DNA of 64,000 nucleotides. Source: Candidatus Omnitrophota bacterium (GTDB lineage Bacteria; Omnitrophota; Gorgyraeia; Zapsychrales; Zapsychraceae). The notes beneath the pieces were generated by a model. The model saw only the letters and a program-made list of their open reading frames with translations. It did not search any database and was not told the DNA's origin. Location of the stretch: positions 192,068 to 256,067 of the forward strand of contig JACKFK010000004.1 of assembly GCA_020632515.1 (NCBI GenBank), read 5' to 3'. The position numbers and the translations under genes were made by a program. Positions 1 through 64,000 of the stretch are shown in pieces (within the stretch, counting starts at the first letter, position 1; every line of letters starts with the position of its first letter).

Positions 1-2
1 AG

Positions 3-881
3 GAAATTTTCGCGGAAAATGATCAATTTAATAATAACTCGCAGGAAGTGAATTTGAATTTAAATAAGCAATTTTCTGATAAAGATCGGATTCAAGTGAC
101 CGACCGGTTTCGGAATTCAGAATCGATTGAAGATTTCGAAGATGCTTTTGGCCGTCAATCAGGACGTTTCAGTGCGATTCGTAATAATGTTGATGCCTTT
201 TACACAAGAGAATTCACGCCGAAGTTTTCATCCATCTTACATTATGGAAATGAAGTTTATGAGACGGATGATAGCACTCGCGATGATTCACTTTTACAAA
301 AATACGGATTAGAATTGCAATATAAGCACTCTTCAAAAACTATTTTTTTAGCTGGGTATGAATACTCAGAAATTGAATTTGATCCAGGTGCGGATGCTAA
401 TGTTCAAAAGATGTTTGGTGGAATTCGTTATTATTTGAAAGATACAATGTATATTGAAGGACGAGCAGGTAATTCAAAAGTTGATTCATTTACGGGTGCA
501 GATTCTAATGAGCCGCATTATCAGGTAACTTTTAGTAACATTATTGATGATTTAACGCAGTTCACGTTAACTTATCTTAATGAAACAGCAACTAATAGTT
601 ATACAGAAGACGTATTTGAATCTTGGAGAATTAATGCAAATTTACGCAGACAGCTTTCTGAGCGTTTGAATGCAGCGTTATCGCTCTTTTATGGAGAAGC
701 GGAATTTCAAACGCTTAATATCGGCGATGATACTGCCGGTGCCAGCGCCTGGTTAGGGTATGATTTGACGGAAGATCTAAAGGTTTTCTGTTCATATTCG
801 TTATATGATAAAGATTCCAACGTTGTCACTCGGGATTACAAGAAAAATCTTGTAACATTAGGGTTAACGTTTGATTTTTAA
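3..881 (+). CDS. outer-membrane beta-barrel-like protein (5' end outside window)
   Basis: The frame of ORF 48..881 stays open back to nt 3, so the gene probably starts upstream of the window. It has alternating-polarity strands and a C-terminal ...TLGLTFDF aromatic terminus typical of OM barrels. It lies directly upstream of the EPS initiation and export genes. Confidence 0.45.
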   Translation, partial: EIFAENDQFNNNSQEVNLNLNKQFSDKDRIQVTDRFRNSESIEDFEDAFGRQSGRFSAIRNNVDAFYTREFTPKFSSILHYGNEVYETDDSTRDDSLLQKYGLELQYKHSSKTIFLAGYEYSEIEFDPGADANVQKMFGGIRYYLKDTMYIEGRAGNSKVDSFTGADSNEPHYQVTFSNIIDDLTQFTLTYLNETATNSYTEDVFESWRINANLRRQLSERLNAALSLFYGEAEFQTLNIGDDTAGASAWLGYDLTEDLKVFCSYSLYDKDSNVVTRDYKKNLVTLGLTFDF

Positions 882-901
882 GGATATTGAGTAAATTAGA
901 G

Positions 902-930
902 AAGGGGTCGAAAAGTATTTTTCGGCCCCT
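902..930 (+). terminator. stem-loop downstream of the barrel gene (weak terminator candidate)
   Basis: AAGGGGTCGAAAA-gtat-TTTTCGGCCCCTT forms a 13-bp stem with one U.G pair. No clear U-tract follows. Confidence 0.4.
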
Positions 931-974
931 TAGTCTAAAATTTAATGGTGAAATAAAGGGAAGTTTAAACACAA

Positions 975-2381
975 ATGCTTAAAGAACACGCGACAGTTTT
1001 TCGAAGGTTATTAATTTTCACGGATATTTGTCTGTTGACTGGGGCTTTTTTTCTGGGCTACTTTGTCCGCAGTTTTCTTGAATTGGCTTATTCATTGAAT
1101 GCCTATTTGTGGATGTTGCCGGTTTATCTGCTCACTTGGGGTGGTTTGCTTTATTTCTCCGGAATGTATTCTTCTTTTCGATTAAAGCGTAAAACCGAGA
1201 TTTTGATTATTATCGGACGCTCTGCCTTATTAGGATTTATTACCCTTACCAGCTTTAATTATCTTTTTAAAGTTATGTACATCAGCCGATTGTTGATTTT
1301 TCTTATTTTCTTTTTCGGCATGATTTTATTGGCAGTTGAGAAAATTATATTAATTCAATATTTTCGCCACTTACGTAAAAGCGGTTTTAATTTTCGTAAT
1401 ATCATTATTGTGGGAAGCGGCCGCCGGGCGCAAAAATTTATTACCCGTATTGATCAGCATCGGGAATTTGGTTTAAAGATTATTGGTCTTATTGACGACG
1501 ATCCGGAAAAATTGAATCAACAAGTGTGCGGGCATCAGGTTATTGGTGTGTTGAAAGATTTGCCAGAGATTTTACGTTCCAATGTCATTGATCAGGTAAT
1601 TTTTATTGTTCCGCATTCCTGGCTTGGCCGTTGTGAAGAGCCAATCCTTTATTGTGAAACGGTTGGAGTTCGTGTCAGTATTGCGGTGGATTATTTTGAT
1701 TTGAAATTCTCCCGCGCTAAGCAGAGCGATCTGCACGGTTTTCCTTTATTAACATTTGACAGCACACCGGACAAACTGTGGCAACTTTTGGCCAAGCGTT
1801 TGATTGACATTGGGATTGCCTTTTTGTCGTTGATTGTGTTGGCGCCGTTATTTTTAATGACAGCACTTTTGATTAAATGGACGTCAAAAGGCCCTGTATT
1901 TTTTACCCAAGAACGGACTGGATTAAACGGCCGTATTTTTAATTTGTACAAATTCCGCACAATGGTTCAGGATGCTGAACAATTAAAAGAAAAATTGATG
2001 GCGCACAATGAAATGGAAGGCCCTGTGTTTAAAATGACCAATGACCCGCGGATCACGCCTGTTGGGAAATTTTTACGTAAATTCAGCATTGATGAATTGC
2101 CACAGTTGTGGAACGTTTTGATCGGTGACATGAGCTTAGTCGGGCCTCGTCCGCCGATTGTAAAAGAAGTTGAAAAGTACGACCATTGGCAGCGTCGAAG
2201 ATTAAGTATGCGTCCAGGGTTGACGTGTATTTGGCAGGTTGGAGGACGAAATAAAATTACAAGTTTTGATGAATGGATGAAATTAGATTTAGAGTACATC
2301 GACAATTGGAAACTCTCATTAGATCTGAAATTAATTCTTTTCACCATTCCTGTTGTCTTATTTGGCCATGGGGCTAAGTAA
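975..2381 (+). CDS. polyprenyl-phosphate sugar phosphotransferase (WbaP/EpsB-type initiating transferase)
   Basis: N-terminal TM helices and a central GSGRRA Rossmann-like segment. The C-terminal bacterial sugar transferase motifs DELPQLWNVLIGDMSLVGPRP and PGLTCIWQV are present. Confidence 0.9.
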   Translation: MLKEHATVFRRLLIFTDICLLTGAFFLGYFVRSFLELAYSLNAYLWMLPVYLLTWGGLLYFSGMYSSFRLKRKTEILIIIGRSALLGFITLTSFNYLFKVMYISRLLIFLIFFFGMILLAVEKIILIQYFRHLRKSGFNFRNIIIVGSGRRAQKFITRIDQHREFGLKIIGLIDDDPEKLNQQVCGHQVIGVLKDLPEILRSNVIDQVIFIVPHSWLGRCEEPILYCETVGVRVSIAVDYFDLKFSRAKQSDLHGFPLLTFDSTPDKLWQLLAKRLIDIGIAFLSLIVLAPLFLMTALLIKWTSKGPVFFTQERTGLNGRIFNLYKFRTMVQDAEQLKEKLMAHNEMEGPVFKMTNDPRITPVGKFLRKFSIDELPQLWNVLIGDMSLVGPRPPIVKEVEKYDHWQRRRLSMRPGLTCIWQVGGRNKITSFDEWMKLDLEYIDNWKLSLDLKLILFTIPVVLFGHGAK

Positions 2382-2423
2382 GTTTAAAAAATAAATAAAA
2401 TTCTTTTTGGAGGTTATTTTAAA

Positions 2424-3101
2424 ATGAAAAAAGCTGCAATATTAGCATTGATAGGAGTATTAAGTAGTGCCATGATCGCGCAGGCGCAAACATTCGGCGC
2501 TGATCCGGAGTATGATAAATCATTGATTTTGGAAGCGCAAGATCCTGACCGTAAGGATTATGTTGATTCTCTTTATGATGACGCGCAGAAACTACAGAAA
2601 TTAGAATACACGGTTGGGATTAATGACGTCTTGGAAATTAGCATTATCCAACCAGACGAATTATCAAAAGTTGTTACTGTCGCGCCGGACGGATCGATTT
2701 CTTTTCCTTACATCGGACGAGTCCATGTTACAGGTCTAACATTATCCACTATTCAAGATTTTATTCAGAATGAATTAGCCAATGGATATTTAAAATATCC
2801 AGTTGTATTAGTTACACTGCAAGAATCGCGCAGCCGTAATTATCTTGTTTACGGAGAAGTGCAAAGACCCGGAGAATATGCGATTGGAGAAAATGCTACT
2901 GTTCTAAAAGCAATTTCCATGGCAGGTGGTTTTACTAAATTCGGATCTTCAAGCCGCGTTAAAATTCTTCGCCCAAAACAGGGAGAAAAGGGTTACGATA
3001 TTCTTAAAATTAATATCAAGGATGTTATGAACGGCGACGCAGATGCCGACGTAGAATTAACTTCTGGAGACATTGTGATCGTCTCCGAAGGGGTATTTTA
3101 A
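2424..3101 (+). CDS. wza: polysaccharide export outer-membrane protein (Wza / Poly_export + SLBB)
   Basis: Signal peptide MKKAAILALIGVLSSAMIAQA. Poly_export-like YTVGINDVLEISI...PDGSISFPYIGRVHVTGLT, followed by an SLBB-like GEVQRPGEY half. Confidence 0.85.
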   Translation: MKKAAILALIGVLSSAMIAQAQTFGADPEYDKSLILEAQDPDRKDYVDSLYDDAQKLQKLEYTVGINDVLEISIIQPDELSKVVTVAPDGSISFPYIGRVHVTGLTLSTIQDFIQNELANGYLKYPVVLVTLQESRSRNYLVYGEVQRPGEYAIGENATVLKAISMAGGFTKFGSSSRVKILRPKQGEKGYDILKINIKDVMNGDADADVELTSGDIVIVSEGVF

Positions 3102-3224
3102 TTTACCCTTTAGATACAAAATGATCGCAAAATTTTCATAAATGTATACTAATATTTTATTTTCACTGTATGATAAAAATTAGATCATAATGGGAAAAAA
3201 GTATACGAAAGAGAGAGGTTAGAA

Positions 3225-4823
3225 ATGGATGAACAATTAACAAATACAGGGGATAATACTTTACGTGATTATTTACGTATTGTTTTTAAGCATAAAATCC
3301 TCGTCATTACAACATTCTTAACAGTTTCCGGTACAGTTTTTGTCGGGCTCCAGTTACGCACACCGGTTTATGAGTCCTCGGTTAAAATGTTATTAGCCGC
3401 TGAAAAGCAGGTGGAATCAACCTTATTAAAGGATTTAAAGGGAACGCAAAAAGCTGAGCTTGTGTTAACGCAAAGCGAAATCGTACGTTCTAATCCGGTG
3501 CTTGAACGGGCTGTTAAATCATTAAAGTTAGATAAGCGCCCTTACGATTATGAAAAGGCGTACAGCACACCGTTAAAGGCTATGCTCATTGACATGGATA
3601 AAGCAAAATTTGATACCATGCTTGAGAAAATGATGCCCCAACAGCGTGAAGAGTTCCTTTTCCGTCGGGCTGTTGAAGGGATGAGGCTCAGTGTTGAAGT
3701 TGAACCGTTGCGTGATACAAATCTGTTTTTGATTAAAGTAACAGATTTTGATCCAGTTGAGGCGGCCAAAAAGGCGAATGTTTTAAGCCGCTCCTATATT
3801 ATTTTTGATCTTGAACAACAATTAGCCGAACTTACACTTAAATACGGTCGCAAACATCCAACAGTGAATCTTTTAAAAGACACGATTTTTATCATGAGCA
3901 CGAATCTTAACGGTCAGCAATTGACTGATCTTGAAGCGATTGGTCCTGCGAGTGTGAAGATTATCGGTCAAGCCATGGTTCCATTAAAACCAACAGGTTC
4001 ATCCAAATCCGTTGCCTTAATTTTAGCAGTAGTTATGAGCGGGTTTTTAGGGATTATGCTAGCCTTTGTTTTTGAATTTATGGATCAAACATTTAAAGGT
4101 CCTAAGGACATTGAAAAAGTTCTTGGTTTACCTTGCTTAGGATCAGTTCCTAAAAAGAAATTTATGGATCGTTCTTTAGTTAAAAACGTGAAGAAAAACA
4201 GTAATTACACCAAGGCTTATTTAACTCTTTCGGATCAAATGTATTTATTAGTCCGGGATAAAGGTATTAAATCATTTCTGTTTACTTCCGCATTATCAAT
4301 GGAAGGTGCTTCTGTAATTATCGCCAATCTTGGTAAATTTCTGGCGCATAAATTGCACAAACCTGTTTTGATTATCGACGCTAATATGCGCAACAGCGCC
4401 ATGCAGCATATCTTCAAATATTCAGCTAAGAATGGATTAGCTGATATTGTCGGTGGGGAAGCTGCCTTAGAAGATGTGGTTCAGGAAGTTGATACGAACC
4501 TTTCGGTTCTTCCTGCGGGAAAGTCAAGCATGGATCCTATTTCTCTTTTAGACTCACCAAAGATGACAGAGTTAATTAAAAAAACAAAAGAGAATTATGG
4601 CGTGGTCCTTATTGATTGCGCGCATCTGCGTAAATTTAAAGATGCTGTTTTAATTTCTCCGGCAACAGACGGAACTATTTTAATTGTTGAAGAAGGTAAA
4701 TCACGGTATGAAGTTGTTAAAACAGCGATTGCACCGTTAGAAAAGAAAAAAGCGAATTTGGTTGGTGTTATTTTAAACAATCGGACATATGTTATTCCGA
4801 AGTTTATTTACGATCGAATTTAG
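3225..4823 (+). CDS. Wzz/Wzc-like polysaccharide co-polymerase with degenerate BY-kinase-like domain
   Basis: Two TM helices flank a long periplasmic coiled region (Wzz-like). The C-terminal ParA/MinD-like fold has Walker A' VLIIDANMRN and Walker B VVLIDCAHL. The Walker A position reads TSALSMEGAS, with no GK[ST]. Confidence 0.75.
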   Translation: MDEQLTNTGDNTLRDYLRIVFKHKILVITTFLTVSGTVFVGLQLRTPVYESSVKMLLAAEKQVESTLLKDLKGTQKAELVLTQSEIVRSNPVLERAVKSLKLDKRPYDYEKAYSTPLKAMLIDMDKAKFDTMLEKMMPQQREEFLFRRAVEGMRLSVEVEPLRDTNLFLIKVTDFDPVEAAKKANVLSRSYIIFDLEQQLAELTLKYGRKHPTVNLLKDTIFIMSTNLNGQQLTDLEAIGPASVKIIGQAMVPLKPTGSSKSVALILAVVMSGFLGIMLAFVFEFMDQTFKGPKDIEKVLGLPCLGSVPKKKFMDRSLVKNVKKNSNYTKAYLTLSDQMYLLVRDKGIKSFLFTSALSMEGASVIIANLGKFLAHKLHKPVLIIDANMRNSAMQHIFKYSAKNGLADIVGGEAALEDVVQEVDTNLSVLPAGKSSMDPISLLDSPKMTELIKKTKENYGVVLIDCAHLRKFKDAVLISPATDGTILIVEEGKSRYEVVKTAIAPLEKKKANLVGVILNNRTYVIPKFIYDRI

Positions 4824-4864
4824 TGCAGGATAATTCTGCTTAGTAAGGAAATGAGGCGACGGTT

Positions 4865-6172
4865 ATGTATAATATTAATGTATTGTTAAAGAAACGCGAA
4901 GTAGAGAATAAACCGATTAATGTCGCAATTATCGGTGCTGGCTGGTACGGCCGGGGATTGATCCAAGAATTGTGTCATTGGCCGGGGATGACGCCAAAAG
5001 TTGTCATCAGCAAGAATATTAAGAATATCGCGCTGGCCTTTAACGCGGGTGGAGTGGATAAATCTGCCTTGACTGTGGTTAAATCAGCCAAAGATCTTGC
5101 CCAGGCATTTAAGAAGAGTCAATACATCGCGACTGATAATTATGACCTTGTTAATGATCTGCAAGGGATTGATGTTATTTTTGAAGCAACAGGTGATATT
5201 TTAGTCAGTGCAAAGATTGCTTTATCAGCTTTGAATCAAGGCATCCATTTTGTAACGGTTAATTCTGAAATGGATTCCACTTTAGGCTATCAAATTAATA
5301 AACTTTTTCAGGAAAAGAATCTTATCTTCTCTAATAGTGACGGCGATCAGCCAGGGGTAATTTACCGTATGCTGGAGAAGATAACGTCTATGGGTTTTGA
5401 AATTGTTGTCGCCGGTAGCTGTAAAGGATTTATTGATCCGCATAAAAATCCTCAAGATATTGCGCCATGGGTTCGGCAAGGGCATAACCCCAAGATGATT
5501 ACTTCTTTTACCGATGGAACTAAGCAATCCATGGAATTGGCCGTGGTTTCCAATGCGGCCGGACTTTTTCCTGATAAACGGGGGATGCATGGCCCCCGGG
5601 TGACAAAACCCACATTAACTGAGATTTTTTCTAAATTGATAAAGAATCCTGGAGCGGTTGATTATGTGTTAGGTATTGATGGTGTAGATCAAGGCGCTGG
5701 TGTTTTTGTTGTCTGTAAACGGGAAGGCGAAATTATTGCCGAAGATTTACAATATTTGAAGAAAGGTGACGGGCCATATTATTTATTCTTTCGTGATGAT
5801 CACCTATGTTATTTGGAAGCGCCTATTTCCATTGCTGAGGCTGGCCAATTTAACTTAGCATCGATGGCTCCCATTGAATTTAATTCTGATGTTATCACCT
5901 GCGCGAAACGAGATTTAAAAAAGGGAGAAAAAATTGACGGAATAGGCGGATACATGGCCTATGGCGTTATTGACCGGGCCGATGTTAGCCGGCGGGAAAA
6001 TTTATTACCGATGGGGCTTAGTGAATTTGCGGTTTTAAAACAAGATGTCGATCAAGATACACCGATCACTTATGATATGGTTGATTTTTGTGAAGACAAT
6101 ATTGCGCTACAACTTAGAAAAAAGATGGAAGACGAATATCAGAGAAAGGAGCCTCTTACAACAGAGCGATGA
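4865..6172 (+). CDS. NAD(P)-binding oxidoreductase with C-terminal SAF-like domain (COG4091-like, homoserine-dehydrogenase-like)
   Basis: N-terminal Rossmann motif VAIIGAGWYGRG. C-terminal beta-clip-like KRDLKKGEKIDGIGGYMAYG. Size and layout resemble sugar-modifying SAF-domain dehydrogenases. Confidence 0.55.
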   Translation: MYNINVLLKKREVENKPINVAIIGAGWYGRGLIQELCHWPGMTPKVVISKNIKNIALAFNAGGVDKSALTVVKSAKDLAQAFKKSQYIATDNYDLVNDLQGIDVIFEATGDILVSAKIALSALNQGIHFVTVNSEMDSTLGYQINKLFQEKNLIFSNSDGDQPGVIYRMLEKITSMGFEIVVAGSCKGFIDPHKNPQDIAPWVRQGHNPKMITSFTDGTKQSMELAVVSNAAGLFPDKRGMHGPRVTKPTLTEIFSKLIKNPGAVDYVLGIDGVDQGAGVFVVCKREGEIIAEDLQYLKKGDGPYYLFFRDDHLCYLEAPISIAEAGQFNLASMAPIEFNSDVITCAKRDLKKGEKIDGIGGYMAYGVIDRADVSRRENLLPMGLSEFAVLKQDVDQDTPITYDMVDFCEDNIALQLRKKMEDEYQRKEPLTTER

Positions 6173-6293
6173 TAGCGTTTTGTGAAATGTGATTTGATGC
6201 CTGCTGATTAAAAATTTATTCCAATAATCATTTGGCATTAACATAAGGGTAAGTGAAGAAATCTTTTAAAATAGTGTAACAACATATGAATTG

Positions 6294-6327
6294 CCCCATG
6301 GCCGGCTAGGTTCAGCCATGGGTTTTT
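6294..6327 (+). terminator. rho-independent terminator
   Basis: CCCATGGC-cggctaggttca-GCCATGGG is followed by TTTTT. Confidence 0.7.
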
Positions 6328-6348
6328 ATTAATGAGTATTTAATTTAC

Positions 6349-6975
6349 GCGACCAAAGGGAGCGTAAATTATACTGATTCTGAATGAAATTATCTGATCA
6401 TAGAATTATTGAATTTCATTCAACCAGTATAAATAGTTCTTTTTCCAAGAAAATGTTCAGAAATAATTTTTAATTTGAGTAAGAACTATTATAGAAATAC
6501 GAATTAACCCCGTAAAGTACAAAGAAATTGGACGGGGTGAGGATAATTTATCAGCGACCAAAGGGAGCGTAAATTATACTGATTCTGAATGAAATTATCT
6601 GATCATAGAATTATTGAATTTCATTCAACCAGTATAAATAGTTCTTTTTCCAAGAAAATGTTCAGAAATAATTTTTAATTTGAGTAAGAACTATTATAGA
6701 AATACGAATTAACCCCGTAAAGTACAAAGAAATTGGACGGGGTGAGGATAATTTATCAGCGACCAAAGGGAGCGTAAATTATACTGATTCTGAATGAAAT
6801 TATCTGATCATAGAATTATTGAATTTCATTCAACCAGTATAAATAGTTCTTTTTCCAAGAAAATGTTCAGAAATAATTTTTAATTTGAGTAAGAACTATT
6901 ATAGAAATACGAATTAACCCCGTAAAGTACAAAGAAATTGGACGGGGTGAGGATAATTTATCAGCGACCAAAGGA
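6349..6975. repeat. perfect tandem repeat, 3 x 205 bp plus 12-nt partial fourth unit
   Basis: Units start at 6349, 6554, 6759 and 6964 (period 205) and are identical by eye. Each unit has three inverted repeats. In unit 1 these are 6370-6431 (7+11 bp stem), 6432-6490 (10 bp stem) and 6508-6537 (CCCCGT/ACGGGG). There is no ORF of 60 aa or more in 6173-6998. Confidence 0.95.
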
Positions 6976-6998
6976 GTTGGCGGTGTACGTCATAATTT

Positions 6999-8561
6999 AT
7001 GTCTAAACAAATTTTACGTAATATATTCAGTAATTATTTAGTTAATTTCATCCAATTAGCGCTTGGTTTTATCATTGTTCCATTTTTGATTAAGAAATTA
7101 GGCCAAAACGCTTACGGATTGATTGTCTTGGCAGAATCCACCATCGGGTTCTTTGAAATTGTCACGGTCAATATTCGTATCGCCTTGTCCCGGTATGTTA
7201 CGTTTTCAATGTCGCAAGAAAAGTATGATGATTTCATGGAGTATTTATCAGCAGGTCGGTTTATGCTTAACTGCGCCGGTGGGTTGATTCTTATTATTGG
7301 GTCGATCATCAGTTATAATTTTTCCAATATTTTTCAAGTGCCGGATCATTTGGTATCTGAAAGTAAAATTCTTTTCTTTTTGATTATCATCGGATTTTTT
7401 ATTTCCGTGCCCAACATTCTTTACTGGTCAATCCTTTACGCGAAACAGCGCTTTGATCTAATCAACAAAGCAGCCACTGCCGGAATTATGACGAGGGCTG
7501 GATGTGTGTTTATTTTATTTTCAATCTTACCGGATGATCATGTAAATCTAGTCATGTATGGTGTTTTTTATTTATTAATGAAACTCATACAGAACATTTT
7601 GGTTTACCGTTGGCATTTTTCCATGCTTGAAGGAATTAAGATTGTTTATCGTAAATTCAAAATGAGCCGGATAAAAGAGATTGCCTCATTTGGGATTCAC
7701 GCCTCCATTAGTAACATCAGCGGGCTTTTATATAATCAAACCGCGACGATATTAATCAACATTTTCTGGGGACCGCAATACAATACCATCTACGACATCA
7801 GTATGAAATTTCCGAACATGATCAGGAACTTATTTGTTCAAGCCACCTGGACACTGACCCCGACATTTACCGATTACGCGGCGCGAAATGATAAATTAAA
7901 AGTAAAACAATTATTGTTTGTTTACACGAAAGCAATGTCGTTGATTACAATTCCGATCGGCTTTTTATTTATCATGCTGGCTTATCCACTAATATCAATA
8001 TGGGTAGGAGAGCAGTTTGAAATGTCGAGCAAGTTACTTATATGGCATATGATTCCGTTGATTTTTCATATTCCAATGGCAGTAACCAATTGCGTATTTT
8101 TAGCCTACGGCAAGGTTAAATTTCCCAGTTACTTCAGGCTGATAGCCGCGGTGATAAATCTACTTCTTGCGGTTTTTCTGGTGAAATTTTTCAGCTTAGG
8201 ATTATTTGGATTCGCGTACTCAGCCGCGTTAATTATTTTTCTTCAGGCAGGGATCATTGTTCCATGGTACGCGTGTAAAATCACTAAACTTTCTTTGCGT
8301 GAGTACTGGGTTCAAACCTTCCTTATTCCATTTTCCTGGGCTGCCACAATTATTTTTGGCAGTTTCTTTCTGATTCATCAGATTCAATCGGGGAATCATT
8401 TTTCATTATTATTATTCGCGATTTTAACTGTCGCCGCGGTTATTTACATTGTGGGTTCATATAAATTTATTTTAGATCCGACAGAACGAGGCTTTATGCA
8501 GCAGTTTATCCAAAATAAATTTAAAAAGGGGAAGGTTTCTGTAGAGGATAATACAATTTAG
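6999..8561 (+). CDS. wzx: Wzx-type polysaccharide flippase (MOP superfamily)
   Basis: Polytopic membrane protein. The N-terminus NYLVNFIQLALGFIIVPFLIKKLGQNAYG is typical of O-unit flippases. Confidence 0.8.
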   Translation: MSKQILRNIFSNYLVNFIQLALGFIIVPFLIKKLGQNAYGLIVLAESTIGFFEIVTVNIRIALSRYVTFSMSQEKYDDFMEYLSAGRFMLNCAGGLILIIGSIISYNFSNIFQVPDHLVSESKILFFLIIIGFFISVPNILYWSILYAKQRFDLINKAATAGIMTRAGCVFILFSILPDDHVNLVMYGVFYLLMKLIQNILVYRWHFSMLEGIKIVYRKFKMSRIKEIASFGIHASISNISGLLYNQTATILINIFWGPQYNTIYDISMKFPNMIRNLFVQATWTLTPTFTDYAARNDKLKVKQLLFVYTKAMSLITIPIGFLFIMLAYPLISIWVGEQFEMSSKLLIWHMIPLIFHIPMAVTNCVFLAYGKVKFPSYFRLIAAVINLLLAVFLVKFFSLGLFGFAYSAALIIFLQAGIIVPWYACKITKLSLREYWVQTFLIPFSWAATIIFGSFFLIHQIQSGNHFSLLLFAILTVAAVIYIVGSYKFILDPTERGFMQQFIQNKFKKGKVSVEDNTI

Positions 8562-8581
8562 GAGAGAATAAGGATATCTGT

Positions 8582-9565
8582 ATGAAACAACGAATTAGTG
8601 TAATTATACCAGCGTACAACGCTGAGAGCTTTATTTTAAAGACGATTAATAGTGTCTTGGCGCAAACGCATCCAGCTGACGAAATTATTGTGGTTGATGA
8701 TGGTTCCAAAGATACTACTGCGGAAATTGTCAAGGGATTGAATAACAAGAAAATCTTTGTTTACAAAATTCCTAATGGCGGCGGCGCTAATGCCATGAAC
8801 ACAGGGTTTAAACTCTCCACAGGAGATCTTATTTGTTTTTTAGATCATGATGATATTTGGTTTAAGAATTATCTAAGTAAGCAATTTAAGGCCTTACAGC
8901 GATATCCCCAGGCTGGGATCTCGGTTGCAAATTTTGTGGCCAGGTTCCACGGGCCGCAATCACGGATGCAGAAAAGTTTACAGCGTCTGCGTTATTTCGA
9001 TCAGTTAAATTTTCAAGAACCTTTGCGGTTAGATAATATGAAAACATTATTGCAACAGGATTTTGTCGGAACATTTACCGCCGCAATGATCCGCCGGGAA
9101 GTTCTTGAAAAAGTAGGTTCGTTTCAAACTAATTTGCGGATTTGTTACGATTATCATTTTTGGACGCATTGTGCCATGGAAACGCAATTTATCATCAATG
9201 ATGAAGTTCTTTTTTTCAAACGCACGCATGGCGGTAATGCGTGTGCAAACAATATTCGCATGAATACGGAGCATAAGGGGGTTTTAGAGGAACTGCTGAA
9301 GCACGAATATGTAAGAAAACATCATTACAAACCTGTTATCCAGAAAGAAATTGCCTGGATGTATTATGAAATTGCTAATGACTATTTTCTTATGAAAGAA
9401 ATTAAAAAATGTTACCAATCTTATTTTCGTGCGCTTGCGGCTGATGTTTCACCTGCTAATATTTTGCTTTTTTTAAAGAAGGCAGGGATGAAGACCATTC
9501 GGCTTTTATCATTTGGTTTAGTCAGTCGTAAACGGTTTAGTGGTGCAGCAGCAAGATCGTCATGA
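8582..9565 (+). CDS. family 2 glycosyltransferase
   Basis: ISVIIPAYNAESFILKTINSVLAQTHPADEIIVVDDGSKDTT plus the DHDD motif (FLDHDDIW). Confidence 0.9.
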   Translation: MKQRISVIIPAYNAESFILKTINSVLAQTHPADEIIVVDDGSKDTTAEIVKGLNNKKIFVYKIPNGGGANAMNTGFKLSTGDLICFLDHDDIWFKNYLSKQFKALQRYPQAGISVANFVARFHGPQSRMQKSLQRLRYFDQLNFQEPLRLDNMKTLLQQDFVGTFTAAMIRREVLEKVGSFQTNLRICYDYHFWTHCAMETQFIINDEVLFFKRTHGGNACANNIRMNTEHKGVLEELLKHEYVRKHHYKPVIQKEIAWMYYEIANDYFLMKEIKKCYQSYFRALAADVSPANILLFLKKAGMKTIRLLSFGLVSRKRFSGAAARSS

Positions 9566-10842
9566 AAAAAGTTCTTGTCGTTTCGTATCTTTATTATCCT
9601 TCAACGGAAGTAGGCGCGCGCCGGATATATAATTTAAGAAAATTTCTTAAAGATGAAGAAATCGATGTTACAATCTTAACAGTTGATTTCACACGGTACG
9701 CGGAGCTTGATGAAAGCTTAGATTATCACGGAGAAAAGGTTTTTCGGACTCCCAGTTTTGGGCCGGTAAAAGTCACCAAGCGCGTGATGAATGAATCTTT
9801 TGCAGTCGGCTTCACGCGTCGGGCTGCTTACTTATTAAAGCGTTTGTGCAGTCAAATCCTTTTTCCGGATGAATATATCGGGTGGCGTCCTTTTGCGGTT
9901 GCAAAAGGAATTCGTTTGCACAAAGAAGAAAAATTTGATTACGTTTTGGCCACAGGAAGACCGTGGTCTGATTTTATTATTGGAAGGGCTATCGCGCGAA
10001 AATGTAACATTCCGATTATTCTCGATTATCGTGATCCTTGGACAGCTGATGAAAATATCTTTTTCCCTTCGAGTTTTATTAAGAAAATCAGTCATTGGTA
10101 TGAACAGCGTTTGGTCAGATATGTCGATAAGATCATTGTCAATACGGAAGCGGTAAAAGAATTATTCTTAAAACATTTTCGGCATAATCTGGAAGGTAAA
10201 ATTTTTGTTGTTACCAATGGGTATGATCCGCAGACGGCAGAGCGTTTAGAAAAAGCATCTGTTGACCGCGGCGATCATACCGGTCAAGGGATGTGCCGTT
10301 TGATTCATACCGGCTCATTTTTTGAATCTCGCTCCTTGGAAACATTGATTCAAGCCATGCATCAACTGCATGAAGAAAAAATTATTCATCCTGACAACTT
10401 TGAAATTCTCTCTTATGGTCCGCTTTTAGGAAAAGATAAACGTCTTTTACAGCAGCTCAATCTAACAGCCTTTGTTAAAGAACATAGTTTTATTCCGTAT
10501 TTTGATTCTTTGAAAATGTTATGTAAATCATCAATGAATCTGCTGATTGTCGGCAGTGGTCATGGATCAATGATCCCGGCGAAACTATTTGATTATCTAT
10601 TAGCGCGGCGACCTATTTTTTGTGTTGGCCCTGAGGTTTCTGAAGCGGGTAAGATTATTAAAGCCCATGATTATGGATTTTACGCCCGTATCAATGATCC
10701 TAAAGATATTGCTGTTAGATTACGTGATGCGATTAATTTATATCGACAGGGAAAAATGCAAGAACCGTTAACGGTTCCGGATCAGTACAGTATCCGCAAT
10801 CAAGTTCATCGCCTAGCAGTATTATTAAAAGGCGGGTTATAA
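9562..10842 (+). CDS. GT-B fold glycosyltransferase (GT4-like)
   Basis: The N-terminus MKKVLVVSYLYYPSTEVGARR is typical of GT-B enzymes. It has a 4-nt ATGA overlap with the upstream GT2. No clear EX7E motif. Confidence 0.55.
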   Translation: MKKVLVVSYLYYPSTEVGARRIYNLRKFLKDEEIDVTILTVDFTRYAELDESLDYHGEKVFRTPSFGPVKVTKRVMNESFAVGFTRRAAYLLKRLCSQILFPDEYIGWRPFAVAKGIRLHKEEKFDYVLATGRPWSDFIIGRAIARKCNIPIILDYRDPWTADENIFFPSSFIKKISHWYEQRLVRYVDKIIVNTEAVKELFLKHFRHNLEGKIFVVTNGYDPQTAERLEKASVDRGDHTGQGMCRLIHTGSFFESRSLETLIQAMHQLHEEKIIHPDNFEILSYGPLLGKDKRLLQQLNLTAFVKEHSFIPYFDSLKMLCKSSMNLLIVGSGHGSMIPAKLFDYLLARRPIFCVGPEVSEAGKIIKAHDYGFYARINDPKDIAVRLRDAINLYRQGKMQEPLTVPDQYSIRNQVHRLAVLLKGGL

Positions 10843-10860
10843 CGGATAAAAAGGTTTATT

Positions 10861-12012
10861 ATGGCGGAGAAAATTAAAGTATTACATTTGATAAATTCAC
10901 TGAAACTCGGCGGGGCAGAGGTAAATTTAATAAATATCATCGAGGCGAGTGACTTAGATCAATTTGACGTTCATGTCGGGTTCGCTGAAACAGGACCATT
11001 ACAAGCCCGCTTTGAACATTGTCCTATTGCTCTTTTTCAGTTTGTTCAAAGAGCGCATAAAGTGAAAAGTTTGCGGTCATTGCTGACAATACTAACGATC
11101 GCTAACTATATTCGTCAAAATAAAATTGATGTGATTCATACGCATTCATTCAGTACCCAAGCTTGGGGCGCGCTGGCTGGAAAATTAACTGGAGCTAAAG
11201 TTTTGGAACACGTCCACGACGGGCGTTACGCGGATCCTGTTTTTCTGCGCAGCCGGGGCGCGAATCCGGATCAATTTAAATTAGCCAAACAGTTAAACCG
11301 TTTTTCTGACAAGGTTCTTGTGCTGACGAAAACAAATGAAGATTACATGCGAGAAAAGCATCTATGCGCGATGAACAAAGTTGAACGGTTGTTAAATGGC
11401 ATTCCGCTATCACAAAATGGAATCCGTAAGGCTGAAGATATTTTTGTTCGCTATCCACAGCTGCGGGAGCGGAAGATTGTTTTTATGGCCGCGCGCTTGG
11501 CCGAAGGAAAAAATCTGGAAATGATTTTTGAGCTGGCTGCTCAATTAAAGGATGATTATCCGGAAATTTTGTTTCTTGTCGCCGGTGACGGCCCTTTAAT
11601 GGAAAAGCTTAAAATTGAGAGCAAGCAAAAAGATTTAGAAAAGCATATTTTATTTATTGGTTTTTATACGCCTGTAAAGGAATTGCTTAATATTAGTGAT
11701 ATTGTGATTCATCCATCGCTGATGGAACTTCATTCGATTACAGTGATTGAAGCTTTAAGCATGGAAAAGCCGGTGTTGGTTTCGCAGCATGTTGGCTGTC
11801 ATGATGAATGGTTTACTCATCGACAAAATGCTTTTTTGTTAGATCCGTATCAACCGCAACAATGGTCTGTGGTGATCCGTGAATTATTCGAGGATGATTT
11901 CTTAAGTAAAGAAATTTCCAAGAAGGGGCGATTATTAGCGGAACAAACATGTGATATTAAAAAAGTAGTAAATCGGATTCAAAATTTATATAAAGAATTA
12001 ACCATAAAGTAA
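10861..12012 (+). CDS. family 4 glycosyltransferase
   Basis: KVLHLINSLKLGGAEVNL N-terminus and an EX7E motif (ELHSITVIE). Confidence 0.85.
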   Translation: MAEKIKVLHLINSLKLGGAEVNLINIIEASDLDQFDVHVGFAETGPLQARFEHCPIALFQFVQRAHKVKSLRSLLTILTIANYIRQNKIDVIHTHSFSTQAWGALAGKLTGAKVLEHVHDGRYADPVFLRSRGANPDQFKLAKQLNRFSDKVLVLTKTNEDYMREKHLCAMNKVERLLNGIPLSQNGIRKAEDIFVRYPQLRERKIVFMAARLAEGKNLEMIFELAAQLKDDYPEILFLVAGDGPLMEKLKIESKQKDLEKHILFIGFYTPVKELLNISDIVIHPSLMELHSITVIEALSMEKPVLVSQHVGCHDEWFTHRQNAFLLDPYQPQQWSVVIRELFEDDFLSKEISKKGRLLAEQTCDIKKVVNRIQNLYKELTIK

Positions 12013-12024
12013 GGAATAGATAAA

Positions 12025-14103
12025 ATGAAAAAAATTAAATGCCTATTAAGTGTCGTTTTTTTATTTGCCGCCATTCAAACTGGACACGCGCAAGTTTCGC
12101 ATAATGAATGGCGCTTTGCCGGTTGGATGGGTGGAGGAGCTTATCCGGCAATCGTGCCTGATCCAAGCGTGGAAGGTCGACTTTATCTTTCGTCAGACGT
12201 TGCCGGGATCTGGCGCAGCGATAATAGAGGAGAGAATTGGTATTTTATTAATGCCGGGCTTTCCAACCTCAATATCCCGTTATTAGCCGTAGCCCCTTCA
12301 GATTCTAATGTGCTTTACGCTGGATCCGTGACTGGATTAATGCGTTCTGATAACGCTGGACGAAGCTGGCGTTTATTAGATGTTACCGCGGGTAAGATTA
12401 CCTTTAGCAAGGAACAAAATAATCACGCGATATGGGTTGATGAAGTCGATCCGAAGAAAGTTTATGTTGGAACAAAAACCGGCCAGATATTTTTTACCCG
12501 TAACGGCGGATTTGAATGGCAAAGCATGGGGCGAGATTTTTATCCATTTGGCCAAAATATTCCGATAACAAGTTTGCAACTTAATCAGGACGGTACAAAA
12601 CTTTTTGTTTCCTCGAGTATCGGGCTAAAACGTTTTGATGTGAGCGAAGGTAGCTGGGAAAATATTTTTAAAACACCTGTTAAAGTGCAAGATATGAAAC
12701 TGGTGCAAAATACGCAGACGCTTTACATTGTGGCCGAGAATAAAATTGGAATCAGCAACGATTACGGCGCGACATGGACCTATTCAAATACGATTCCCAA
12801 GGGGGAAATTACCCATATCGATGTGAATCGTTCAGTTGACGGTCAAATTAAAATTTCTGCGGCCTGGCGTAATGGTTGGGAAGGCGGAGTTCTTTTAAGT
12901 GAAGATAATGGTAGCAGCTGGCAGAATGTGGAACATAATCTTCACCATGATGAAGTCGGTAATCCAAGCCGGACTTGGATGAAAGGATTTTCCCGCCCGA
13001 ACGATTTAGTCTGGGACCCATTTAATCCAGACATATTATATTTTACTGATACGTGGGGAGTGTGGCGGTCCAATGATAATGGCCAGTCCTGGTATGAAAA
13101 AATTAACGGCGCACCTAACGCGTCGGGATCGGATATCAAGATATCCAAAGACGGCATTATTTATGTTGCGACAATGGATCAGGGAATATTAAAATCTTCG
13201 GATGGCGGTCTGTTTTATGAAGCGTTTGTACCCAATGCGAAGTTATTCAATGGTATTGCCGGACATTTTTGGCGGATTATTCTCGACGATGAATCGCAGA
13301 ATATTCTAACAACCGTATCGCCATGGAGCAAAGATCGTAGTGAAGTCATGATCTGTCAATATAAGGAAGTTTCTTGCCGGATTATTACCGCAGGGCTTCC
13401 TCCACAATACCCGCAGGAAAATACCATGTGGACCAAAGGGTATCCGCGCGCGTTAGCGATTGATCCAAAAAATCGGGAACGAATTTATTTAGGGATTGAC
13501 GGAGATGATGGCGGTGGTTTGTTTAAATCAGAAGACGGCGGTACTACTTGGTCAAAGTCTGTTGGCCAGCCAGGTTCTTTACGGATTTACAACGGTTTAG
13601 TTATTGATCCCATGAAGCCAAAAATTATTTATTGGGCCGCGTTTGGTGAAAACGGTGGTATTTATCAGAGTGATGATTACGGAGTAACCTGGAAAAATGT
13701 TTTTAATGACAGCACAATGATTTTTGACTTAGCAGTTTCTTCTCGGGGAGATGTTTACGCGGCGACAGCCGGATCGCAAATATATGTTACCAATAATAAG
13801 GGAAAGAATTGGCGTTTATTAAATAAATTTGACAGCGGTAGCGCTTGTGAAGCTGTAACAATCGATCCGAATAATGAAGAACGTATTTTTGTGGGAACTG
13901 TCAGCTGGAATGAAAACAGCGATGGACACATTTATTTTACTGATGACGGGGGAAAAACTTGGCAGGATATTTCCCACGGGCTGCCCCGTTCGCAAGGGCC
14001 GGCGGCTATGGCGGTAAATCCGAAAGAAAACACGTTGTACGTTTTACTTTACAGCGGCTCTGTTTATAAACGTAATATTGCTTCTTTGGAGAAGGTCAAA
14101 TGA
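12025..14103 (+). CDS. secreted BNR/Asp-box repeat beta-propeller protein (sialidase/GH74-like fold)
   Basis: Signal peptide, then about ten SxDxGxxW Asp-boxes: SDNRGENW, SDNAGRSW, SNDYGATW, SEDNGSSW, SNDNGQSW, SEDGGTTW, SDDYGVTW, TNNKGKNW, TDDGGKTW. Confidence 0.75.
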   Translation: MKKIKCLLSVVFLFAAIQTGHAQVSHNEWRFAGWMGGGAYPAIVPDPSVEGRLYLSSDVAGIWRSDNRGENWYFINAGLSNLNIPLLAVAPSDSNVLYAGSVTGLMRSDNAGRSWRLLDVTAGKITFSKEQNNHAIWVDEVDPKKVYVGTKTGQIFFTRNGGFEWQSMGRDFYPFGQNIPITSLQLNQDGTKLFVSSSIGLKRFDVSEGSWENIFKTPVKVQDMKLVQNTQTLYIVAENKIGISNDYGATWTYSNTIPKGEITHIDVNRSVDGQIKISAAWRNGWEGGVLLSEDNGSSWQNVEHNLHHDEVGNPSRTWMKGFSRPNDLVWDPFNPDILYFTDTWGVWRSNDNGQSWYEKINGAPNASGSDIKISKDGIIYVATMDQGILKSSDGGLFYEAFVPNAKLFNGIAGHFWRIILDDESQNILTTVSPWSKDRSEVMICQYKEVSCRIITAGLPPQYPQENTMWTKGYPRALAIDPKNRERIYLGIDGDDGGGLFKSEDGGTTWSKSVGQPGSLRIYNGLVIDPMKPKIIYWAAFGENGGIYQSDDYGVTWKNVFNDSTMIFDLAVSSRGDVYAATAGSQIYVTNNKGKNWRLLNKFDSGSACEAVTIDPNNEERIFVGTVSWNENSDGHIYFTDDGGKTWQDISHGLPRSQGPAAMAVNPKENTLYVLLYSGSVYKRNIASLEKVK

Positions 14104-15476
14104 AAGGGAATCTTTGGTTAAACGTCTTAGCTGGAATTTTAGCCAGTGTCATATTCGCGGTATTATTATCGTCCGGATTGCCGCTGCAGTATGCCTTTGG
14201 TTTTCTCCTGGGGCTTTTAATTATTTTTATTTTTGCCGGAAATTCCCTTTATTTTCTGTTTGGGTTATTTTTGTTTCGTCCAGCTATTGATGAATTTTTG
14301 GTATCTATCCGGATTGCTTTAGGGGGAATGGATTTAGGGATGGGAGGGATTCTTTCTTTATTCCTTTGTACCAGTGTTATTTTTACGTTTTTATTTAATC
14401 CGCGTTACATTAAACGCCTGCATCATCCAGTGATTTATTTGTATCTGATTTTTGTCCTTATTGAAGTTTTCACCTTTTTTAATTCACCGGATCCTTCATC
14501 AGGGGTTAAAGCGTTATTAAAATATTTTTCAATTATGTCGGTAATGGTTTTGATTATTTTAAACATCCGCCGGGAAAAAGACGCGTATTTGATCTTACGC
14601 GCTTTTATTTATTCCGCTATTATCCCGGTTCTTATCGGCTATGTTAATTTGGCGATTGATGGCGCCGCGAGATTTCAAGGCAGTTTTGATCACCCTAATA
14701 TTCTAGCTTCCTTTGTTGTTTTAATTTTAGGCTGTTTGATTGTTCAGCTGGATCAGCCAAATCGTTTTAAGAAATTTTCCATTGGCCGGATTATTTATAT
14801 CATTTTTTTAATCGTGCCATTGGTGCTGACGCAAACCCGCAGTGCCTGGGGGGCGATATTGCTTTTTGCGGTTATTTACGCTGTTTTTTATAATCGCAGC
14901 TGGATATTACCTTCATTAATAATTTTTTGTATCGTTGGGTTAACGCCATTTGTGCAGCAGCGGGTTTTAGATACCATTGGTTCGTATGGAGAATCTACAA
15001 CAGTGGATGAAGAAAGCTCTTTAGGCTGGCGTTTGGAACAATGGAAGGATTTATATGCTAAGGCGTTGAAAAGACCGCTAACGGGGTATGGATTATACGC
15101 AGATATTCGTCTTTCTGAGGAAGAACATGCCGCGCATAACGATTATCTCAAATTTTTCATCGAGTCTGGAGTTTTTGGCGTGCTCAGTTATTTTTCCTGT
15201 TTTTTCTATTTGCTTTTTTCCGCTTTTAAATATCAACATGAGCGTTACTCCAACCTTACCCGGAAAGTTTCCATTTTCTTTATTTGTTATATTCCTTCGT
15301 TTCTTATTGTCAGCTATGTGGAAAATATGGCCAGTTACATCGTGATTCATTGGTATTTGTGGGGGATGATGGCGGTATTGATTTCTGCTCAAGCCTTAGA
15401 ACGTGAACAAAAGATTCTGGAGCTTCGTCGCGCCCGTCTTGATTCAACAGAGGACGACGATGAGGAAGACGATTAA
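14100..15476 (+). CDS. wzy: O-antigen polymerase/ligase-family membrane protein (Wzy-like)
   Basis: About 10-12 TM helices. Wzy_C-like loop LTQTRSAWGAILLF...HNDYLKFFIESG. Acidic tail STEDDDEEDD. Confidence 0.7.
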   Translation: MKGNLWLNVLAGILASVIFAVLLSSGLPLQYAFGFLLGLLIIFIFAGNSLYFLFGLFLFRPAIDEFLVSIRIALGGMDLGMGGILSLFLCTSVIFTFLFNPRYIKRLHHPVIYLYLIFVLIEVFTFFNSPDPSSGVKALLKYFSIMSVMVLIILNIRREKDAYLILRAFIYSAIIPVLIGYVNLAIDGAARFQGSFDHPNILASFVVLILGCLIVQLDQPNRFKKFSIGRIIYIIFLIVPLVLTQTRSAWGAILLFAVIYAVFYNRSWILPSLIIFCIVGLTPFVQQRVLDTIGSYGESTTVDEESSLGWRLEQWKDLYAKALKRPLTGYGLYADIRLSEEEHAAHNDYLKFFIESGVFGVLSYFSCFFYLLFSAFKYQHERYSNLTRKVSIFFICYIPSFLIVSYVENMASYIVIHWYLWGMMAVLISAQALEREQKILELRRARLDSTEDDDEEDD

Positions 15477-15479
15477 ACT

Positions 15480-16811
15480 ATGAGTATGTTAAAGGATTAT
15501 TTTAAGAATAAATTACGAACAGGAAAGCTTTTTAAATCTTTGCTAAAGGAATTACAATTATCAGAGAATTTTTCAAAGCAGGAAATGCGAAATTTTCATA
15601 ATGAAAAGTTACAGAAAATTATGAAAATAGCATTTACTAATATACCGTATTATCAACAAGTGATGAAAAGTAGAAATTTAACTTTTCAAGATATAAAAAA
15701 CGTTGATGATTTGAAAAGATTACCTTTAATTGACAAAACTATTGTTCGAGAGAATTTCCAAGAATTTAGAAATACTCAACATAAAGGACCAATATTTAAG
15801 GGCTTATCGAGTGGAACAACTGGAAGGTCAGGGGTGTATCTTCGTGACATTCGTTCAATTAATTTTGAAAATGCAGTTTTATGGCGTCTTTATCAGAAAG
15901 TTGGAAAAAAAGTAAACAGTCGGAGGGTAACATTACGTGGAGAATTACCATGTTCGATTGATCAAAAAGAGCCGCCTTTCTGGAGGGTAAATCGTTTTTC
16001 AAAAGAATTAATTATGTCGTCTTTTCATCTTAATGATACAAATATGTCTGCTTATGTGGATGAGATAAATAAATATAGACCATATGATTTGCATGCCTAT
16101 CCAGCAAGTGCATATCTTTTAGCTGAATATTGTTTAAGAATGAATAAAAATATAAATTTTGAAATTATTTTTACTTCTTCTGAAACCCTCATGCCTCAAC
16201 AGAAAGAAACAATAGAAAAGGCATTTAATGGAAAAGTTTGTGATATTTACGGGCAGGCTGAACGTGTTGCTATGATAATTCATAATGAATTTGGGGATTA
16301 TAATATTATTGAAGATTATTCTATAGTTGAATTACTGCCAATTGAAGATGGACGTTATGAAGTTATAGGAACAACTCTTAATAATTATTTGATGCCGCTG
16401 ATTCGATATCGTACAGGCGATATTGTTGAAATGAATTCCAAGGAATATGATGATAAATATGTTTCTTTTCGTTCTGTGAAACAAGTAATGGGGCGATTTG
16501 ATACTCACCTAAAAACACCGGATGGACGTAAATTTGGAGCAGCGGCGCTTAGTATGATTCCCAAAGGGGTTGATAATATCATTGAATCACAATTTGTACA
16601 AAAACAATTAGGGGAAGTAATTCTCCGTATAGTATGTACAAAAGATTTTTCGGATAAAGATGAATTGAAATTGAAGAATAATATTAACAAATATCTTTCT
16701 AAAGAAATTCGGGTATTTATTGAAAAAGTTAAATCAATTCCAAGAACAAAAGCAGGAAAATTCTTGTTAGTGGTTGATAAATCTAATCAGGATTTGAAAA
16801 GTGATGAGTAG
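15480..16811 (+). CDS. CapK/PaaK-like adenylate-forming enzyme (phenylacetate-CoA-ligase family), copy 1
   Basis: AMP-binding core SSGTTGRSG. Overall layout matches COG1541 capsule CapK / F390-synthetase-like proteins. Confidence 0.75.
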   Translation: MSMLKDYFKNKLRTGKLFKSLLKELQLSENFSKQEMRNFHNEKLQKIMKIAFTNIPYYQQVMKSRNLTFQDIKNVDDLKRLPLIDKTIVRENFQEFRNTQHKGPIFKGLSSGTTGRSGVYLRDIRSINFENAVLWRLYQKVGKKVNSRRVTLRGELPCSIDQKEPPFWRVNRFSKELIMSSFHLNDTNMSAYVDEINKYRPYDLHAYPASAYLLAEYCLRMNKNINFEIIFTSSETLMPQQKETIEKAFNGKVCDIYGQAERVAMIIHNEFGDYNIIEDYSIVELLPIEDGRYEVIGTTLNNYLMPLIRYRTGDIVEMNSKEYDDKYVSFRSVKQVMGRFDTHLKTPDGRKFGAAALSMIPKGVDNIIESQFVQKQLGEVILRIVCTKDFSDKDELKLKNNINKYLSKEIRVFIEKVKSIPRTKAGKFLLVVDKSNQDLKSDE

Positions 16812-18015
16812 TGGTGAAAATATAAAGATTTTCAAGGACGAAAGTATTTTATGTTTTGCCGGCGAAGATTGGTGGTACCACAATCCACATTCCAATCTGC
16901 ATATCATGAAGTCGATGGCCAAACATAACAAAGTGCTATTTATTAATTCCATCGGAATTCGTATGCCCAGCGCTAAAACCGATTCGCATCTTGGGCAGCG
17001 CATTGCCCGTAAATTACGCAGTATGCTTAAATATTTAAGAAAAGTTGATACGTCGCTTTGGGTTTTTACACCAATTGCCTTACCGATTATCGCGCGCTTT
17101 GAAAAAGTCATTTTTGCTGTGAATAAAGTTTTATTACTGACACAGCTGCGGGTGATTATGTTTTTTTTAGGATTTAAAAATCCAATTATCTGGGTCAGCT
17201 TACCCACGGTTAAAGATGTGGTGTTAAGTCTTCGTCGGAAAATTGCCAAGAGTTTAGTGTATTACTGCACAGATAATATTTCATTTTTCTCCGGCCAACG
17301 GAATGAAACTATTCATGAGCAGGAAACCGCGATTCATAAGGCGGCGGATGTGGCCTTTTTTGTGAATCATAATTTATTAGAAGAAAAAAAAGGTGTTAAC
17401 CCTAATACGCATTTTCTTAGCCATGGCAGTGATTATGAACATTTTGAAAAAGTCAGAACAGAAAAGTTTCCAATGCCAGAAGATTTAAAGAATATCCCTC
17501 AACCTATTTTAGGTTATACCGGTGTTATAAGTCGTTCGGTGGATGCGGATTTAATTGAGTACTTAGCGCAGAGAAACCCTTCCTGGTCTTTTGTTTTTGT
17601 TGGAGGAATTCAGAAAGATATAGAGAAATTAGAAAAAATGCCTAATATTTATTTTCTTGGTAAGAAACCGTATGAAGAACTTCCAGCATACTTACAGTAC
17701 ATGGATGTTTGCTGTATGTATTATTTAACCAACAATATCTGGATCCAAAGTTGTAATCCTAAAAAAACATTGGAATATTTAGCCACGGGAAAACCTTTTG
17801 TTTGCGTTGATTTTCCAGAAATTCATTATTTTAAAGATTGTGTTTATATCGCCAAAAATAAGGAAGAATTTGAAACGTGTTTAAAAACGGCTTTGCATGA
17901 AAAATCCACTGAGAAAACAAATGCCCGGATCAAGGTAGCACAGGAGCACACCTGGGATCATATCGCGCAAAGAGCCGGTGCATTGATTCAAGCCGCGATA
18001 AATAAAAGAAATTAA
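16804..18015 (+). CDS. GT-B fold glycosyltransferase (TuaH-like)
   Basis: ILGYTGVISRSVDADLIEYLAQRNPSWSFVFVGG...NIYFLGKKPYEELPAYL...LEYLATGKPFV. The ATG at 16804 is preferred over the GTG at 16801. It overlaps the capK-like stop. Confidence 0.55.
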   Translation: MSSGENIKIFKDESILCFAGEDWWYHNPHSNLHIMKSMAKHNKVLFINSIGIRMPSAKTDSHLGQRIARKLRSMLKYLRKVDTSLWVFTPIALPIIARFEKVIFAVNKVLLLTQLRVIMFFLGFKNPIIWVSLPTVKDVVLSLRRKIAKSLVYYCTDNISFFSGQRNETIHEQETAIHKAADVAFFVNHNLLEEKKGVNPNTHFLSHGSDYEHFEKVRTEKFPMPEDLKNIPQPILGYTGVISRSVDADLIEYLAQRNPSWSFVFVGGIQKDIEKLEKMPNIYFLGKKPYEELPAYLQYMDVCCMYYLTNNIWIQSCNPKKTLEYLATGKPFVCVDFPEIHYFKDCVYIAKNKEEFETCLKTALHEKSTEKTNARIKVAQEHTWDHIAQRAGALIQAAINKRN

Positions 18016-18029
18016 AGGAAGTATTTGCT

Positions 18030-19244
18030 ATGGCAGAAACGGATAAAATTGTTCCTCAAGGTGTGATGACTGTTCGCGACGAGGCCTTAGGATTATTAGG
18101 ATATGTTGTGGTAGACCGGACGATTAATGGTCATGCCTGCGGTGGGTTGCGCATTCATAAAGACCTATCCATTGATGAATTAAAGGCGTTAGCCAGGGGA
18201 ATGACATTAAAATATGGATTTTGCAGAATGGATCAAGGCGGCGCCAAAGCAGGAATTGTCCTTAATATGGATGCCCCGCAAGAAACCAAACAACGTTTTT
18301 TACGTCGATTCGCTGAATTAATTGAACCATTACTTAAAAGCGGGTATTACATTACCGGACCAGACATGGGTACTGAACAAAAAGATATTCTCGATATGCT
18401 TAAGCATATTGATATGAAGATTCCAAAGATGCGTCGTGATAGCGGACAAAAATCAGGGTTTTATACGGCTCTTAGTGTGATGGTCGCGGCTGAAGCCTGT
18501 GTAGAATATAAAAAAATGTCTTGGAATGGATTAAAAGTAGCCATTGAAGGATTCGGAGCTGTCGGTAGTTCATTGGCGCTGCTGTTAACCCGGCGGAAAA
18601 AAGCAAAAATTGTGGCGATTTCAACGTCGGCTGGCGCAATTTATGATGAAAATGGTTTGGATGTTGAGAAATTGCGGGATCTCTTAAAAACTAAAGGTAG
18701 TAAATTAGTCGATTTTTATGAAGGTGCGCGTAAAATTCAACAGGAAGAAGTGCTAACTTTGGATGTAGATATTCTGGCGCAGTGCGCGAAACAGTACACG
18801 ATTAATGAAAATAATGCCCACGCGATTAAGGCCTCCATTATTACTCCGGGCGCCAATAATCCGATTACGGTTAAAGCCGAAGAAATTCTGACGAAAAGGG
18901 GAGTTTTGTGTATCCCTTATTTTTGCGCGAATTGCGGCGGGGTTATGGGCAATAAAATGGAAGTGACAGGGGTTTCTGAAGATGTTATCGAAGATGTTAT
19001 CAGATTGAAAAATAAAAAGAAAATTTTTCGGTTAATCGAAATCGCCCGCAAAGAAAATCAAACCTTAACGTGGATCGCTGAAGGAGAAGCGTTGGATTTA
19101 TTTAATAAAATGAAAATTAAAGTTAATAAACGGCATTTAAAATATCGGTTGTACCGGATGGCGGTTAACGCTTTTAATCAAGGGGTTGTCCCAAAATTTC
19201 TACTAAAAAAAATCGCTCCAATGTATTTGCGCAAAATATTTTAA
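18030..19244 (+). CDS. Glu/Leu/Phe/Val (ELFV)-family amino-acid dehydrogenase
   Basis: GGLRIH, then KYGFCRMDQGGAKAGI (catalytic Lys box). NAD Rossmann motif EGFGAVGS. Confidence 0.75.
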   Translation: MAETDKIVPQGVMTVRDEALGLLGYVVVDRTINGHACGGLRIHKDLSIDELKALARGMTLKYGFCRMDQGGAKAGIVLNMDAPQETKQRFLRRFAELIEPLLKSGYYITGPDMGTEQKDILDMLKHIDMKIPKMRRDSGQKSGFYTALSVMVAAEACVEYKKMSWNGLKVAIEGFGAVGSSLALLLTRRKKAKIVAISTSAGAIYDENGLDVEKLRDLLKTKGSKLVDFYEGARKIQQEEVLTLDVDILAQCAKQYTINENNAHAIKASIITPGANNPITVKAEEILTKRGVLCIPYFCANCGGVMGNKMEVTGVSEDVIEDVIRLKNKKKIFRLIEIARKENQTLTWIAEGEALDLFNKMKIKVNKRHLKYRLYRMAVNAFNQGVVPKFLLKKIAPMYLRKIF

Positions 19245-19289
19245 ATCATATGAAGGATAAAATTATTATTAGAATGAGAGAGATGAGAG

Positions 19290-20675
19290 ATGTTGGACAG
19301 GGTTTCAAGTTATGTGTCTTTTTTAGCGCAGAATAGTTATCTTTCCTTAAAGGGTGCAGCTGTTAATTCAATTAAATATTGCAAGAAATTTTATAACCTT
19401 TTAAACGAATTAGAAAAAACAGATAAGTATTCTTTTGCGGAGCTGCAAAATTTGCAGAATGAAAAACTGCGGCGTCTGGTAACGCATTGCTATGAATTTG
19501 TTCCTTACTACCGCCGGGTTTTTCAAGAGTTAAAACTGACCCCTAGTGATATCAAAACCAAAGAGGATTTATTAAAACTCCCTTTGATGGATAAGAATGT
19601 TTTAAGGCAAAACTATCAGGATTTTATTGCCACCAATGTGAATCGGCGTCATTTGCGAGATGGATGGACCACCGGCACGACCGGAAATCCAATCAACGCG
19701 TTAAGAGATAATCATTCAATTATTTTTGAAAATGCCATGAAATGGCGTCATCGCCGCAAGGTTGGTGTTGATATTACGGATCGTTGCATCGCGGTGTGGG
19801 GAACTATTTGGGACGATCAAATAGTCCCGACTAATCTTAAGCGTCCGCCTTTTTGGCGTTATAACTTGGCAGACCGGCAGTTGTTGATAAGTTATTATCA
19901 TATGAGCGTACTGACGCTGCCGCTGTTTATGAAAGAAATTGAACGGTTTAAACCGCAATATATCGAAGGTTTTCCATCGAGTATTTTGATTTTAGCGAAG
20001 TTTTTAAAAGCAAGAAATCAGACATATCCGTTAAAGGCAGTATTTACTTCGTCTGAGAATTTGTATGAAATTCATCGCAAGGAGATTGAAGAAACTTTTG
20101 CAACAAAAGTTTATGATCTTTATGGGCAGTCAGAACGGGTTTGTGTGGCCACGGAAACACCGCAAAATAGAAATTTGGAAGTAAACATGGAATATGGTGT
20201 ATTAGAATTGATTCATCAAAATAAACCGCAGATAGAAGGAGCTTCAGGTTCTATTGTGGGAACAGGATTGAATAATTACGCAATGCCGTTGCTTCGTTAT
20301 GAGACCAATGATTTGGCAGTTGTTCAAGAGGCGGCCTCAACCGGATTTAATACACCTATTATTGAACGGTTAATGGGGCGGGAGTCTGATTCCATTAAGA
20401 CATCGGATGGACGGATTATCCCGGGTAACGGAATCATGTCGGCTTTTCATGGTCTGAAAAATGTTCAAGAATCACAAATTATTCAGGAAGATTTAGAACA
20501 TTTGATTATTAAAGTGAAATTAGTCAATGATGAAGAAGGTTTTAATTCTGCTGAATTAATAAAAAATTTAAAGACATATGTCGGTAGTGCAATGAATATC
20601 GAAATTAAGATTCAAAAAGATATTTTTGGCTCTTCTCAACGTAAACATCGTTGGGTTGTTTCGGAGATTGAATAA
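19290..20675 (+). CDS. CapK/PaaK-like adenylate-forming enzyme, copy 2
   Basis: The TTGTTGNP AMP-binding core is collinear with ORF 15480..16811 (FPSSILILAKF vs YPASAYLLAEY; DLYGQSERV vs DIYGQAERV). Confidence 0.75.
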   Translation: MLDRVSSYVSFLAQNSYLSLKGAAVNSIKYCKKFYNLLNELEKTDKYSFAELQNLQNEKLRRLVTHCYEFVPYYRRVFQELKLTPSDIKTKEDLLKLPLMDKNVLRQNYQDFIATNVNRRHLRDGWTTGTTGNPINALRDNHSIIFENAMKWRHRRKVGVDITDRCIAVWGTIWDDQIVPTNLKRPPFWRYNLADRQLLISYYHMSVLTLPLFMKEIERFKPQYIEGFPSSILILAKFLKARNQTYPLKAVFTSSENLYEIHRKEIEETFATKVYDLYGQSERVCVATETPQNRNLEVNMEYGVLELIHQNKPQIEGASGSIVGTGLNNYAMPLLRYETNDLAVVQEAASTGFNTPIIERLMGRESDSIKTSDGRIIPGNGIMSAFHGLKNVQESQIIQEDLEHLIIKVKLVNDEEGFNSAELIKNLKTYVGSAMNIEIKIQKDIFGSSQRKHRWVVSEIE

Positions 20676-20880
20676 GTCAATAAGTTGCTAGAACAAGTCA
20701 CAAAGTCACAAAGTCAGCTATCAGTCATCAGCGTTCAGCTATCAGAAAGTATAGTCTCCTGTCGCCAGGATACAGTGACCAGTGAAAAAGTTACAAAGCC
20801 ACAAAGTCGCAGATATTTTGTAATCTAGCAACTTTATGACACGGTGACTTTGCAACATTGTGACTTTATAACTTTTAAAT
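20676..20880 (+). repeat. intergenic repeat mosaic S1 (contains empty IS target site)
   Basis: Contains TAAGTTGCTAGAA (20681-20693), 2 x GTCACAAA (20697-20712) and 5 x CAGNNNT heptamers (20715-20749). Also contains hairpin GTCTCCTGTCGCCAGGATAC (20754-20773) and inverted GTGAC boxes up to the ATG. Confidence 0.9.
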
Positions 20881-22098
20881 ATGAATAAAACATTACAACA
20901 ACTTTATCAGTATGTGAAACAGGAAAATTTTTCCGGCTGGGATCCTTTTGACGGTTTAAACAGCGTTTATTTTAAGGAAAGCTTTTTTTATAAAAGTGAA
21001 TTTTTGCGTTTGTGCTGGATTCAACTTTTTAAACAGTCTCCTTTGAATTTACGTTCTGCCTTGAAGGTGCCGAAAAGTTTAAATCCTAAAGGGGCAGCGT
21101 TATTTCTTTCCGGATTAGTAAATTTGCATGAAGCCACGGCTGAACAACACTATTTAACAGACGCGCAAGAGCTATTTCAACAATTGATACGTTTGCAGCT
21201 TAACACGAAAACAGGTATTGGCTGGGGGTATAATTTTGATTGGCAGGCAAAGGCTTTTTTTGTGCCCGAAGGCACGGCTAATGTGGTGACAACAGTTTTT
21301 GTGGGGCAGGCATTGCTGGATTATTGGAAATGGGCGGATCAAAAGCAACGTGAGGAAATTAAAAATATCATTTTGGGTGTGGTTAATTTTATCTATAATG
21401 AAATGATCATTTGGCAAACAGAGAGCCAGTTATGTTTTGCCTATATACCGCAGAAAAAAACAGAAGTCCATAACGCGAATCTAATGACGGCTGCTTTTTT
21501 AGCGCGGGTGTTGACTTTTTCAGATATTAAAAAGAGTATCCCGCTTGATTTAAAGGCTCTTATAATTAAAGCGGTAGAATTTTCGACGGAAGATATTGAC
21601 GATGATGGGTATTGGCCGTATGGCACCATGGATCATCATCGGTGGATGGATAATTTTCATACAGCTTTTAATCTGCAGGCATTACTGCAAATAAAAGATT
21701 CTTTAAAATTAACAGATTATGATAATACGATTGAACAAGTCTATCATTATTACATTTGGGAACTTTTTTTAGAAGATAGCCGGCCTAAATATTATCATAA
21801 TAAATTATTTCCGGTGGATATTCACACCATCGCTGAAGCGATTATTTTGTTAACACAAGTATTGTCAAAAAAATATAACAATCGTGATGGAGAAAATATT
21901 TTTACCCAGCAGAATATCTCTCAATCTAAGGAATTGCTAAAGAATTTACAACAATATGTGGAAGATGAATTTTTTAATGAGCAGGGATATTTTTATTATC
22001 AGCAAGGTAAGTATTTAAAAAACAAAATTCCTTATATGCGCTGGAGCCAGGCGTGGATGTTTAAAGCGCTGGCGGTGCGAGAAAAGAGACAGGCTTAG
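20881..22098 (+). CDS. hypothetical protein, probably alpha/alpha-barrel glycan-modifying enzyme
   Basis: No catalytic motif recognised. Aromatic-rich helical repeats (GIGWGYNFDWQ, DDDGYWPYG, HRWMDNFHTAF) resemble (alpha/alpha)6 epimerase/lyase-like proteins found in polysaccharide loci. Confidence 0.35.
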   Translation: MNKTLQQLYQYVKQENFSGWDPFDGLNSVYFKESFFYKSEFLRLCWIQLFKQSPLNLRSALKVPKSLNPKGAALFLSGLVNLHEATAEQHYLTDAQELFQQLIRLQLNTKTGIGWGYNFDWQAKAFFVPEGTANVVTTVFVGQALLDYWKWADQKQREEIKNIILGVVNFIYNEMIIWQTESQLCFAYIPQKKTEVHNANLMTAAFLARVLTFSDIKKSIPLDLKALIIKAVEFSTEDIDDDGYWPYGTMDHHRWMDNFHTAFNLQALLQIKDSLKLTDYDNTIEQVYHYYIWELFLEDSRPKYYHNKLFPVDIHTIAEAIILLTQVLSKKYNNRDGENIFTQQNISQSKELLKNLQQYVEDEFFNEQGYFYYQQGKYLKNKIPYMRWSQAWMFKALAVREKRQA

Positions 22099-22299
22099 CT
22101 TTCAGATATCAGCTATCAGAAAGAAGTCGTAACAGCTGATGACTGACAGCTGCGAAGCCAATAACTGATATGGTGACTTTGTGGCTAGAGTATTAGATTT
22201 GTATTGATGTGATCTTGCGACTTTCTGAAAGCTGACAGCTGACAGCTAAGAATCGGATAACTAACACGGTGACCTGGCAACTTTGTAACTTTTATTATT
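22099..22299 (+). repeat. intergenic repeat mosaic S2
   Basis: CAGNNNT heptamers, a degenerate GTGAC-box unit (GGTGACTTTGTGGCTAGAGTATTAGATTTG...), CTGACAG inverse heptamers and AAGAATCGGATAACTAACACGGTGAC. Confidence 0.85.
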
Positions 22300-23061
22300 A
22301 TGATTATTCCAACTAACAAACAGAGAATTCGTTTCTTCGGCGGGTATATTGATCCTCTTACCATGGAGGAAACCTTAAATTGTGTCGAAGAAATCATCCG
22401 CCGCCGGATTATGACCCAGCATGTGGTCATAAACGTGGCGAAATTGGTGATGATGCAGAAAGATGGGAATCTGCGGGAGGCTGTGAATTCGTGCCGGTTA
22501 ATTAACTGTGACGGCGCCGGGATTTTGTGGGCTGCACGGTTGTTAGGATTTAAAATACCCGAGCGGGTGGCTGGAATTGATCTAATGCTGAATCTGGTGA
22601 AATTAGCCGCGGAAAAAAAATTCAGAATTTTTCTTTTAGGCGCGACGAAAGAGATTTGTCTGAGAGTTGAACATAAATTTCAACAGCAGTATCCGGGGAT
22701 TCAGATTGTAGGTTGTCAGGATGGATATTTTAAAAAAGAGGAAGAGCTGACGGTTGTGGAAAAAATTAAAGACTCTTGTGCTGAGATTTTATTTGTGGCG
22801 TTGCCTAGTCCGAAAAAGGAAATCTTTCTGAATAAATATATCCAGCAAATGCAAGTTCCGTTTGTTATGGGGGTGGGTGGTAGTTTTGATGTAGTAGCAG
22901 GTAAGGTCAAACGGGCGCCGAAGTGGATGCAAGATTTTGGATTGGAATGGTTTTACCGGATGATCAGCGAGCCGGGACGGATGTGGAAAAGATATTTAAC
23001 AACGAATACTGTTTTTGCCTGGATGGTTTTAAAAGCATTGGTAACGGGGAAAAAGAATTAA
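22300..23061 (+). CDS. WecG/TagA/CpsF-family glycosyltransferase (GT26)
   Basis: FFGGYIDPLTMEETL...INCDGAGILWAARLLG...ERVAGIDLM...FRIFLLGA are typical of the family. Confidence 0.85.
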   Translation: MIIPTNKQRIRFFGGYIDPLTMEETLNCVEEIIRRRIMTQHVVINVAKLVMMQKDGNLREAVNSCRLINCDGAGILWAARLLGFKIPERVAGIDLMLNLVKLAAEKKFRIFLLGATKEICLRVEHKFQQQYPGIQIVGCQDGYFKKEEELTVVEKIKDSCAEILFVALPSPKKEIFLNKYIQQMQVPFVMGVGGSFDVVAGKVKRAPKWMQDFGLEWFYRMISEPGRMWKRYLTTNTVFAWMVLKALVTGKKN

Positions 23062-23303
23062 AAGTCACATTGTTACCAGGTCACAAGGTCACCGTGTCCG
23101 AGCGGAAAATTAGCATTACAACTTTGTGACTAGAGCGTTAGATTTGTTTTGCTGTGACCTTGTAATTTTCTGATCGCTGAACGCTGACAGCTGAAATCTA
23201 AGAACCGGATAACTGACGTTGTGACATTGTGGCTAAAGCCTCGGATTTGTTTTACTGTAACATTGTGACTTTTAGAAATACATAATTTATTAAAGAGGAC
23301 AAT
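23062..23303 (+). repeat. intergenic repeat mosaic S3
   Basis: GTCACA boxes, two degenerate GTGAC-box units (…TAGAGCGTTAGATTTG…, …AAGCCTCGGATTTG…), and CTGAACGCTGACAGCTGAAATCTAAGAACCGGATAACTGAC. Confidence 0.85.
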
Positions 23304-24539
23304 ATGACAACAGAGAAATCTATGATGAAAAATTTTAAACAATCGCCGGTGGGCAAATCCATCGGTGTGTTCGTGAAATCTTTAAAACATCGCCCTTTTT
23401 ATAACGGGCATTGTAAAACGTTGCAAAAAGATCTCTTTTTTTCACCTAAGACGTATTATCCGAAAATTGTGGCTGATAGTATCCAGCAGCGACGGATTCA
23501 TCTTGATGAAACCATAAATTGGCTTTGCCGCGGACAAGATGCGAATCAGGATGGCGGGGTGGCGGTCGGGTATGGATTTCGTCAAGGATGGGGAGCGTCC
23601 TACCCGGAAACAACTGGTTACATTATTGAAACTTTTTACGAGTACGCGCAGCTAACTGGAGACGATCAATACCGCGCCCGCGCGCTAAAAATGGCGCAAT
23701 GGTTATTAAAGGTTCAAATGGAAAACGGCGCGTATCAAGGTTTTACTATTTCCGATAAAAAAGGCCCTGTGGTCTTTAATACCGGACAGATTATCTTTGG
23801 CTTGTTGAAAACGGCTTTGGAAACCCATGATGAAAAATTTTTAGAGGCTGCGCAGCGGGCTGGTGATTGGCTTGTAAATGTGCAAGACGCCAACGGCGCG
23901 TGGAGCCGGTACACATATAATGATTTCGCGCACGCGTATCACGCGCGGGTCGCCTGGCCGCTTCTTGAGTTGTATAAAATCACAAAAAAGGAATCTTATA
24001 AAACCGCGGCGATTCGAAATTGTGAATGGATTTTAACACTGCAGGATTCTAACGGCTGGTACCATCAAAACAGTTTTTTTAAAACAACGAACCCATTTAC
24101 GCATAATATTGTTTATACCACTCGGGGGATTTTTGAATCCGGCATGATTCTTAACGAAGAACACTACATTGCCTCGGCGGAAAAAGTTCTTAAGCCGTTA
24201 ATGGATTCCTTCGAACAAAAGAAATATCTTTGTGGTGAATTTAATGAAAAATGGGAATCTTCAGCTCGGTACAGTTGTTTAACCGGGAATTCGCAATTGG
24301 CTGTTTGTCTGTTTAAGTTTTATAAATTAAGAAACAAACAAGAATATCTCACCGCGGCTAAGAAGTTAAACCGTTATAATATGGCCGCGCAGGACATTGT
24401 TTCCTCAAATCCGGGAATTAAAGGCGGTATAAAAGGATCTGTGCCGGTATGGGGTGATTATATGAGCTTTTTCTGTCCGAATTGGGCTGCTAAATTCTTC
24501 GCCGACGCCCTGATGCAGGAAGTGTCAGTTTCAATCTGA
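23304..24539 (+). CDS. alpha/alpha-toroid protein with prenyltransferase/squalene-cyclase-like repeats
   Basis: Three QxxNG[AW][WY] repeats (KVQMENGAY, NVQDANGAW, TLQDSNGWY) about 50 aa apart. Good RBS AAAGAGGA. Confidence 0.45.
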   Translation: MTTEKSMMKNFKQSPVGKSIGVFVKSLKHRPFYNGHCKTLQKDLFFSPKTYYPKIVADSIQQRRIHLDETINWLCRGQDANQDGGVAVGYGFRQGWGASYPETTGYIIETFYEYAQLTGDDQYRARALKMAQWLLKVQMENGAYQGFTISDKKGPVVFNTGQIIFGLLKTALETHDEKFLEAAQRAGDWLVNVQDANGAWSRYTYNDFAHAYHARVAWPLLELYKITKKESYKTAAIRNCEWILTLQDSNGWYHQNSFFKTTNPFTHNIVYTTRGIFESGMILNEEHYIASAEKVLKPLMDSFEQKKYLCGEFNEKWESSARYSCLTGNSQLAVCLFKFYKLRNKQEYLTAAKKLNRYNMAAQDIVSSNPGIKGGIKGSVPVWGDYMSFFCPNWAAKFFADALMQEVSVSI

Positions 24540-24575
24540 AGAAAATAATTGAGAGTGAGTTGACGGTCAGTAAGA

Positions 24576-24836
24576 ATGCTTAAGGATGCTTGTGAAAAGA
24601 AATTGTTTGATGGAGAGTTAACATGTAAAGTCTTATTGCCAGAAGATATAATCGGTTTAAAAGTTCAAGCGATGATAAATGATCCACAGCGGCAAAAACA
24701 AGAAATGTTAGACATTGAGAGTTTATTAACGCTTGAGAATTACAGCGTTAATTGGAAAAAACTAGAAGAATATTTTCAGCTTTTTGAACTAACGGATGAT
24801 TTTAATATGTTAAAAAAGAGATACCAGAATGCTTAA
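24576..24836 (+). CDS. small hypothetical protein (possible C-terminal fragment of a nucleotidyltransferase-fold TA protein)
   Basis: IIGLKVQAMINDPQRQKQEMLDIESLL resembles the helical C-terminal part of NTase-fold proteins. It has an 8-nt overlap with the next small ORF. Confidence 0.3.
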   Translation: MLKDACEKKLFDGELTCKVLLPEDIIGLKVQAMINDPQRQKQEMLDIESLLTLENYSVNWKKLEEYFQLFELTDDFNMLKKRYQNA

Positions 24837-25050
24837 AGATTCTGAAAAAAAAGAAATGCTTAGACTGGCTGCGGCGGACAGTTTACGGTCGGATTTTCGC
24901 GAGCTTATTAAACGTAGACCGAAAGTATCAACAGACGCAAATACCGTGGACCTGGACTGTGTTATTAATTTTTTTAATATAGTTAATGCTTTTTGTAATC
25001 ATCAAAGAAAACCATTCCGCCGGATTATTGATAAAAATATGAAAATGTAA
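24829..25050 (+). CDS. small hypothetical protein
   Basis: The ORF is translationally coupled (ATGCTTAA overlap) to 24576..24836. No recognisable motif. Confidence 0.25.
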   Translation: MLKDSEKKEMLRLAAADSLRSDFRELIKRRPKVSTDANTVDLDCVINFFNIVNAFCNHQRKPFRRIIDKNMKM

Positions 25051-25101
25051 GATGTTTTTAAAATTGAAATAAGAACTGCTTTAATTAGTTGAAAGGAACA
25101 A

Positions 25102-26250
25102 ATGAAACGAACTAAAATTATTCTTGTCGCCGGAGCCCGGCCTAATTTTATGAAAATCGCGCCGTTGATGCGTGAATTTAAAAAACAAAAAAAATATTTT
25201 AACGCGAAGCTTTTGCACACCGGCCAGCATTACGATGTCAAAATGTCCGATGTATTTTTTAAGGAATTAAACATTCCGAAACCGGATATTTATTTAGGGG
25301 TTGGTTCTGGCTCGCACGCCGAGCAAACCGCGAAGATTATGGTTGAGTTTGAAAAGGTTGTCTTAAAAGAAAAGCCGGACATGGTCCTTGTTGTGGGTGA
25401 TGTCAATTCTACTATTGCTTGTTCCATGGTGGCCAGTAAACTGCATGTGAAGGTGATTCATGTGGAGGCAGGGTTGCGCAGTTTTGATCGAAAAATGCCG
25501 GAAGAAATTAACCGCGTGTTAACGGATTCGATATCCGATTATTTGTTTGTAACCGAGGAGAGTGGCATAGAGAATCTTAAGAACGAAGGAGTATCGCGCA
25601 AGAAAATTCATTTTGTCGGTAATACCATGATCGATACATTACTTTATAATATGGATAAGATTGATGCGTCGAGGATTTTGCATAAACTCAATTCTCAAAA
25701 ATTCTCTATTCGGCAGAACGCGTCAACAACGCCGATTCATTGGCGGGCGTATTCAATGTTGACATTGCATCGGCCCAGCAATGTCGATCATAAAGCGACA
25801 ATGATGGAAATATTTGAAATTATCAAATATATAAGTGCAAAATTGCCGATTATTTATCCTATTCATCCACGCACGAGAAAAATGATGGAAAAGCACGGGT
25901 TATTGAAAAAGTTTGAGAATCTAAAAAATCTTATTATGGTGGAGCCGTTGGGGTATGTGGATTTTCTTTTCTTAGTAAAAAACGCGCGTTTTGTCTTAAC
26001 TGATTCCGGCGGGATTCAGGAGGAAAGTACAGTTTTAAAAGTTCCGTGTTTAACAATGCGGGAAAATACAGAGCGTCCTGTAACAATGACCGTCGGCACC
26101 AATATCCTTGTTGGGCGAAATAAAATGAAATTATTCCGAGAAGTTAATAATATTTTAAAGAACCGTTTGGTTAAAGGACGGATTCCGAAATATTGGGACG
26201 GCTGCGCTGCCCAGCGGATTGTCAAAGTATTGAAAGCTAGTGGTAAGTGA
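25102..26250 (+). CDS. wecB: UDP-N-acetylglucosamine 2-epimerase (non-hydrolysing)
   Basis: KIILVAGARPNFMKIAPL...LHTGQHYD...MSDVFFKELNIPKPDIYLGVGSGSHAEQTAKIM...DSGGIQEE. Confidence 0.92.
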   Translation: MKRTKIILVAGARPNFMKIAPLMREFKKQKKYFNAKLLHTGQHYDVKMSDVFFKELNIPKPDIYLGVGSGSHAEQTAKIMVEFEKVVLKEKPDMVLVVGDVNSTIACSMVASKLHVKVIHVEAGLRSFDRKMPEEINRVLTDSISDYLFVTEESGIENLKNEGVSRKKIHFVGNTMIDTLLYNMDKIDASRILHKLNSQKFSIRQNASTTPIHWRAYSMLTLHRPSNVDHKATMMEIFEIIKYISAKLPIIYPIHPRTRKMMEKHGLLKKFENLKNLIMVEPLGYVDFLFLVKNARFVLTDSGGIQEESTVLKVPCLTMRENTERPVTMTVGTNILVGRNKMKLFREVNNILKNRLVKGRIPKYWDGCAAQRIVKVLKASGK

Positions 26251-26483
26251 TAAGTCAGAAACAAGTCATAAGGTCACAATGTCACAATGTCACAATGTCA
26301 CAAAGAGGCTAAGTCACAAGGTCATAAAGCTTCCGTTTTCTTTTTTTCTGGTCACCAGCGACTGGAGACCGGAGACTGATACACGGTGGCTTTGTGACAA
26401 AAGTTTCAGATATGCGCTGGTGTGACGTTGTGACTTTTACACGGTGACTTGGTGACTATTAGCTATCAGTCATCAGCCTTCAG
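26251..26483 (+). repeat. intergenic repeat mosaic S4a (left of IS copy 1)
   Basis: GTGGTAA/GTGATAA heptamers start inside the wecB 3' end (26240-26260). Eight phased 8-mers occupy 26265-26328. These are followed by the AAGCTTCCGTTTTCTTTTTTTCTGGTCACCAGCGACTGGAGAC module, one GTGAC-box unit and CAGNNNT heptamers. Confidence 0.9.
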
Positions 26484-26568
26484 TTAAAATGAATAATTGT
26501 GTCCTCCCATCCTAGGAGTTAACCTAGGATGAGAAAGAATAATAACCCAAAAAAGGAGGACACAAGTT

Positions 26569-27600
26569 ATGATAACAATCGGCGTTGATTTTCACAAGCA
26601 AACATCAAGTTACCATGTTTTAGATGAAAACGGAAAATTTCTTAAACGTTGTAAACTAAAAAATAATGAAGAAAATATCCGTAAATTTATTCAAAGTTTT
26701 CAAGGCCCAAAACAAGTCGCTATGGAAGCCACTCGTAATTGGGGAATATTTTTCGAATGTATCAAAGATTTAGTTGACGATTTTCAATTAGGACATCCTA
26801 AGAAAATGAAAGCCATAACAGACTCTGAAACAAAGAACGACAAGCATGACGCTCAAATGATTGCCAAACTAACTTACAGTAAGTTTTTACCTAAGGCTCA
26901 TGTAAGTCATTTAGACAATCGCCAATTACGAAGCCTTTTACGCTATCGTCATTTTCTTGTTAAGCAACGCCGCGCGATTCGTCAACAAGTTCAAACGTTA
27001 ATTGATCGTAATCTCTGGCCGTGTGATCGTCCCAAAGCGTTCAAAGATATCTTTTGTAAAAAAGGCATTCAATGGTTAAAAAGCATTACATTACATGAAA
27101 GAGAACGATTCATTCTCGATCAAGCATTAGAATCTTTTGAAGACTTAAGTCGGCGCATTCTTCAAATCGAAGATTACGTTAATCAACAAACAGCTGAACT
27201 TAAAGGCTTAGAATATTTACGAACAACGCCCGGCTTTAAAACAAGCCGTGTTAACGCCTATATTGTCTTATTAGAAACCGATGACATTCATCGTTTTCGT
27301 AAAGCGAACGGCTTTGCTCATTACGCCGGCTTAGTTCCACGTGAACATTCTTCAGGTTCAAAACAACGTCACGGCCGATTAGTTAAAAATGCTAATATGC
27401 ATTTAAGAACCGCTTTTATTGAATCAACTTTAGCCGCTATTCGTTTAGACAAAGGTCTTAAAAGTTATTACAAGAAAGTTAAAAAATCCAGCGGATCTGG
27501 CTCCGCCATCATTGCCTGTGCCCGTAAATTATCTTATGCTGTTTATCATGTTTTAAAAGATCAACGCCCTTATCGGGCTGAATCACCTGTAGCCGCCTGA
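26569..27600 (+). CDS. IS110-family (DEDD / IS116-IS110-IS902) transposase
   Basis: N-terminal ITIGVDFHKQ (DEDD RuvC-like). C-terminal YAGLVPREHSSGSKQRHGRLVKNANMHLRTAF. RBS AAAGGAGG. Confidence 0.92.
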   Translation: MITIGVDFHKQTSSYHVLDENGKFLKRCKLKNNEENIRKFIQSFQGPKQVAMEATRNWGIFFECIKDLVDDFQLGHPKKMKAITDSETKNDKHDAQMIAKLTYSKFLPKAHVSHLDNRQLRSLLRYRHFLVKQRRAIRQQVQTLIDRNLWPCDRPKAFKDIFCKKGIQWLKSITLHERERFILDQALESFEDLSRRILQIEDYVNQQTAELKGLEYLRTTPGFKTSRVNAYIVLLETDDIHRFRKANGFAHYAGLVPREHSSGSKQRHGRLVKNANMHLRTAFIESTLAAIRLDKGLKSYYKKVKKSSGSGSAIIACARKLSYAVYHVLKDQRPYRAESPVAA

Positions 27601-27780
27601 TAGCTGCCGCCTGTTTGCTTTTGCAATCGAGGTCTCTCTCAGTTTCGCGGTACTTGGTGATCAATTTTATTTTGAGTGTCTTTTTGACGACTCCAATACT
27701 AGCTTATTCACATTTTTTTGTAGTGACTTTGCGTTCTTTAAACATTTTTTTCGAACTATTGACACAATTATTCATACTAG
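27601..27780 (+). ncRNA. candidate transposon-encoded guide RNA region (bridge/seek-RNA-like), copy 1
   Basis: A 180-nt non-coding tail lies 3' of the transposase, versus only 85 nt at the 5' end. Internal ATACTAGCT (27696-27704) equals the right junction (27774-27782). Internal GCGTTCTTTAAACAT (27731-27745) resembles the left junction GCNTTCAGTTAAAATG. Confidence 0.35.
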
Positions 27781-28077
27781 CTATCAGAAAGTATAGTCTC
27801 CTGTCGCCAGGATACAGTGACCAGTACTGGTTGCTGAAGACTTGAGACTAGCGACTGATACCAACAACTGACACGGTGACATTGTGACAAGAGTTTCAGA
27901 TATGCGCTGGTGTGACATTGTGACTTTTACACGGTGACATTGCAACATTGGTTAAACCATAAACAAACCTCGGAGGTTTGTTTACGGTTATGAATCGGAC
28001 AGCTAACACGGTGACATTGTGACAAAAGTTTCAGATTTGAGCTGTTGTGACTTTTAAACTGATAACGAAAGGTTTTC
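27781..28077 (+). repeat. intergenic repeat mosaic S4b (right of IS copy 1)
   Basis: Rest of the heptamer module, hairpin GTCTCCTGTCGCCAGGATAC, the CCAGTACTGG palindrome, two GTGAC-box units and the 31-nt palindrome. Confidence 0.9.
27957..27987 (+). repeat. 31-nt palindromic hairpin element, copy a
   Basis: CCATAAACAAACCTC-G-GAGGTTTGTTTACGG (one A/C mismatch). Confidence 0.85.
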
Positions 28078-28677
28078 ATGAACGAAAACATTATCCCTCA
28101 TGAAGCAATTATTAAAAAACAAGACCGCTGGAGACTGAATCAGCATAAATCTGTTATCCTTTGGTTTACCGGGTTATCCGGATCCGGAAAATCCACCTTA
28201 TCGCATAAGTTAGAAGCAGCTTTGTATGAACGCGGTGTACGCACGTATGTTCTTGACGGCGATAATGTCCGTAAGGGCATGAATAAAGATTTAGGGTTTG
28301 CCCCGGAAGACCGCAAAGAAAATATCCGTCGTATCGGCGAGATGACCAAGCTTTTTATGGACTGCGGCATCATTATGATGACGGCGTTTATTTCTCCTTA
28401 CCGTGAAGACCGGGCCATGGTGCGTTCGTTGGTGGAGAAGAGTGAATTTGTGGAAGTTTATATGAAATGTTCCGTGGATGTTTGCGAGCGTCGTGATGTC
28501 AAAGGTCTTTACAAAAAAGCCCGTGCCGGTGAGATTAAGAATTTTACCGGAATCAGCGCGCCTTACGAAGAACCGCAAAATCCGGAAATTGTCATCGAAT
28601 CCGATGCAATGACCCTGGACGAAAGCGTTGCAAAGATCGTTCAGTATTTGGAAGAAAAAGGGTGCTTGAAGTGCTAA
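28078..28677 (+). CDS. cysC: adenylylsulfate (APS) kinase
   Basis: VILWFTGLSGSGKSTLS P-loop and YVLDGDNVRKGMNKDLGFAPEDRKENIRRIGE. Confidence 0.95.
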   Translation: MNENIIPHEAIIKKQDRWRLNQHKSVILWFTGLSGSGKSTLSHKLEAALYERGVRTYVLDGDNVRKGMNKDLGFAPEDRKENIRRIGEMTKLFMDCGIIMMTAFISPYREDRAMVRSLVEKSEFVEVYMKCSVDVCERRDVKGLYKKARAGEIKNFTGISAPYEEPQNPEIVIESDAMTLDESVAKIVQYLEEKGCLKC

Positions 28678-28888
28678 GTGATAAGTGGTAAGTGGTAAGT
28701 GGTAAGTCTGAAACAAGTCACAAAGTCGCAAAGTCACAAGGTCACAAGGTCATCGTGTCAGCTATCAGCTTTCAGCGATCAGAAAAAAATATACTCTCCG
28801 GCCGCCAGGAGTCAGTGCTGTTGAGCAGCAACCGATTCAACTTCGTAAGTTGAACTAGGTTTGCTTTGATAAAATAAAGAAATTAATA
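28678..28888 (+). repeat. intergenic repeat mosaic S5
   Basis: The heptamer array GTGCTAA GTGATAA GTGGTAA x3 (28671-28705) includes the cysC stop. Then four 8-mers (28717-28748), CAGNNNT heptamers, a degenerate CCAGGAG hairpin and the CGATTCAACTT hairpin. Confidence 0.9.
28830..28862 (+). repeat. 33-nt hairpin motif, copy 1
   Basis: AACCGATTCAACTTCGTAAGTTGAACTAGGTTT (stem TCAACTT/AAGTTGA). Confidence 0.85.
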
Positions 28889-29188
28889 ATGTCAATACGT
28901 TTGGAAAGTTTAAAACAATTAAAGGATTTAATTTTATTGAATTTAAAAGATGAGTCGATAAAAGTTTTTCTGTTTGGATCCAGCGCCCGAGAAGATTATG
29001 AAAATGGTTCGGATATTGATATTGGATTATTACCCAAAGAGTCGGTGAATGAAAATATAATAACAATTCTTAAAGAAAAAATTGAACATTTAAATATTCC
29101 TTACAAAGTTGAACTTGTTAATTTTAGGGAAACAAGTGAAGAGTTTGTTAATGATGCGATGAAAGACGCGGTGATATGGAAAGATTAA
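28889..29188 (+). CDS. mntA: minimal nucleotidyltransferase (MNT-type antitoxin)
   Basis: NTase motif LFGSSAREDYENGSDIDIGLL. Overlaps the downstream HEPN gene. Confidence 0.8.
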   Translation: MSIRLESLKQLKDLILLNLKDESIKVFLFGSSAREDYENGSDIDIGLLPKESVNENIITILKEKIEHLNIPYKVELVNFRETSEEFVNDAMKDAVIWKD

Positions 29189-29556
29189 GATTAAAACATC
29201 AAGATGCGGTAAAGGCTTTGTCTACGTTTACCGAGATTTTGGGAGAACCTTATTCCGTTATTATCCGTGATGCTAGTATTCAACGCTTTGAATATACCTT
29301 TGAAGCTTTTTGGAAATATTTTAAAGAATATTTAAAAATCAAAGAAGGGATTATGGCGGCTTCTCCTAAAGCAGTGTTTCGCGAGTTGCTGGCAATCCAA
29401 TTCGTTACAGAAGAACAGGCTGTCGCATTATTAGAGATGACTGACCGGCGTAATGACACGGTCCATACTTATAAAGAAGCTGTGGCGAAGATTATTTACG
29501 AAAAGTTACAAGGTTATTGCCAACTCATGAGAGGTGTTTTAAATATTGGTTGTTAA
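29176..29556 (+). CDS. hepT: HEPN-domain protein (HI0074-family NTase substrate-binding protein; HepT-type toxin)
   Basis: Rx4H motif RRNDTVH. Size and pairing with MNT fit the family. Confidence 0.75.
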   Translation: MERLRLKHQDAVKALSTFTEILGEPYSVIIRDASIQRFEYTFEAFWKYFKEYLKIKEGIMAASPKAVFRELLAIQFVTEEQAVALLEMTDRRNDTVHTYKEAVAKIIYEKLQGYCQLMRGVLNIGC

Positions 29557-29771
29557 GTTGCTCGTTGCTAGAAAAAGTCACAAGGTCACAAAGTCACAAA
29601 GTCACAAGGTCATAAAGCTTCCGTTTTCTTTTTTTCTGGTCACCAGCGACTGGAGACTGGAGACTGATACACGGTGGCTTGGTGACACAAGTTTCAGATT
29701 TGAGTTGTTTTGACGTTGTGACTTTTACACGATGACTTGGTGACTATTAGCTATCAGTCATCAGCATTCAG
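29557..29771 (+). repeat. intergenic repeat mosaic S6a (left of IS copy 2)
   Basis: TAAGTTGCT(CGTTGCT)AGAAAAA, five 8-mers (29577-29616), the AAGCTTCCG...GGTCACCAGCGACTGGAGAC module, one GTGAC-box unit and heptamers. Confidence 0.9.
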
Positions 29772-29856
29772 TTAAAATGAATAATTGTGTCCTCCCATCC
29801 TAGGAGTTAACCTAGGATGAGAAAGAATAATAACCCAAAAAAGGAGGACACAAGTT

Positions 29857-30888
29857 ATGATAACAATCGGCGTTGATTTTCACAAGCAAACATCAAGTTA
29901 CCATGTTTTAGATGAAAACGGAAAATTTCTTAAACGTTGTAAACTAAAAAATAATGAAGAAAATATCCGTAAATTTATTCAAAGTTTTCAAGGCCCAAAA
30001 CAAGTCGCTATGGAAGCCACTCGTAATTGGGGAATATTTTTCGAATGTATCAAAGATTTAGTTGACGATTTTCAATTAGGACATCCTAAGAAAATGAAAG
30101 CCATAACAGACTCTGAAACAAAGAACGACAAGCATGACGCTCAAATGATTGCCAAACTAACTTACAGTAAGTTTTTACCTAAGGCTCATGTAAGTCATTT
30201 AGACAATCGCCAATTACGAAGCCTTTTACGCTATCGTCATTTTCTTGTTAAGCAACGCCGCGCGATTCGTCAACAAGTTCAAACGTTAATTGATCGTAAT
30301 CTCTGGCCGTGTGATCGTCCCAAAGCGTTCAAAGATATCTTTTGTAAAAAAGGCATTCAATGGTTAAAAAGCATTACATTACATGAAAGAGAACGATTCA
30401 TTCTCGATCAAGCATTAGAATCTTTTGAAGACTTAAGTCGGCGCATTCTTCAAATCGAAGATTACGTTAATCAACAAACAGCTGAACTTAAAGGCTTAGA
30501 ATATTTACGAACAACGCCCGGCTTTAAAACAAGCCGTGTTAACGCCTATATTGTCTTATTAGAAACCGATGACATTCATCGTTTTCGTAAAGCGAACGGC
30601 TTTGCTCATTACGCCGGCTTAGTTCCACGTGAACATTCTTCAGGTTCAAAACAACGTCACGGCCGATTAGTTAAAAATGCTAATATGCATTTAAGAACCG
30701 CTTTTATTGAATCAACTTTAGCCGCTATTCGTTTAGACAAAGGTCTTAAAAGTTATTACAAGAAAGTTAAAAAATCCAGCGGATCTGGCTCCGCCATCAT
30801 TGCCTGTGCCCGTAAATTATCTTATGCTGTTTATCATGTTTTAAAAGATCAACGCCCTTATCGGGCTGAATCACCTGTAGCCGCCTGA
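29857..30888 (+). CDS. IS110-family transposase (identical 343-aa product)
   Basis: Same translation as 26569..27600. Confidence 0.92.
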   Translation: MITIGVDFHKQTSSYHVLDENGKFLKRCKLKNNEENIRKFIQSFQGPKQVAMEATRNWGIFFECIKDLVDDFQLGHPKKMKAITDSETKNDKHDAQMIAKLTYSKFLPKAHVSHLDNRQLRSLLRYRHFLVKQRRAIRQQVQTLIDRNLWPCDRPKAFKDIFCKKGIQWLKSITLHERERFILDQALESFEDLSRRILQIEDYVNQQTAELKGLEYLRTTPGFKTSRVNAYIVLLETDDIHRFRKANGFAHYAGLVPREHSSGSKQRHGRLVKNANMHLRTAFIESTLAAIRLDKGLKSYYKKVKKSSGSGSAIIACARKLSYAVYHVLKDQRPYRAESPVAA

Positions 30889-31068
30889 TAGCTGCCGCCT
30901 GTTTGCTTTTGCAATCGAGGTCTCTCTCAGTTTCGCGGTACTTGGTGATCAATTTTATTTTGAGTGTCTTTTTGACGACTCCAATACTAGCTTATTCACA
31001 TTTTTTTGTAGTGACTTTGCGTTCTTTAAACATTTTTTTCGAACTATTGACACAATTATTCATACTAG
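30889..31068 (+). ncRNA. candidate transposon-encoded guide RNA region, copy 2
   Basis: Identical to 27601-27780. Confidence 0.35.
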
Positions 31069-31302
31069 CTATCAGAAAGTATAGTCTCCTGTCGCCAGGA
31101 GACAGTGACCAGTACTGGTTGCTGGAAACTTGAGACTAGCGACTGATACCAACAACTGACACGGTGACATTGTGACAAGAGTTTCAGATATGCGCTGATG
31201 TGACGTTGTGACTTTTACACGGTGACTTTGTGACACAAGTTTCAGATTTGGGTTGTTGTGACATTGTGACTTGTCGATAGCTAAGAACCGGATAACGGAC
31301 TT
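31069..31302 (+). repeat. intergenic repeat mosaic S6b
   Basis: Heptamer remainder, hairpin GTCTCCTGTCGCCAGGAGAC, CCAGTACTGG, two tandem GTGAC-box units and CGATAGCTAAGAACCGGATAAC. Confidence 0.9.
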
Positions 31303-32103
31303 ATGAACGAACTTTTAAAAGTTATTAAAACCGCGGTCAAGGCGGGTGCGGCGACAATGGAAATCTACACAACAGATTTTGCTGTTGAGTACAAAGACGA
31401 CCAATCACCGCTGACGCTGGCCGATAAAAAATCGCATGAAATTATTGTCGCTGGATTGCAAAGTCTGGATCTGGCTGCGCCGATTTTAAGTGAAGAAGGC
31501 CGCAGTATTACCTATGATGAGCGCCGGCAGTGGGATTGTTTCTGGTGTGTTGATCCGCTGGACGGGACCAAAGAATTTGTGAATAAGCGCGATGAATTTA
31601 CTGTCAACATCGCTTTTATCGACGGACAGAAACCGATTCTTGGGGTTATCTATGTCCCGGCGAAAAAAATACTTTATTTTGCCGGCAAAGGGATTGGCGT
31701 TTATAAATGCGATCATTTAGATCAGTTAAATGAGATGGAAAGCCTGGATCAGCTTTTTTCAGTTTCACAAACATTACCAAATTGTGAAAACAATCGTCCG
31801 TACACGGTGGTGGCGAGTAAATCCCACATGAATCAGGCAACGGAAGAGTTTATTGATGAATTGAAAAAAAAGACAGAAGACTTGGAATTAATCAGCGCCG
31901 GCAGTTCGCTGAAGTTTTGTTTAGTGGCCGAGGGAAAAGCTGATTGTTACCCGCGTTTTGGCCCGACTTGTGAATGGGACACCGCAGCCGGCCAGGCCAT
32001 TTGCCAGGAAGCAGGTTTTGATGTTGTGGATCATACAAACGGCGGTACATTGAAATATAATAAGGAAGACTTGCTTAATCCGTCATTTTTGGTGATGAGA
32101 TAA
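31303..32103 (+). CDS. cysQ: 3'(2'),5'-bisphosphate nucleotidase
   Basis: ILSEEG and WCVDPLDGTKEF inositol-monophosphatase-family motifs, plus C-terminal WDTAAGQAI. Confidence 0.9.
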   Translation: MNELLKVIKTAVKAGAATMEIYTTDFAVEYKDDQSPLTLADKKSHEIIVAGLQSLDLAAPILSEEGRSITYDERRQWDCFWCVDPLDGTKEFVNKRDEFTVNIAFIDGQKPILGVIYVPAKKILYFAGKGIGVYKCDHLDQLNEMESLDQLFSVSQTLPNCENNRPYTVVASKSHMNQATEEFIDELKKKTEDLELISAGSSLKFCLVAEGKADCYPRFGPTCEWDTAAGQAICQEAGFDVVDHTNGGTLKYNKEDLLNPSFLVMR

Positions 32104-32326
32104 GTGCTGTTGTAGCGATCAGCCATCAAATGTCACAAGGTCACAAGGTCACAAAGTCGCAAAGTCGCAAAGTCGCAAAGTCGCAAAGTCACAAAGTCGC
32201 AAAGATACCAAGTCACAATGTCACAAAGTCATAAAGCTTCCGTTTTCTTTTTTTCTGGTCACCAGCGACTGGAGACTGATACACGGTGACATTGTGACTT
32301 TCTGAAAGCTGTCAACCGACACAACC
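32104..32326 (+). repeat. intergenic repeat mosaic S7 with longest octamer array
   Basis: Thirteen phased 8-mers occupy 32132-32235 (GTCACAAG x2, GTCACAAA, GTCGCAAA x4, ...). Then the AAGCTTCCG...GGTCACCAGCGACTGGAGAC module. Confidence 0.92.
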
Positions 32327-32355
32327 TTGACAATGTGGATATATGGTATTATAGT
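32327..32355 (+). promoter_or_regulatory. sigma70-type promoter of AAA+ ATPase 1
   Basis: TTGACA-17 nt-TATAGT. The GTG at 32335 used by the ORF track lies inside the spacer. Confidence 0.65.
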
Positions 32356-32391
32356 TATACTGCAAATGATATATATGAAATTATGGTAAAC

Positions 32392-33696
32392 ATGATTATT
32401 CAACGTGATATTATACACAAAATTAAACCTTTTTTAGAGCGCAGGGAATGTTTAGCCCTTATCGGCCCGCGGCAGACAGGAAAAACTACTCTTTTACAGC
32501 TAATTACAGACTATTTATATAAAGAAAAAAATGTTGATAAGGAATTGGTAAAGAGGATCAGTTTTGAAGACCGGAAACTGTTGTTTCAATTTGAAAAAGA
32601 TCCTTGTGAATTTGTTAGATCTTATTGGCCGGGGGCTGCCAAGCAAACGTTTTACTTTATGATTGATGAGTTTCAATACGCCAGCGAAGGTGGACAAAAG
32701 TTAAAACTGATTTATGACACCTTTACCAATCTTAAGCTATTGATTACAGGATCATCATCTCTGGATCTGCGGGCGCAGGTGGGAAAATATATGGTAGGAC
32801 GGATATTGAGTTTTTATATTTATCCGTTTAATTTTCATGAAATCTTAAAAACGAGGTCTTCTCGTTTAGAACGCGCTTACGCACGGCAAAACAAACAAAT
32901 TAAAAATTGGCTCTTTGAAAATCAACCCCTGGATTTGAAAAAAGGTGATGATTTGTTACACGAGGAAATGACAAAAGCCTTTGAAGATTACTGTGTTTGG
33001 GGCGGGTACCCGCAAATTGTCCTTACAGAAGATATTGAACAAAGAAAGAAAGTTTTAAATGATCTTTATAACAATTATCTTTTAAAAGACATTAAAACAT
33101 CATTAGAGTTGGCCACAGAAAAAGAGCTTTATAAACTTTCGCAATATATCGCGACACAGGTAGGACAGATTACGGTTTATCAGAATTTATCTCAGGCCTC
33201 AGGGCTTGAGTACCGGACTTTAAAAAAGCATTTATCGATTTTAGAAGAAACATTTATTATTAAAAGTGTAACGCCGTTTTTCAGAAATAAACAGAAAGAG
33301 CTGTCGCGGAATCCTAAAATATTTTTCTTGGATATGGGGTTTCGCAACGCGCTTATCGACGATATCAATGATCTGGAAAAAAGGCCCGATGCCGGGAACA
33401 TGGTGGAAAATACGGTATATGTACAGCTTTTAAAAAACTTTATACAGGCTGATAAATTAAATTTTTACCGGACTAAAATGGGCTCAGAAATTGATTTTAT
33501 CACATGGAATAACCACGCCATTATTCCAATGGAAGTTAAATATAAAGTTTTTAAACAAGAGCAGATTTCTAAAGGATTTCGTAGTTTTATTGAGCAGTTT
33601 AAGCCGGAGAAGGCCATTGTTTGGACAAAGAACTTCTGGGGGATGCTCGAAGAAAATGGAACGCAGATTTTGTTTGCACCGGGGTATTATTGTTAA
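32392..33696 (+). CDS. AAA+ ATPase, COG1373 type (AAA_14 + DUF4143), paralog 1
   Basis: Walker A GPRQTGKTTLLQ and Walker B FYFMIDEFQY. The start was moved to ATG 32392 (32383 is also possible) because of the upstream promoter. Confidence 0.8.
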   Translation: MIIQRDIIHKIKPFLERRECLALIGPRQTGKTTLLQLITDYLYKEKNVDKELVKRISFEDRKLLFQFEKDPCEFVRSYWPGAAKQTFYFMIDEFQYASEGGQKLKLIYDTFTNLKLLITGSSSLDLRAQVGKYMVGRILSFYIYPFNFHEILKTRSSRLERAYARQNKQIKNWLFENQPLDLKKGDDLLHEEMTKAFEDYCVWGGYPQIVLTEDIEQRKKVLNDLYNNYLLKDIKTSLELATEKELYKLSQYIATQVGQITVYQNLSQASGLEYRTLKKHLSILEETFIIKSVTPFFRNKQKELSRNPKIFFLDMGFRNALIDDINDLEKRPDAGNMVENTVYVQLLKNFIQADKLNFYRTKMGSEIDFITWNNHAIIPMEVKYKVFKQEQISKGFRSFIEQFKPEKAIVWTKNFWGMLEENGTQILFAPGYYC

Positions 33697-34078
33697 GTTG
33701 CTAGAAAAGATCGCAAAGTGACCTTGTGACTTTCTGAAAGTTGACGACTGAAAGTGAAAGCTAAGAGTCGGACAACTGACACGGTGCCATTGTGACAAAA
33801 GTTTCAGATTTGAGTTGTTTTGACGCTGTGGCTTTTACACGGTGACTTTGTGACACAAGTTTCAGATTTGGGTTGTTGTGACATTGTGACTTGTCGATAG
33901 CTAAGAACCGGATAACTGACACGGTGCCATTGTGACAAGAGTTTCAGATTTGAGCTGTTGTGACCTTGTGACTTGTTGACAGCTGACATCTGAATTGATT
34001 AAAACCGTAAACAAACCTCCGAGGTTTGTTTGTGGTTAAGAACCGGATAACTGACAATTCGACATTTCAGATTGTTAT
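33697..34078 (+). repeat. intergenic repeat mosaic S8
   Basis: TAAGTTGCTAGAAAA at the stop and inverse heptamers. Three 58-nt GTGAC-box units at 33779-33836, 33837-33894 and 33919-33976. The 31-nt palindrome is also present. Confidence 0.92.
34005..34035 (+). repeat. 31-nt palindromic hairpin element, copy b
   Basis: CCGTAAACAAACCTC-C-GAGGTTTGTTTGTGG. The two non-Watson-Crick positions are G.U-compatible on the + strand only. Confidence 0.85.
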
Positions 34079-34107
34079 TTGACAAAATGACTATCATACT
34101 GTATAAT
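34079..34107 (+). promoter_or_regulatory. consensus sigma70-type promoter of AAA+ ATPase 2
   Basis: TTGACA-17 nt-TATAAT, both hexamers perfect. Confidence 0.75.
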
Positions 34108-34150
34108 TACTTTATAAAATGATATTATTTATTGAGGATAAGGGGCAGAA

Positions 34151-35350
34151 ATGATTGATTTTAAGGCCATCTTTGAATATGACCGTTTAGCCAAAGAAGA
34201 AGGAAAGAAATATCAGAAACGACGATTTTTTTATAATGAAATCGTGCAAACGCAGGGAAAACATTTCACTGGTATTCTGGGTGCCCGCGGAGTAGGTAAA
34301 ACAATTTTATTAAAACAGCTGGCTTGTGAACAGCCGCAGTCACTTTATGTTTCTCTGGATGCGGTTGATGTTGATCTTTTTGAACTGGCTAAGAAAGCCA
34401 AAGAAGAGTTTAAGATTCAATCGCTGTTGCTGGATGAGGTGCACTTTCATCCGCGATTCCAGGAAAATCTGAAGAAAATTTATGATTTTTTGGATATTCA
34501 AGTAATTTTTACCAGCTCTATTGCCTTAGCGTTAATTGAATCGCAATATGATCTTTCACGAAGGGTTTTGTTAAAGAAGTTATATCCGTTTTCATTTCGT
34601 GAATATCTTTATTTTAAATATGACGTGGAATTTCCTTCGCTGACATTTGATCAGATTATTCAAAAGGAAGTAGATTCAAAATTCTTTTCCTACAGTCAGA
34701 ATTTTAGTGATTATCTGCAAGGAGGTATTTTCCCTTTTGCCATTGAAGAACCGTTTGTTTTGGATTTGCTTAAGAATGTGGCTGCTAAAGTTATTCGTAA
34801 AGATATTCCCCGCGTCACTGATATCAGTGTATCGGAAATTGAAATTATCGAAAAAGTGCTTCAGTTTATCGGAACATCCGGGATTGATGGAATTAATTAT
34901 TCATCGATCTCACAGAACTGCGGCATTACTAAATATAAAGCGCAGCAATATGTCGAGTTGTTAGAAAAAGCGTTTATTATTCATCAGATTTTTCCTAAAG
35001 GAACAAATGTGCTGAAAGAGCCGAAGATTTTAATGGCTGTTCCCTATCGCTTGCTTTACACGGATTTTCAAAGGGCTTTAGGAGGATTAAGAGAAGATTT
35101 TCTTGTGGAAATGATGCGTTCTTTGGGGAAAGAAATTTATTATTTGAAATCAACCCGCGGCCAAAAAACACCGGATTATTTGTTAACACATCAACAGAAG
35201 AATGTTGTTGTTGAAGTCGGGGGAAAAGGAAAAGGCCGACAGCAGTTTAAAGGGATTGTGCCTGACCAGAAAATCATCGCTGCCGACGCGGTAACATTTG
35301 ATGAATTGCGCCGTCCGTTATTTTTGTTTGGATTTTTAAGTGATAAATAA
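34151..35350 (+). CDS. AAA+ ATPase, COG1373 type, paralog 2
   Basis: Walker A GARGVGKTILLKQ, Walker B LLLDEVHF, and LYPFSFREYL as in the other paralogs. Confidence 0.75.
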   Translation: MIDFKAIFEYDRLAKEEGKKYQKRRFFYNEIVQTQGKHFTGILGARGVGKTILLKQLACEQPQSLYVSLDAVDVDLFELAKKAKEEFKIQSLLLDEVHFHPRFQENLKKIYDFLDIQVIFTSSIALALIESQYDLSRRVLLKKLYPFSFREYLYFKYDVEFPSLTFDQIIQKEVDSKFFSYSQNFSDYLQGGIFPFAIEEPFVLDLLKNVAAKVIRKDIPRVTDISVSEIEIIEKVLQFIGTSGIDGINYSSISQNCGITKYKAQQYVELLEKAFIIHQIFPKGTNVLKEPKILMAVPYRLLYTDFQRALGGLREDFLVEMMRSLGKEIYYLKSTRGQKTPDYLLTHQQKNVVVEVGGKGKGRQQFKGIVPDQKIIAADAVTFDELRRPLFLFGFLSDK

Positions 35351-35648
35351 GTCTCCTGTCGCCAGGAGACAGTGATCAGTAAGAAACAACCGATTCAACT
35401 TCGTAAGTTGAACTAGGTTTACTTGTGACTTTCTGAAATCTGACAGCTGAAAGCTAAGAACCGGATAACTGACACGGTGACATTGTGACAAGAGTTTCAG
35501 ATTTGAGTTGTTTTGACGTTGTGACTTTTACACGGTGACTTGGTGACACAAGTTTCAGATTTGAGCTGTTGTGACTTTTTGACAGCTACGCACCGGATAA
35601 CTGACACAGTGACATTGTGACTTTTGTACGAAACATGAAAGGATTTTT
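35351..35648 (+). repeat. intergenic repeat mosaic S9
   Basis: Hairpin GTCTCCTGTCGCCAGGAGAC (35351-35370), the 33-nt hairpin, inverse heptamers and two tandem GTGAC-box units, ending in GTGACATTGTGAC just before the gmd RBS. Confidence 0.9.
35388..35420 (+). repeat. 33-nt hairpin motif, copy 2
   Basis: AACCGATTCAACTTCGTAAGTTGAACTAGGTTT, identical to copy 1. Confidence 0.85.
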
Positions 35649-36737
35649 ATGACAAAAAAAGCGCTTATAACCGGCGTGACCGGACAAGATGGGGCTTATT
35701 TAGCAGAATTATTATTAGATAAAGGCTATGAGGTGCACGGCATCAAACGCCGCAGTTCATTATTTAACACGCACCGGATTGATCATCTTTATAGAGATTT
35801 ACACGAACGCGGGGTAAAGTTTAAACTTCATTACGGCGATATGACGGATTCCACCAATTTGATCCGCATTATTCAGGAAGTTCAGCCGGATGAGATTTAT
35901 AATTTAGCCGCGCAATCGCATGTTCAAGTTTCGTTCGAAACCCCGGAATACACCGCCAATGCCGACGCGCTGGGCACCTTGCGTGTTTTAGAGGCGATTC
36001 GTATTCTGAAACTGGAAAAGAAAACTAAAATTTATCAAGCGTCCACGTCGGAGCTTTACGGCAAGGTGCAAGAGATTCCTCAGCGGGAAACCACACCGTT
36101 TTATCCGCGCAGTCCCTATGGTGTGGCCAAACTCTACGCGTATTGGATCACGGTCAATTATCGCGAGGCATACGGTATGTTTGCTTGCAACGGAATTTTG
36201 TTCAACCACGAATCACCGATCCGTGGAGAAACCTTTGTTACGCGTAAAATCACCCGCGCGGCCAGCCGGATCAAATGCGGCTTGCAGCAAAAACTATATT
36301 TAGGAAATCTTGATGCCAAACGCGATTGGGGTCATGCTAAGGATTATGTGGAAGGCATGTGGCGTGTCTTGCAGCAAAAGCAGCCGGATGATTATGTATT
36401 GGCGACCGGCAAAACCCAGTCGGTGCGGGAGTTTGTGGAATTTGTTTTCACGGAGCTTGGCATCAGTATTAAGTGGAAGGGTAAAGGCATTCATGAAAAA
36501 GGCATTGATCAAGAAAGCGGCAAGAGTTTGATTGAAGTGGATAAAAAGTATTTTCGTCCGACGGAGGTGGATATCCTTTTAGGGGATGCGTCCAAGGCGC
36601 GCCGAAAATTAAAGTGGAAACCGAAATACACCATGCAGGAATTAGCTAAAGAAATGGTGGCCGCGGATTTGGCCGAGGCCGAAAAAGAAGCGCATCTGAA
36701 AGGAAAAGGCTATTCGGTGTTGGAGTTTAATGAATAA
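35649..36737 (+). CDS. gmd: GDP-mannose 4,6-dehydratase
   Basis: [35 protein letters not shown]...STSELYG...[10 protein letters not shown]. Confidence 0.95.
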
Positions 36738-36850
36738 AAGTCGCAAAGTCACCGTGTCAGCTTTCAGCTATCAGTCTTCAGCGATCAGAAAACCACAAAC
36801 AAACCTCCGAGGTTTGTTTGTGGTTAAGAACCGAATAACTGACTTACTAT
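36738..36850 (+). repeat. intergenic repeat mosaic S10
   Basis: GTCGCAAAGTCAC, CAGNNNT heptamers, the 31-nt palindrome and TTAAGAACCGAATAACTGAC. Confidence 0.9.
36793..36823 (+). repeat. 31-nt palindromic hairpin element, copy c
   Basis: CCACAAACAAACCT-CCG-AGGTTTGTTTGTGG, a perfect 14-bp stem. Confidence 0.85.
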
Positions 36851-37894
36851 ATGAATAAAAACGCACGCATTTACATTGCCGGCCATCGCGGGATGGTGGG
36901 CTCAGCGATCACACGCAAATTAGAAGCCGAAGGCTATACGAATCTGCTTAAGCGCACGCATAAAGAATTGGATTTAACGCGCCAGCAAGAGACTGAAGAT
37001 TTCTTCGCGCGGGAAAAGCCGGAGTATGTTTTTATTGCGGCCGCCCGTGTGGGCGGGATTATGGCCAACAGCACGTATAAGGCGGACTTTATTTATCAGA
37101 ACATCATGATCGCGGCCAATATCATTGAAGCCTCACGTAAGTTCGGTGTAAAAAAACTTTTAAATCTTGGCTCGACGTGCATTTATCCTAAGCTGGCGCC
37201 GCAGCCGTTAAAAGAAGAATCTCTGCTGACCGGTCCGTTAGAACCGACCAACGATGCGTATGCCGTGGCCAAGATCAGCGCGATCCGCTTGTGTCGGCAT
37301 TATAATGAACAGCATGGCACCAATTTTATTTCCGCGATGCCGACGAATCTTTATGGGCCTAATGATAATTATGATCTGTTTGCGTCACATGTATTGCCGG
37401 CCATGATCCGTAAATTTTATTTAGCCAAAAAATTGGCAGAGAATGATTTCACTGCCATTGCCAACGATTTTAAAAAACGAGGGTCATTAATTAAGGAAGG
37501 TCAGACAGAGTTGTCGAAAAAGGAGGTTGTGCCGGCACTTGCAAGTTTTGGGATTCGCGCGGATTCCGTCACATTATGGGGGACAGGTTCACCCTACCGG
37601 GAATTTCTTCATGCCGATGATTTAGCCCAGGCGTGTTTATTTTTGCTGCTCAACTGCGATGCTAAAGATATTGGGGAATTTGTCAATGTTGGCAGCGGTC
37701 AAGAGCATACCATCAAAGAAATAGCCGTCATGGTTAAAGACATTGTTGGGTTTTCCGGGGAAATCACCTGGGATACATCCAAACCTGACGGCACCCCGCG
37801 TAAAATCAGCGACGTTTCCCGCATTAACAAACTCGGCTGGCGCAGCACTATTGACCTTAAGACTGGGATTGAAAGCGTTGTTCGAGAGTTGTAA
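36851..37894 (+). CDS. fcl: GDP-L-fucose synthase (GDP-4-keto-6-deoxymannose 3,5-epimerase/4-reductase)
   Basis: RIYIAGHRGMVGSAI...FIAAARVGGIMAN...YAVAKI...PTNLYGPNDNY. About 25 aa of insertion relative to typical Fcl. Confidence 0.9.
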   Translation: MNKNARIYIAGHRGMVGSAITRKLEAEGYTNLLKRTHKELDLTRQQETEDFFAREKPEYVFIAAARVGGIMANSTYKADFIYQNIMIAANIIEASRKFGVKKLLNLGSTCIYPKLAPQPLKEESLLTGPLEPTNDAYAVAKISAIRLCRHYNEQHGTNFISAMPTNLYGPNDNYDLFASHVLPAMIRKFYLAKKLAENDFTAIANDFKKRGSLIKEGQTELSKKEVVPALASFGIRADSVTLWGTGSPYREFLHADDLAQACLFLLLNCDAKDIGEFVNVGSGQEHTIKEIAVMVKDIVGFSGEITWDTSKPDGTPRKISDVSRINKLGWRSTIDLKTGIESVVREL

Positions 37895-37898
37895 GAGT

Positions 37899-37931
37899 AA
37901 CCGATTCAACTTCGTAAGTTGAACTAGGTTT
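37899..37931 (+). repeat. 33-nt hairpin motif, copy 3 (mosaic S11)
   Basis: AACCGATTCAACTTCGTAAGTTGAACTAGGTTT lies 4 nt after the fcl stop. Confidence 0.85.
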
Positions 37932-37939
37932 GCGCTTAG

Positions 37940-37968
37940 TTGACATGTCGTATAAAATAATGTATATT
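37940..37968 (+). promoter_or_regulatory. sigma70-type promoter of AAA+ ATPase 3 (leaderless or near-leaderless mRNA)
   Basis: TTGACA-17 nt-TATATT. The -10 box ends 5 nt before ATG 37974 and 8 nt before ATG 37977. Confidence 0.65.
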
Positions 37969-37973
37969 TTACG

Positions 37974-39233
37974 ATGATGAGCGATAATTTACATAAATAT
38001 AGGAGTTTGACAGCGTTTTTACCTGATCTTAAGCGTAAGGGACTGATTTTATTAACAGGAGCGCGGCAGACTGGAAAAACAACCTTGGCTAAGAAGCATT
38101 ATAAGGGGTTACGCTATATTAATTTGGACGCGCCGGAAAATCGGGAAGTGCTTAAGGCGGTAGCGTCAGCGAATTGGAGCCGGGATATTGGTCCTGCGGT
38201 TATTGATGAAGCGCAAAAAGAGCCTGAAATCTTTGAAAAAATAAAATATGCTTTTGATGCTCAAGGGATTTCAACCAGTGTTCTATTAGGGTCAAGTCAG
38301 ATTTTATTGATCAAGAAAATCCGGGAATCTTTGGCTGGTCGGATCAGTATTTATGAAATCTGGCCGCTAATGCTGTCGGAGTTATTCGCTACAGGGCAGA
38401 ACGATTATCAAAACCCTTTGTGCGACCAGCTGCTTTCGGCCGCGGATGTGAATGATGTATTGGCAAATATTCCAGCTGTCTTGCTTGAGACAGAAAATTT
38501 AAAACGCCGGGAAGCGCAGGAACATCTTTTTTGCTGGGGAGGCATGCCCGCATTGCTGCATCTGCCGCCGCAAGAGCGTTTTAAATGGTTAAAAGATTAT
38601 GAATATACCTATCTGGAGCGGGATCTTGGCGATTTAGCCCGATTGGATGATTTAGAACCGTTTCGTAAATTTCAAAAACTTTCCGCGTTGCGTTCAGCGC
38701 AATTGTTAAGTTACGCGGAGATTGCCAGAGACGCCGGGATCAGCGTGGACACAGCCCGACGGTATTTGGAATATTTGAGGTTGTCATATCAGGTTATTTT
38801 GCTGCAGCCGTATCATTCAAATTTAACCAGTTCTGTGGTTAAGACACCGAAATTATATTGGCTGGATATTGGTTTGTTAAGACAGTTAAGCGGTAATAAA
38901 GAAGGTCGTGAAGGTGGTTTATATGAAACAATGGTGGTCGCAGAGATTGTTAAATGGATTAAAACAGCGCAGCGGGAATGTGAAATTTATTTTTACCGGA
39001 CCCGGGCCGGGATGGAAGTGGATGTTTTGCTTCAGACCGCCAAGGGTGTTATAGGTGTGGAAATTAAAAGCCGGGATCGATTAGCCGCGAAAGACACCAC
39101 CGGGCTTAAAGCTATCGCGAAGAAATTGGGAGCAAAGTGGAAAGCCGGGATTGTTCTTTATAATGGAGATGAAATTAGGAAAATCGAAGAGCCGGATATT
39201 TGGGCGGTTCCCAGTCATCGGTTTTTTGGTTAG
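37974..39233 (+). CDS. AAA+ ATPase, COG1373 type, paralog 3
   Basis: Walker A GARQTGKTTLAKK, Walker B AVIDEAQK, and ESLAGRISIYEIWPL. The start may be the second ATG (37977). Confidence 0.8.
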   Translation: MMSDNLHKYRSLTAFLPDLKRKGLILLTGARQTGKTTLAKKHYKGLRYINLDAPENREVLKAVASANWSRDIGPAVIDEAQKEPEIFEKIKYAFDAQGISTSVLLGSSQILLIKKIRESLAGRISIYEIWPLMLSELFATGQNDYQNPLCDQLLSAADVNDVLANIPAVLLETENLKRREAQEHLFCWGGMPALLHLPPQERFKWLKDYEYTYLERDLGDLARLDDLEPFRKFQKLSALRSAQLLSYAEIARDAGISVDTARRYLEYLRLSYQVILLQPYHSNLTSSVVKTPKLYWLDIGLLRQLSGNKEGREGGLYETMVVAEIVKWIKTAQRECEIYFYRTRAGMEVDVLLQTAKGVIGVEIKSRDRLAAKDTTGLKAIAKKLGAKWKAGIVLYNGDEIRKIEEPDIWAVPSHRFFG

Positions 39234-39565
39234 TATTTCAGTCTTCGGTCGCCAGGAGAGATCAAGTCGCAAAGTCGCAAAGTCACAAGGTCACAAGGTC
39301 ACAAGGTCACAAGGTCACAAAGTTTCCAGATTTCAAATACGGTGGCTTTGTGACTATCAGCCATCAGCGTTCAGCTATCAGCTATCAGAAGAAAAAAATC
39401 TGATCGCTGAAATCTGAAAGCTGACGACTGAAAGCTAAGAGCTGGATAAGTGACATGGTGACATTGTGACTTTTTCACGGTGACTTTGTGACTAGAGGAT
39501 TAGATTTGGATTGATGTGACTTTGTGACTTGTTGAAAGCTAGGAGTCGGATAACTGACTTTACCC
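39234..39565 (+). repeat. intergenic repeat mosaic S12
   Basis: Degenerate CCAGGAGAG hairpin and seven 8-mers (39266-39321). A heptamer array holds a second intact IS-target-like site (CATCAGCGTTCAG|CTATCAG, junction 39374/39375). An A-rich centre is followed by inverse heptamers and a GTGAC-box unit. Confidence 0.9.
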
Positions 39566-39594
39566 TTGTCTAATGAGCGTTAATAGTGTATAAT
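39566..39594 (+). promoter_or_regulatory. sigma70-type promoter of abiEi-abiEii
   Basis: TTGTCT-17 nt-TATAAT. Confidence 0.6.
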
Positions 39595-39602
39595 TTCAGT
39601 AT

Positions 39603-39621
39603 ACTGTCAAAATATGACAGT
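39603..39621. promoter_or_regulatory. palindromic operator candidate (AbiEi autoregulation)
   Basis: ACTGTCA-aaata-TGACAGT lies just downstream of the -10 box. A further TGACAG half-site is at 39644-39649. Confidence 0.45.
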
Positions 39622-39634
39622 TTTATGAAAAAAT

Positions 39635-40267
39635 ATGAAAGTTTTGACAGAGCTAATTTTAGATAATTATAAAAGTGATATTCTAACCACTGCAGATGTG
39701 GTCACTTTGTCTAAAGGGTCTTCGGATCGACGTTACGGTCTGGTTAAGCGGGCTTTGGCGGCAGAGGAGATTATCCAAATTCGAAGAGGCCTGTACTATT
39801 TAGCAAAGAAGTATCAGCGTGGGCCAATGAATTTGTTTGCTTTAGCCCAGAGAATCTATGGACCGTCATATATTAGTTTTGAATCGGCTTTATCGTATCA
39901 TGGCTGGATTCCGGAGGCTGTTTATCTTACGGCGAGTGCCAGTATTCGTAAAGCAATAAGATACACAACCCCGTTAGGGATTTTTGATTATAAGCGGATT
40001 CCTTGCGCAGATTTTTTCTATGAGGTTAATCGGATTCAAAATGAAGCAGAGGATATTTTTTTTATGGCTTCACCGATTAGAGCTTTGGTTGACTATATTT
40101 ATGTTTATAAAAAAGATTGGCCGGATTTAAAGGCTATTGCGCAAGACTTGAGAATTGAACCGGAAAATTTTAATGAAATTAAAAAAGAAGCATTGCAAGG
40201 TTTTAAGGAAAATTTTAAAAGCCGCAGAGTTAAACGGTTTATTAAGATGCTGGAAGGGAACGTTTGA
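39635..40267 (+). CDS. abiEi: AbiEi-family antitoxin / transcriptional regulator
   Basis: N-terminal wHTH-like LTTADVVTLSKGSSDRRYGLVKRALAAEEIIQIRRGLYYL. Overlaps the downstream AbiEii gene by 4 nt. Confidence 0.75.
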   Translation: MKVLTELILDNYKSDILTTADVVTLSKGSSDRRYGLVKRALAAEEIIQIRRGLYYLAKKYQRGPMNLFALAQRIYGPSYISFESALSYHGWIPEAVYLTASASIRKAIRYTTPLGIFDYKRIPCADFFYEVNRIQNEAEDIFFMASPIRALVDYIYVYKKDWPDLKAIAQDLRIEPENFNEIKKEALQGFKENFKSRRVKRFIKMLEGNV

Positions 40268-41133
40268 GCGTCAAAATTATTCAAGAACGTTTAAATCTTT
40301 ATCAATGCGCTTCCGTGCAGGAAGAAGCTCAAGCTTTACGGGAAATAACCCAGGAAGTAGCATTGGCTGCGCTCGCGCGAACGGATTTTTTTAAGTATGC
40401 AGCGTTTCATGGAGGAACCTGTTTGCGGATTCTTTACGGGCTTAACCGGTTTTCAGAAGATCTAGATTTTACGCTAAAGCAGCCTGACAACGGTTTTCAA
40501 GTTGAATCATATATTAGTAATTTAGCTGTTGAATTTAAAGCTTTTGGTTTTGAGTTGGAGGTGATCGATCGTTCAGAAGCAGAACTTCCCGTAAAAAAAG
40601 TATTTCTAAAGGATAATTCAATCGGGAAAGTATTAAAATTAAAACATTTAAAAAGTGACCGCTCGGAAAAGAAGATCAAGATTAAACTAGAGATTGATAC
40701 TAATCCGCCGGATCATGCCGGATACGAAAGTAAAATGGTTGATTTCCCTTTTATTTTTTCACTTACGGCATTGGATCGAAGTAGTTTATTTGCCGGTAAG
40801 ATCCATGCGCTGCTTTCACGGATTTATGTTAAAGGACGTGATTGGTATGATTTTCTGTGGTATCTCCGTAATAAAGATTTCATCAATCTTAAATATCTGT
40901 CCAGTGCTTTAGATCAGCAGGGGCCATGGCAGGGACAGAAATTAACGGTTGATCAGAATTGGGTTGTAGAAGCGTTGACGGAAAAAATCAAAAATCTGGA
41001 TTGGGATAATGCGATTAAAGATGTGCTTAAATTTATTAAACCGTTAGAAGTTAAATCTGTGGAGCTGTGGAATAAAGAGCTGTTTTTAGCACAGTTAGAG
41101 AAATATCTAAAAGAGAAAAAAGATCACAACTGA
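40264..41133 (+). CDS. abiEii: AbiEii/AbiGii-family nucleotidyltransferase toxin
   Basis: FHGGTCLRILYGLNRFSEDLDF NTase motif. TTG start overlaps the abiEi stop. Confidence 0.85.
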   Translation: MSVKIIQERLNLYQCASVQEEAQALREITQEVALAALARTDFFKYAAFHGGTCLRILYGLNRFSEDLDFTLKQPDNGFQVESYISNLAVEFKAFGFELEVIDRSEAELPVKKVFLKDNSIGKVLKLKHLKSDRSEKKIKIKLEIDTNPPDHAGYESKMVDFPFIFSLTALDRSSLFAGKIHALLSRIYVKGRDWYDFLWYLRNKDFINLKYLSSALDQQGPWQGQKLTVDQNWVVEALTEKIKNLDWDNAIKDVLKFIKPLEVKSVELWNKELFLAQLEKYLKEKKDHN

Positions 41134-41773
41134 CAATACGGTGGCTTTGTGACTATCAGCCATCAGCGTTCAGTCATCAGCCATCAGAAGAAAAAAATCT
41201 GATCGCTGAAATCTGAAGACTGAAAGCTAAGAGCCGGGCAACTGATGCGGCGACATTGTGACTTTCTGAAAGCTGACGACTGAAAGCTGAAAGCTACACG
41301 CCGGATAACTGACACAGTGACTTTTAATCCTTTTTTAACCATCTCTTAATGTAAGGTTTGATAGGGTAATTGGTTGCCTGGACAAACCCGGACAGTCTGG
41401 GTTAGATATATTGATCTTTAAAGTAATTATGATATTATTTATCGTCGAGAAACAAAAGGGGGGCCAGTACTGGTCACTGGAGACTTGAGACTGGCGACTG
41501 ACAATACGGTGACCTTGTGATCTTGTGACTTTTTGACGCACCGGACAACTGACATAGTGACGTTGCGACATTGTGACTTTATGACAACTAATAGAAATTA
41601 TTTAAAGGTAGTTTAACACAATAAGAATTAATTAGAGTTAACAGTTTGAGATAAATAAAAGTAAAAAGAGTTAATTCAAATTAAGTTAAACCAATTTGTA
41701 GATTAAATTGATGAGGATAAGAAATTAGAGACAGACACGGTGACTTTGCAACATTGTGACCTTGTGACTTGTT
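41134..41773 (+). repeat. intergenic repeat mosaic S13 plus unique AT-rich segments (largest gap, 640 bp)
   Basis: Contains heptamer/inverse-heptamer palindrome, GTGAC boxes and a CCAGTACTGG module. Unique segments are 41335-41460 and an AT-rich stretch at 41580-41745 with 4 x AGTT(T)AAY. The minus-strand ORF 41335..41571 runs through repeats and is not believed. Confidence 0.85.
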
Positions 41774-42718
41774 ATGAAAACAATCTTACTCACCGGCGCT
41801 GCCGGATTTATCGGACATAAAACCGCGGAATTTCTTTGTCAGAAAGAATACAAAGTAATCGGCATTGATAACCTTAATGACTATTACGATGTGAATCTTA
41901 AGAAATCCCGGCTTAAACAATTAAAAGCGAATAAAAATTTCACTTTTTATAAGCTGGACATTGAAAATTTAAACGCGCTAAAAAAACTGTTTAAACAATA
42001 CCGGTTTACTGCGGTCATTAATCTGGCGGCACGCGCCGGGGTTCGCTACAGCATGGTTAATCCGTTTGTATATTTTACGACAAACGCCAATGGCACATTA
42101 AACCTGCTGGAGCTGTGTAAGGATTTTAAAGTAAAGAAATTTGTTTTGGCGTCGACGTCATCACTTTATGCCGGACAGAAAATGCCGTTTAAAGAAAATC
42201 TGGCCGTGAATACGCCCATTTCCAGTTACGCGGCCAGTAAAAAAGCGGCTGAGGTAACAGCGTATACGTATCATTATCTTTATGGCATTGATGTTACGGT
42301 CTTGCGGTATTTCACCGTCTATGGCCCGGGCGGACGGCCGGATATGAGTGTGGATCGTTTTATTAAATGGATCGATCAGGGAAAACCTATTCAGCTTTAT
42401 GGCGACGGTACCCAGGCGCGGGATTTTACCTATGTAGATGACATTGCCCGGGGAACGATCAAAGCGTTAAAAAAAGTGGGATTTAAAATTATTAACTTAG
42501 GCGGAGGCAATAAACCGTACACGTTGAAGTTTCTAATTCAATTAATTGAACAGAATTTAGGGAAGAAAGCAAAAATTAAACAACATCCTTTTGTAAAAAC
42601 CGACATGAAAGCCACTTGGGCTGATATCCGTGAAGCTAAGAAAGTGCTAGGTTGGCAGCCGACGGTGAATTTAAAAGAAGGCATAAAGAAATCAATTGAT
42701 TGGTATCAGAGTTATTGA
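41774..42718 (+). CDS. NAD-dependent epimerase/dehydratase, UDP-glucuronate 4-epimerase-like
   Basis: ILLTGAAGFIGHKTAEFL...VIGIDNLNDYYDVNLKKSRL, with the STSSLYG and YAASKKA catalytic motif. Confidence 0.8.
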   Translation: MKTILLTGAAGFIGHKTAEFLCQKEYKVIGIDNLNDYYDVNLKKSRLKQLKANKNFTFYKLDIENLNALKKLFKQYRFTAVINLAARAGVRYSMVNPFVYFTTNANGTLNLLELCKDFKVKKFVLASTSSLYAGQKMPFKENLAVNTPISSYAASKKAAEVTAYTYHYLYGIDVTVLRYFTVYGPGGRPDMSVDRFIKWIDQGKPIQLYGDGTQARDFTYVDDIARGTIKALKKVGFKIINLGGGNKPYTLKFLIQLIEQNLGKKAKIKQHPFVKTDMKATWADIREAKKVLGWQPTVNLKEGIKKSIDWYQSY

Positions 42719-42861
42719 TGAGAGGAATTAAATTAATCATTGTATATATCAGTATAGTAGTTTTTAGTATAAATAATGATTATTCTTAAATATTTATTTT
42801 TTGTGGGAAGCTTTTAATAATAAAAAATAAAGTAGATGACTTTCTAAAATATGAGACATAC

Positions 42862-43443
42862 ATGAATAAATTACAATTATTAATATTTAGATTATTTGTA
42901 AATATAGGAATTCTTTTTTATCGAGATATATGGGTGCTAAAAGATAAGATTAATTGTTTGTCTGCTAGTTATAAAAAAAGATTATTGATTTGCATTTTTG
43001 AAAAACATTTGGGAAAAAGGGGGAGTTGGATTGGATATGAGACAAAATTTTCTAATACACCATGTTTTCCGCATGGTATATGTGGAATTTTTATTTCAGG
43101 GGGAGTTGTAATAGGTAAGAATTGTGTTATATTTCAACATGTTACTATTGGTTCGAATACATTATACGATTCAAAAACAAAAGGATTTCCTACAATAGGG
43201 GATAATTGTTATATAGGAGCCGGAGCAAAAATAATTGGTAATATAAAAATTGGAAATAATTGTAGAATTGGGGCAAATTGTGTGGTCTATCAAAATTTGA
43301 ACGATAATACTTGTGCAGTTTCCCAACCAACTCGATTAATTGTTAAAGAACACTTAAATAATAGATATTATTCTAAACGTAATAATAAGTGGTGCTTTTT
43401 TCAAGATGGAAAATGGATTGAGGATCCAATGTATCAGTTGTAA
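42862..43443 (+). CDS. left-handed beta-helix (hexapeptide-repeat) O-acetyltransferase
   Basis: GIFISGGVVIGKNCVIFQHVTIGS...PTIGDNCYIGAGAKIIGNIKIGNNCRIGANCVV. Confidence 0.8.
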   Translation: MNKLQLLIFRLFVNIGILFYRDIWVLKDKINCLSASYKKRLLICIFEKHLGKRGSWIGYETKFSNTPCFPHGICGIFISGGVVIGKNCVIFQHVTIGSNTLYDSKTKGFPTIGDNCYIGAGAKIIGNIKIGNNCRIGANCVVYQNLNDNTCAVSQPTRLIVKEHLNNRYYSKRNNKWCFFQDGKWIEDPMYQL

Positions 43444-43491
43444 TGAAGGTAAAGGAAATTTAGATTGATTTAATATTAAAAAATAAATTTT

Positions 43492-44943
43492 ATGACATAT
43501 AAAAGTAGAATTTTTTCTTCTATAAGATGGTCTGGTCTATTATCAGGATCGTCAATTATTATTGAATTTTTAAAATATGCAATTCTAGCTCGTTTACTTG
43601 ATCCAAAAGATTTTGGATTAGTGAGTATGGTAAGTGTTGTTATAGGATTTGCTTTGGCTTATACCGATGTTGGGATATCTACAGCTCTTATTCATTTTCA
43701 AAATGTTACTAAAAGGGAACTTTCCAGTCTTTATTGGATGAATATATTTTGTGGTATATTTATTTTTTTATTGATCCAAATAATTGTTCCGGGAATTGCC
43801 TATTTTTATAATGAAGAAGATATAAAACCTTTGATTAGAATTGCTAGTTTTGCATTCTTGATAATACCTTTTGGGCAACAATTTCGAACGTTACTAAAGA
43901 AGGAATTGAAATTTAAAGTTCTTTCTAAGATTGAATTTATTGCAGCTTTTGTGGGATTATGTGTTTGTATTGTTTCTGCTTTTTTACATTATGGGCCTTT
44001 TTCATTAATTTTGGGAGCTTTAGCAAAAGTTTGTACTGATACAATGATTATTTTATTCATTTCGTGGAAAGAAATCGATTTAAATTTTCACTTTTCCCTA
44101 TCAGAAATTAAAAAATATTTACGTTTTGGTTTTTGGCAATTGGGTGAAAGAAGTTTAATTTTTGTTTCAGCTAATATCGATTATTTGTTAGTTGGACGAT
44201 ATTTAGGACCAAAAATATTGGGATTTTATACCTTAGCTTATCAATTAATTGTTAAACCTTTTTTAACAATTAATCCGATTTTGACTCAGGTAGCTTTTCC
44301 AGTATTTTCGAGAAATCAAAAGGATAATAAAGTATTACAGAATGGATATTTAAAAATAATAAAGTTGCTCGCTATCATAGTTTTTCCAATAGTGATTTGT
44401 ATTTCGATTCTTTCACCAATCATTGTTCCTTTGATTTATGGGCCAAATTGGGAAGTATCAATCATCATAATTCAAATATTATTACCAGTTGGAATTTTTA
44501 AAGCTTTAGGAAATCCTTCTGGGAGTATTATTCTAGCTAAAGGTCGACCAGACATTGGTTTTAAATGGAATTTGTTTGTGTTATCCATGAATTTTATTGT
44601 CTTTTCTATTGCTGTAAGGATTGGGATTGTGCAAATGGCATATGCGTGGAATATTTTAAGTTTTTTATATTTTTTTATAATTCAATTCATTATTTATTAC
44701 CTTATTAATCTCAGGCTTAATGTTTTTTTAAGTTTTATCAAAGTTCCAATTTTATTAAATTTGGTTCTAGGGGTTATGTTGTATAGTGTTCTGCAGAATT
44801 TTATCAATCAGGCAATAAATTTATCTACCCTTTCATTATTTTTAGCAACAATAGCAGGTGGATATGTTTTATTATTGTATGTTTTTGAGAAGGAATTTAT
44901 CAATTATTTATTAATTCATTTGTTTAAAATCAAGAAAGTATAA
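43492..44943 (+). CDS. wzx: Wzx-type polysaccharide flippase (second copy)
   Basis: Polytopic MOP-family layout. ...LKYAILARLLDPKDFGLVSMV... is typical of lipopolysaccharide/EPS flippases. Confidence 0.8.
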   Translation: MTYKSRIFSSIRWSGLLSGSSIIIEFLKYAILARLLDPKDFGLVSMVSVVIGFALAYTDVGISTALIHFQNVTKRELSSLYWMNIFCGIFIFLLIQIIVPGIAYFYNEEDIKPLIRIASFAFLIIPFGQQFRTLLKKELKFKVLSKIEFIAAFVGLCVCIVSAFLHYGPFSLILGALAKVCTDTMIILFISWKEIDLNFHFSLSEIKKYLRFGFWQLGERSLIFVSANIDYLLVGRYLGPKILGFYTLAYQLIVKPFLTINPILTQVAFPVFSRNQKDNKVLQNGYLKIIKLLAIIVFPIVICISILSPIIVPLIYGPNWEVSIIIIQILLPVGIFKALGNPSGSIILAKGRPDIGFKWNLFVLSMNFIVFSIAVRIGIVQMAYAWNILSFLYFFIIQFIIYYLINLRLNVFLSFIKVPILLNLVLGVMLYSVLQNFINQAINLSTLSLFLATIAGGYVLLLYVFEKEFINYLLIHLFKIKKV

Positions 44944-46616
44944 TGTCTGGTCTAATTGGTTTTACAACTAAGAATTTATCAAAAGAAATAGGGTTAAAAG
45001 CATTGACACAAATGCGTGGTCTTATAATGCATTGTGATTTTTATAAAACTGATAATTTGTTTAATAATGATGCCGTTTTTGCAACGCGTTGTCACAAAGG
45101 GATTATCCAAAAGGAAAGCCAGCCGTTTAAAAATAATGGTTGTTATATATGGCTAGAGGGTGAATTATACAATCAAGAAGAATTAAAAGAACATTATGGG
45201 GTCAAATCTGAGACTGATCTTGAATTATTGGTCGATCTATATTCGATAAGTAATAATTTAGATTTTTTAATTACGATTGATGGAATTTTCACAGCTGTGT
45301 TGTTTGATTCTAATCGAGGTATGCTTTATTTATTTAATGATCGGTTTGGTTTGCAACCATTTTATTGGACAGTAATAAATAAATCTTTTATATGGTTCTC
45401 AGAGTTAAAAGCGCTCTTAGGGTTCCCTGAGTTTAAGATTAATTTAGATCGTCAAGCAATTAAAGAATATTTAAGGTTTGGTTTTTTTCTAAATGATAAA
45501 ACTTGGTTTAAGGATGTTAGACTGTTATCTTCAGCAACAGTTTTATGTTTTAATATTCGTACACAGGAGTTAAAAGAAAAGAAGTATTGGGATTTAAGAA
45601 ATATTTCAATAAATAAGAATATCGATGAAAATGCAATTATTGATGAGTTGGGTAGGTTGTTCTTACAATCTGTAAAAAAAAGATTTAGAGTTTCAGAGAG
45701 GATTGGGGTTACTCTAAGTGGTGGTTTAGATTCAAGAGCTATTTTTGCAGCAATTCCTTTAATTGATTCTCCGTTACCTGTTGTAACTTTTGGAAGAAAG
45801 GGGTGTTTGGATATAAAAATTGCCAAACAAGTTATTAAAAAGAGATCAAATTCTAAACATCATATTTTTGATATTAATGCTAATAATTGGTTAGCCAATC
45901 GGATATCCGGTGTTTGGTGGTCTGATGGGCAAAAAAATATTATACATATGCATGGAATAACTGAAATTGCTCGGAATAAGGAATTAATGGATATTACTTT
46001 AGATGGTTTCTTGGGAGATGCTATATTGGGAGGGTCTTATTTTAATGATAAAAACTTTACGATTTTTGAGAAATTTGAGAATAGAGGTAGACGTTTTATC
46101 TTGCTGGGACAAAAAATAAGAGGAATATATTTATTTCAACGTTTTCCATTCTTTGACAAAGATTTAATGGATTTTGTTTTATCTATACCGGAGCATTTAA
46201 GGCAAGATTCTTATATATATAATAGGATGCTATTAAGTAAGTTTCCGGAATTTTTTAAAGAAATTGCTTGGTGTAAAACTCGCGTTCCTATTTCATGGAA
46301 TAGATATAAAGGAAAAATATATAGATTGCCATTTACTATGCGAGATCGGATTCTAAAAAAAATAAATATTCATATAGCATCATCACAACTATATACAGAT
46401 TATTTAAATTGGTTGAAAATTGATCCAGCAAAACAATTAGTAGATGAGATTTTACAAAATCCTAAAGCCATATATCGAGATTACATCAAATCGGAGGATT
46501 CAGAAATTCTTTTTGATTCACAAAGATATAGAAAAATATCTATAGATAAGATTGGTCTTTATATTACATTAGAGATATGGCTTCAACAATTATTTCATAA
46601 AAAGTATTTGGTATAG
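44943..46616 (+). CDS. asparagine-synthetase-B-like amidotransferase/amide ligase (N-terminal nucleophile Cys replaced by Ser)
   Basis: The N-terminus is MSGLIGF (canonical MCGI). The PP-loop GVTLSGGLDSRAI is present. Confidence 0.75.
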   Translation: MSGLIGFTTKNLSKEIGLKALTQMRGLIMHCDFYKTDNLFNNDAVFATRCHKGIIQKESQPFKNNGCYIWLEGELYNQEELKEHYGVKSETDLELLVDLYSISNNLDFLITIDGIFTAVLFDSNRGMLYLFNDRFGLQPFYWTVINKSFIWFSELKALLGFPEFKINLDRQAIKEYLRFGFFLNDKTWFKDVRLLSSATVLCFNIRTQELKEKKYWDLRNISINKNIDENAIIDELGRLFLQSVKKRFRVSERIGVTLSGGLDSRAIFAAIPLIDSPLPVVTFGRKGCLDIKIAKQVIKKRSNSKHHIFDINANNWLANRISGVWWSDGQKNIIHMHGITEIARNKELMDITLDGFLGDAILGGSYFNDKNFTIFEKFENRGRRFILLGQKIRGIYLFQRFPFFDKDLMDFVLSIPEHLRQDSYIYNRMLLSKFPEFFKEIAWCKTRVPISWNRYKGKIYRLPFTMRDRILKKINIHIASSQLYTDYLNWLKIDPAKQLVDEILQNPKAIYRDYIKSEDSEILFDSQRYRKISIDKIGLYITLEIWLQQLFHKKYLV

Positions 46617-46664
46617 AATTTTAAATTAATTGGAAGTAATCATTTAACGAGAGAAAATTTAAAT

Positions 46665-47441
46665 ATGAATAAAGAAAGAAGATATATTTTTTCAATCAAC
46701 ACAGGACGAGCAGGTTCAGAATATTTATCAACATTGTTGGCAGCTACAAATGAGTGTGAATCTTGTCATGAAGCTTATCCAAATTTTGCCAGTGATATGA
46801 TAAGAAAAGTGAATATTTTAGGCAATGAAGCAACGTTAGATCTTCAGCGAATAAAAATAAATTATCTTAAGAATTTAGATATTAAAAAAACTGTTTATGC
46901 GGATACAAGCCATATTTTTATAAAATCTTGGTATTATGCGGCGGTTAAAGATTTAGAGAATATTATGGTTATTTGGTTGAAAAGGAATAAAGAAGAAATC
47001 ATTAAAAGTCTTATACGGTTAAAAGCTATTCCAAATAAGACAGTATTAGGAAATAATTGGTATCTTCGTACAGATTATCCAACGAATTTGTTATCAGCTA
47101 AATCTAATTTATCAGATTATCAATTATGTGATTGGTATGTTTCAGAAATAGAGGCTAGGGCATTATATTTTAAAAAAAGTTTTCCTAATATTCCTTTTTT
47201 TTCGGTTAATTTAGAAGATTTAAATAGTTATGAATATGTATGTAAATTGTTTAGTAAATTAAACTTAACCCCAACTGATGGTTTAAAAGATATTGTTGGG
47301 AAAAAAATTAATATGAAGAGAGAAACTAAAAAAATAACATTAATTCAAAGAGTTAATAGAAAGTTAAAAAGAAGTTTTATTAAATGTAATCCGTTTAAGA
47401 ATCGAAATCGAATTCATATCATAGGTGATGGAATTTATTGA
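46665..47441 (+). CDS. putative PAPS-dependent sulfotransferase
   Basis: 5'-PSB-like loop SINTGRAGSEYLSTLL (aa 11-26) and 3'-PB-like LKRNKEEIIKSL (R107...S115, R-x7-S spacing as in RNPxDxxxS). Confidence 0.5.
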   Translation: MNKERRYIFSINTGRAGSEYLSTLLAATNECESCHEAYPNFASDMIRKVNILGNEATLDLQRIKINYLKNLDIKKTVYADTSHIFIKSWYYAAVKDLENIMVIWLKRNKEEIIKSLIRLKAIPNKTVLGNNWYLRTDYPTNLLSAKSNLSDYQLCDWYVSEIEARALYFKKSFPNIPFFSVNLEDLNSYEYVCKLFSKLNLTPTDGLKDIVGKKINMKRETKKITLIQRVNRKLKRSFIKCNPFKNRNRIHIIGDGIY

Positions 47442-47462
47442 TTTTTGCAGTAAGGAGGTGGA

Positions 47463-48599
47463 ATGCGTATAGGATACTGTATCAAGAAAGATGTGCTAGA
47501 TAGGTCATCTTGGTCTGGAACGCATTACTATATATATAAAGCATTAGAAAAGTATTCAGGCGTTATTGTGCCATTTGGTCCATTGAATAATAGATACCTT
47601 TATTTATTGAAGATACTAAATCGAATATCATCTAATTTTTTTCGAAAAAGTTTTAATATAAATCATACAAAATTAGTTTCAAAAGAATATGCAAGAGTTT
47701 TAAAAAAGAAAATTTCTGAAGAAAAATTAGATATATTATTCTTTCCAGCCGGAGGTGCTTTGTCAGCTTATCTAGAAACAAATATACCTATGGTATCCTT
47801 AATGGATGCCACCTGTAGTTTATTATTTGATTATTATGAAGGATATAAAAATTTATTTAGCGTATCTAAAAAAAGATGTATTCATACTGATAAAAAGGCA
47901 TTGCAACGATCGATTTTAACTATTTATTGCTCTGATTGGGCGGCGAACTCAGCAATAAATGAATATGGAATTGATAAATCCAAAATACATGTAATTCCTT
48001 TGGGAGCTAATATTGAAGAAGCTCCTAAGAGAAAAGATGTTCTAGAGATAAGAAAAGTAACACCACAGGTTTGTAAGCTCCTATTTATTGGTGTGGATTG
48101 GGAGCGTAAAGGAGGAGAAATTGCTTATCAAACCATGGTAGAATTAAATCGAAGAGGAATTGAAACAGAGTTGATTATTTGTGGAGTTACTCCCCCAGCG
48201 AAATTTATTTCTGAAAAAGTTAGAATTGAAGGGTATTTAAATAAGAATAACAAAAAAGAGTTTTCTCGATTATGTGAACTTTATAAAGAAGCTTCTTTTT
48301 TTATTCTTCCGACCCGTAGTGAATGTGCAGGAGTTGTTTTCTGTGAAGCTGCTGCATTTGCTTTGCCAATCTTAGCGGCAAATACAGGCGGTGTGGCAAC
48401 CTATGTTGGACATGAAAAAAATGGATATTTGTTACCTTTAGATTACGATGGGGTAAGTTATGCCGATAAGATTGAAGAGTTATGGAAAAATAAAAATGAA
48501 TATCAAGAGTTTTGTAGGAACTCAAGAAATAAGTTTGAAGAGGAATTAAATTGGGATAAATGGGGAGAGCGAGTAGCTAGTTTATTAAAGAAGCTTTAA
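47463..48599 (+). CDS. family 4 glycosyltransferase
   Basis: EX7E motif ECAGVVFCE, followed by PILAANTGGV. Confidence 0.8.
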   Translation: MRIGYCIKKDVLDRSSWSGTHYYIYKALEKYSGVIVPFGPLNNRYLYLLKILNRISSNFFRKSFNINHTKLVSKEYARVLKKKISEEKLDILFFPAGGALSAYLETNIPMVSLMDATCSLLFDYYEGYKNLFSVSKKRCIHTDKKALQRSILTIYCSDWAANSAINEYGIDKSKIHVIPLGANIEEAPKRKDVLEIRKVTPQVCKLLFIGVDWERKGGEIAYQTMVELNRRGIETELIICGVTPPAKFISEKVRIEGYLNKNNKKEFSRLCELYKEASFFILPTRSECAGVVFCEAAAFALPILAANTGGVATYVGHEKNGYLLPLDYDGVSYADKIEELWKNKNEYQEFCRNSRNKFEEELNWDKWGERVASLLKKL

Positions 48600-48694
48600 A
48601 AAGGTGTTTTTAATACTTAATAAATGCTATATATTTTGAAATTTAGATTTTTCAATATATATTCGTGTGATTAGATTAAGGAATTGATTAAAAA

Positions 48695-49876
48695 ATGAGA
48701 ATTTTTGCATGTTCAATTGATTTTAAACCTCAAATTGGTGGTATTTCAGAGTATTGTTATCAAGTTTCTCAGAGTTTAGTAGATAATGGACATCAGGTTT
48801 ATTTTATGGCCCCAAAGGTAAATGGGAGTGATGAATTTGACGATAAAGAGAAAAATCTAGATATTTATCGGATAGAGATTAAATTTAAAGTGATATTAGC
48901 ATTTTCATATTTTAATTTTATATTTAAATTTAAAGAATTCTTAAAGTTAGTTGTTGGTTTAAGAAAATTATCTAAAGAAATGGAAAGTATAATACAAGTT
49001 CATAAGATTGATTATATATGTTGTTTTTTCTGGGATAAATTTGGATGGGCCGCATATATGTTAAAAAAAAAGATTGGGGTTCCATATTATTTAATGTTTC
49101 ATGGAAAAGACATCCAAGAAAATTATACTTTTTCGGGTTTTATTCAAAATATTTTAATTCGTAATGCTGATGCAATTATAGTGAATAGTGAATTTAATAA
49201 AGAAAGAATATTCAGAAAAGTTAAAAAGCCCCCCCAAATTTATGTTACGTATTGTGGTGTAAACGAAAGGGAATTTTTTAAAAAGGAAGTAAACGAAGCC
49301 TTTAAAAAACAATTATGTATTGAAGGAAAGAAAGTTATATTAACTCTGTCTCGGTTGGTTGAACGTAAAGGGGTTGATCGTGCTATTTATGCATTTAAAA
49401 AATATTTAGATAAAACAAATGATCAAAATGTGGTTTATCTGATAGGAGGTGTTGGGCCGGAATTGGTAAAATTAAAGAAGATTGCTAATGATTTAAAGCT
49501 AGAAAGAAAAGTGTTTTTCTTAGGGGAAGTTGAAGATAAAAAAAAGAATGAGATTTATAATCTCGCCAGTTTATTTATATTACCTTGCAGGGAATTAAAA
49601 GATGGAGATGTCGAAGGTTTTGGCATTGTTTTTTTAGAGGCTAACTGTTGTGAAGTGCCAGTGATTGCGGGTAATACTGGTGGAGTACCTTCTGCTGTCA
49701 TTAATAATGTTAATGGATTGCTGGTGGATCCGGACAATATTGATGAAATCGCGGAAAAAATAGAATATTTGCTTTTAAACGAACACATTGCACGAAAATT
49801 AGGAAAAAATGGGAGAATTCGGGCTATCAATGAGTTTACATGGTCACAGGTAGCAAAAAGAATTCTTTTCTCATAG
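48695..49876 (+). CDS. family 4 glycosyltransferase
   Basis: EX7E motif EGFGIVFLE, followed by PVIAGNTGGVPS. Confidence 0.85.
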   Translation: MRIFACSIDFKPQIGGISEYCYQVSQSLVDNGHQVYFMAPKVNGSDEFDDKEKNLDIYRIEIKFKVILAFSYFNFIFKFKEFLKLVVGLRKLSKEMESIIQVHKIDYICCFFWDKFGWAAYMLKKKIGVPYYLMFHGKDIQENYTFSGFIQNILIRNADAIIVNSEFNKERIFRKVKKPPQIYVTYCGVNEREFFKKEVNEAFKKQLCIEGKKVILTLSRLVERKGVDRAIYAFKKYLDKTNDQNVVYLIGGVGPELVKLKKIANDLKLERKVFFLGEVEDKKKNEIYNLASLFILPCRELKDGDVEGFGIVFLEANCCEVPVIAGNTGGVPSAVINNVNGLLVDPDNIDEIAEKIEYLLLNEHIARKLGKNGRIRAINEFTWSQVAKRILFS

Positions 49877-49915
49877 TCAGAGTGATGAATAAAATAGTAT
49901 GAAAGGTTTAAGAGT

Positions 49916-51364
49916 ATGGTTGATAAAAAAGATTTTTTTCGATTTATAGGTACATTGGTACTAGCCGCAATTATCGGTTTTGCTGTCATAATGGTAGTGG
50001 ATAAAGCTTTTGCCGGATCAAAGAATCCGGTCGCAAGCATTGTCATAAGGGCTGTCTTATTAATCATACTTACGACATTAGCAATGCAGCGTAATCGCAG
50101 GTTATTTATGCATTGTTATCTGCTTGCTTTTCCATTTTTGAATACCTTATTAAATGGGGTAAGTCTTGTAACCCTATTTGGAGTTATTTTATTTTTGCTA
50201 TACTACAAAGAGATACAACAAGCATTCAAAAATAATATTTATTTATATAAATATCCATTTATTCTGATAGTTTTGGGCACTGTCATTAGTATTTTTTTAG
50301 CAAAATATCCAGGCGCGGGCTTTGATTATATTCTTTTATATATTTCTTTATTACTTGTATATTGGACGCTGGTTGTTTTTATTGATAAAGAATCGAATTA
50401 TCGATTAGTCATAAAATATATTTTTGCAATTTATATTTTCGCGGGAATCATTTCAATACTGCAGGTTACTTTTGGGGTTAATAGTATTAAGATTTTTCTT
50501 GGAAATTATAACCGTAATGTGAGTTTGGATGGTTCTTTTAATCGTATTCCGGGAATGTTTGGAGATGCGCAAGCGGCAGCTCTTTATTATGCATCGATTT
50601 TCTTTGTTTGTTTAGGCACAATTATCTGTTTTTATAAACAAAAGAAGTTTTTATATTTTATTCTTTTAATTGGGATTCTGGGATTAGCTTTTTCTGGGAG
50701 TCGTTTGGCGATTCTGACATTTGTTTTCTTGTTTGTTATCATGCATTTTGTGACTTTGAATTTTAAAAAATATGTAACTATGAGTCTGATATCTTTGTTT
50801 TTAATTTGTTTTGGGGCTAGTTTTTATCAAGGTTTTTTACCTGTGCAGATAACAGAAAGATTCAATATACATAAATTGAACGATAGTTCAGATTATAGAA
50901 TGAAACTATGGAAATACAGCTTGCCAATTTTTTATGAAAATCCTTTGGGGGTTGGTTTTGGCGGTGAAAATCTCTATGACGCAGGGTTAAAGGTACAGGC
51001 ATTTTTTATTCCTGAATTTAAGGAAAATATAGCCTCACGAAAGAGTACACATTTTGAAAGTTCCTATCTTCAGATTTTATATTCTATTGGTATTCTTGGT
51101 TTTCTGGGTTTTATGCTATTGATTTTTCAATTTTTTATTACAGGTTTAAAGATTTATTCAAATCGAAGGAAGAATTTGATATATAAATTTTCACTGTATT
51201 TGATGTTTTCCATGACGGTATGGTTATTTTGTGTTGTGACCAGCCCCCAAATTGGGAGAGAGCGATTAATGACGATATTTATAACATTATTAGCTTTAAT
51301 GAATGGATTATATAATAAATTAAATAATAGAAGTATTGATGTTGATCTTATTGAAGAAGAATAA
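49916..51364 (+). CDS. wzy: O-antigen polymerase/ligase-family membrane protein (Wzy-like, second copy)
   Basis: At least 10 TM helices. Loop LAFSGSRLAILTFVF...HFESSYLQILYSIG is comparable to Wzy_C. Confidence 0.65.
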   Translation: MVDKKDFFRFIGTLVLAAIIGFAVIMVVDKAFAGSKNPVASIVIRAVLLIILTTLAMQRNRRLFMHCYLLAFPFLNTLLNGVSLVTLFGVILFLLYYKEIQQAFKNNIYLYKYPFILIVLGTVISIFLAKYPGAGFDYILLYISLLLVYWTLVVFIDKESNYRLVIKYIFAIYIFAGIISILQVTFGVNSIKIFLGNYNRNVSLDGSFNRIPGMFGDAQAAALYYASIFFVCLGTIICFYKQKKFLYFILLIGILGLAFSGSRLAILTFVFLFVIMHFVTLNFKKYVTMSLISLFLICFGASFYQGFLPVQITERFNIHKLNDSSDYRMKLWKYSLPIFYENPLGVGFGGENLYDAGLKVQAFFIPEFKENIASRKSTHFESSYLQILYSIGILGFLGFMLLIFQFFITGLKIYSNRRKNLIYKFSLYLMFSMTVWLFCVVTSPQIGRERLMTIFITLLALMNGLYNKLNNRSIDVDLIEEE

Positions 51365-51390
51365 TTAACCTTTAACCTAAATGAGTAAAT

Positions 51391-52500
51391 ATGGTGAAAC
51401 TTTTATTTTTTGGAAGTTATAGCGCGTATAAATACGGAGGGGCGGAATACAGTGCGAATACAATTTTAAATTCGATTAAAAATAGTGAGCTTATTGTCAT
51501 ATCAGGACGATTAGAACATTTAGAAGATAAGGTTTCTAAGTTTTCTTACCCGAGCATGATCAATGTAGAATTTTTTTATAATTATTATTTTCGTTTCATA
51601 AATTTTTTTATCAATTCACTAAGAATTAAGAAAGTATTTAAAGAAATATCAGGGGATTTATTGTTGGCGCAGCTTCCTGCTGCGTTGGCTATAAATTATT
51701 TTAAAGGGCCTTCAGTGTATTTCTTTCGTTCAGAAAATGATCTCAATATTTATCGGACACATAAAAAAGGTTTTTTTCGTTCAATTAGTTTTTTGATTAA
51801 ATTTTCTTTAGAGTGGCCATTCTTTCTTTTTTTTTGTGTTCAAAACAGACGAGCTGTTAAAAAGGCAAAATTGCTTGTTGTGAATTCCACATTTATGGCG
51901 AAAAAGGTTAAATTAAAATTTAATAAAGATTCAGTTGTTCATTATCCTCCTATTGATATAAAAAAACTAAACACTCTAAAGCTTCCAGCTTTGAAAGAAC
52001 GAAAATATATTATGATGGTTGGGGATGATGTCGTAAAAGGTATAGAAATCTTTAAAGAGATAGCGGCTAAAATGCAGAAACATGAATTTTTATTGGTGGG
52101 AAAGAAATATAGAGAATTAAAAAAGGACAATATTACCTATTATCCTTTCCAAGCAGATCCAATGGAAATATACAAAATGGTTAAATTGGTGCTTGTTCCA
52201 TCCATATGGGAAGAACCTTTTGGTAGAGTTGCTGTAGAGGCACAGGCCTTGGGAATACCTGTTATTGTATCTGCCAAAGGAGGATTGCCAGAAACAGTCT
52301 CTTCGGCAGATTATGTCATAAATGATTTATATAATGTAAATGTATGGACAAATAAAATAAATTGGATGTTATCTGATTATGAGAAACATAGTAGAAAAGC
52401 TCTGGAATATGTGCGCAAGTTTGAGATGTCTGATTCCATGAAAAATCTTTTTGATGAAATTTATAAAAAAACAGGTATTAGGTTGGAGTCAAGAATATAA
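51391..52500 (+). CDS. family 4 glycosyltransferase
   Basis: EX7E motif EPFGRVAVE, followed by PVIVSAKGGLPE. Confidence 0.8.
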   Translation: MVKLLFFGSYSAYKYGGAEYSANTILNSIKNSELIVISGRLEHLEDKVSKFSYPSMINVEFFYNYYFRFINFFINSLRIKKVFKEISGDLLLAQLPAALAINYFKGPSVYFFRSENDLNIYRTHKKGFFRSISFLIKFSLEWPFFLFFCVQNRRAVKKAKLLVVNSTFMAKKVKLKFNKDSVVHYPPIDIKKLNTLKLPALKERKYIMMVGDDVVKGIEIFKEIAAKMQKHEFLLVGKKYRELKKDNITYYPFQADPMEIYKMVKLVLVPSIWEEPFGRVAVEAQALGIPVIVSAKGGLPETVSSADYVINDLYNVNVWTNKINWMLSDYEKHSRKALEYVRKFEMSDSMKNLFDEIYKKTGIRLESRI

Positions 52501-52503
52501 GCA

Positions 52504-53625
52504 ATGAATATGAAAGATCGTCCAAAAATTAAAATCCTCCATCTTCTATGGACAGGGCATTCAGGGGGGATGGAGAAATTTGTTTATGATATCACCAGGT
52601 TTGCGGATCGTTCTCGTTTTGAGCATCAGGTGTGTTTTCTTGCTCAAGGTGGGTGGGTTGCTGATCAAATTCAGAAGAATGCCACTGAGGTGAAATATTG
52701 TTTGATGAAATCCGGTGGGTCTTTTTTTAAAAGTTTGAATTTATTTAAGATTATCAATGATTTTCAACCGCAAATCATTATGAATCATCAAAGAAATCTT
52801 TTATCCAATCTTTATCTGTCCTTTTTTTTTTATAATAAAGTAAAAATTTATTATGAACATGGAGGGAATCTTTTAAGTCAGGGTTCTAAGGTTACGCGGT
52901 TATTTTATAAGCTTTTTTCATGGCAATATCGCATGATCCTTACAAATTCTAATTTAGTGAAACAAAAGATTCAGGCTTTAAAGATTCCAGATGAAGATAA
53001 GGTTAATGTGTTATATTTAGGGATTGATGTTGATAAATATAGAAAAAAAGAACGGAATGAAGGTTTTTATGCAAAATTAGGGTTGGACCAAAAAAAGAAA
53101 ATCATTGGAGCTGTGGGAAGAATGGTTGAGCAAAAAGGATGGGATGATTTCTTGTCAGTCGCCAATGAAATTCAGTTGTTAGATCAGAACTATCAATTTT
53201 TAATTATCGGAGACGGGCCTTTAAGAAGCGAACTTGAAGCGAAATCAAAAGAAATGAGTTTAAGTGTGATGTTTCTTGGAAATAGAGAAGACGTTCAGGA
53301 TTTATTGCAAATATTTGATCTTTTTATGATGACATCCAAATGGGAACCTTTTGGTTTAACTGTCCTTGAGGCTTTGGCAGCAGAAGTTCCTGTTGTCGGG
53401 TATTATGTGGATGGAATGGGAGAGATCTTTGATCATGGCGGAGGTGGTGTTCTTCTTAAAGAACGAAATCCGCAGAAGTTAGCTCAAACAGTTATTGACA
53501 TATTTGCTGAAGAAGGGCGCTTAAGAACTTTTTCGCAAGAAGGCAAAAAGAATGTTGAATGTAATTTTGATATCAAAACCACAATACGGAATTTAGAAAA
53601 ATATTATCTTCAATTAGTGCAATGA
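52504..53625 (+). CDS. family 4 glycosyltransferase
   Basis: KILHLLWTGHSGGMEKF N-terminus and EX7E motif EPFGLTVLE. Confidence 0.85.
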   Translation: MNMKDRPKIKILHLLWTGHSGGMEKFVYDITRFADRSRFEHQVCFLAQGGWVADQIQKNATEVKYCLMKSGGSFFKSLNLFKIINDFQPQIIMNHQRNLLSNLYLSFFFYNKVKIYYEHGGNLLSQGSKVTRLFYKLFSWQYRMILTNSNLVKQKIQALKIPDEDKVNVLYLGIDVDKYRKKERNEGFYAKLGLDQKKKIIGAVGRMVEQKGWDDFLSVANEIQLLDQNYQFLIIGDGPLRSELEAKSKEMSLSVMFLGNREDVQDLLQIFDLFMMTSKWEPFGLTVLEALAAEVPVVGYYVDGMGEIFDHGGGGVLLKERNPQKLAQTVIDIFAEEGRLRTFSQEGKKNVECNFDIKTTIRNLEKYYLQLVQ

Positions 53626-54860
53626 AAATTCTACTCATTAACAAATATTTTTACATCAAAGGCGGGGCAGAGAATTCCTTTTTTCAAATGGCTAAGCTGC
53701 TGGAAAAAAAAGGGCATGAGGTTGTGTTCTTTGCGATGGAATCTCCCCGAAATTTTGAATCACCGTATAGCCGCTATTTTATCAGTCATGTGGATTATGA
53801 TAATCATAGTTTGCCTAATATTTTGAAATGTTCCGGCCGGATGTTGTACTCTTGGGAAGCGCGCCGCGGTCTGGAAGAATTGATCGCGCAGGAAAAGCCT
53901 GATATCGCGCATTTGAATAATATTTATCATCAGATTTCTCCATCAATTATCCATAGTTTGAAAAAGTATCGGGTGCCTATGGTGATGTCCTTGCGGGATT
54001 ATAAGCTTGTCTGCGCGTCGTATTCCATGGTGCATCAGGGGGTGGTTTGTGAGGCTTGTAAGGATGGACGGTATTATCATGCGTTTTCTAAAAAGTGTGT
54101 TAAGGGATCGCTTATGAAAAGTTTGCTTAATACATCAGAAATGTATCTGCATCATAAGATGCTGAATATTTATGATGATGTGGATATGTTTATTTCTCCC
54201 AGCCGTTTTTTAAAGAGCAAAGTGAACGAAATGGGGTTTAAGAAAGAGATAAAGCATCTTTTTAATTTTGTAAATTTGGATGAGTTTAATCCGGAGTTTC
54301 ATTGGTCGCAGCGGACAGCTGTGTTTTTTGGGCGCTTGTCGCATGAAAAAGGTGTGGCCACCCTGATACGGGCTTTTAAGGGAATAAACGGACTTCAATT
54401 AAAAATTATTGGGGAAGGCCCGTTGCGGCCGGAATTAGAAAAGTTAGTGGCCAATGAGAAAATCACTAATGTGATTTTCAGTGGTTATAAATCAGGCGAT
54501 GATCTGTATAACGAAATCAAGAAATCAATGTTTGTGGTGCTGCCTTCAGAATGGTATGAAAATAATCCTCGTAATATTATTGAAGGATTTGCTCTTGGCA
54601 AACCGGCTGTGGCGGCTGATATTGGCGGGATTCCGGAATTAGTTATCGAAGGTCAAACAGGGTATTTGTATCCATCCGGCAATGTGGATGCGTTAAGAGC
54701 AAAGTTAGATTTGATGATGAGTGATGAAGCTAAACTGGTTGAGATGGGCCGGCAGGGGCGAAAGTTTGTGGAAGAGGAATTAAACGAAGAAGCGCACTAT
54801 CAAGGATTGAAGAAGATATATGATGACCTGTTAACAAAGAATACGGTTGTCAATGTTTAA
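53622..54860 (+). CDS. family 4 glycosyltransferase
   Basis: MKILLINKYFYIKGGAE N-terminus, EX7E motif ENNPRNIIE, followed by ADIGGIPE. Confidence 0.85.
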   Translation: MKILLINKYFYIKGGAENSFFQMAKLLEKKGHEVVFFAMESPRNFESPYSRYFISHVDYDNHSLPNILKCSGRMLYSWEARRGLEELIAQEKPDIAHLNNIYHQISPSIIHSLKKYRVPMVMSLRDYKLVCASYSMVHQGVVCEACKDGRYYHAFSKKCVKGSLMKSLLNTSEMYLHHKMLNIYDDVDMFISPSRFLKSKVNEMGFKKEIKHLFNFVNLDEFNPEFHWSQRTAVFFGRLSHEKGVATLIRAFKGINGLQLKIIGEGPLRPELEKLVANEKITNVIFSGYKSGDDLYNEIKKSMFVVLPSEWYENNPRNIIEGFALGKPAVAADIGGIPELVIEGQTGYLYPSGNVDALRAKLDLMMSDEAKLVEMGRQGRKFVEEELNEEAHYQGLKKIYDDLLTKNTVVNV

Positions 54861-57306
54861 GCGGATCAATCCATTTTTAGTGGCGGCATTATGTTTGGGG
54901 ATTTATTTAGTAAAGTCCATGATCGGTATTGATATTTTAAAAGATTATAGCTTCAGTCAGTGGCTGCCGTTTCGTTTGAATTTGGTAGATCACAGTTATG
55001 CCGCGCAGAAAGATTTTGAGTTTAATGAAGAGTTCTTAAGTAAAGCTGCCGTGGAAAAAGAATTCAATTTATGGATGCGGGATACAGATGCGGTTACTTA
55101 TGAGGTTCAGAAGTCGTGTGAGAAGCAAAACGGGTGTTTGCTCATTGAAAATCAAGGCCGGGAAGACTGGGCCTTTGAATTGAATAAATTCGTTCATGTT
55201 GTTCAGGGGGATGTTTTTGAATATTCTTTTTCCGGGAAGATAAAAGACGGAGCAGCGCAAGCATCATTTGGAGTTGTGCTTTTTGACAGCGAGAAAAAGG
55301 TGTTGGATTGGCATTATCTTCGTCAGGAATTAAACGCTGATAAAGAATGGCAGAGTTTTGAAGGGAAGTTTATTGTTCCGGCTAAAACCGCTATGATTAA
55401 ATTTCGTGTAACTGGTAAAGATACGGGAAAAGTTTGGTTCGATAGAATGAATATTAAATTTGAGCGTAATTTGCAAGAGGATCGCAAAGAATTGCTGCCA
55501 GATTATAGTTTGTCAAACAAACTTGTGAAATATACGTTGGATTGGAAGAAGGAAATTATACAGGTTATTGATCAAAGGAATCAAAAATTATGGCAGGATA
55601 AAGATTCGTTACAGCGGGTGTTTGTCAGGAAAATTGAAAAGATTAATCAGGATTCTTTAAAAGTTATGTTTGTAAGTTATCGGAATTTTCAGGAAGGAAC
55701 AGCGATCATTACTATCAAACCGGATTCCCCCGAAATTTCGTATGAAATCTTAATGCCGGAAGATAGGGTTTTTGAATATTTGAATTTCCCCCAATTGTTT
55801 GATTTTAACGCATCGGTGGAGCTGGTTGTTCCGATGCAGGAGGGGATGCTGATTGATAAGACGTTTCCGTTTAAGGACTTTCCTAAAAGTTTATATTACA
55901 GCCGGCAGTGGTCAATGCCGTTTATCGGCGGGACAGATGGAAACGCTGGCTGGATGGCTATAGTGGAAACGCCGTATGATTTTCGGATAGTAAAAGCAAA
56001 AGATAAAGAAGGGAATTTGGTGTTAGAGAATCAATGGGTGGCTGAAAAAGAAAGGTTTAGTTATCCACGGAAAATGAAGTATGTTTTTGTGGATCAGGGC
56101 GGGTATGTGAAAATGGCCAAGATATATCGGGCTTACGCACGTCAGCAAGGAAAACTGAAAACTTTACGGAGTAAAGCGCAAGATAACGCTAATATTACAA
56201 AGTTAATTGGTGCTGTGAATTTATGGTATTGGGGAAAGGGGCACATTAAACTTGCCCGGGAATTGCAAAAACGAAATGTGCCCAAGGTATTTTTTTCCAA
56301 TATAAAATGGAATTTGGAAGAGGTGAATAATTTTAACTATTTAACGTCAAAATATGATATATATCAGGACGTTTGGCCGCCGGATTTATCGGGTGTCGCC
56401 CCTAGAACGCAAGGCTGGCCAGAGGATTTGGTCGTGGATGTGAAGCAAAAACCGATTAAAGGATGGACAATAAAACGAAAAGGACAAGAATATCCAGGGG
56501 GTGTAATTTGTTCTATAAAGGGACTGGATATGGCGAGAAAGCGGATCGCAGAAGATTTGAAAAATTATCCGTATACAGGGCGGTTCATTGATACGGTTAC
56601 GGCTTCTCCGTGGAGAGAATGTTATCATCCGCAACATCCAACAACTAAGCGGGAAGACGCTGAGTATAAAATGGATTTATTAAATGTTGTATCGTATGAA
56701 ATGGGTTTGATTACCGGAAGTGAAGACGGCGTGGATGCAGCCGTTCCTTATGCTGATTATTTTGAAGGGATGATGAGTATTATTATCGGAAGGCTGCCGG
56801 ATTCCGGACGGGGTGTCCGTCAGGTAAAGTATGTTGCGCCGACTGAAGATTTTCTGAAGTATCAAATAGGGTATCAATACCGGATTCCGTTATGGGAATT
56901 GGTTTATCATGATTGTATTGTTTCAACTTGGTATTGGGGAGATTCTTCGAATAAGATTCCGGAATATTTGAACCGCAGGAATTTATTTAATATTTTATAC
57001 GGGAATATGCCGATGTGGACATTGCGTGATTGGAAACATTGGACAGAACAGAAAGATGTGTTGATTGAAAGTTATTATCATGTCGGGCCGGTCTTTGAAA
57101 AAGTTGGATTTGAAGAAATGGTCGCGCATGAGTTTGTAACACCGGATCGCAGTGTGCAGAGATCTCAATTTAGCAACGATGTGAATGTGTATGTAAATTT
57201 TAGTGAGCAGAAATTTGAACTCGGTGAAGAGTTGGGAAAGGTTCCTGCTCACGGTTATGTCATTTTTGATAAAAATAAGGTCTGGCAAGAAGGAGAATTA
57301 AATTGA
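54847..57306 (+). CDS. membrane-anchored protein with carbohydrate-binding-module-like domain and large glycoside-hydrolase-like C-terminal region
   Basis: N-terminal TM FLVAALCLGIYLV and a jelly-roll/CBM-like segment (aa ~90-200: WAFELNKF...KFRVTGKDTGKVWFDRMNI). The remaining ~600 aa has acidic and aromatic motifs (GSEDGVD, WYWGD), but the family was not recognised. Confidence 0.35.
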   Translation: MSMFKRINPFLVAALCLGIYLVKSMIGIDILKDYSFSQWLPFRLNLVDHSYAAQKDFEFNEEFLSKAAVEKEFNLWMRDTDAVTYEVQKSCEKQNGCLLIENQGREDWAFELNKFVHVVQGDVFEYSFSGKIKDGAAQASFGVVLFDSEKKVLDWHYLRQELNADKEWQSFEGKFIVPAKTAMIKFRVTGKDTGKVWFDRMNIKFERNLQEDRKELLPDYSLSNKLVKYTLDWKKEIIQVIDQRNQKLWQDKDSLQRVFVRKIEKINQDSLKVMFVSYRNFQEGTAIITIKPDSPEISYEILMPEDRVFEYLNFPQLFDFNASVELVVPMQEGMLIDKTFPFKDFPKSLYYSRQWSMPFIGGTDGNAGWMAIVETPYDFRIVKAKDKEGNLVLENQWVAEKERFSYPRKMKYVFVDQGGYVKMAKIYRAYARQQGKLKTLRSKAQDNANITKLIGAVNLWYWGKGHIKLARELQKRNVPKVFFSNIKWNLEEVNNFNYLTSKYDIYQDVWPPDLSGVAPRTQGWPEDLVVDVKQKPIKGWTIKRKGQEYPGGVICSIKGLDMARKRIAEDLKNYPYTGRFIDTVTASPWRECYHPQHPTTKREDAEYKMDLLNVVSYEMGLITGSEDGVDAAVPYADYFEGMMSIIIGRLPDSGRGVRQVKYVAPTEDFLKYQIGYQYRIPLWELVYHDCIVSTWYWGDSSNKIPEYLNRRNLFNILYGNMPMWTLRDWKHWTEQKDVLIESYYHVGPVFEKVGFEEMVAHEFVTPDRSVQRSQFSNDVNVYVNFSEQKFELGEELGKVPAHGYVIFDKNKVWQEGELN

Positions 57307-58448
57307 AAATCGTTGTCATTGGTACCAGAGGGTTTCCTAATGTTCAAGGTGGTGTCGAAAGCCATTGTGAACATTTATACCCAAATATTGTGTTGCATGG
57401 TGGCGATGTTACAGTGATTGGTCGCAAACCATATTTATCGCCGCAGGTGACGGAATATAAGAAAGTGAAGATTGTGCATAAAGAATGCACAACCAATAAA
57501 TATCTGGAAGCTATTTCTCACACGTTTTCCGGAGTTTTTGAAGCTAAAAAATTAAACGCCGATATTTTGCATATTCACGCGATTGGCCCGTCGATTATGA
57601 CTCTGGTAGCTAAACTGATGGGATTAAAAGTTGTGGTTACTAATCATGGTCCGGATTATGTCCGGTCGAAATGGAATTTATTTGCCAAGATAATTTTAAA
57701 GTTGGGAGAGTTTTTCGGCAGTAAAATGGCCAATGAAGTGATTTGTATTTCCAATCCTATAGCAGAAAGTATTGAAAAGAAATATAAACGGAACGTTAAT
57801 GTTATTCCTAATGGCGTTATTATTGAAGACCGTGTGGAAAGTAAAGAGTTTTTGAAAAAACATCATCTCACTGATCATAAATATATTTTGTGTGTCGGAC
57901 GGTTGGTGCCGGAAAAAGGGTTTCATGATTTAATCGACGCCTTTAATCGAATAACGAACGGGCAAGATCAATTGAATTCCTGGAAGCTGGTTGTTGTGGG
58001 CGACGCTGATCATGAAGGGAAATATAGTTTGGAGTTGAAGGATAAAGCGAAGCAAAATCCAAATGTTATATTAACAGGAACGTTAAAGGGGCAGGCTTTG
58101 CGAGAGGTTTTTTCGCATGCCGGTCTTTTTGTTTTACCATCTTACCATGAAGGCTTACCAATCGTTCTGCTGGAGGCGATGAGTTTCGGCCTTTCCTGTA
58201 TTGTTTCCGATATCCCGGCCAACCGCAATGTCGGCTTATCAGAGGACCGGCATTTTAAAGCCGGGGATATTGAAGCTTTAGCGGCAAAGATTAAAAAATA
58301 CATGAGTGTTGAATTTTCCGAAAGCGAATCTAAGGCTCAGATTGAAATGATTCGTCAGAATTATGATTGGGATCATATCGCGGAAAAAACGGTTGATGTG
58401 TATAATGCCGTGCTTAATCGGAAAAAGCGGGAAATGCAGCTGGTATAA
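57303..58448 (+). CDS. family 4 glycosyltransferase with DUF1972-like N-terminal domain
   Basis: MKIVVIGTRGFPNVQGGVESHCEHLYP N-terminus and EX7E motif EGLPIVLLE. Confidence 0.85.
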   Translation: MKIVVIGTRGFPNVQGGVESHCEHLYPNIVLHGGDVTVIGRKPYLSPQVTEYKKVKIVHKECTTNKYLEAISHTFSGVFEAKKLNADILHIHAIGPSIMTLVAKLMGLKVVVTNHGPDYVRSKWNLFAKIILKLGEFFGSKMANEVICISNPIAESIEKKYKRNVNVIPNGVIIEDRVESKEFLKKHHLTDHKYILCVGRLVPEKGFHDLIDAFNRITNGQDQLNSWKLVVVGDADHEGKYSLELKDKAKQNPNVILTGTLKGQALREVFSHAGLFVLPSYHEGLPIVLLEAMSFGLSCIVSDIPANRNVGLSEDRHFKAGDIEALAAKIKKYMSVEFSESESKAQIEMIRQNYDWDHIAEKTVDVYNAVLNRKKREMQLV

Positions 58449-58469
58449 ACGGCATGATGATCCTCTCTA

Positions 58470-58501
58470 AACCGATCCAACTTCCGAAGTTGAACTAGGT
58501 C
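58470..58501 (+). repeat. 33-nt hairpin motif, copy 4 (variant)
   Basis: AACCGATCCAACTTCCGAAGTTGAACTAGGTC lies between convergent genes. Its CTA (58495-58497) is the stop codon of the minus-strand DUF2442 gene. Confidence 0.8.
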
Positions 58502-58746
58502 TTTCTTTGAATAATCTCTCGATATAGAGTGTCGGGAGCGATATCTGCTCCATTTGGCCAGCAAATAGTTCCTAATTCTTCATTGACATAGAATTTGTTA
58601 AAATTTTTCTTATTAAGCAGTTGAGCAAATACTCCTCGGCCTAAATATTTTCTAAGATCCACGCGGCCTTTTTTCTTATTATCAAATATAAATTCGACCA
58701 TATAATCTTTAATTAGTTTAGCTTTTTTTACTTCATGTATTTCCAT
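58495..58746 (-). CDS. DUF2442-family small protein
   Basis: ...YMVEFIFDNKKKGRVDLRKYL...ELGTICWPNGADIAPDTLY is typical of DUF2442. Paired with the DUF4160 gene upstream. Confidence 0.7.
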   Translation of the reverse strand: MEIHEVKKAKLIKDYMVEFIFDNKKKGRVDLRKYLGRGVFAQLLNKKNFNKFYVNEELGTICWPNGADIAPDTLYREIIQRKT

Positions 58747-58753
58747 AATTACA

Positions 58754-59014
58754 TTACTCCAAAGGTTTAATAGTTTTTAATTTTCCGTCTTTTTGCGCTC
58801 TATCCCAATTATCTAATAATTCTTTTTGATGTTTCCTAGCCCAGTCTCTAATGAGGCGTTTTGCTAAAGGTGGTAAGTCGCCACCCATTATTCTGCCAGA
58901 TTTAATTTGAAAGACAGCAATGCGTCCTTGATACTTGGCATGAAAATGAGGAGGATTATGATCTTTAAAAAACATCATTATCGATATTCCATAAAAACGG
59001 GAGATTATTGGCAT
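58754..59014 (-). CDS. DUF4160-family small protein
   Basis: MPIISRFYGISIMMFFKDHNPPHFHAKYQG is the hallmark DUF4160 N-terminus. Confidence 0.75.
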   Translation of the reverse strand: MPIISRFYGISIMMFFKDHNPPHFHAKYQGRIAVFQIKSGRIMGGDLPPLAKRLIRDWARKHQKELLDNWDRAQKDGKLKTIKPLE

Positions 59015-59053
59015 GTTGAAATTATAACATATAAAATAAACACTGCAACCGGC

Positions 59054-59122
59054 CTACGTTAAATTTGTATGGAACAAAAGTAAAGCAGCCATAATAATAT
59101 TGGCGTCAATAATCAGTTTCAT
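59054..59122 (-). pseudogene. 22-codon remnant of a PIN-domain (VapC-like) toxin gene
   Basis: The minus strand reads MKLIIDANIIMAALLLFHTNLT*. This is a PIN-like first strand with the conserved Asp, then a premature stop. The antitoxin-like upstream frame is cut by the hairpin motif at 59194. Confidence 0.3.
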
Positions 59123-59193
59123 TTTTTAGTTTTTTTTGTTGCCGTCCATTGTTTTCAGGTCCATAGGTAACGGCTTCTTCAGCGGTGAGGGTG

Positions 59194-59217
59194 CCCGAAG
59201 TTGAACTAGGTAGGTTT
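59194..59217 (+). repeat. 33-nt hairpin motif, copy 5 (3' half only)
   Basis: CCCGAAGTTGAACTAGGTAGGTTT abuts the stop of the minus-strand ATPase gene. Confidence 0.7.
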
Positions 59218-60399
59218 CTAGAGATTTTGTGTTACAGAATGTATATTCTCAAAAGTGATGAAATTGATTTCACAAGATTTATACATCACTTTCTTAGTTA
59301 GGTTTTCATTGATGATGTAAGCGTGCTTTGTGTTAGGGTAGCGCAGCAGGAATCTGGTGATTCCTTTTGGTATTTCGGGGGCGCTTACTGTGCTTTTTAC
59401 TTCTATTGGGGTTGGCATACGATTATGCAAAAGTATAAAATCAACTTCATCTCCGTCTTTTGTCCGCCAGAATTTTATTTCCATATTAGGTTCTAAGTAC
59501 GGAAGCAGTGCAAGGTAAACAAAGCTTTCATATAAAACTCCTTTATCTGGACGGGTTTTTATGGATGAGAAATCTTTAAGTAAAGCATTACGGATACCAA
59601 GATCATAGAGGTAATTTTTACAAGATTTTTTTAATTCGTTGCCGAGATTGGTGGAATAACTATGTACCCGAAAATTCACATATGTTTCTTCAAGAATATC
59701 CATATAGCGGCTAATTGCTTTCGCGCTTAAATTAATTTGGTTAGCCAGATTAGACATGGAAACAACAGATCCCTGATTTTGAGCGAGTAAATAAAGCAAA
59801 TGGTTAAAGGCGCGGATATTTTCTTCTTTAATAAGAGACTTAATATCTTTGAGGATATAACTGCTCAAGAGTTCGTCTAATATAAGTCTTTTTCGTTTAG
59901 GTTCTTTAGTGTTTGTAAGTCCTGGGAGTCCTCCATAAATTAAATAGTCTGAGAGGTGGCAGGGTATTTTTTTCATTTCTTCAAATGACAGCGGATAAAT
60001 ACGAAAAATGAATTTTCGCCCAGCCAGGCTTTCTTTAAGATGTTTATGGATTTCAATTGAAGATGATCCTGAGCAAATAATTTTAATTTTTTTGTCAGCA
60101 TCATAAATGGCTTTAAAGATTTTTGAGGCATTTTGAATGTATTGAAATTCGTCAATAAAAACGATATTACCGGAATTCTTTAAGATTTTAATAATTTCTG
60201 TTTCTGAATTATTAAATTGGGCAAGAATTTGTGGTTGCTCAAGATCAAAGAAAGAGGATGTAAGGCCTGATTCTTTAGCATAAGTTTGGAGCTGTTTTAA
60301 AAGGGTTGTTTTGCCAACCTGGCGTGGGCCCAGTAAAATATTAATTTCTGGTTGGTAAATTTCCTTTTGTAAGGTATTGAAAATAAATCGTTTAATCAT
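59218..60399 (-). CDS. AAA+ ATPase, COG1373 type, paralog 4
   Basis: Walker A GPRQVGKTTLLKQ, Walker B VFIDEFQY, and ESLAGRKFIFRIYPLSFEE. Confidence 0.8.
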   Translation of the reverse strand: MIKRFIFNTLQKEIYQPEINILLGPRQVGKTTLLKQLQTYAKESGLTSSFFDLEQPQILAQFNNSETEIIKILKNSGNIVFIDEFQYIQNASKIFKAIYDADKKIKIICSGSSSIEIHKHLKESLAGRKFIFRIYPLSFEEMKKIPCHLSDYLIYGGLPGLTNTKEPKRKRLILDELLSSYILKDIKSLIKEENIRAFNHLLYLLAQNQGSVVSMSNLANQINLSAKAISRYMDILEETYVNFRVHSYSTNLGNELKKSCKNYLYDLGIRNALLKDFSSIKTRPDKGVLYESFVYLALLPYLEPNMEIKFWRTKDGDEVDFILLHNRMPTPIEVKSTVSAPEIPKGITRFLLRYPNTKHAYIINENLTKKVMYKSCEINFITFENIHSVTQNL

Positions 60400-60409
60400 T
60401 GTATTGACT

Positions 60410-60438
60410 AATATAACCTATTTATTCAGAAAAGTCAA
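60410..60438 (-). promoter_or_regulatory. sigma70-type promoter of AAA+ ATPase 4
   Basis: The minus strand reads TTGACT-17 nt-TATATT. The -10 box ends 10 nt before the ATG, so the leader is very short. Confidence 0.6.
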
Positions 60439-60446
60439 TAGCAGGG

Positions 60447-60478
60447 CAACCAATCCAGCTCCCGAAGTTGAACTAGAT
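60447..60478 (+). repeat. 33-nt hairpin motif, copy 6 (variant)
   Basis: CAACCAATCCAGCTCCCGAAGTTGAACTAGAT. Confidence 0.7.
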
Positions 60479-60527
60479 AGCAATACGTATGTATTGACAT
60501 TTTATATTTTGCGTATATACTTGCATT

Positions 60528-61028
60528 ATGAGGGAAAAAGGAAAGACGTTGTATTTACAAATTCGAGTTTCTCCAAAGCAGAAACGGTTAATCCGGCAGG
60601 CCTCTCAACAGGAGAATACGAGTATATCAGAATGGGTCTTAAGGAAGGTGTTGCCGGATCAAGCCTCTTTTTTTCAATCTTTGGTGAAAGAGCTCGCGCG
60701 GACATCGCAAAATCAAAGTTATGTGTGGGCCAGGATGAATGATTTTTTGGTGTCTTTATCTAAAGAAGAGTTTAGTATTGCTTTAGAAAATCCCGTGAAC
60801 GCGAAGTTATCTGCGTATACCGCTAATTATTTAGCAGCGATGGTGGAATACGCGGCCGCACAAAAGGAACTGCCGCCGCCACTGTGGGTTAACGAAATTG
60901 AACCTTTAACAAAAGCGTATTTTGGATCCCCGCTGCAGAGTTTACGATTACATCTTTTATTGAGCTCTCCGGTTGTATTCCGTCGGCGGAATATTTTTAT
61001 TGATGCCACGATTGGAGACCGTGTTTAA
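60528..61028 (+). CDS. ribbon-helix-helix (DUF1778/CopG-like) domain protein, putative antitoxin
   Basis: The N-terminus LQIRVSPKQKRLIRQASQQENTSISEWVLRKVL fits an RHH pattern. Its stop is 1 nt before the ATG of the NTase-fold gene. Confidence 0.45.
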   Translation: MREKGKTLYLQIRVSPKQKRLIRQASQQENTSISEWVLRKVLPDQASFFQSLVKELARTSQNQSYVWARMNDFLVSLSKEEFSIALENPVNAKLSAYTANYLAAMVEYAAAQKELPPPLWVNEIEPLTKAYFGSPLQSLRLHLLLSSPVVFRRRNIFIDATIGDRV

Positions 61029-61029
61029 A

Positions 61030-61554
61030 ATGAGTTCGTTAACCGCGAAAGACATTCATCGATTATTTGAAAAACTTAACGACGAGTTAAGGACGCAATC
61101 GATCAAAGGTGAGGTGTATCTAGTCGGGGGCGCTGTGATGTGTCTGGTCTTTCAGGCCCGGGAGTCAACTATGGATGTAGACGCGTTGTTTAAACCAAGC
61201 AAAAGACTCCGTGAAGCAGCCGCAAAAGTCGGCAATAAAGCTGGAGTTAAAGGGGATTGGCTTAATGATGGGGTGAAAAGATTTTTAAGCCCAAAGGGCA
61301 TTTTTCAGCCGTTTTTAGAATTAAGCCATTTACGTATTTTTTCTGCCAAGGCGGAATATCTTTTGGCCATGAAATGTTTAGCGGCCCGGATAGGGGAAGA
61401 GTTTCATGATATCGAAGATATTCGGTATTTATTGAGAAATTTAAATATTACAAGTTATAAACAGGCTTGTCAGATTATCACGGATTATTATCCTTTAGAG
61501 CGTTTTCCACAAAAAACACTCTATTTATTGGAAGAGTTATTAGAATCTTCTTAA
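61030..61554 (+). CDS. nucleotidyltransferase-fold protein, putative TA partner
   Basis: Minimal NTase motif VGGAVMCLVFQARESTMDVDALF. The start was moved from 60973 to ATG 61030, directly after the upstream stop. Confidence 0.55.
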   Translation: MSSLTAKDIHRLFEKLNDELRTQSIKGEVYLVGGAVMCLVFQARESTMDVDALFKPSKRLREAAAKVGNKAGVKGDWLNDGVKRFLSPKGIFQPFLELSHLRIFSAKAEYLLAMKCLAARIGEEFHDIEDIRYLLRNLNITSYKQACQIITDYYPLERFPQKTLYLLEELLESS

Positions 61555-61598
61555 ATCTAATTTTGAGGTTTAAGTTAGTTTTTCTTAAGATGGACAAG

Positions 61599-61630
61599 TT
61601 GTAAATTAAATTGACAATTTCTCCATTATA
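61599..61630. promoter_or_regulatory. 32-nt motif with 13-bp palindrome, candidate TetR operator, copy 1
   Basis: TTGTAAATTAAATTGACAATTTCTCCATTATA contains AAATTG-A-CAATTT. It lies 87 nt upstream of tetR. Confidence 0.4.
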
Positions 61631-61716
61631 ATCAAGGAGAGGATTCGAATTTATATTTTTGATTGATATTTCTAAATGATCGTTTAGAATATAGCTTGTC
61701 TTTTTAGGGGGTTAAG

Positions 61717-62301
61717 ATGTCAAGAATGAAAGAATATGTCCGTACGGAAGTTCTTTTAAAAGCCATGAATACTTTTTGGAAAAAGGGCTATAAAGAAACT
61801 TCCATGCAGGATCTTGTAGATCAGATGGGAATTAACCGCTTTTCCATTTACAGTGATTTTAAGAGTAAACGCCATATTTACCTTGAAGCTTTAGAGGTTT
61901 ATTATCAGCAAAAGGCTGTTCCTTTATTTGCCATGTTGAATCATTCGAAGGAAGGTATTCAGTCGATTGAAACATTGTTAAATCATATTATTCCAGTTAC
62001 AGGGGAGATTAAGAATAAAGGTTTTGGATGTATGATTTACCGGGCTATGCATACGCATAATCCTGTGGACGATGATGATATTCATAAACTTTTGCAAAGA
62101 TTTTTATCTGAATTTGAAGATGCCTTTTTGAACGCGTTAAAGAGGGCCAAGAAATTAGGGGAATTAAAAAAGGAGGTCGATATAAAAAAATACGCGAAAT
62201 TATTAACAACTTATACCAGCGGCCTGGTTACGGTTTCAAATGTGGTTGATAAGAAACATTTAAAAGAGCAAGTTGTGTCTTTGCTAGAGGTAATCAAATA
62301 G
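61717..62301 (+). CDS. TetR/AcrR-family transcriptional regulator
   Basis: HTH segment KGYKETSMQDLVDQMGINRFSIYSDFKSKRHIY. Confidence 0.88.
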   Translation: MSRMKEYVRTEVLLKAMNTFWKKGYKETSMQDLVDQMGINRFSIYSDFKSKRHIYLEALEVYYQQKAVPLFAMLNHSKEGIQSIETLLNHIIPVTGEIKNKGFGCMIYRAMHTHNPVDDDDIHKLLQRFLSEFEDAFLNALKRAKKLGELKKEVDIKKYAKLLTTYTSGLVTVSNVVDKKHLKEQVVSLLEVIK

Positions 62302-62422
62302 TTTTTTTTGATTTTTTTCTGAATGATTGTTCCGGAAAATCATTTCTCCATTGGAGAATATCCATAAGTTTAGTCCAGATGTCTTAAATTCATACTTAAT
62401 TTTTAAAAGAAAGGAAATAATT

Positions 62423-62950
62423 ATGGCAAGAATTGAATACGCAGAAAAAGGGCAAGAAGCGCCAGAGGCATCAGCGATTTATGAAAGTATCGCGGTTGAT
62501 TTTAAAATGATTCCTAATATTATCAAATTGGTAGGACATTCCGGAGCGGCCACGCAAGGACTTGGCACGGTGATCGGGATTTATTTTAAAAAATTAAAAC
62601 TCGATCCACGGGTAAAGGAAATTGCTTACTTAACCGTTGCCCGTGAAAATCAATGTCAATATTGTCAGGGGCATCATACGATGTATGCGAAACAGGCAGG
62701 GTTAAGCGATGAAGAAATATCTTTACTTGGTGATAACGGTATTACCTCTGAGAATTTCTCAGAAGCCGAACGGGCTGTTATTAAGTTTGCTTTAGAAACG
62801 ACACGCAATGTTAAGGCAAGCGATGAAGTTCTAAATGTGTTGAAAAAAAGTTTTAATTTAAATCAGATAGTCGAAATTGCTTTTGTTGTGGCTGCGGCTA
62901 ATTTTATTCAAAGGATTGGTAAGAATTTTGAAGCGGATTTAGAAATGTAG
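62423..62950 (+). CDS. carboxymuconolactone-decarboxylase-family (AhpD-like) protein
   Basis: CxxC-H motif ENQCQYCQGHH. The start was moved to ATG 62423, which has RBS AAAGGAAA. Confidence 0.75.
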   Translation: MARIEYAEKGQEAPEASAIYESIAVDFKMIPNIIKLVGHSGAATQGLGTVIGIYFKKLKLDPRVKEIAYLTVARENQCQYCQGHHTMYAKQAGLSDEEISLLGDNGITSENFSEAERAVIKFALETTRNVKASDEVLNVLKKSFNLNQIVEIAFVVAAANFIQRIGKNFEADLEM

Positions 62951-63056
62951 AATATAATTCTAAAAAAATACTGAGTTATATTAATTTATTGTTCTAAAAT
63001 GGACAAAGATTTAGCGACAATTTTTTTTAATCTTCATATTGAAGGAAGGAAAATAT

Positions 63057-63464
63057 ATGCATTCAATGGAATTATTTTGGTTGTTTTTAACTGTCCTTAT
63101 TACAGCGTTTATGGCTTTCCCTTATGCTGTTATCCGTTCAAAGGAGCAAGGAGTAAAAACAATTTTAACAACTTCTATACCGATCAATACTCTGTCTTCT
63201 GCACGGGCCCAACGCGCGCAACGGGCCCATCTTAATGCAATTGAGAATTTGATTATTTTTATGCCTTTGGTTTTTATTCTTCATTTCAATGGTATCAGTA
63301 CAACGGCTACCGTTACAGCATGTCAAATCCATTTTTTTTCTCGGTTTATTTATTATTTTCTATATCTTTTTGGGGTTCCTTATTTTCGCTCTTTTATGTT
63401 TGCTGTAAATTTCTGTTCAACAATGGTTCTTGTAACAAAATTATTTTGTTTTTATTTTTTTTAA
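63057..63464 (+). CDS. MAPEG-family membrane protein
   Basis: Four TM helices and RAQRAHLNAIENLIIFMPLVF. ATG 63057 follows GAAGGAAGGA. Confidence 0.7.
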   Translation: MHSMELFWLFLTVLITAFMAFPYAVIRSKEQGVKTILTTSIPINTLSSARAQRAQRAHLNAIENLIIFMPLVFILHFNGISTTATVTACQIHFFSRFIYYFLYLFGVPYFRSFMFAVNFCSTMVLVTKLFCFYFF

Positions 63465-63545
63465 AACGAAAGAACCTGGTTCAGCTTTGTATGAAGTATT
63501 CCTGAAACCAAAAGGTGAACGAAGTCTATAATATAATAGGGGAAA

Positions 63546-63577
63546 TTGTAAATTAAATTGGCAATTTCTCCATTATA
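63546..63577. promoter_or_regulatory. 32-nt motif with palindrome, copy 2
   Basis: TTGTAAATTAAATTGGCAATTTCTCCATTATA matches copy 1 at 31 of 32 positions. Confidence 0.4.
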
Positions 63578-63708
63578 TTATGCCTGAAGAACAGAATATC
63601 AGTGGGTATTTATGAATCTAGAATATTATCAGAGGATTTCAGCAGGAAATTCTAAAGATTCTTATATTATTTATGGAGGGGCCCGCATCAGAAAAGATTT
63701 ATAGGTGT

Positions 63709-63744
63709 CAACCAATCCAACTTCCGAAGTTGGGCTAGGTTTTC
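63709..63744 (+). repeat. 33-nt hairpin motif, copy 7 (variant)
   Basis: CAACCAATCCAACTTCCGAAGTTGGGCTAGGTTTT. Confidence 0.7.
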
Positions 63745-63790
63745 TACAAGATTCTTGCATAATTTCCTACTTTTAAGTACAATAACCCTC

Positions 63791-64000
63791 ATGTTATTCG
63801 GACAGAAAAAAGAAAGCAAAGGTATCCGCATCTTGATTGCAGACGATAATGAAGTTGATCGGACTTTGATTGAGAAAACCCTGGAAAAAGAAGGGTACGC
63901 GGTGATCAAAGCGGAAAACGGTCAGCAAGCTATGGATTTAGCGCAGTCGCAAAAGCCGGATGTGATTGTACTCGACTGTGAGATGCCGGTGATGGGCGGG
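63791..64000 (+). CDS. response regulator receiver domain (3' end outside window)
   Basis: Translates to MLFGQKKESKGIRILIADDNEVDRTLIEKTLEKEGYAVIKAENGQQAMDLAQSQKPDVIVLDCEMPVMGG, with the DD...D acidic pocket. It is absent from the ORF track because no stop falls within the window. Confidence 0.85.
   Translation, partial: MLFGQKKESKGIRILIADDNEVDRTLIEKTLEKEGYAVIKAENGQQAMDLAQSQKPDVIVLDCEMPVMGG

What the first reader, a model, noticed from the sequence alone, without database searches (positions are those of the whole stretch)
27601..27780. 3' non-coding tail of the IS contains near-copies of both insertion junctions, making it a candidate bridge/seek-type guide RNA
Within the 180 nt after the transposase stop there are two junction-like segments.
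- ATACTAGCT (27696-27704) is identical to the right junction, IS end plus flank (27774-27782). It continues as AGCTTATTCA versus flank AGCTATCAGA.
- GCGTTCTTTAAACAT (27731-27745) resembles the left junction GCNTTCAGTTAAAATG. GCGTTC is exactly the target-left sequence of the empty site at 20731-20736.

The segment between them contains a host-repeat-like GTGACTTTGCG. IS110-family recombinases are now known to use an element-encoded RNA with separate target- and donor-binding loops. That RNA lies 5' in the IS110 group and 3' in the IS1111 group. Target-like and end-like strings inside the non-coding tail are what such guides would look like. Because the target here is a multi-copy host repeat, the guide-target pair can be read directly from this window.
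Basis: inference. Interest (0 to 1): 0.65.

Follow-up and report, generated by a model that had tools for sequence, protein, structure and literature searches.

The report
IS1111-type bridge (seek) guide RNA
The DNA after this jumping gene's transposase gene encodes a guide RNA of the known bridge/seek type that tells the enzyme where to insert.

Summary
The window holds two identical 1295-bp IS1111-type elements (26484-27778 and 29772-31066). Both sit in a multi-copy host repeat, ..TTC|AG|CTATCAG.

I compared them with about 50 related elements from Omnitrophota metagenomes. This shows a conserved structured RNA at 27583-27734 with two guide modules.

- **Target module.** A 13-bp stem (27583-96 / 27647-60) encloses a right-target guide, CTGATAGCT (27597-605). 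This guide is the reverse complement of AG+CTATCAG and overlaps the stop codon. The stem also encloses a hairpin and a left-target guide, CTCTCAG (27636-42).
- **Donor module.** It holds ATTTTA (27664-69), a stem-loop (27674-93) and ATACTAG (27696-702). ATTTTA is complementary to the left IS end. ATACTAG equals the last 5 nt of the right end plus the core.

Both stems show compensatory changes. The guides track each element's own flanks and ends (0/5000 permutations).

GCGTTCTTTAAACAT is at chance level, lies in a non-conserved spacer, and is contradicted by the varied left flanks of the same IS elsewhere.

Verdict: a new member of a known kind. No experiment was possible.

The parts
26569..27600 (+). 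Transposase/recombinase ORF (343 aa), DEDD IS110/IS1111 type. Its last 18 nt double as the 5' part of the guide RNA.
   Evidence: ORF. (PF01548 7e-20, PF02371 2.6e-20). The GLVPREHSSG motif is read from the translation.
27583..27734 (+). Conserved structured RNA (bridge/seek RNA), copy 1. The well-conserved part runs to about 27711; the 3' end is inferred.
   Evidence: Model R1 gives 96.6 bits, E 9e-21. This copy was in the training alignment. Alignment A2 of 35 distinct family members.
27583..27596 (+). Stem 1, 5' strand (inside the CDS). Pairs with 27647-27660.
   Evidence: 13 pairs, 97.8% of cells paired, 8 pairs with changes on both sides. Also present in the MFE fold of W1 alone.
27597..27605 (+). 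Right-target guide, CTGATAGCT. It is the reverse complement of core AG + CTATCAG and would pair with the top strand. It contains the stop codon TGA at 27598-27600. G27606 also complements the invariant C left of the core.
   Evidence: Family permutation test: own-flank LCS 8.25 vs 4.79, 0/5000. The right flank is CTATCAG in all 10 other copies.
27609..27633 (+). Inner hairpin of the target-binding loop.
   Evidence: 34 of 35 members fold a strong hairpin here despite unrelated sequences (L028 only -4.7 kcal/mol). Most have a one-base bulge on the 3' strand.
27636..27642 (+). Left-target guide, CTCTCAG (same sense as the top strand; would pair with the bottom strand). Only TCAG matches this copy's own flank. 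CT.TCAG matches 6 of 7 at other sites.
   Evidence: relatives show 6-9 nt matches at this position, directly 5' of GTTTYGCGG. Permutation 5.18 vs 3.34, 0/5000. Left flanks.
27647..27660 (+). Stem 1, 3' strand (GCGGTACTTGGTGA).
27664..27669 (+). Right-donor guide, ATTTTA (reverse complement of TAAAAT, positions 2-7 of the left IS end).
   Evidence: The three elements whose left end is TTACAATG have ATTGTAA here.
27674..27693 (+). Inner stem-loop of the donor-binding module (GAGTGTC / GACGACTC).
   Evidence: 7 pairs, 91.8% paired, 6 with changes on both sides..
27696..27702 (+). Left-donor guide, ATACTAG (last 5 nt of the right IS end + core, same sense).
   Evidence: the guide equals the element's own right end + core in 34 of 35 members, across four classes (ATAGTGG, ATAGTAG, ATAGGAG, ATACTAG).
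27708..27726 (+). Possible 3' hairpin (TCAC...GTGA). It replaces the GGYC-ACAA-GRCC hairpin of most relatives. Weakly supported.
   Evidence: helix 3 only 61% paired in the family; W1 does not fit it. (the W1 fold gives a different local hairpin).
27727..27758 (+). No conserved role was found.
   Evidence: no target-likeness; chance-level match; left flanks vary. (host repeat).
27759..27780 (+). Right end. It contains the -35-like TTGACA (27759-64), the right subterminal inverted repeat (27761-75), the terminal ACT (27776-78) and core AG (27779-80).
   Evidence: The promoter geometry is read directly from the sequence.
26482..26503 (+). Left end. It contains core AG (26482-83), TTAAA, the -10-like TAAAAT (26485-90) and the left subterminal inverted repeat (26489-26503). 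Joined to the right end it gives TTGACA-17 nt-TAAAAT.
30871..31022 (+). Same RNA in the second, identical IS copy (IS body 29772-31066).
20724..20749 (+). Empty target site, GTCATCAGCGTTC AG CTATCAGAAAG. Further empty sites lie at 36758-36774 and 39365-39381.

Best explanation
The region 27583 to about 27727 encodes the guide RNA of an IS1111-group insertion sequence, the kind called bridge RNA or seekRNA.

**How the RNA is made (inferred).** It is made as the 3' part of the transposase transcript. That transcript is probably driven by the promoter TTGACA-17-TAAAAT, which forms only when the excised element circularises. The RNA is then probably processed.

**Target module (5').** A 13-bp stem closes a loop. 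[quoted passage not shown] **What this would do.** The RNA, bound to the DEDD/serine recombinase, would bring the circular IS junction and the host repeat together for exchange at the AG core. The same four guides would read the two integrated junctions for excision.

**Shown here:** the structure (by covariation), the guide-to-flank and guide-to-end correspondence across relatives, the absence of a target duplication, and the target multiplicity.

**Inferred only:** transcription, processing, protein binding and catalysis.
For: **Element type**
- Pfam DEDD_Tnp_IS110 + Transposase_20.
- 15-bp subterminal inverted repeats; a 2-nt core shared by both junctions in 42 of 42 relatives.
- Empty versus occupied sites show no duplication.

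**Structure**
- Stem 1 is 97.8% paired, with 8 of 13 pairs changed on both sides.
- The donor stem is 91.8% paired, with 6 of 7 pairs changed on both sides.
- 0 of 500 shuffles reach the observed covariation score. Slid controls give 29-48% paired against 90% observed.
- 34 of 35 members fold a strong inner hairpin from unrelated sequences.
- The W1 MFE fold reproduces stem 1 and the donor stem, z = -2.3.

**Guides**
- The right-target guide matches its own flank: mean longest match 8.25 vs 4.79, 0/5000 permutations.
- The left-target guide: 5.18 vs 3.34, 0/5000. Wrong-sense controls are null.
- The donor guide equals the element's own right end + core in 34 of 35 members, across 4 classes. 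The three TTACAATG elements carry ATTGTAA.
- Ten further copies of the identical IS all have right flank CTATCAG and ..TC AG on the left, as the guides predict.

**Agreement with published systems**
- The guide order (top-strand match 5' of bottom-strand match, overlapping at the insertion point) is as described for IS1111 seekRNAs (PMC11187229).
- Module sizes are 78 nt and about 145 nt, against 82 and 154 nt there.
- The strand rule (left guides pair with the bottom strand, right guides with the top strand, and the target guides and the left-donor guide include the core) is as for IS621 (PMC11208158, PMC11208160).
Against: - No expression, processing, binding or activity data exist for this element.
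- There is no match in Rfam 15, and the published bridge-RNA covariance models could not be run.
- The left-target guide of this element matches only 4 contiguous nt (TCAG) of its own flank.
- In the single-sequence fold the two target guides partly pair with each other.
- The right-donor guide does not reach the core, and its natural variation is small (two classes).
- The donor module has no covariation-supported closing helix. The 3' hairpin of the family is not conserved in this element, so the 3' end of the RNA is uncertain.
- W1 was part of the alignment used to build the model.
Confidence: 0.85

Rival explanations
1. One reading: the tail carries near-copies of the two integrated junctions. 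These are ATACTAGCT for the right junction and GCGTTCTTTAAACAT for the left junction, and they act as the guides.
For: - Both strings exist.
- The 9-mer is beyond chance (10/2000).
- IS621 has handshake nucleotides that make guide + neighbour look junction-like (PMC11208158).
Against: - The left string is at chance level (1053/2000).
- It lies in a spacer with no target-likeness in 28 relatives.
- Identical IS copies sit next to GCCTTC, GCATTC, CTTTC, GTGTC and CTATC.
- The post-core CT of the right string is a lineage motif that does not track the element's own right flank.
- Excision in IS621 uses the same four guides, so no junction-specific guide is needed (PMC13626964).
Confidence: 0.05
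2. The end-like and target-like strings act as DNA rather than RNA. They would be extra transposase-binding sites or a vestigial internal end left by an old nested insertion or duplication.
For: - ATACTAG repeats the right terminus.
- Many transposons carry subterminal protein-binding repeats (general knowledge).
- Sequence alone cannot tell DNA from RNA function.
Against: - Two helices flanking the strings show compensatory changes on both sides in many lineages. This is expected for an RNA and not for protein-binding DNA.
- The strings keep fixed positions in the loops.
- One strand of stem 1 is coding and still covaries with a non-coding partner 50-90 nt away.
- A vestigial end would decay rather than track four different end classes.
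Confidence: 0.05
3. The conserved structure is an mRNA 3' element (stability, terminator or translational control). The guide-like matches would be by-products of insertion-site preference set by the protein.
For: - The RNA overlaps the end of the ORF.
- No independent promoter is seen.
Against: - Guide segments change in step with flanks across about ten different target classes, in the correct sense only.
- A protein-determined preference would not write the target's complement into the transcript.
- No intrinsic terminator is found in the tail.
Confidence: 0.04

Closest known systems
seekRNA of IS1111-family elements (ISEc11, ISPa11, ISKpn4, ISPst6; Siddiquee et al. 2024, PMC11187229)
   Same: - It is encoded 3' of a 330-350-aa DEDD transposase, in an element with subterminal inverted repeats and no target duplication.
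- A segment complementary to the top strand lies 5' of a segment complementary to the bottom strand. Both overlap at the insertion point.
- The short module (78 nt here, 82 nt there) and the long form (about 145 nt here, 154 nt there) are of similar size.
- A promoter forms at the circle junction.
- Relatives are naturally retargeted by changes in the guide.
- The target is a repeated host sequence, as with ISPa11 in REP elements.
   Different: - The transposase is only about 23% identical to the enterobacterial IS1111 members found on plasmids.
- No RNA sequence homology could be tested.
- Here the 5' stem strand and the right-target guide lie inside the ORF. I could not check whether that holds for the characterised elements.
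- There is no experimental evidence here.
Bridge RNA of IS621 / IS110 group (Durrant et al. 2024, PMC11208160; Hiraizumi et al. 2024, PMC11208158)
   Same: - There are two modules, each with two guides separated by a stem-loop.
- Left guides pair with the bottom strand and right guides with the top strand.
- The core dinucleotide is read by the two target guides and the left-donor guide.
- The inner hairpins are bulged.
   Different: - The RNA lies 3' of the recombinase gene, not 5'.
- Guide order within each module is reversed (right guide first).
- The core is AG or GG instead of CT.
- The donor module is not a closed internal loop. It is an open or multi-branch region, as Durrant et al. noted for many IS1111 members.
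- No handshake-type extension could be shown.
Predicted IS1111-group bridge RNAs (ISCARN28, ISAzs32, ISPa11 in Durrant et al. 2024, Extended Data Fig. 10)
   Same: The RNA lies in the long right end, with loops complementary to target, donor and core. That paper predicted such an RNA in 93% of IS1111 elements in ISfinder.
   Different: This clade (Omnitrophota metagenomes) was not among the examples named in the text I read. Their covariance models were not available for a direct test.

Membership tests
IS1111 group of the IS110 family (the element) | DEDD (RuvC-like) N-terminal domain plus IS110-type C-terminal domain | tested here: met
   PF01548 at 7e-20 and PF02371 at 2.6e-20, both above the curated cut-offs.
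IS1111 group of the IS110 family (the element) | GL-P----S(t)G motif in the C-terminal domain; length 330-350 aa (PMC11187229) | tested here: met
   GLVPREHSSG is in the translation; the protein is 343 aa.
IS1111 group of the IS110 family (the element) | Subterminal inverted repeats of 7-17 bp with short terminal extensions | tested here: met
   A 15-bp perfect inverted repeat at 26489-26503 / 27761-27775, with extensions TTAAA and ACT.
IS1111 group of the IS110 family (the element) | The longer non-coding region lies downstream of tnp | tested here: met
   85 nt lie upstream of the ORF and 178 nt downstream.
IS1111 group of the IS110 family (the element) | Site-specific insertion without target-site duplication | tested here: met
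   Compare the empty site 20724-20749 with the occupied sites. Only the AG core is shared, and 12 copies sit at ..TC AG CTATCAG.
IS1111 group of the IS110 family (the element) | Circular intermediate whose junction forms a promoter | tested here: inconclusive
   Joining the ends in silico gives TTGACA-17 nt-TAAAAT (sequence). The circle itself was not observed.
Bridge RNA / seekRNA | Structured RNA encoded in the long non-coding end | tested here: met
   Covariation-supported helices and model R1. One caveat: the 5' 18 nt lie in the ORF.
Bridge RNA / seekRNA | Target loop with one guide complementary to the top strand and one to the bottom strand, overlapping at the core, and tracking each element's own target | tested here: met
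   Permutation tests give 0/5000 for both guides, and wrong-sense controls are null. The multi-site target of this IS agrees.
Bridge RNA / seekRNA | Donor loop with guides matching the joined IS ends | tested here: met
   The left-donor guide equals the element's own right end + core in 34 of 35 members (4 classes). The right-donor guide follows TTAAAAT versus TTACAAT. Natural variation is limited.
Bridge RNA / seekRNA | The RNA is expressed, binds the recombinase and is required for, and reprograms, recombination | not testable with these tools
   This needs RNA-seq, RNP purification and transposition assays.
Bridge RNA / seekRNA | Match to the published bridge-RNA covariance models | not testable with these tools
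   The models are not held here. Rfam 15 gives no relevant hit at E up to 10.

The most novel reading that the evidence does not exclude
In this clade the first third of the guide RNA (the 5' strand of the closing stem and the right-target guide) lies inside the transposase reading frame. Retargeting therefore rewrites the protein's C-terminal tail. In this element the guide for CTATCAG itself creates the stop codon (TGA TAG), which shortens the protein to 343 aa.

If this overlap is functional, a transcript could not be both translated to its end and folded as a guide. That would couple transposase synthesis to guide availability. It would also restrict which targets can evolve.

A weaker novel reading is that the host-repeat 11-mer GTGACTTTGCG in the spacer has a role in homing to the repeat arrays.
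Probability: 0.25. Interest if true: 0.45.

Novelty: new member of a known kind. Interest (0 to 1): 0.3.

Why it matters
- It gives a fully worked, sequence-level example of an IS1111-type bridge/seek RNA from an uncultivated phylum (Omnitrophota).
- About ten naturally retargeted relatives form a natural reprogramming series. From it one can read the guide rules: guide order, strand, core inclusion and guide lengths.
- For annotation, it explains why these elements insert into one host repeat.
- It also shows that such RNAs can begin inside the transposase ORF. Searches limited to the non-coding tail would therefore miss the target guide.
- It does not change the current understanding of the mechanism.

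Tried and rejected
- **Rfam 15**, permissive scan of 26300-28000. It returned only chance miRNA/snoRNA hits.
It was not better than shuffles, z = -1.0. The signal appears only with the correct 5' boundary and with comparative data.
- **Plasmid DNA search.** No match. The plasmid protein search gave at best 36% identity, so the RNA could not be compared with characterised IS1111 members.
- **Genome scan.** Only 5 loci. The metagenome scan gave 50.
- **Target-like strings in the 3' spacer**, tested family-wide against ±10 nt of flank in both senses. Null.
- **Handshake-type extension after the left-donor guide.** Null.
- **Closing helix for the donor module** (GTG/CAC). No covariation by inspection of A2.
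- **Distal flank test.** The first run was spoiled by a negative-index bug and was discarded. The corrected run gave a small same-sense excess with the left flank, but its positions are inconsistent and it is mostly T-runs. I read this as composition.
- **Internal promoter or terminator scan.** At chance level.
- **Correction.** The coordinates for guides B and C in my first notebook entry were wrong by about 10 nt. The second entry corrects them.

Full report
**What is there.**
- The finding lies in the 3' part of an insertion sequence that occurs twice, identically, in the window. The IS bodies are 26484-27778 and 29772-31066, each 1295 bp.
- The 343-aa ORF (26569-27600) carries the two Pfam domains of IS110-family DEDD transposases and the motif GLVPREHSSG.
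- The element has perfect 15-bp subterminal inverted repeats (26489-26503 / 27761-27775). It has 85 nt before the ORF and 178 nt after it.
- Comparison with an empty site (20724-20749, GTCATCAGCGTTC AG CTATCAGAAAG) shows no target duplication. A single AG is shared between flank and element at both junctions.
- These are the defining features of the IS1111 group (PMC11187229, PMC11208160).

**Check of the observation.**
- A 9-nt identity between the tail and the right junction was reached in 10 of 2000 shuffles.
- The 6-nt identity GCGTTC with a left junction was reached in 1053 of 2000 shuffles.
- So the first string needs an explanation and the second does not.

**Relatives.**
- The transposase has hundreds of relatives at 55-68% identity. 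They come almost entirely from metagenomes and Omnitrophota MAGs.
- I fetched 55 loci and defined the ends of 42 elements from their subterminal repeats.
- All have the left end TTA[A/C]AATG... and the right end ...CATNNN. A 2-nt core (GG or AG) is present on both sides in every case. They sit in about ten different targets.

**The conserved RNA.** The 3' regions share a conserved core. An alignment of 35 distinct sequences (A2) gives the following.
- A 13-bp closing stem, at 27583-27596 with 27647-27660 in this element. It is 97.8% paired, with changes on both sides in 8 pairs. Examples are GCCGC/GCGGC, ACTAC/GTAGC and ACTGC/GCAGC; here it reads GTAGCCGC/GCGGTAC.
- A 7-bp stem at 27674-80 / 27686-93. 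It is 91.8% paired, with 6 pairs changed on both sides.
- No shuffle reached the observed covariation score. Sliding the partners drops pairing from 90% to 29-48%.
- Between the first stem's strands, 34 of 35 members fold a strong hairpin from unrelated sequence, mostly with a one-base bulge.
- The MFE fold of this element alone reproduces stem 1 and the second stem, z = -2.3.
- The 5' strand of stem 1 lies in the ORF.
- A model built from A2 (R1) finds exactly the two copies in the window and nothing else convincing.

**The guides.** Four loop segments follow each element's own DNA.
1. *Right-target guide.* Directly 3' of the stem's 5' strand is a 9-10-nt segment that is the reverse complement of core + right flank. 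Examples are CTGTCATTCC for GG AATGACA, CTACCATTCT for AG AATGGTAG and CAATGGGGCT for AG CCCCATCG. Here it is CTGATAGCT (27597-27605) for AG CTATCAG.
2. *Left-target guide.* Directly 5' of the conserved GTTTYGCGG is a segment identical to left flank + core. Examples are ACTCCTCAG, CTTGTCTGG and TCGCTGG. Here it is CTCTCAG (27636-27642).
3. *Right-donor guide.* ATTTTA (27664-69) is complementary to the left IS end. It becomes ATTGTAA in the three elements whose left end is TTACAATG.
4. *Left-donor guide.* ATACTAG (27696-27702) equals the last 5 nt of the right end plus the core. This holds in 34 of 35 members across four classes.

Permuting targets among elements never reached the observed matching for the two target guides (0/5000 each). 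Wrong-sense controls were null.

**How the architecture compares with published systems.**
- The strand rule is that of IS621: left guides pair with the bottom strand and right guides with the top strand. The two target guides and the left-donor guide include the core; the right-donor guide does not reach it (PMC11208158, PMC11208160).
- The guide order is that reported for IS1111 seekRNAs: the top-strand match lies 5' of the bottom-strand match, and they overlap at the insertion point (PMC11187229).
- The 78-nt first module and the roughly 145-nt whole are close to the 82-nt and 154-nt species found there.

**The same IS elsewhere.**
- The identical protein occurs on 19 metagenome contigs. 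Ten were read, and their tails are identical to the window's.
- Their right flank is always CTATCAG followed by A or T.
- Their left flanks are ..CCTTC, ..CATTC, ..CTTTC, ..GTGTC and ..CTATC before AG.
- This fits a long right-target guide and a short left-target guide (CT.TCAG). It rules out a requirement for GCGTTC.
- The window has three empty sites (20729, 36758, 39365).

- ATACTAG is the left-donor guide. The next two bases, CT, are part of AGCTT, a motif shared with L010, L012, L027 and L047, three of which have unrelated right flanks.
- Post-core bases do not follow the element's own right flank in either core class.
- GCGTTCTTTAAACAT lies in the spacer between the RNA core and the right inverted repeat. 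That spacer varies from about 24 to 98 nt. It shows no excess similarity to the element's own target in either sense.
- Work on IS621 excision shows that the same four guides read the integrated junctions, so no junction-specific guide is expected (PMC13626964).

**Expression (inferred).**
- No convincing internal promoter or terminator is present.
- Joining the ends gives TTGACA (27759-64), a 17-nt spacer and TAAAAT (26485-90). This is the junction promoter known for these families (PMC11187229, PMC11208158).
- The RNA is probably processed from the transposase transcript, as proposed for ISEc11.

**Limits.**
- Nothing here shows that the RNA exists or acts.
- The left-target guide matches only TCAG of this copy's own flank.
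- The right-donor guide stops short of the core.
- The donor module lacks a supported closing helix, and the family's 3' hairpin is not kept in this element. The 3' end is therefore uncertain.
- Rfam has no such family, and the published models were unavailable.

**Verdict.**
- This is a real feature and an ordinary one of its kind: a new member of the IS1111 bridge/seek RNA class.
It was correct in detail for one guide and wrong for the other string and for the boundaries.
- The most unusual point is the overlap of the RNA's first 18 nt with the ORF. In this element the guide itself supplies the stop codon.

Noticed in passing
27583-27606 (and L001-L054, -46 to -5 nt from each stop codon): In all 35 family members the 5' strand of stem 1 and the right-target guide lie inside the transposase ORF. 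The consensus C-terminus PPAAxCH is GCC GCC TGT CAT, which is the stem plus the guide for the common target. Here the guide for CTATCAG reads TGA TAG in frame. The guide is therefore the stop codon, and the protein is 343 aa against 348-360 in relatives.
   Followed up: partly
27723-27733: GTGACTTTGCG in the IS spacer is an exact 11-mer of a host intergenic repeat. It has four exact minus-strand copies, starting at 28727, 32182, 36742 and 39276. The 10-mer has 27 near-copies in the window against 3 expected. It is absent from related elements, and its meaning is unknown.
   Followed up: partly
20700-20760, 22090-22130, 28740-28780, 36740-36790, 39350-39400: The host target is part of a tandem heptamer array of the form NNNTCAG (e.g. 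AGCTATCAG TCATCAG CGTTCAG CTATCAG). It lies next to arrays of GTGAC-type octamers. Empty sites are at 20729, 36758 and 39365, with partial sites at 22111 and 28760.
   Followed up: partly
L001, L003, L009, L014, L015, L020, L035, L038 and others (flanks): Most related elements sit in one shared target, gattcccgcttYcgcg GG aatgaca. It is apparently a repeat of Omnitrophota genomes with a palindromic left half, reminiscent of REP-type targets.
   Followed up: no
L002, about 11-20 nt left of the IS: The left flank carries an LE-like GGTTTAAAATG just upstream of the real left end. The element's 3' spacer contains the two flank blocks TTTTTTAAC and TGGGTC joined together. This may be a remnant of an earlier event.
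   Followed up: no
3' spacers vs left flanks -60 to -9 in 23 loci: There is a small same-sense excess of shared words between each element's 3' spacer and its distal left flank (mean 6.17 vs 5.44, 1/3000 permutations). The positions are inconsistent and the matches are mostly T-runs, so this is probably shared base composition.
   Followed up: partly
L054 (right flank) and L028 (left flank): Some copies sit in flanks that do not match their guides. The L054 guide is TGTCATTCC but its flank is GGACTGACG. The L028 left flank is unrelated to its guide. These may be off-target insertions or flank changes after insertion.
   Followed up: no

Follow-up and report, generated by a model that had tools for sequence, protein, structure and literature searches.

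Results

The window analysed here is a 64-kb stretch of one contig of a Candidatus Omnitrophota MAG. From about 20.6 to about 41.8 kb, along 21 kb of a polysaccharide locus with accessory genes, nearly all intergenic spacers consist of a polar repeat mosaic. Each runs from the stop codon through forward arrays (GTGRTAA, TAAGTTGCT, (AAGTCACA)n and (TCAGCTA)n) and small hairpins to reverse-complement arrays and the next start codon. The 15 spacers that were mapped have a common, roughly nested-palindromic module order: the stop is followed by module A or B, then C and D, the hairpins, D in reverse, a linker, C in reverse and the start. Mosaic spacers are 80–640 nt long, and unit number and length vary between them. 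The right edges lie 2–120 nt upstream of the start codons, leaving space for ribosome-binding sites and strong promoter-like sites.

The polarity is evident from strand counts: 25 copies of GTCRCAANGTCRCAA on the plus strand versus 5 on the minus strand, 8 versus 1 for CACGGTGACNTTGTGAC, and 7 versus 0 for GTGRTAAGT. Allowing one mismatch, GTGRTAAGTGRTAA has five matches in the window, all on the plus strand, against 0.06 expected. The enrichment of TAAGTTGCT is weak (three matches versus 0.62 expected, with three or more reached in 4 of 100 shuffles). Module order and strand polarity are stricter than neutral slippage predicts, which is a hint of function or of a directed process.

The mosaic is concentrated near the accessory genes, namely toxin-antitoxin pairs, AAA_14-DUF4143 genes and IS110. 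One IS110-family copy (26489–27775, plus strand) sits inside a TCAGCTA-type array, and another occupies 29777–31063; the duplicated block containing IS110 has mosaic on its flanks.

Repeat edges were defined by 12-mers (at most one mismatch) common to different spacers. Maps of k-mer coverage were dropped as too noisy, because the window is AT-rich and short k-mers turn up in it repeatedly, as they do in paralogous genes. Autocorrelation was likewise tried for arrays of period 7/8 at every ORF end; its threshold was too strict, a single array of the window being caught, and the scan was not used. A sequence-only reading had proposed that the modules begin inside or at stop codons, and the edges agree with it: at 13 mosaic-bearing gene ends, the first shared 12-mer starts between −20 and +13 nt from the last base of the stop. 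The repeat sequences quoted in that reading all proved correct against their coordinates, and its gene identities are upheld.

The gene cysC (adenylyl-sulfate kinase, 28078–28677, plus strand) ends in AAG TGC, and these two codons together with the TAA resemble a heptamer unit. The resulting C-terminal Cys was found in no other of the 120 homologues listed. The module A array, GTGCTAA GTGATAA followed by three GTGGTAA units (28671–28705, plus strand), carries a stop in each of the three sense frames and is stop-free on the reverse strand. The linker GTCTGAAACAA (28706–28716) connects it to the octamer array of module C (AAGTCACA and variants, 28715–28752), followed by the heptamer array of module D (TCAGCTA and variants, 28758–28782); neither C nor D contains a sense-frame stop. 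Beyond them, on the same strand, lie a degenerate copy of hairpin E (28793–28816, consensus GTCTCCTGTCGCCAGGAGAC) and hairpin F (AACCGATTCAACTTCGTAAGTTGAACTAGGTT, 28830–28861), of which identical copies occur at 35388–35419 and 37899–37930.

At the end of wecB (26250), two module A units, GTGGTAA GTGATAA (26240–26253, plus strand), overlap the gene itself. The first lies within the codons AGT GGT AAG and the second gives the TGA stop and the subsequent TAA, so that 26240–26260 reads GTGGTAAGTGATAAGTCAGAA. Eight coding nucleotides plus the TGA match the unit pair exactly, with a calculated chance of about 4^-8 given the register. The claim that genes end inside repeat modules is thus borne out for some genes, wecB among them. 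An octamer array (26261–26303, plus strand) lies 3' of the units, and the junction GTGGTAAGTC[A/T]GAAACAAGTCA (that is, GTC[A/T]GAAACAAGTCA) comes after both the wecB units and the cysC array. That unrelated genes have such junctions in common points to recombination between spacers or to copying from one to another. An independent short-read assembly agrees with the wecB end in every base over the length that its contig covers, as does a Logan contig, and the repeat overlap is therefore not an assembly artefact. The next start codon is 183 nt from the cysC array and 315 nt from the wecB units.

Module B supplies other gene ends on the plus strand. The TAA of TAAGTTGCTCGTTGCTAGAA (29554–29573) is the stop of a HEPN-like (NTase_sub_bind/HepT) gene ending at 29556, and the TAA of TAAGTTGCTAGAA (33694–33706) is that of an AAA_14-DUF4143 ATPase gene (32335–33696). 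These two unrelated genes end in the identical TTGTTAAGTTGCT (29550–29562 and 33690–33702). A further copy of TAAGTTGCTAGAA (20681–20693) begins 5 nt past the stop (20675) of a CapK/PaaK-like ligase gene, and the complementary TCTAGCAACTT is found further along the same spacer. The TAA of gmd belongs to an octamer-array edge, TAAAAGTCGC (36735–36752), and the TGA of an AbiEii gene (40264–41133) lies within AACTGAC (41128–41134), the core of the recurrent linker GGATAACTGAC. The weakest case is the end of the second AAA_14-DUF4143 gene (35350), where a single degenerate GTGATAA unit is followed by ATAA (35340–35350; 35339–35350 reads AGTGATAAATAA) and hairpin E begins immediately 3' of the stop.

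The edges that overlap stops all contain TAA, TAG or TGA (GTGRTAA, TAAGTTGCTAG, TAAAAGTCAC, CTTAGC and AACTGAC). The edge TAAAAGTCRC illustrates where these triplets come from. It has 11 copies in the window versus 0.33 expected, and eight of them are on the minus strand, as right-arm ends away from any stop. Among the three plus-strand copies, two lie in the mosaic and each gives a gene its TAA; the third (9767) is within a coding sequence. The stop triplet is therefore intrinsic to the repeat.

Despite this overlap, the proteins have kept their native lengths. They agree with their family profiles to within 0–3 residues: the wecB product ends at 379/382 with the profile at 364/366, that of cysQ at 264/266 with 248/250 and the HEPN-like protein at 119/126 with 115/123, while cysC residues 2–197 of 199 align to positions 5–200 of 202 in NF003013. 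No protein is therefore truncated, and the possibility of C-terminal truncation fails against both the profile and the orthologue alignments. Orthologue tails vary past RIVKVL in wecB and YLEEKGYL in cysC. The idea that repeats donate the last codons and the stop survives in a restricted form: judged from these alignments, the repeat-derived part would comprise at most the last one to three non-conserved codons. Such codons may have been overwritten by repeats or may be the seeds from which the arrays grew.

Two comparisons were set aside: the AAA+ paralogs are uninformative about a replaced C-terminus (24% identity over 227 aligned residues), and the contig of the closest wecB orthologue (66% identity), which has compact repeat-free spacers, was rejected as a with/without-repeat pair because its neighbouring genes differ.

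The sequence-only reading had further described the modules as stop-rich in all frames and the mosaic edge as a universal translation stop. The former applies to the GTGRTAA units, in which the first in-frame stops fall at nt 19/5/12 (GTGGTAA) and 16/2/9 (GTGATAA) and the reverse strand has none, but not to the octamer and TCAGCTA arrays, which make up the bulk of the gene-proximal mosaic and have zero sense-frame stops. The latter fails, as sense-frame stops are scarcer in mosaic spacers than in the ordinary spacers of the window. Among the 13 mosaic-bearing ends, that of cysC is the only one at which every frame closes within 21 nt. At the other 12, the longest-open frame runs for 28–202 nt, and for 59–202 nt in ten of them (175 nt at wecB, 157 at the HEPN-like gene, 202 at cysQ and 120–184 at 39233). 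In ordinary spacers, leaving aside those that lead directly into the next gene, the frames mostly close by about 70 nt, a few by about 100. Random heptamer arrays of this base composition close all three frames in about 48% of cases. Stops in three frames come incidentally with any non-triplet repeat that holds one stop triplet.

Two spacers have arms that enclose them. The left arm at 22094–22123 (plus strand) holds the TAG stop of the ORF 20881–22098 (CTTAGC...) and pairs with 22221–22250 (...GCTAAG) over 30 nt with 87% complementarity; the RNA fold of spacer 22085–22302 has z = −3.47. The left arm TAAAAGTCACATTGTTAC (23059–23076, plus strand) holds the TAA stop of a WecG/TagA-family gene and pairs with GTAACATTGTGACTTTTA (23257–23274) over 18 nt with 94% complementarity, with z = −3.40 for spacer 23050–23306. 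In both folds the stop sits in the basal stem. When a spacer has both arms, its RNA or DNA can probably form a stem across the whole spacer, with the stop codon at the base of the stem. In the cysC spacer, where the heptamer array lies, a reverse arm is missing and the fold is not significant (z = +0.41); a hairpin role therefore cannot explain module A there. A search of the whole window on both strands against Rfam 15 gave no match at the gathering score, and the intrinsic-terminator scan found no enrichment of terminator-like sites (21 versus 17.7 expected).

The tendency of repeats to abut stop codons is general beyond this genome. Metagenomic arrays of at least three GTGRTAA units were surveyed, and 38 of them had an ORF of 250 aa or more on the same strand that ended in the array or at most 300 nt upstream. 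In 27 of these 38 the ORF ends inside or at most 10 nt before the array, the ORFs being mechanical calls of which some are spurious in GC-rich contigs. All three registers are used about equally by the stops within these arrays. Octamer palindromes also occur in MAGs of Omnitrophota, Planctomycetes and Bacteroidota; among the matches listed, 11 of 47 begin at most 5 nt after a stop. Two cysC orthologues, L241 and L242, end inside arrays of other units, ATAAAGGG and TATAGCG respectively, and different spacers of L241 carry different units (ATAAAGGG in one, GTGTTCA in another). A repeat-free cysC orthologue (L243) is equal in length but differs in the last two residues and the stop codon.

Discussion

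The short tandem heptamers (STRRs) of heterocystous cyanobacteria are likewise enriched in non-coding DNA and are ascribed to slippage. They resemble the present arrays as tandem heptamers in such DNA and differ in unit sequence and taxon; to our knowledge, they have not been described as anchored at stops or as nested forward and reverse arrays. Integron attC sites often include the stop codon of the cassette ORF. The co-oriented genes, the imperfect palindromes that can hold a stop and the toxin-antitoxin cassettes are points of likeness, but attC sites are 55–140 nt long and act with the tyrosine recombinase IntI, while here ordinary large biosynthetic genes are flanked too. An integron assignment was rejected, as the window ORFs scanned contain no integrase domain and the spacer anatomy, 80–640-nt tandem mosaics, is wrong for it.

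The closest parallel to the stop overlap comes from marine Beggiatoaceae, in which the principle is already described. Their TAACTGA repeats are direct intergenic heptamers in fixed orientation to genes (MacGregor 2015, PMC4679880). In BOGUAY, 13 ORFs have a stop overlapped by one or two repeats. The same paper states that repeats inserted in the forward direction truncate genes; because they stop all three frames, they overlap an ORF end by a few codons only. The GTGRTAA arrays at 28671–28705 and 26240–26253 are similarly tandem heptamers, mostly intergenic, with forward stops in three frames. The unit sequence and the phylum (Omnitrophota) differ. Further differences are that TAACTGA lies mainly just upstream of starts, whereas GTGRTAA lies on the stop of the upstream gene, at least about 180 nt from the next start, and that the heptamers here are one layer of a multi-module mosaic. 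The only TAACTGA copies here are isolated ones within the linker GGATAACTGAC. Among long simple sequence repeats, heptamers form the commonest class in Mrazek-type surveys, in the summary given in PMC4679880.

The REP/BIME elements of enterobacteria and pseudomonads are also extragenic, lie mostly 3' of genes and combine palindromes with other motifs in conserved order; the 15 spacer maps and the strand polarity reveal an extragenic multi-motif mosaic of conserved order here as well. A sizeable fraction of REPs lie within 15 nt of a stop, with translation affected, in the account that PMC12306157 gives of Liang et al. 2015. IS110-family elements target REPs, as ISPpu9 does (PMC12288879), and the two IS110 copies of the window are in a heptamer array. 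However, the REP unit is a 20–40-nt palindrome, whereas the arrays here are tandem repeats of 7–8 nt with periodic arms of variable length. As for palindromes of that kind, the mosaic includes hairpins E and F as well as arms that span spacers, and the cysC heptamer array has no palindromic partner. No RAYT (TnpA-REP) transposase was found among the window ORFs scanned. Full-text searches of the literature for the exact array sequences or for Omnitrophota repeats returned nothing relevant.

We propose, with a probability of about 0.6, that the coincidence with stop codons is the left boundary of a spacer-filling mosaic made by slippage and copying between spacers and filtered by selection. This reading builds on the anatomy and polarity of the mosaic, its overlap with terminal codons, the native protein lengths, the shared junctions and the recurrence in other genomes, from which we infer slippage and recombination as the generating processes. 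Arrays would grow through replication slippage and be copied from spacer to spacer via recombination or gene conversion, while purifying selection would shield the coding sequence alone. Selection of this scope would allow the mosaic to reach the stop and to enter the last one to three codons where the tail is unconstrained. An edge overlapping a gene end would be tolerated only if it still supplied an in-frame stop, so that the surviving overlapping edges would all contain TAA, TAG or TGA. The stop-bearing edges would then reflect a survivorship filter and not design.

A role as functional RNA or DNA structures anchored on the stop is a tentative alternative, in which the arrays, like REPs, would act on how translation or transcription terminates, on how stable the mRNA is or on coupling to the next gene; it could coexist with an origin by slippage and recombination. 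The stems with a stop at their base (z of about −3.4) are consistent with it, as are the arm downstream of the L242 cysC gene, which matches the last codons and stop over 12 nt with 100% complementarity, the retention of orthologous arrays between two related MAGs (L034 and L089) and the recurrence of a (unit)n-loop-(reverse unit)n architecture across phyla. REPs within 15 nt of a stop, as Liang et al. 2015 are cited in PMC12306157, stall ribosomes and lower expression. Against these points stand module A of cysC, which has neither partner arm nor fold, a clear reverse partner within 200 nt in just 23 of 126 metagenomic arrays, the unenriched terminator-like sites and the empty Rfam search. 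It is doubtful, too, that the spacers belong to an undescribed, phylum-spanning class of stop-anchored 'periodic palindromes', either kept for an action on the ribosome or transcript (as insulator, terminator or coupling element) or made by a dedicated process of hairpin-directed copying, with C-terminal rewriting as a systematic side effect. Members of such a class would take up entire spacers, and the class would extend over Omnitrophota, Planctomycetota, Bacteroidota and a large number of uncultured bacteria from soil and sediment.

Another reading is that the mosaics, or sub-modules of them, are non-autonomous mobile or recombination-site elements that integrate preferentially at stops, for example at the TA of TAA or TAG, and bring their own stop without creating fusions. 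Unrelated gene ends do share identical module edges, the arms TAAAAGTCAC...GTGACTTTTA could be taken for an inverted repeat with TA flanks, stops are a site of strong array clustering in many unrelated contigs from metagenomes and in MAGs, and the accessory genes around which the mosaic is concentrated would suit such elements. We consider this unlikely, however, as direct target duplications and a constant length are missing, unit numbers vary and C-termini retain their native length. The window ORFs scanned include no integrase or matching transposase other than IS110, itself inserted into an array, and the separate units of each L241 spacer fit local birth better than dispersal. A MITE assignment was rejected on similar grounds: inverted arms exist, but lengths and unit numbers vary and no direct flanking duplications are seen. 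From the earlier proposal of insertion or recombination at gene 3' ends, it is the recombination or copying that the shared junctions favour. Selection of the proximal modules as back-up terminators, catching read-through or frameshifted ribosomes in any frame before the structured spacer or the next gene, is highly improbable. GTGRTAA units do offer a stop in every frame within 21 nt, (GTGRTAA)n arrays in metagenomes are oriented towards gene ends so as to contain stops, and reverse arrays just 5' of the next start (GTGACNTT, CTGAAAG) have TGA in all sense frames. Yet cysC is the single gene closed so early, the 12 other ends leave a frame open, the octamer family puts its stop-free arm beside the gene, and nearly half of random heptamers would behave alike.

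If the mosaic proves to be genome-wide, the dynamics of simple repeats would, as a matter of routine, remodel the last few codons and stops of ordinary housekeeping genes in phyla about which little is known, and the annotation of C-termini would be affected. It would also account for short-read assemblies breaking at each gene boundary; wecB is on contigs of about 1.6–1.8 kb in the short-read assembly and the Logan contig. The mosaics would then constitute abundant natural target arrays for IS110-type elements, and their stop-anchored periodic hairpins would be a candidate REP-like post-transcriptional element outside Proteobacteria.

Results

The repeats occur only in spacers from about 20.6 to 41.8 kb of the window, a zone in which a polysaccharide locus (CapK-like ligase, WecG, wecB, cysC, cysQ, gmd, fcl) is mixed with accessory genes: MNT/HEPN and AbiEi/AbiEii toxin-antitoxin pairs, three AAA_14-DUF4143 ATPases and two copies of IS110. 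The + strand carries nearly all window genes, and spacers beyond the zone are short and free of repeats. WecB and CysC each match, at 100% identity, a protein entered as 'MAG: Candidatus Omnitrophica bacterium' and encoded on a 256-kb contig. Both a Logan contig and GCA_020430025.1, a short-read assembly, agree exactly with the wecB end and its repeats within each contig's extent. Sites at 34079-34107, 32327-32355, 37940-37968 and 39566-39594 may provide individual transcription of each accessory gene. The region 42000-52000 has a GC content of 27-33%, against about 38-43% elsewhere, and its tightly packed, repeat-free genes may be a separately acquired portion of the polysaccharide locus. An unrelated 205-bp tandem repeat (6341-6974, 3.1 copies, 99% identical) occupies the 826-nt spacer 5' of a polysaccharide flippase-like gene.

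The heptamers GTGCTAA GTGATAA GTGGTAA GTGGTAA GTGGTAA form bases 28671-28705, and the stop codon of cysC (adenylyl-sulfate kinase, 199 aa) is the TAA of the first unit, at 28675-28677. These heptamers are above chance: GTGRTAAGTGRTAA, with at most one mismatch, has 5 matches where 0.06 are expected, and every one is on the + strand. Directly 3' of the array lies the linker GTCTGAAACAA. Octamers of the (AAGTCACA) type then fill 28715-28752 and heptamers of the (TCAGCTA) type 28758-28782; past an A-run come hairpin E, in degenerate form (28793-28816), and hairpin F (28830-28861), with the MNT/HEPN pair at the downstream end. This spacer contains forward arrays only and folds no better than chance (z = +0.41).

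The mosaic common to the spacers is ordered and strand-polar. The position immediately 3' of the stop is taken by module A (GTGRTAA), by module B (TAAGTTGCT..AGAA) or by neither. There follow module C, (AAGTCACA)n, module D, (TCAGCTA)n, the small hairpins E, F and J, the reverse-complement arrays (CTGAAAG/CTGACAG)n, the linker CTAAGAACCGGATAACTGAC and finally (GTGACNTT)n with 58-nt units, reaching the next gene. Module orientation is strongly biased, with + and - strand counts of 25 and 5 for GTCRCAANGTCRCAA and of 7 and 0 for GTGRTAAGT. The forward and reverse halves of a spacer are able to pair. The arms 22094-22123 and 22221-22250 are 87% complementary and the arms 23059-23076 and 23257-23274 are 94% complementary, each left arm containing the stop codon; folding of these spacers gives z = -3.5 and -3.4, respectively.

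Both IS110-family elements, of equal length (1287 bp; 26489-27775 and 29777-31063) and with terminal inverted repeats ATGAATAATTGTGTC and GACACAATTATTCAT, lie within a (TCAGCTA)n-type array with identical flanks, which suggests that the arrays are IS110 target sites. In a comparable manner, REPs are target sites for ISPpu9 (PMC12288879). The IS110 left end is precisely where the short-read assembly breaks. The 32-nt hairpin AACCGATTCAACTTCGTAAGTTGAACTAGGTT occurs in three identical copies (28830-28861, 35388-35419, 37899-37930) and in degenerate copies near 58470, 59190 and 60450. It adjoins accessory genes, namely the MNT/HEPN pair and AAA_14-DUF4143 ATPases, among them the sole minus-strand gene (59218-60399), and may mark cassette boundaries. 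The linker module CCGGATAACTGAC is found on the + strand only, at 23205, 33908, 34043, 35461, 35593 and 41301. It contains once the Beggiatoaceae direct-repeat heptamer TAACTGA, which is never tandem in the window, so the match is probably a coincidence.

The left edge of the mosaic was defined as the first 12-mer (at most one mismatch) in common with a different spacer, and its offset was counted from the last stop base. The offset is -7 nt for cysC, the HEPN-like gene and AAA_14 no. 1, -13 nt for AAA_14 no. 2, -20 nt for wecB, -2 nt for cysQ, -1 nt for the gene ending at 22098, -15 nt for AbiEii, +2 nt for fcl, +5 nt for the CapK-like gene and +13 nt for the gene ending at 39233. At 23061 (WecG/TagA family) and 36737 (gmd) the 12-mer matches are AT-rich and were judged to be chance; the edge was taken instead from TAAAAGTCRC, whose first base is also that of the stop. 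The sequence-only reading that repeats begin at or inside stop codons is thus borne out, and every sequence it quoted was found in place. Right edges stop 2-120 nt short of the next start, leaving ribosome-binding and strong promoter-like sites free.

In wecB, eight coding nucleotides (GTGGTAAG) and the TGA after them reproduce a unit pair exactly, and this pair keeps register with the A-to-C junction also found 3' of cysC; given that register, we calculate a match probability of ~4^-8. At several edges the stop triplet is a property of the repeat, not of the gene. For TAAAAGTCRC, 11 copies were counted where 0.33 are expected: eight are right-arm ends on the - strand, and the three on the + strand comprise two in the mosaic (23059 and 36735), which are stops, and one inside a CDS (9767). 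CTTAGC at 22094 mirrors the GCTAAG recurring in reverse arrays, and at the AbiEii stop the linker module contributes its core, AACTGAC.

Stops in all three frames, also claimed from the sequence, are indeed present in GTGRTAA arrays, and random heptamer arrays of the same composition have them too in about 48% of cases. The octamer and TCAGCTA arrays have zero sense-frame stops, their stops being in the reverse complements. All three frames are closed within 21 nt past the annotated stop only at cysC. Most other mosaic-bearing genes keep at least one frame open for 50-200 nt, and ordinary window spacers not abutting the next gene are mostly closed within ~70 nt, a few at ~100. The random rate, the stop-free arrays and the open frames together refute a universal stop at the mosaic edge.

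Comparison with orthologues and curated profiles revealed no protein truncation. The profiles extend to the protein ends, the last aligned residue and profile position being 379/382 and 364/366 for wecB, 197/199 and 200/202 for cysC, 264/266 and 248/250 for cysQ, and 119/126 and 115/123 for the HEPN-like protein. In the alignments, wecB homologues are conserved up to RIVKVL and carry variable tails of ~1-15 residues, among which the length of the window tail KASGK is ordinary. The cysC homologues are conserved up to YLEEKGYL, with a variable tail of 0-10 residues; the window tail is GCL-KC, and its terminal Cys is in no other among the 120 homologues listed. Because profiles reach the ends and tails vary, the repeats can account for no more than the final 1-3 codons, which lie in tails free of constraint.

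In two cysC orthologues from other genomes (L241 and L242, 73% identity), the stop is overlapped by arrays of units other than those of the window. At L241, an ATAAAGGG array of four copies at 8-nt spacing begins 8 nt 5' of the TAA. At L242, a palindrome arm begins 8 nt 5' of the TAG, with 12 nt 100% complementary to a downstream arm. L243, whose protein is a close relative of that of L242 and of equal length (204 aa), has no repeat and ends VI-TAA versus SV-TAG. Local overwriting without change of length would look like this, and ordinary divergence might also produce it. The unit differs between spacers of a single genome (ATAAAGGG, GTGTTCA and TATAGCG at L241:4608-4648, L241:5796-5904 and L242:4605-4711), each array with its own reverse partner, which suggests that arrays are born locally and not spread from one master copy.

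Searching GTDB for three GTCACAAN units gave at least 117 loci, many in Omnitrophota, Planctomycetota and Bacteroidota MAGs; among the matches listed, the typical form is (GTCACnnn)n-loop-(nnnGTGAC)n, occupying short spacers. For 47 listed arrays, a same-strand ORF of 200 aa or more ends upstream within 400 nt; 11 of the 47 begin at most 5 nt past the stop, against roughly 1.4% if uniform. A metagenome scan for (GTGRTAA)3 gave at least 120 loci, their GC ranging over 21-71%; a (YTAYCAC)n partner accompanies some of them. Here 38 listed arrays have an ORF of 250 aa or more within 300 nt upstream, and in 27 of them this ORF ends within the array or at most 10 nt ahead of it. The three registers are used evenly by stops inside the listed metagenome arrays (TGA 5/8/7; TAA 4/2/3). 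Since arrays cluster at stops in both sets of matches, adjacency to a stop is preferred, and a particular frame is not. More widely, the form (7-8-nt unit)n-loop-(reverse-complement unit)n takes up short spacers, running from one gene's stop to the start of the next. It is seen in Omnitrophota, Planctomycetota and Bacteroidota, and also in many unclassified contigs, whatever their GC content (among genome loci L003-L119, for example L005, L023, L028, L034 and L089; among metagenome loci L121-L240, L125, L149, L202 and L229). A full-text literature search for the array sequences found nothing relevant.

Discussion

The original observation was largely right. Its interpretation is right in that repeats supply terminal codons and stops, as in the wecB unit pair and the TAAAAGTCRC, CTTAGC and AACTGAC edges, and recombination between spacers is supported as well. 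A universal stop function is not borne out, and insertion at gene 3' ends is unproven. Structured repeats near stops are already familiar from REPs.

The mosaic could also be a functional element, acting as RNA or DNA, or the product of directed copying. Three features lie outside the simplest account and leave room for this: the strict polarity and module order, the periodic-palindrome architecture common to several phyla, and the orphan, forward-only heptamer array at cysC. We nevertheless regard it as unlikely.

In the simplest account, the repeat system would occupy every stretch of DNA without protective selection, with arrays growing by slippage and being copied from spacer to spacer. 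At a coding boundary, only variants keeping an in-frame stop would survive, and the edges we see would contain stops because the others do not. MacGregor (2015) made the same survival argument for TAACTGA repeats, including 13 ORFs with overlapped stops (PMC4679880).

Follow-up and report, generated by a model that had tools for sequence, protein, structure and literature searches.

Organization of the locus

The window, the whole stretch of 64,000 nucleotides that was analysed, derives from the MAG of an uncultured Omnitrophota bacterium and forms one co-directional cell-envelope glycan super-locus in which genes for precursor supply lie between two Wzx/Wzy-type polysaccharide clusters. All features given here with window coordinates are on the forward (+) strand. 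Cluster 1 (48..26250), delineated by Pfam scans, encodes a porin fragment, a priming sugar transferase, Wza-like and Wzz/kinase-like proteins, Wzx, glycosyltransferases, Wzy, WecG/TagA and a UDP-GlcNAc 2-epimerase (25102-26250). At its head, 584-1546 nt upstream of window position 1, a canonical sulfotransferase is encoded on contig L007 (6841-7803) that matches Sulfotransfer_3 with E=5.5e-35 and 122 bits. This contig is from the same genome and matches window positions 1-3355 at 99.9% identity. A sigma54 two-component system is also found upstream.

Cluster 2 (41774..58448), recognized from Pfam scans and a composition profile, has a low GC content of about 28-33% over 42-52 kb. It encodes an epimerase, a hexapeptide acetyltransferase, Wzx (43492-44943), an AsnB-like amidotransferase (44943-46616), the sulfotransferase-like ORF 46665 (46665..47441), GT4 proteins, Wzy (49916-51364) and a GH129-like protein. 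With a Sulfotransfer_3 gene heading cluster 1 and ORF 46665 in cluster 2, there would be one sulfotransferase per glycan cluster, with cysC and cysQ in between.

The region around cysC and cysQ is a repeat- and IS110-rich mosaic built of repeated intergenic modules. An IS110-family element of 1,287 bp with 15-bp terminal inverted repeats (26489..27775; transposase 26569-27600, Pfam DEDD_Tnp_IS110 and Transposase_20) is located directly upstream of cysC, and a second, 100% identical copy (29777..31063; transposase 29857-30888) directly upstream of cysQ. A toxin-antitoxin pair of the MNT/HepT type (28889..29556; Pfam Polbeta/NTP_transf_2, NTase_sub_bind and HepT-like) lies between cysC and the second copy. 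The same inter-cluster region holds gmd (35649-36737; TIGR01472 612 bits, cutoff 415) and fcl (36851-37894), for which the GDP-L-fucose synthase model NF047922 gives 429.5 bits, under its 500-bit cutoff. Together these two genes represent GDP-L-fucose precursor supply.

PAPS synthesis and recycling

The cysC gene (28078..28677) encodes a monofunctional APS kinase of 199 aa, converting APS and ATP to PAPS, with a Pfam APS_kinase match of 9.1e-70 and a TIGR00455 score of 275 bits, above the 138.7-bit cutoff. Its catalytic motifs are kept (P-loop GLSGSGKST, DGDN, FISP and KGLY). The 266-aa product of cysQ (31303..32103) is a 3'(2'),5'-bisphosphate nucleotidase, which cleaves PAP to AMP and Pi; it scores 261 bits with TIGR01331 (CysQ, cutoff 228.8), matches Pfam Inositol_P at 2.9e-49 and retains the motifs DPLDGT and WDTAAG. 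Both assignments had been made in the sequence-only reading, and with curated thresholds passed and catalytic motifs intact they are confirmed. For cysC, cysQ, gmd and the sulfotransferase gene upstream, identity is established at the level of sequence. The same reading had placed cysC and cysQ among sugar-nucleotide genes. This is right when the 2-epimerase gene upstream and gmd/fcl (35649-37894) downstream are considered, with the nuance that the directly adjoining genes are those of the two IS110 copies, the toxin-antitoxin pair and AAA_14/DUF4143 ATPases.

An ATP sulfurylase was correctly stated to be missing from the window. Neither sat nor cysDN was found in the window or in the 8.4 kb upstream, and tblastn searches across the window and the flanking contigs L007 and L008, for which the Sat, CysD and CysN queries had been verified with Pfam, gave nothing better than E=5.8. 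As sat, cysDN and a sulfate permease gene are all lacking from the 72 kb seen, no source of APS is visible there, and an ATP sulfurylase would be encoded elsewhere in the genome.

We infer that the main role of cysC and cysQ is in sulfation. The alternative is that they are housekeeping genes, providing PAPS for assimilatory sulfate reduction via a PAPS reductase, that an insertion hotspot of 16 kb, rich in repeats and IS copies, is the sole reason for their position between the clusters, and that the sulfotransferases draw on a general PAPS pool. Several observations agree with this. IS110 copies, toxin-antitoxin pairs and ATPases separate cysC, cysQ and both sulfotransferase genes. Neither cysC nor cysQ shares an operon with a sulfotransferase, and in such a mosaic of repeated modules their position could be partly incidental. 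In the established E. coli pathway CysQ is equally required after CysH, and therefore the presence of cysC and cysQ alone does not discriminate between sulfation and housekeeping. Stand-alone cysC genes are frequent, with neither sat nor cysD within 10 kb in 47 of 80 related loci, and PAPS genes are rare near members of the ORF 46665 family discussed below (cysC and cysQ each in 1 of 38 loci that span 8 kb or more). However, the 72 kb seen contains no cysH or cysIJ, and it likewise lacks the ATP sulfurylase genes; gmd and fcl, undoubtedly genes for glycan precursors, are part of the same mosaic. The flanking clusters, with one sulfotransferase gene each, would create a demand for PAPS and for removal of PAP, and in the sole other Omnitrophota cysC locus recovered the gene is again found among envelope-sugar genes (lpxB, rmlC and rmlD) and not with cysH/cysIJ. 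A housekeeping role is accordingly considered unlikely; it would concern only the dedication of these genes and is compatible with a sulfated polymer.

A divergent sulfotransferase-fold protein in cluster 2

ORF 46665 encodes a protein of 258 aa in which the sequence-only reading had noticed two PAPS-binding-like motifs, a PSB loop NTGRAGSEYL (aa 12-21, nt 46698-46727) and a 3'-PB motif RNKEEIIKS of the R-x7-S type (aa 107-115, nt 46983-47009); the arginines of the two motifs are 92 residues apart. The direct check against Sulfotransfer profiles that was proposed turned out negative for the protein itself, which has no Pfam or NCBIfam match even at E<=10 and no PDB sequence match, and which scores only 10.9 bits against an HMM of canonical sulfotransferases built in this work. 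Its family, which is unannotated, comprises 1,366 clusters at 50% identity. Across 136 aligned family sequences R15, G17 and R107 never vary, and conservation reaches at least 90% for G14 and S115. Conservation in the family is highest in the two motifs (R15 and G17 of the RxG PSB loop, R107 and S115), whose occurrence is not due to chance. The RxG form of the loop is also present in NodH and PF13469. Specific to the family are the motifs HE-x2-P and [ED][TS][NS]HxF[IV]K; conserved positions include H35-E36 (46764-46781) and H83/K87 (46902-46928), of which H35/E36 and H83 are candidates for the catalytic base.

Remote homology links the family to known sulfotransferases. Among the 136 members 24 match Sulfotransfer_3 and 16 match Sulfotransfer_1 (best 5e-8), and hhalign of the family with canonical sulfotransferases gives 92% probability with E=5.8e-7. 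A search with an HMM that was seeded solely with canonical sulfotransferases and iterated once recovered 53 of the 87 family ORFs. In a single-sequence alignment both PAPS motifs are paired, NTGRAGSEY with VPRSGTTLV and LKRNKEEIIKS with VVRDPRAVINS. The suggested structure prediction produced a sulfotransferase fold: the AF2 model has a pLDDT of 91 and a pTM of 0.86, and its top 14 Foldseek matches in the PDB are all sulfotransferases, TPST1/2 and CurM-ST (E 1e-6 to 8e-5). At the sequence level the protein is 11-16% identical to sulfotransferases of solved structure. Confidence in the model is low for a basic C-terminal tail (aa ~216-258), which is also present in the closest relatives.

As in Sulfotransfer_3 (PF13469), NodH, Stf0 and TPST, a strand-loop-helix R-x-G-[ST] element (R15-A16-G17-S18) is combined with a strand-turn-helix R-x7-S element (R107...S115); unlike these, ORF 46665 is missed by the Pfam and NCBIfam models and has the family motifs mentioned above. 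The predicted fold is shared with TPST and CurM-ST. The spacings of 21 and 8 residues in R15/E36 and R107/S115 would match those of the catalytic residues Arg78, Glu99, Arg183 and Ser191 of TPST2. An operational definition of sulfotransferases asks for a Lys/Arg in the PSB, a Ser in the PB helix and the β-sheet architecture (PMC11625862), and the ORF 46665 family falls within this definition.

The genomic context of the family is that of glycan synthesis. All of the first seven family loci inspected are glycan loci rich in glycosyltransferase genes, and the majority of them encode Wzx or Wzy. Canonical sulfotransferase ORFs occur at 5.4 per 100 kb in family loci vs 0.53 in control loci (~10-fold), and 17 of 38 family loci contain one as compared to 4 of 69 controls (Fisher p=2.7e-6). 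Most of these neighbours (33/40) belong to Pfam Sulfotransfer_3. In one locus (L167) a family member is followed in order by genes for a sulfotransferase, Wzx, a further sulfotransferase and CysC; in another (L110) cysQ is ~1.9 kb from the family member. Fold, motif conservation and association with glycan loci are thus features of the family, and the protein itself is best described as a divergent RxG-type sulfotransferase with a predicted catalytic activity and a predicted glycan acceptor.

That ORF 46665 has a sulfotransferase/P-loop-kinase-like fold with another function, as a kinase or phosphotransferase, a PAPS-dependent enzyme with a lipid or small molecule as its substrate, or a catalytically inactive PAP(S)-binding accessory protein, would fit the lack of a direct match to any curated sulfotransferase model, the candidate status of its catalytic base, the NMP and deoxynucleoside kinases among the Foldseek matches (E about 1e-4) and the AsnB-like amidotransferase that adjoins the family member here as well as in L002, L005 and L006, perhaps a sign of other chemistry. 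Yet this is very improbable: the loop G-R-A-G-S lacks the Walker-A lysine (GxxxxGK[ST]) and fits the RxG PSB loop of NodH, Stf0, TPST and PF13469, the R-x7-S motif for the 3'-phosphate, specific to PAPS binders, is conserved, sulfotransferases surpass kinases in E-value and in TM-score (TMq mostly 0.50-0.54 vs 0.40-0.43 for NMP kinases), and the family co-occurs with canonical sulfotransferases in glycan loci.

Comparison with known systems

Sulfation loci of this type are known, for example the Cobetia CPS and synechan clusters, and have been unreported for the phylum Omnitrophota. The CPS cluster of Cobetia marina KMM 1449, for which a Rha-2-sulfate polymer is chemically proven, similarly combines genes for PAPS synthesis and recycling with a sulfotransferase gene inside a polysaccharide locus, beside nucleotide-sugar genes (PMC11766843). 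There, a bifunctional cysN/cysC, cysD, cysQ and a sulfate permease gene are united in a single operon of a capsule locus of the ABC-transporter (Kps) type (PMC11766843), whereas the Omnitrophota locus, for which a sulfated product is predicted, has monofunctional cysC and cysQ only, split by IS110 copies and toxin-antitoxin genes, and two Wzx/Wzy clusters. The xss cluster of Synechocystis directs Wzx/Wzy-dependent synthesis of the exopolysaccharide synechan and includes the sulfotransferases XssA and XssE (PMC8205485). As predicted here, these modify the lipid-linked repeat unit, and several sulfotransferases of distinct subfamilies are present in one system; the description names no PAPS-supply gene in the cluster and mentions neither PAPS, cysC nor APS kinase (PMC8205485). 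XssA and XssE are recognized by Pfam whereas ORF 46665 is not, and the Omnitrophota locus differs in phylum and in regulators (the sigma54 system). In the cultured Pontiella (Kiritimatiellota, PVC superphylum) sulfated GAG-like exopolymers were measured, while in Omnitrophota sulfation is predicted; the stf-containing cluster of Pontiella brings together PF13469 sulfotransferases, GT2/GT4 genes and gmd, with no report of PAPS genes, and its sulfation is mainly N-sulfation (PMC7356697).

Dedicated pairs of PAPS supply and sulfotransferase are also found in rhizobia (nodPQ with nodH), Xanthomonas (raxPQ with raxST) and Bacteroides (cysDNC/cysQ with BT0416). Their shared logic is that extra genes for APS kinase and PAP phosphatase near a sulfotransferase gene make sulfation independent of assimilatory flux. 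They differ in including an ATP sulfurylase and in their targets, which are lipo-oligosaccharides, peptides and steroids and not a Wzx/Wzy polysaccharide.

Proposed route to a sulfated polysaccharide

The presence of genes to make and recycle PAPS together with one clear and one highly divergent sulfotransferase makes it very probable, on the basis of the encoded functions, that this Omnitrophota bacterium produces sulfated polysaccharides, as had been predicted; remote homology, the structural model, the enrichment of canonical sulfotransferases in the family loci and the canonical sulfotransferase just outside the window all support this. The locus is likely organized as two Wzx/Wzy clusters, each with a PAPS-dependent sulfotransferase, that are served by cysC and cysQ between them. 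In this scheme CysC would phosphorylate APS to PAPS, from which each sulfotransferase would transfer the sulfuryl group to the undecaprenyl-diphosphate-linked repeat unit, with a hydroxyl as the more likely and an amine as the less likely acceptor. Transfer would take place at the cytoplasmic membrane face, ahead of flipping by Wzx and polymerization by Wzy. The inhibitory by-product PAP would be hydrolyzed by CysQ, and Gmd and Fcl would supply GDP-fucose.

Organization of the two glycan clusters

Practically all ORFs were scanned against Pfam and NCBIfam, and the matches divide the window into three zones. The substantial ORFs between 48 and 58448 all lie on the + strand. The encoded proteins match a Candidatus Omnitrophica MAG, and ORF 46665, the sulfotransferase-like ORF at 46665-47441 (+), is 100% identical to H6755_01400. 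Zone 1 (48-26250, +) is glycan cluster 1, of the Wzx/Wzy type, with genes for a porin fragment, a Bac_transf priming enzyme, a Wza-like exporter, a Wzz/kinase-like protein, Wzx, GT2/GT4 enzymes, a BNR protein, Wzy, WecG/TagA and a UDP-GlcNAc 2-epimerase. Zone 2 (about 26.2-41.8 kb, +) has a mosaic structure, in which an IS110 element, cysC, an MNT/HepT toxin-antitoxin pair, another IS110 element and cysQ are followed by two AAA_14/DUF4143 ATPases, gmd, fcl, a third AAA_14/DUF4143 ATPase and AbiEi/AbiEii. Zone 3 (41774-58448, +) is glycan cluster 2, again with Wzx and Wzy, which further encodes an epimerase, a hexapeptide acetyltransferase, an AsnB-like amidotransferase, ORF 46665, GT4 enzymes and a GH129-like protein. 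ORF 46665 is thus inside cluster 2, with the AsnB-like gene on one side and a GT4 gene on the other. Cluster 2 has a low GC content (27.5-33% in 42000-52000, against roughly 34-46% over the first 42 kb), as is typical of glycan regions that are exchanged horizontally and vary between serotypes.

The public contig L007 carries an identical priming transferase and extends the locus upstream. Its 99.9% identity to window positions 1-3355 indicates that it derives from the same population genome. A canonical sulfotransferase of 320 aa is encoded on this contig at 6841-7803 (+), which corresponds to 584-1546 nt before window position 1. Its profile matches are Sulfotransfer_3 (5.5e-35, 122 bits) and Sulfotransfer_1 (5.5e-13), and it heads cluster 1 on the same strand, a short way outside the window. 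Further upstream follow an SGNH/AlgX-like gene (5556-6809), a gene for a PocR/GAF-domain protein (4506-5531) and a two-component system of a GAF-histidine kinase and a sigma54 response regulator (1799-4502). Because of this Sulfotransfer_3 gene, both glycan clusters have a sulfotransferase of their own, with cysC and cysQ between them. This arrangement is the strongest support for the sequence-only reading, in which the PAPS genes and the motifs of ORF 46665 were taken to predict a sulfated polysaccharide.

In cluster 1 a Glu/Leu/Phe/Val-type amino-acid dehydrogenase lies between two ORFs of about 450 aa (15480-16811, 18030-19244 and 19290-20675 for the three genes), one of which has a weak Pfam AMP-binding match (5e-5) and the other no Pfam match. 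Judging from sequence motifs, our guess is that both are PaaK/F390-synthetase-like ligases; this would be an unusual gene set for an EPS cluster and could indicate an amino-acid- or acyl-decorated glycan. A 692-aa BNR/sortilin-repeat protein (12025-14103, cluster 1) and an 819-aa GH129/DUF5696-like putative glycoside hydrolase (54847-57306, cluster 2), neither of them a glycosyltransferase, may be polymer-processing enzymes.

Probable assignment of ORF 46665 to the sulfotransferase superfamily

Two PAPS-type motifs had been noticed in ORF 46665, and both were found again, at aa 12-21 and aa 107-115. A search of this ORF alone against sulfotransferase profiles, which had been proposed as a check, did not back the prediction: no sulfotransferase model was reached even at E<=10. 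Pfam (E<=10), NCBIfam and a phmmer search of the PDB gave nothing for the single sequence except a spurious zinc-finger match (E=0.17), and the ORF stays below the gathering thresholds of the curated Pfam families Sulfotransfer_1, _3, _4 and Stf0. A word-indexed protein search returned only five relatives. An exhaustive profile search recovered 1,366 clusters at 50% identity with E<=1e-3, and 118 with E<=1e-30; the ORF 46665 family is therefore real, sizeable and unannotated.

In an alignment of 136 family sequences R15, G17, P39 and R107 are invariant, and G14, H35, E36, K64, H83, K87 and S115 are among the residues conserved to at least 90%. The G-R-x-G-S loop and the R-x7-S motif thus coincide with the most strongly constrained positions. 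Some relatives do reach curated models at E<=0.01, namely Sulfotransfer_3 (24 of the 136 members) and Sulfotransfer_1 (16 of the 136), with a best E-value of 5e-8. Comparison of the family profile by hhalign with three canonical locus-associated sulfotransferases gave 92% probability (E=5.8e-7); with the sulfotransferase upstream of cluster 1 alone it gave 81%, pairing NTGRAGSEY with VPRSGTTLV and LKRNKEEIIKS with VVRDPRAVINS. An HMM seeded only with canonical sulfotransferases, and with no family members, needed one iteration to recover 53 of the 87 family ORFs. The R-x7-S motif also aligns with VRNPKDTAVSM of SULT7A1 via the family member P0215, in a weak alignment (E=0.13). A search of PDB sequences with the family profile gave only chance thioredoxin matches and, at the 3'-phosphate-binding motif, sub-threshold matches to SULT1A3 (E=0.27) and CurM-ST (E=1.1), a result that by itself does not count as evidence.

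A first AlphaFold2 model, built on an alignment of 6 sequences, was too poor for structure searching (pLDDT 69.6) and was replaced by one on the 136-sequence alignment (pLDDT 91.0, pTM 0.86). The structures closest to this model are solved sulfotransferases: tyrosylprotein sulfotransferases and the CurM sulfotransferase domain make up the first 14 PDB matches, with E-values of 1e-6 to 8e-5 and TMq mostly 0.50-0.54. OLS sulfotransferase, HS 3-OST and NDST follow lower in the list. Scores are lower (TMq 0.40-0.43) for P-loop nucleotide kinases, which have the ancestral fold in common with sulfotransferases. In the model the PSB element consists of a strand (aa 6-11), the loop G14-R15-A16-G17-S18 and a helix (18-26); hhalign placed this loop on the PRSGTT of a canonical sulfotransferase. 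The 3'-phosphate-binding element is formed by a strand (100-106), R107 and a helix (109-118) that carries S115. The loop has no Walker-A lysine and fits the RxG form of the PSB loop described for NodH and PF13469 (PMC11625862), a form that Stf0 has as well. The same work defines a sulfotransferase operationally by a PSB Lys or Arg, a Ser in the PB helix and the beta-sheet architecture (PMC11625862), and ORF 46665 has all three.

Five independent lines, namely the relatives matched by Pfam, the hhalign comparisons, the HMM seeded with sulfotransferases, the AlphaFold2 model and the RxG loop, link the ORF 46665 family to the PAPS-dependent sulfotransferase superfamily. ORF 46665 very probably belongs to this superfamily but, as it matches no model itself and only the relatives counted above reach one, to none of the curated families. 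Its predicted activity would be binding of PAPS and sulfuryl transfer to a glycan acceptor, with H35/E36 and H83 as candidate catalytic bases. Inspection of the sequence revealed no signal peptide. A basic C-terminal tail is kept in the four closest relatives and includes a predicted helix (aa 226-240), in a part of the model where pLDDT is only about 50-80. This tail may hold the protein at the membrane.

Genomic setting of the family

The first seven family contexts examined were all glycosyltransferase-rich glycan loci (7/7), most of them with Wzx or Wzy. P0004, the closest relative on a long contig (56% identity), has a canonical Sulfotransfer_3 gene as one direct neighbour and a Wzx gene as the other. 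In the window the AsnB-like glutamine amidotransferase (44943-46616) directly adjoins ORF 46665, and this neighbourhood recurs in three syntenic loci at about 10001-12615 (L002, L005 and L006). The flavobacterium Mangrovimonas spongiae is the source of one of these loci, and a Sulfotransfer_3 gene is present in two. The pairing with the amidotransferase may be functional, for example by placing an amidated uronic acid and a sulfate on one repeat unit. A linkage of gmd and fcl to the sulfotransferase-like gene in the closest relative, locus L001, was rejected, as the SDR genes there are not orthologues of gmd or fcl.

For a statistical test a further 80 metagenomic family loci were compared with 80 control loci centred on cysC. 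With the family member itself left out, the family loci contain 40 sulfotransferase-type ORFs, of which 33 match Sulfotransfer_3 and 32 Sulfotransfer_1. This amounts to 5.4 such ORFs per 100 kb against 0.53 in the controls, and among loci of at least 8 kb they occur in 17 of the 38 family loci and in 4 of the 69 control loci (Fisher p=2.7e-6); because the controls were not matched for glycan-locus status, the enrichment indicates an association with multi-sulfotransferase glycan loci and not function as such. PAPS genes are seldom neighbours of family members and show no enrichment near them, with cysC in 1 and cysQ in 1 of the 38 family loci that span 8 kb or more. Exceptions are L167, with the order family member, sulfotransferase, Wzx, sulfotransferase, cysC, and L110, in which cysQ is about 1.9 kb from the family member.

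PAPS supply

The identification of cysC (28078-28677) as an APS kinase gene and of cysQ (31303-32103) as a PAP phosphatase gene was borne out by the profile searches. CysC is a monofunctional APS kinase (Pfam 9e-70; TIGR00455, 275 bits at a cutoff of 138.7; NF003013, 300 bits at a cutoff of 163) with intact P-loop and APS motifs (GLSGSGKST, DGDN, FISP, KGLY), and its best match among GTDB representatives is 64%. CysQ exceeds the cutoff of the TIGR01331 equivalog model (261 bits, cutoff 228.8) and falls under that of the enterobacterial model NF008182 (228 against 379); it keeps the metal-binding motifs DPLDGT and WDTAAG of the inositol-monophosphatase fold. ATP sulfurylase is absent from the window, as had been claimed: Pfam-verified Sat, CysD and CysN queries drawn from other loci found none there, nor in the 8.4 kb upstream on L007 or in the small downstream contig L008. 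Pfam scans of the window ORFs showed no sulfate permease family.

The cysC and cysQ genes may be dedicated to sulfation. Assimilatory genes are absent from the 72 kb examined, and zone 2 also houses gmd and fcl, whose role in glycan-precursor synthesis is certain. One further Omnitrophota cysC locus was recovered, and there cysC is found among lpxB, rmlC and rmlD. However, stand-alone cysC is common, as 47 of the 80 closest cysC loci are without sat and cysD within 10 kb, CysQ is needed downstream of PAPS reductase too, and zone 2 resembles an insertion hotspot. A further locus that speaks for dedication comes from a Thiotrichaceae MAG (L087, 7785-10600), in which gmd (71% identical to that of the window), fcl and cysC stand in a row between two modular polyketide-synthase genes (2,268 and 2,225 aa, with KS/KR/DH/ACP domains). 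The position of gmd-fcl-cysC between PKS genes suggests that cysC travels with secondary-metabolite clusters.

Possible sulfation pathway and relation to known systems

In the mechanism that we propose, APS would be supplied by an ATP sulfurylase encoded elsewhere and phosphorylated to PAPS by CysC. The cluster 1 sulfotransferase and ORF 46665 would both be cytoplasmic, and each would sulfate the Und-PP-linked repeat unit of its own cluster before Wzx flipping and Wzy polymerisation. The by-product PAP would then be cleared by CysQ. Sulfation before flipping and polymerisation follows the model accepted for synechan (PMC8205485).

The closest comparison is the CPS cluster of Cobetia marina, which combines cysNC, cysD, cysQ, a permease and a sulfotransferase and produces a chemically proven Rha-2-sulfate polymer (PMC11766843). 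As in that system, sulfotransferase genes belong to the glycan clusters, ORF 46665 lying in cluster 2 and the canonical gene at the head of cluster 1. In Cobetia, however, the sulfate ester was shown chemically and the PAPS set is full, whereas the system in the window is predicted from genes and has only the APS kinase and the PAP phosphatase. Sulfated-glycan clusters were also described for synechan (xss cluster, PMC8205485) and Pontiella (PMC7356697). Since glycan clusters with PAPS genes and sulfotransferases are established biology, the finding extends what is known and is not a surprise. The novelty lies in the phylum, in the two-cluster arrangement with its two sulfotransferases and in a divergent sulfotransferase family that is missed by curated models.

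Omnitrophota are ultra-small and largely uncultured, and a literature search found no paper linking them with sulfotransferases or sulfated EPS. A confident genomic prediction would carry sulfated surface glycans into a new phylum. Sulfated polysaccharides were long seen as essentially eukaryotic or cyanobacterial, and a 2024 review lists only six bacterial genera that produce them (PMC11625862). The ORF 46665 family is unseen by Pfam and NCBIfam and common in glycan loci. Sulfotransferase searches that include it would give better predictions of sulfated EPS, which are relevant to metal binding, biofilm matrices, marine carbon cycling and biomaterials.

Repeat modules and mobile elements between the clusters

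The two IS110-family elements (26489-27775 and 29777-31063) are 1,287 bp each and 100% identical, with 15-bp terminal inverted repeats (ATGAATAATTGTGTC / GACACAATTATTCAT). Both occupy equivalent positions of a host repeat module (...AGCTATCAG...) and bracket cysC and MNT/HepT. What appear as IS copies of 1,657 nt (98.7% identical) are the 1,287-bp core plus flanking host modules, and all 22 mismatches are in the flanks. The seemingly duplicated 203 and 167 nt next to the elements are such modules, with about 94% identity, and modules are present also at IS-free sites, for example at 32236. With identical cores, mismatches confined to the flanks and modules at IS-free sites, the simplest reading is that of two recent site-specific IS110 insertions into equivalent modules. 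The same observations leave a composite transposon with cysC as cargo unsupported.

The whole zone between the clusters (26200-41800) is composed of oriented repeat modules, which are nearly absent from both glycan clusters. GTCACAAR octamer arrays lie downstream of genes, for example at 26265-26320, 28717-28748, 29577-29608, 32132-32227 and 39266-39321. Directly in front of cysC, cysQ, gmd and further genes stand one to three tandem copies of a unit of about 58 nt (ACACGGTGACATTGTGAC...GTTTCAGATTTGAGCTGTTGTGAC). Modules were located at 26381-26456, 27871-28081, 31159-31292, 33779-33990, 35472-35640 and 39453-39530, and two recurrent hairpins occur in the same zone. The modules belong to no Rfam family and have no exact match in JGI metagenomes; promoter- and terminator-like sites over 26-42 kb are at chance level overall. 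The modules might mark the boundaries of cassettes, act as arrays of regulatory operators or represent REP-like elements specific to the lineage.

A joint reading, which we consider improbable, would make ORF 46665 part of a large glycan sulfotransferase clade invisible to Pfam and NCBIfam (at least 1,366 clusters at 50% identity, with named members in PVC bacteria and Bacteroidota) and, separately, the 26-42 kb region a repeat-delimited, cassette-like array. If the clade exists as described, surveys based on PF00685, PF03567 and PF13469 undercount bacterial polysaccharide sulfation. If the cassettes do, cysC, cysQ, gmd, fcl, the toxin-antitoxin pairs and the ATPases would each be bracketed by the same oriented modules, which site-specific IS110 elements target, and supply genes for sulfation and fucosylation would shuffle between clusters as mobile units.

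The toxin-antitoxin pairs of zone 2 are MNT/HepT at 28889-29556 and AbiEi/AbiEii at 39635-41133. The AAA_14/DUF4143 ATPases form four paralogues, at 32335-33696, 34151-35350 and 37974-39233 on the + strand and at 59218-60399 on the - strand, and the three + copies have near-consensus sigma70-like promoters at 32327-32355, 34079-34107 and 37940-37968.
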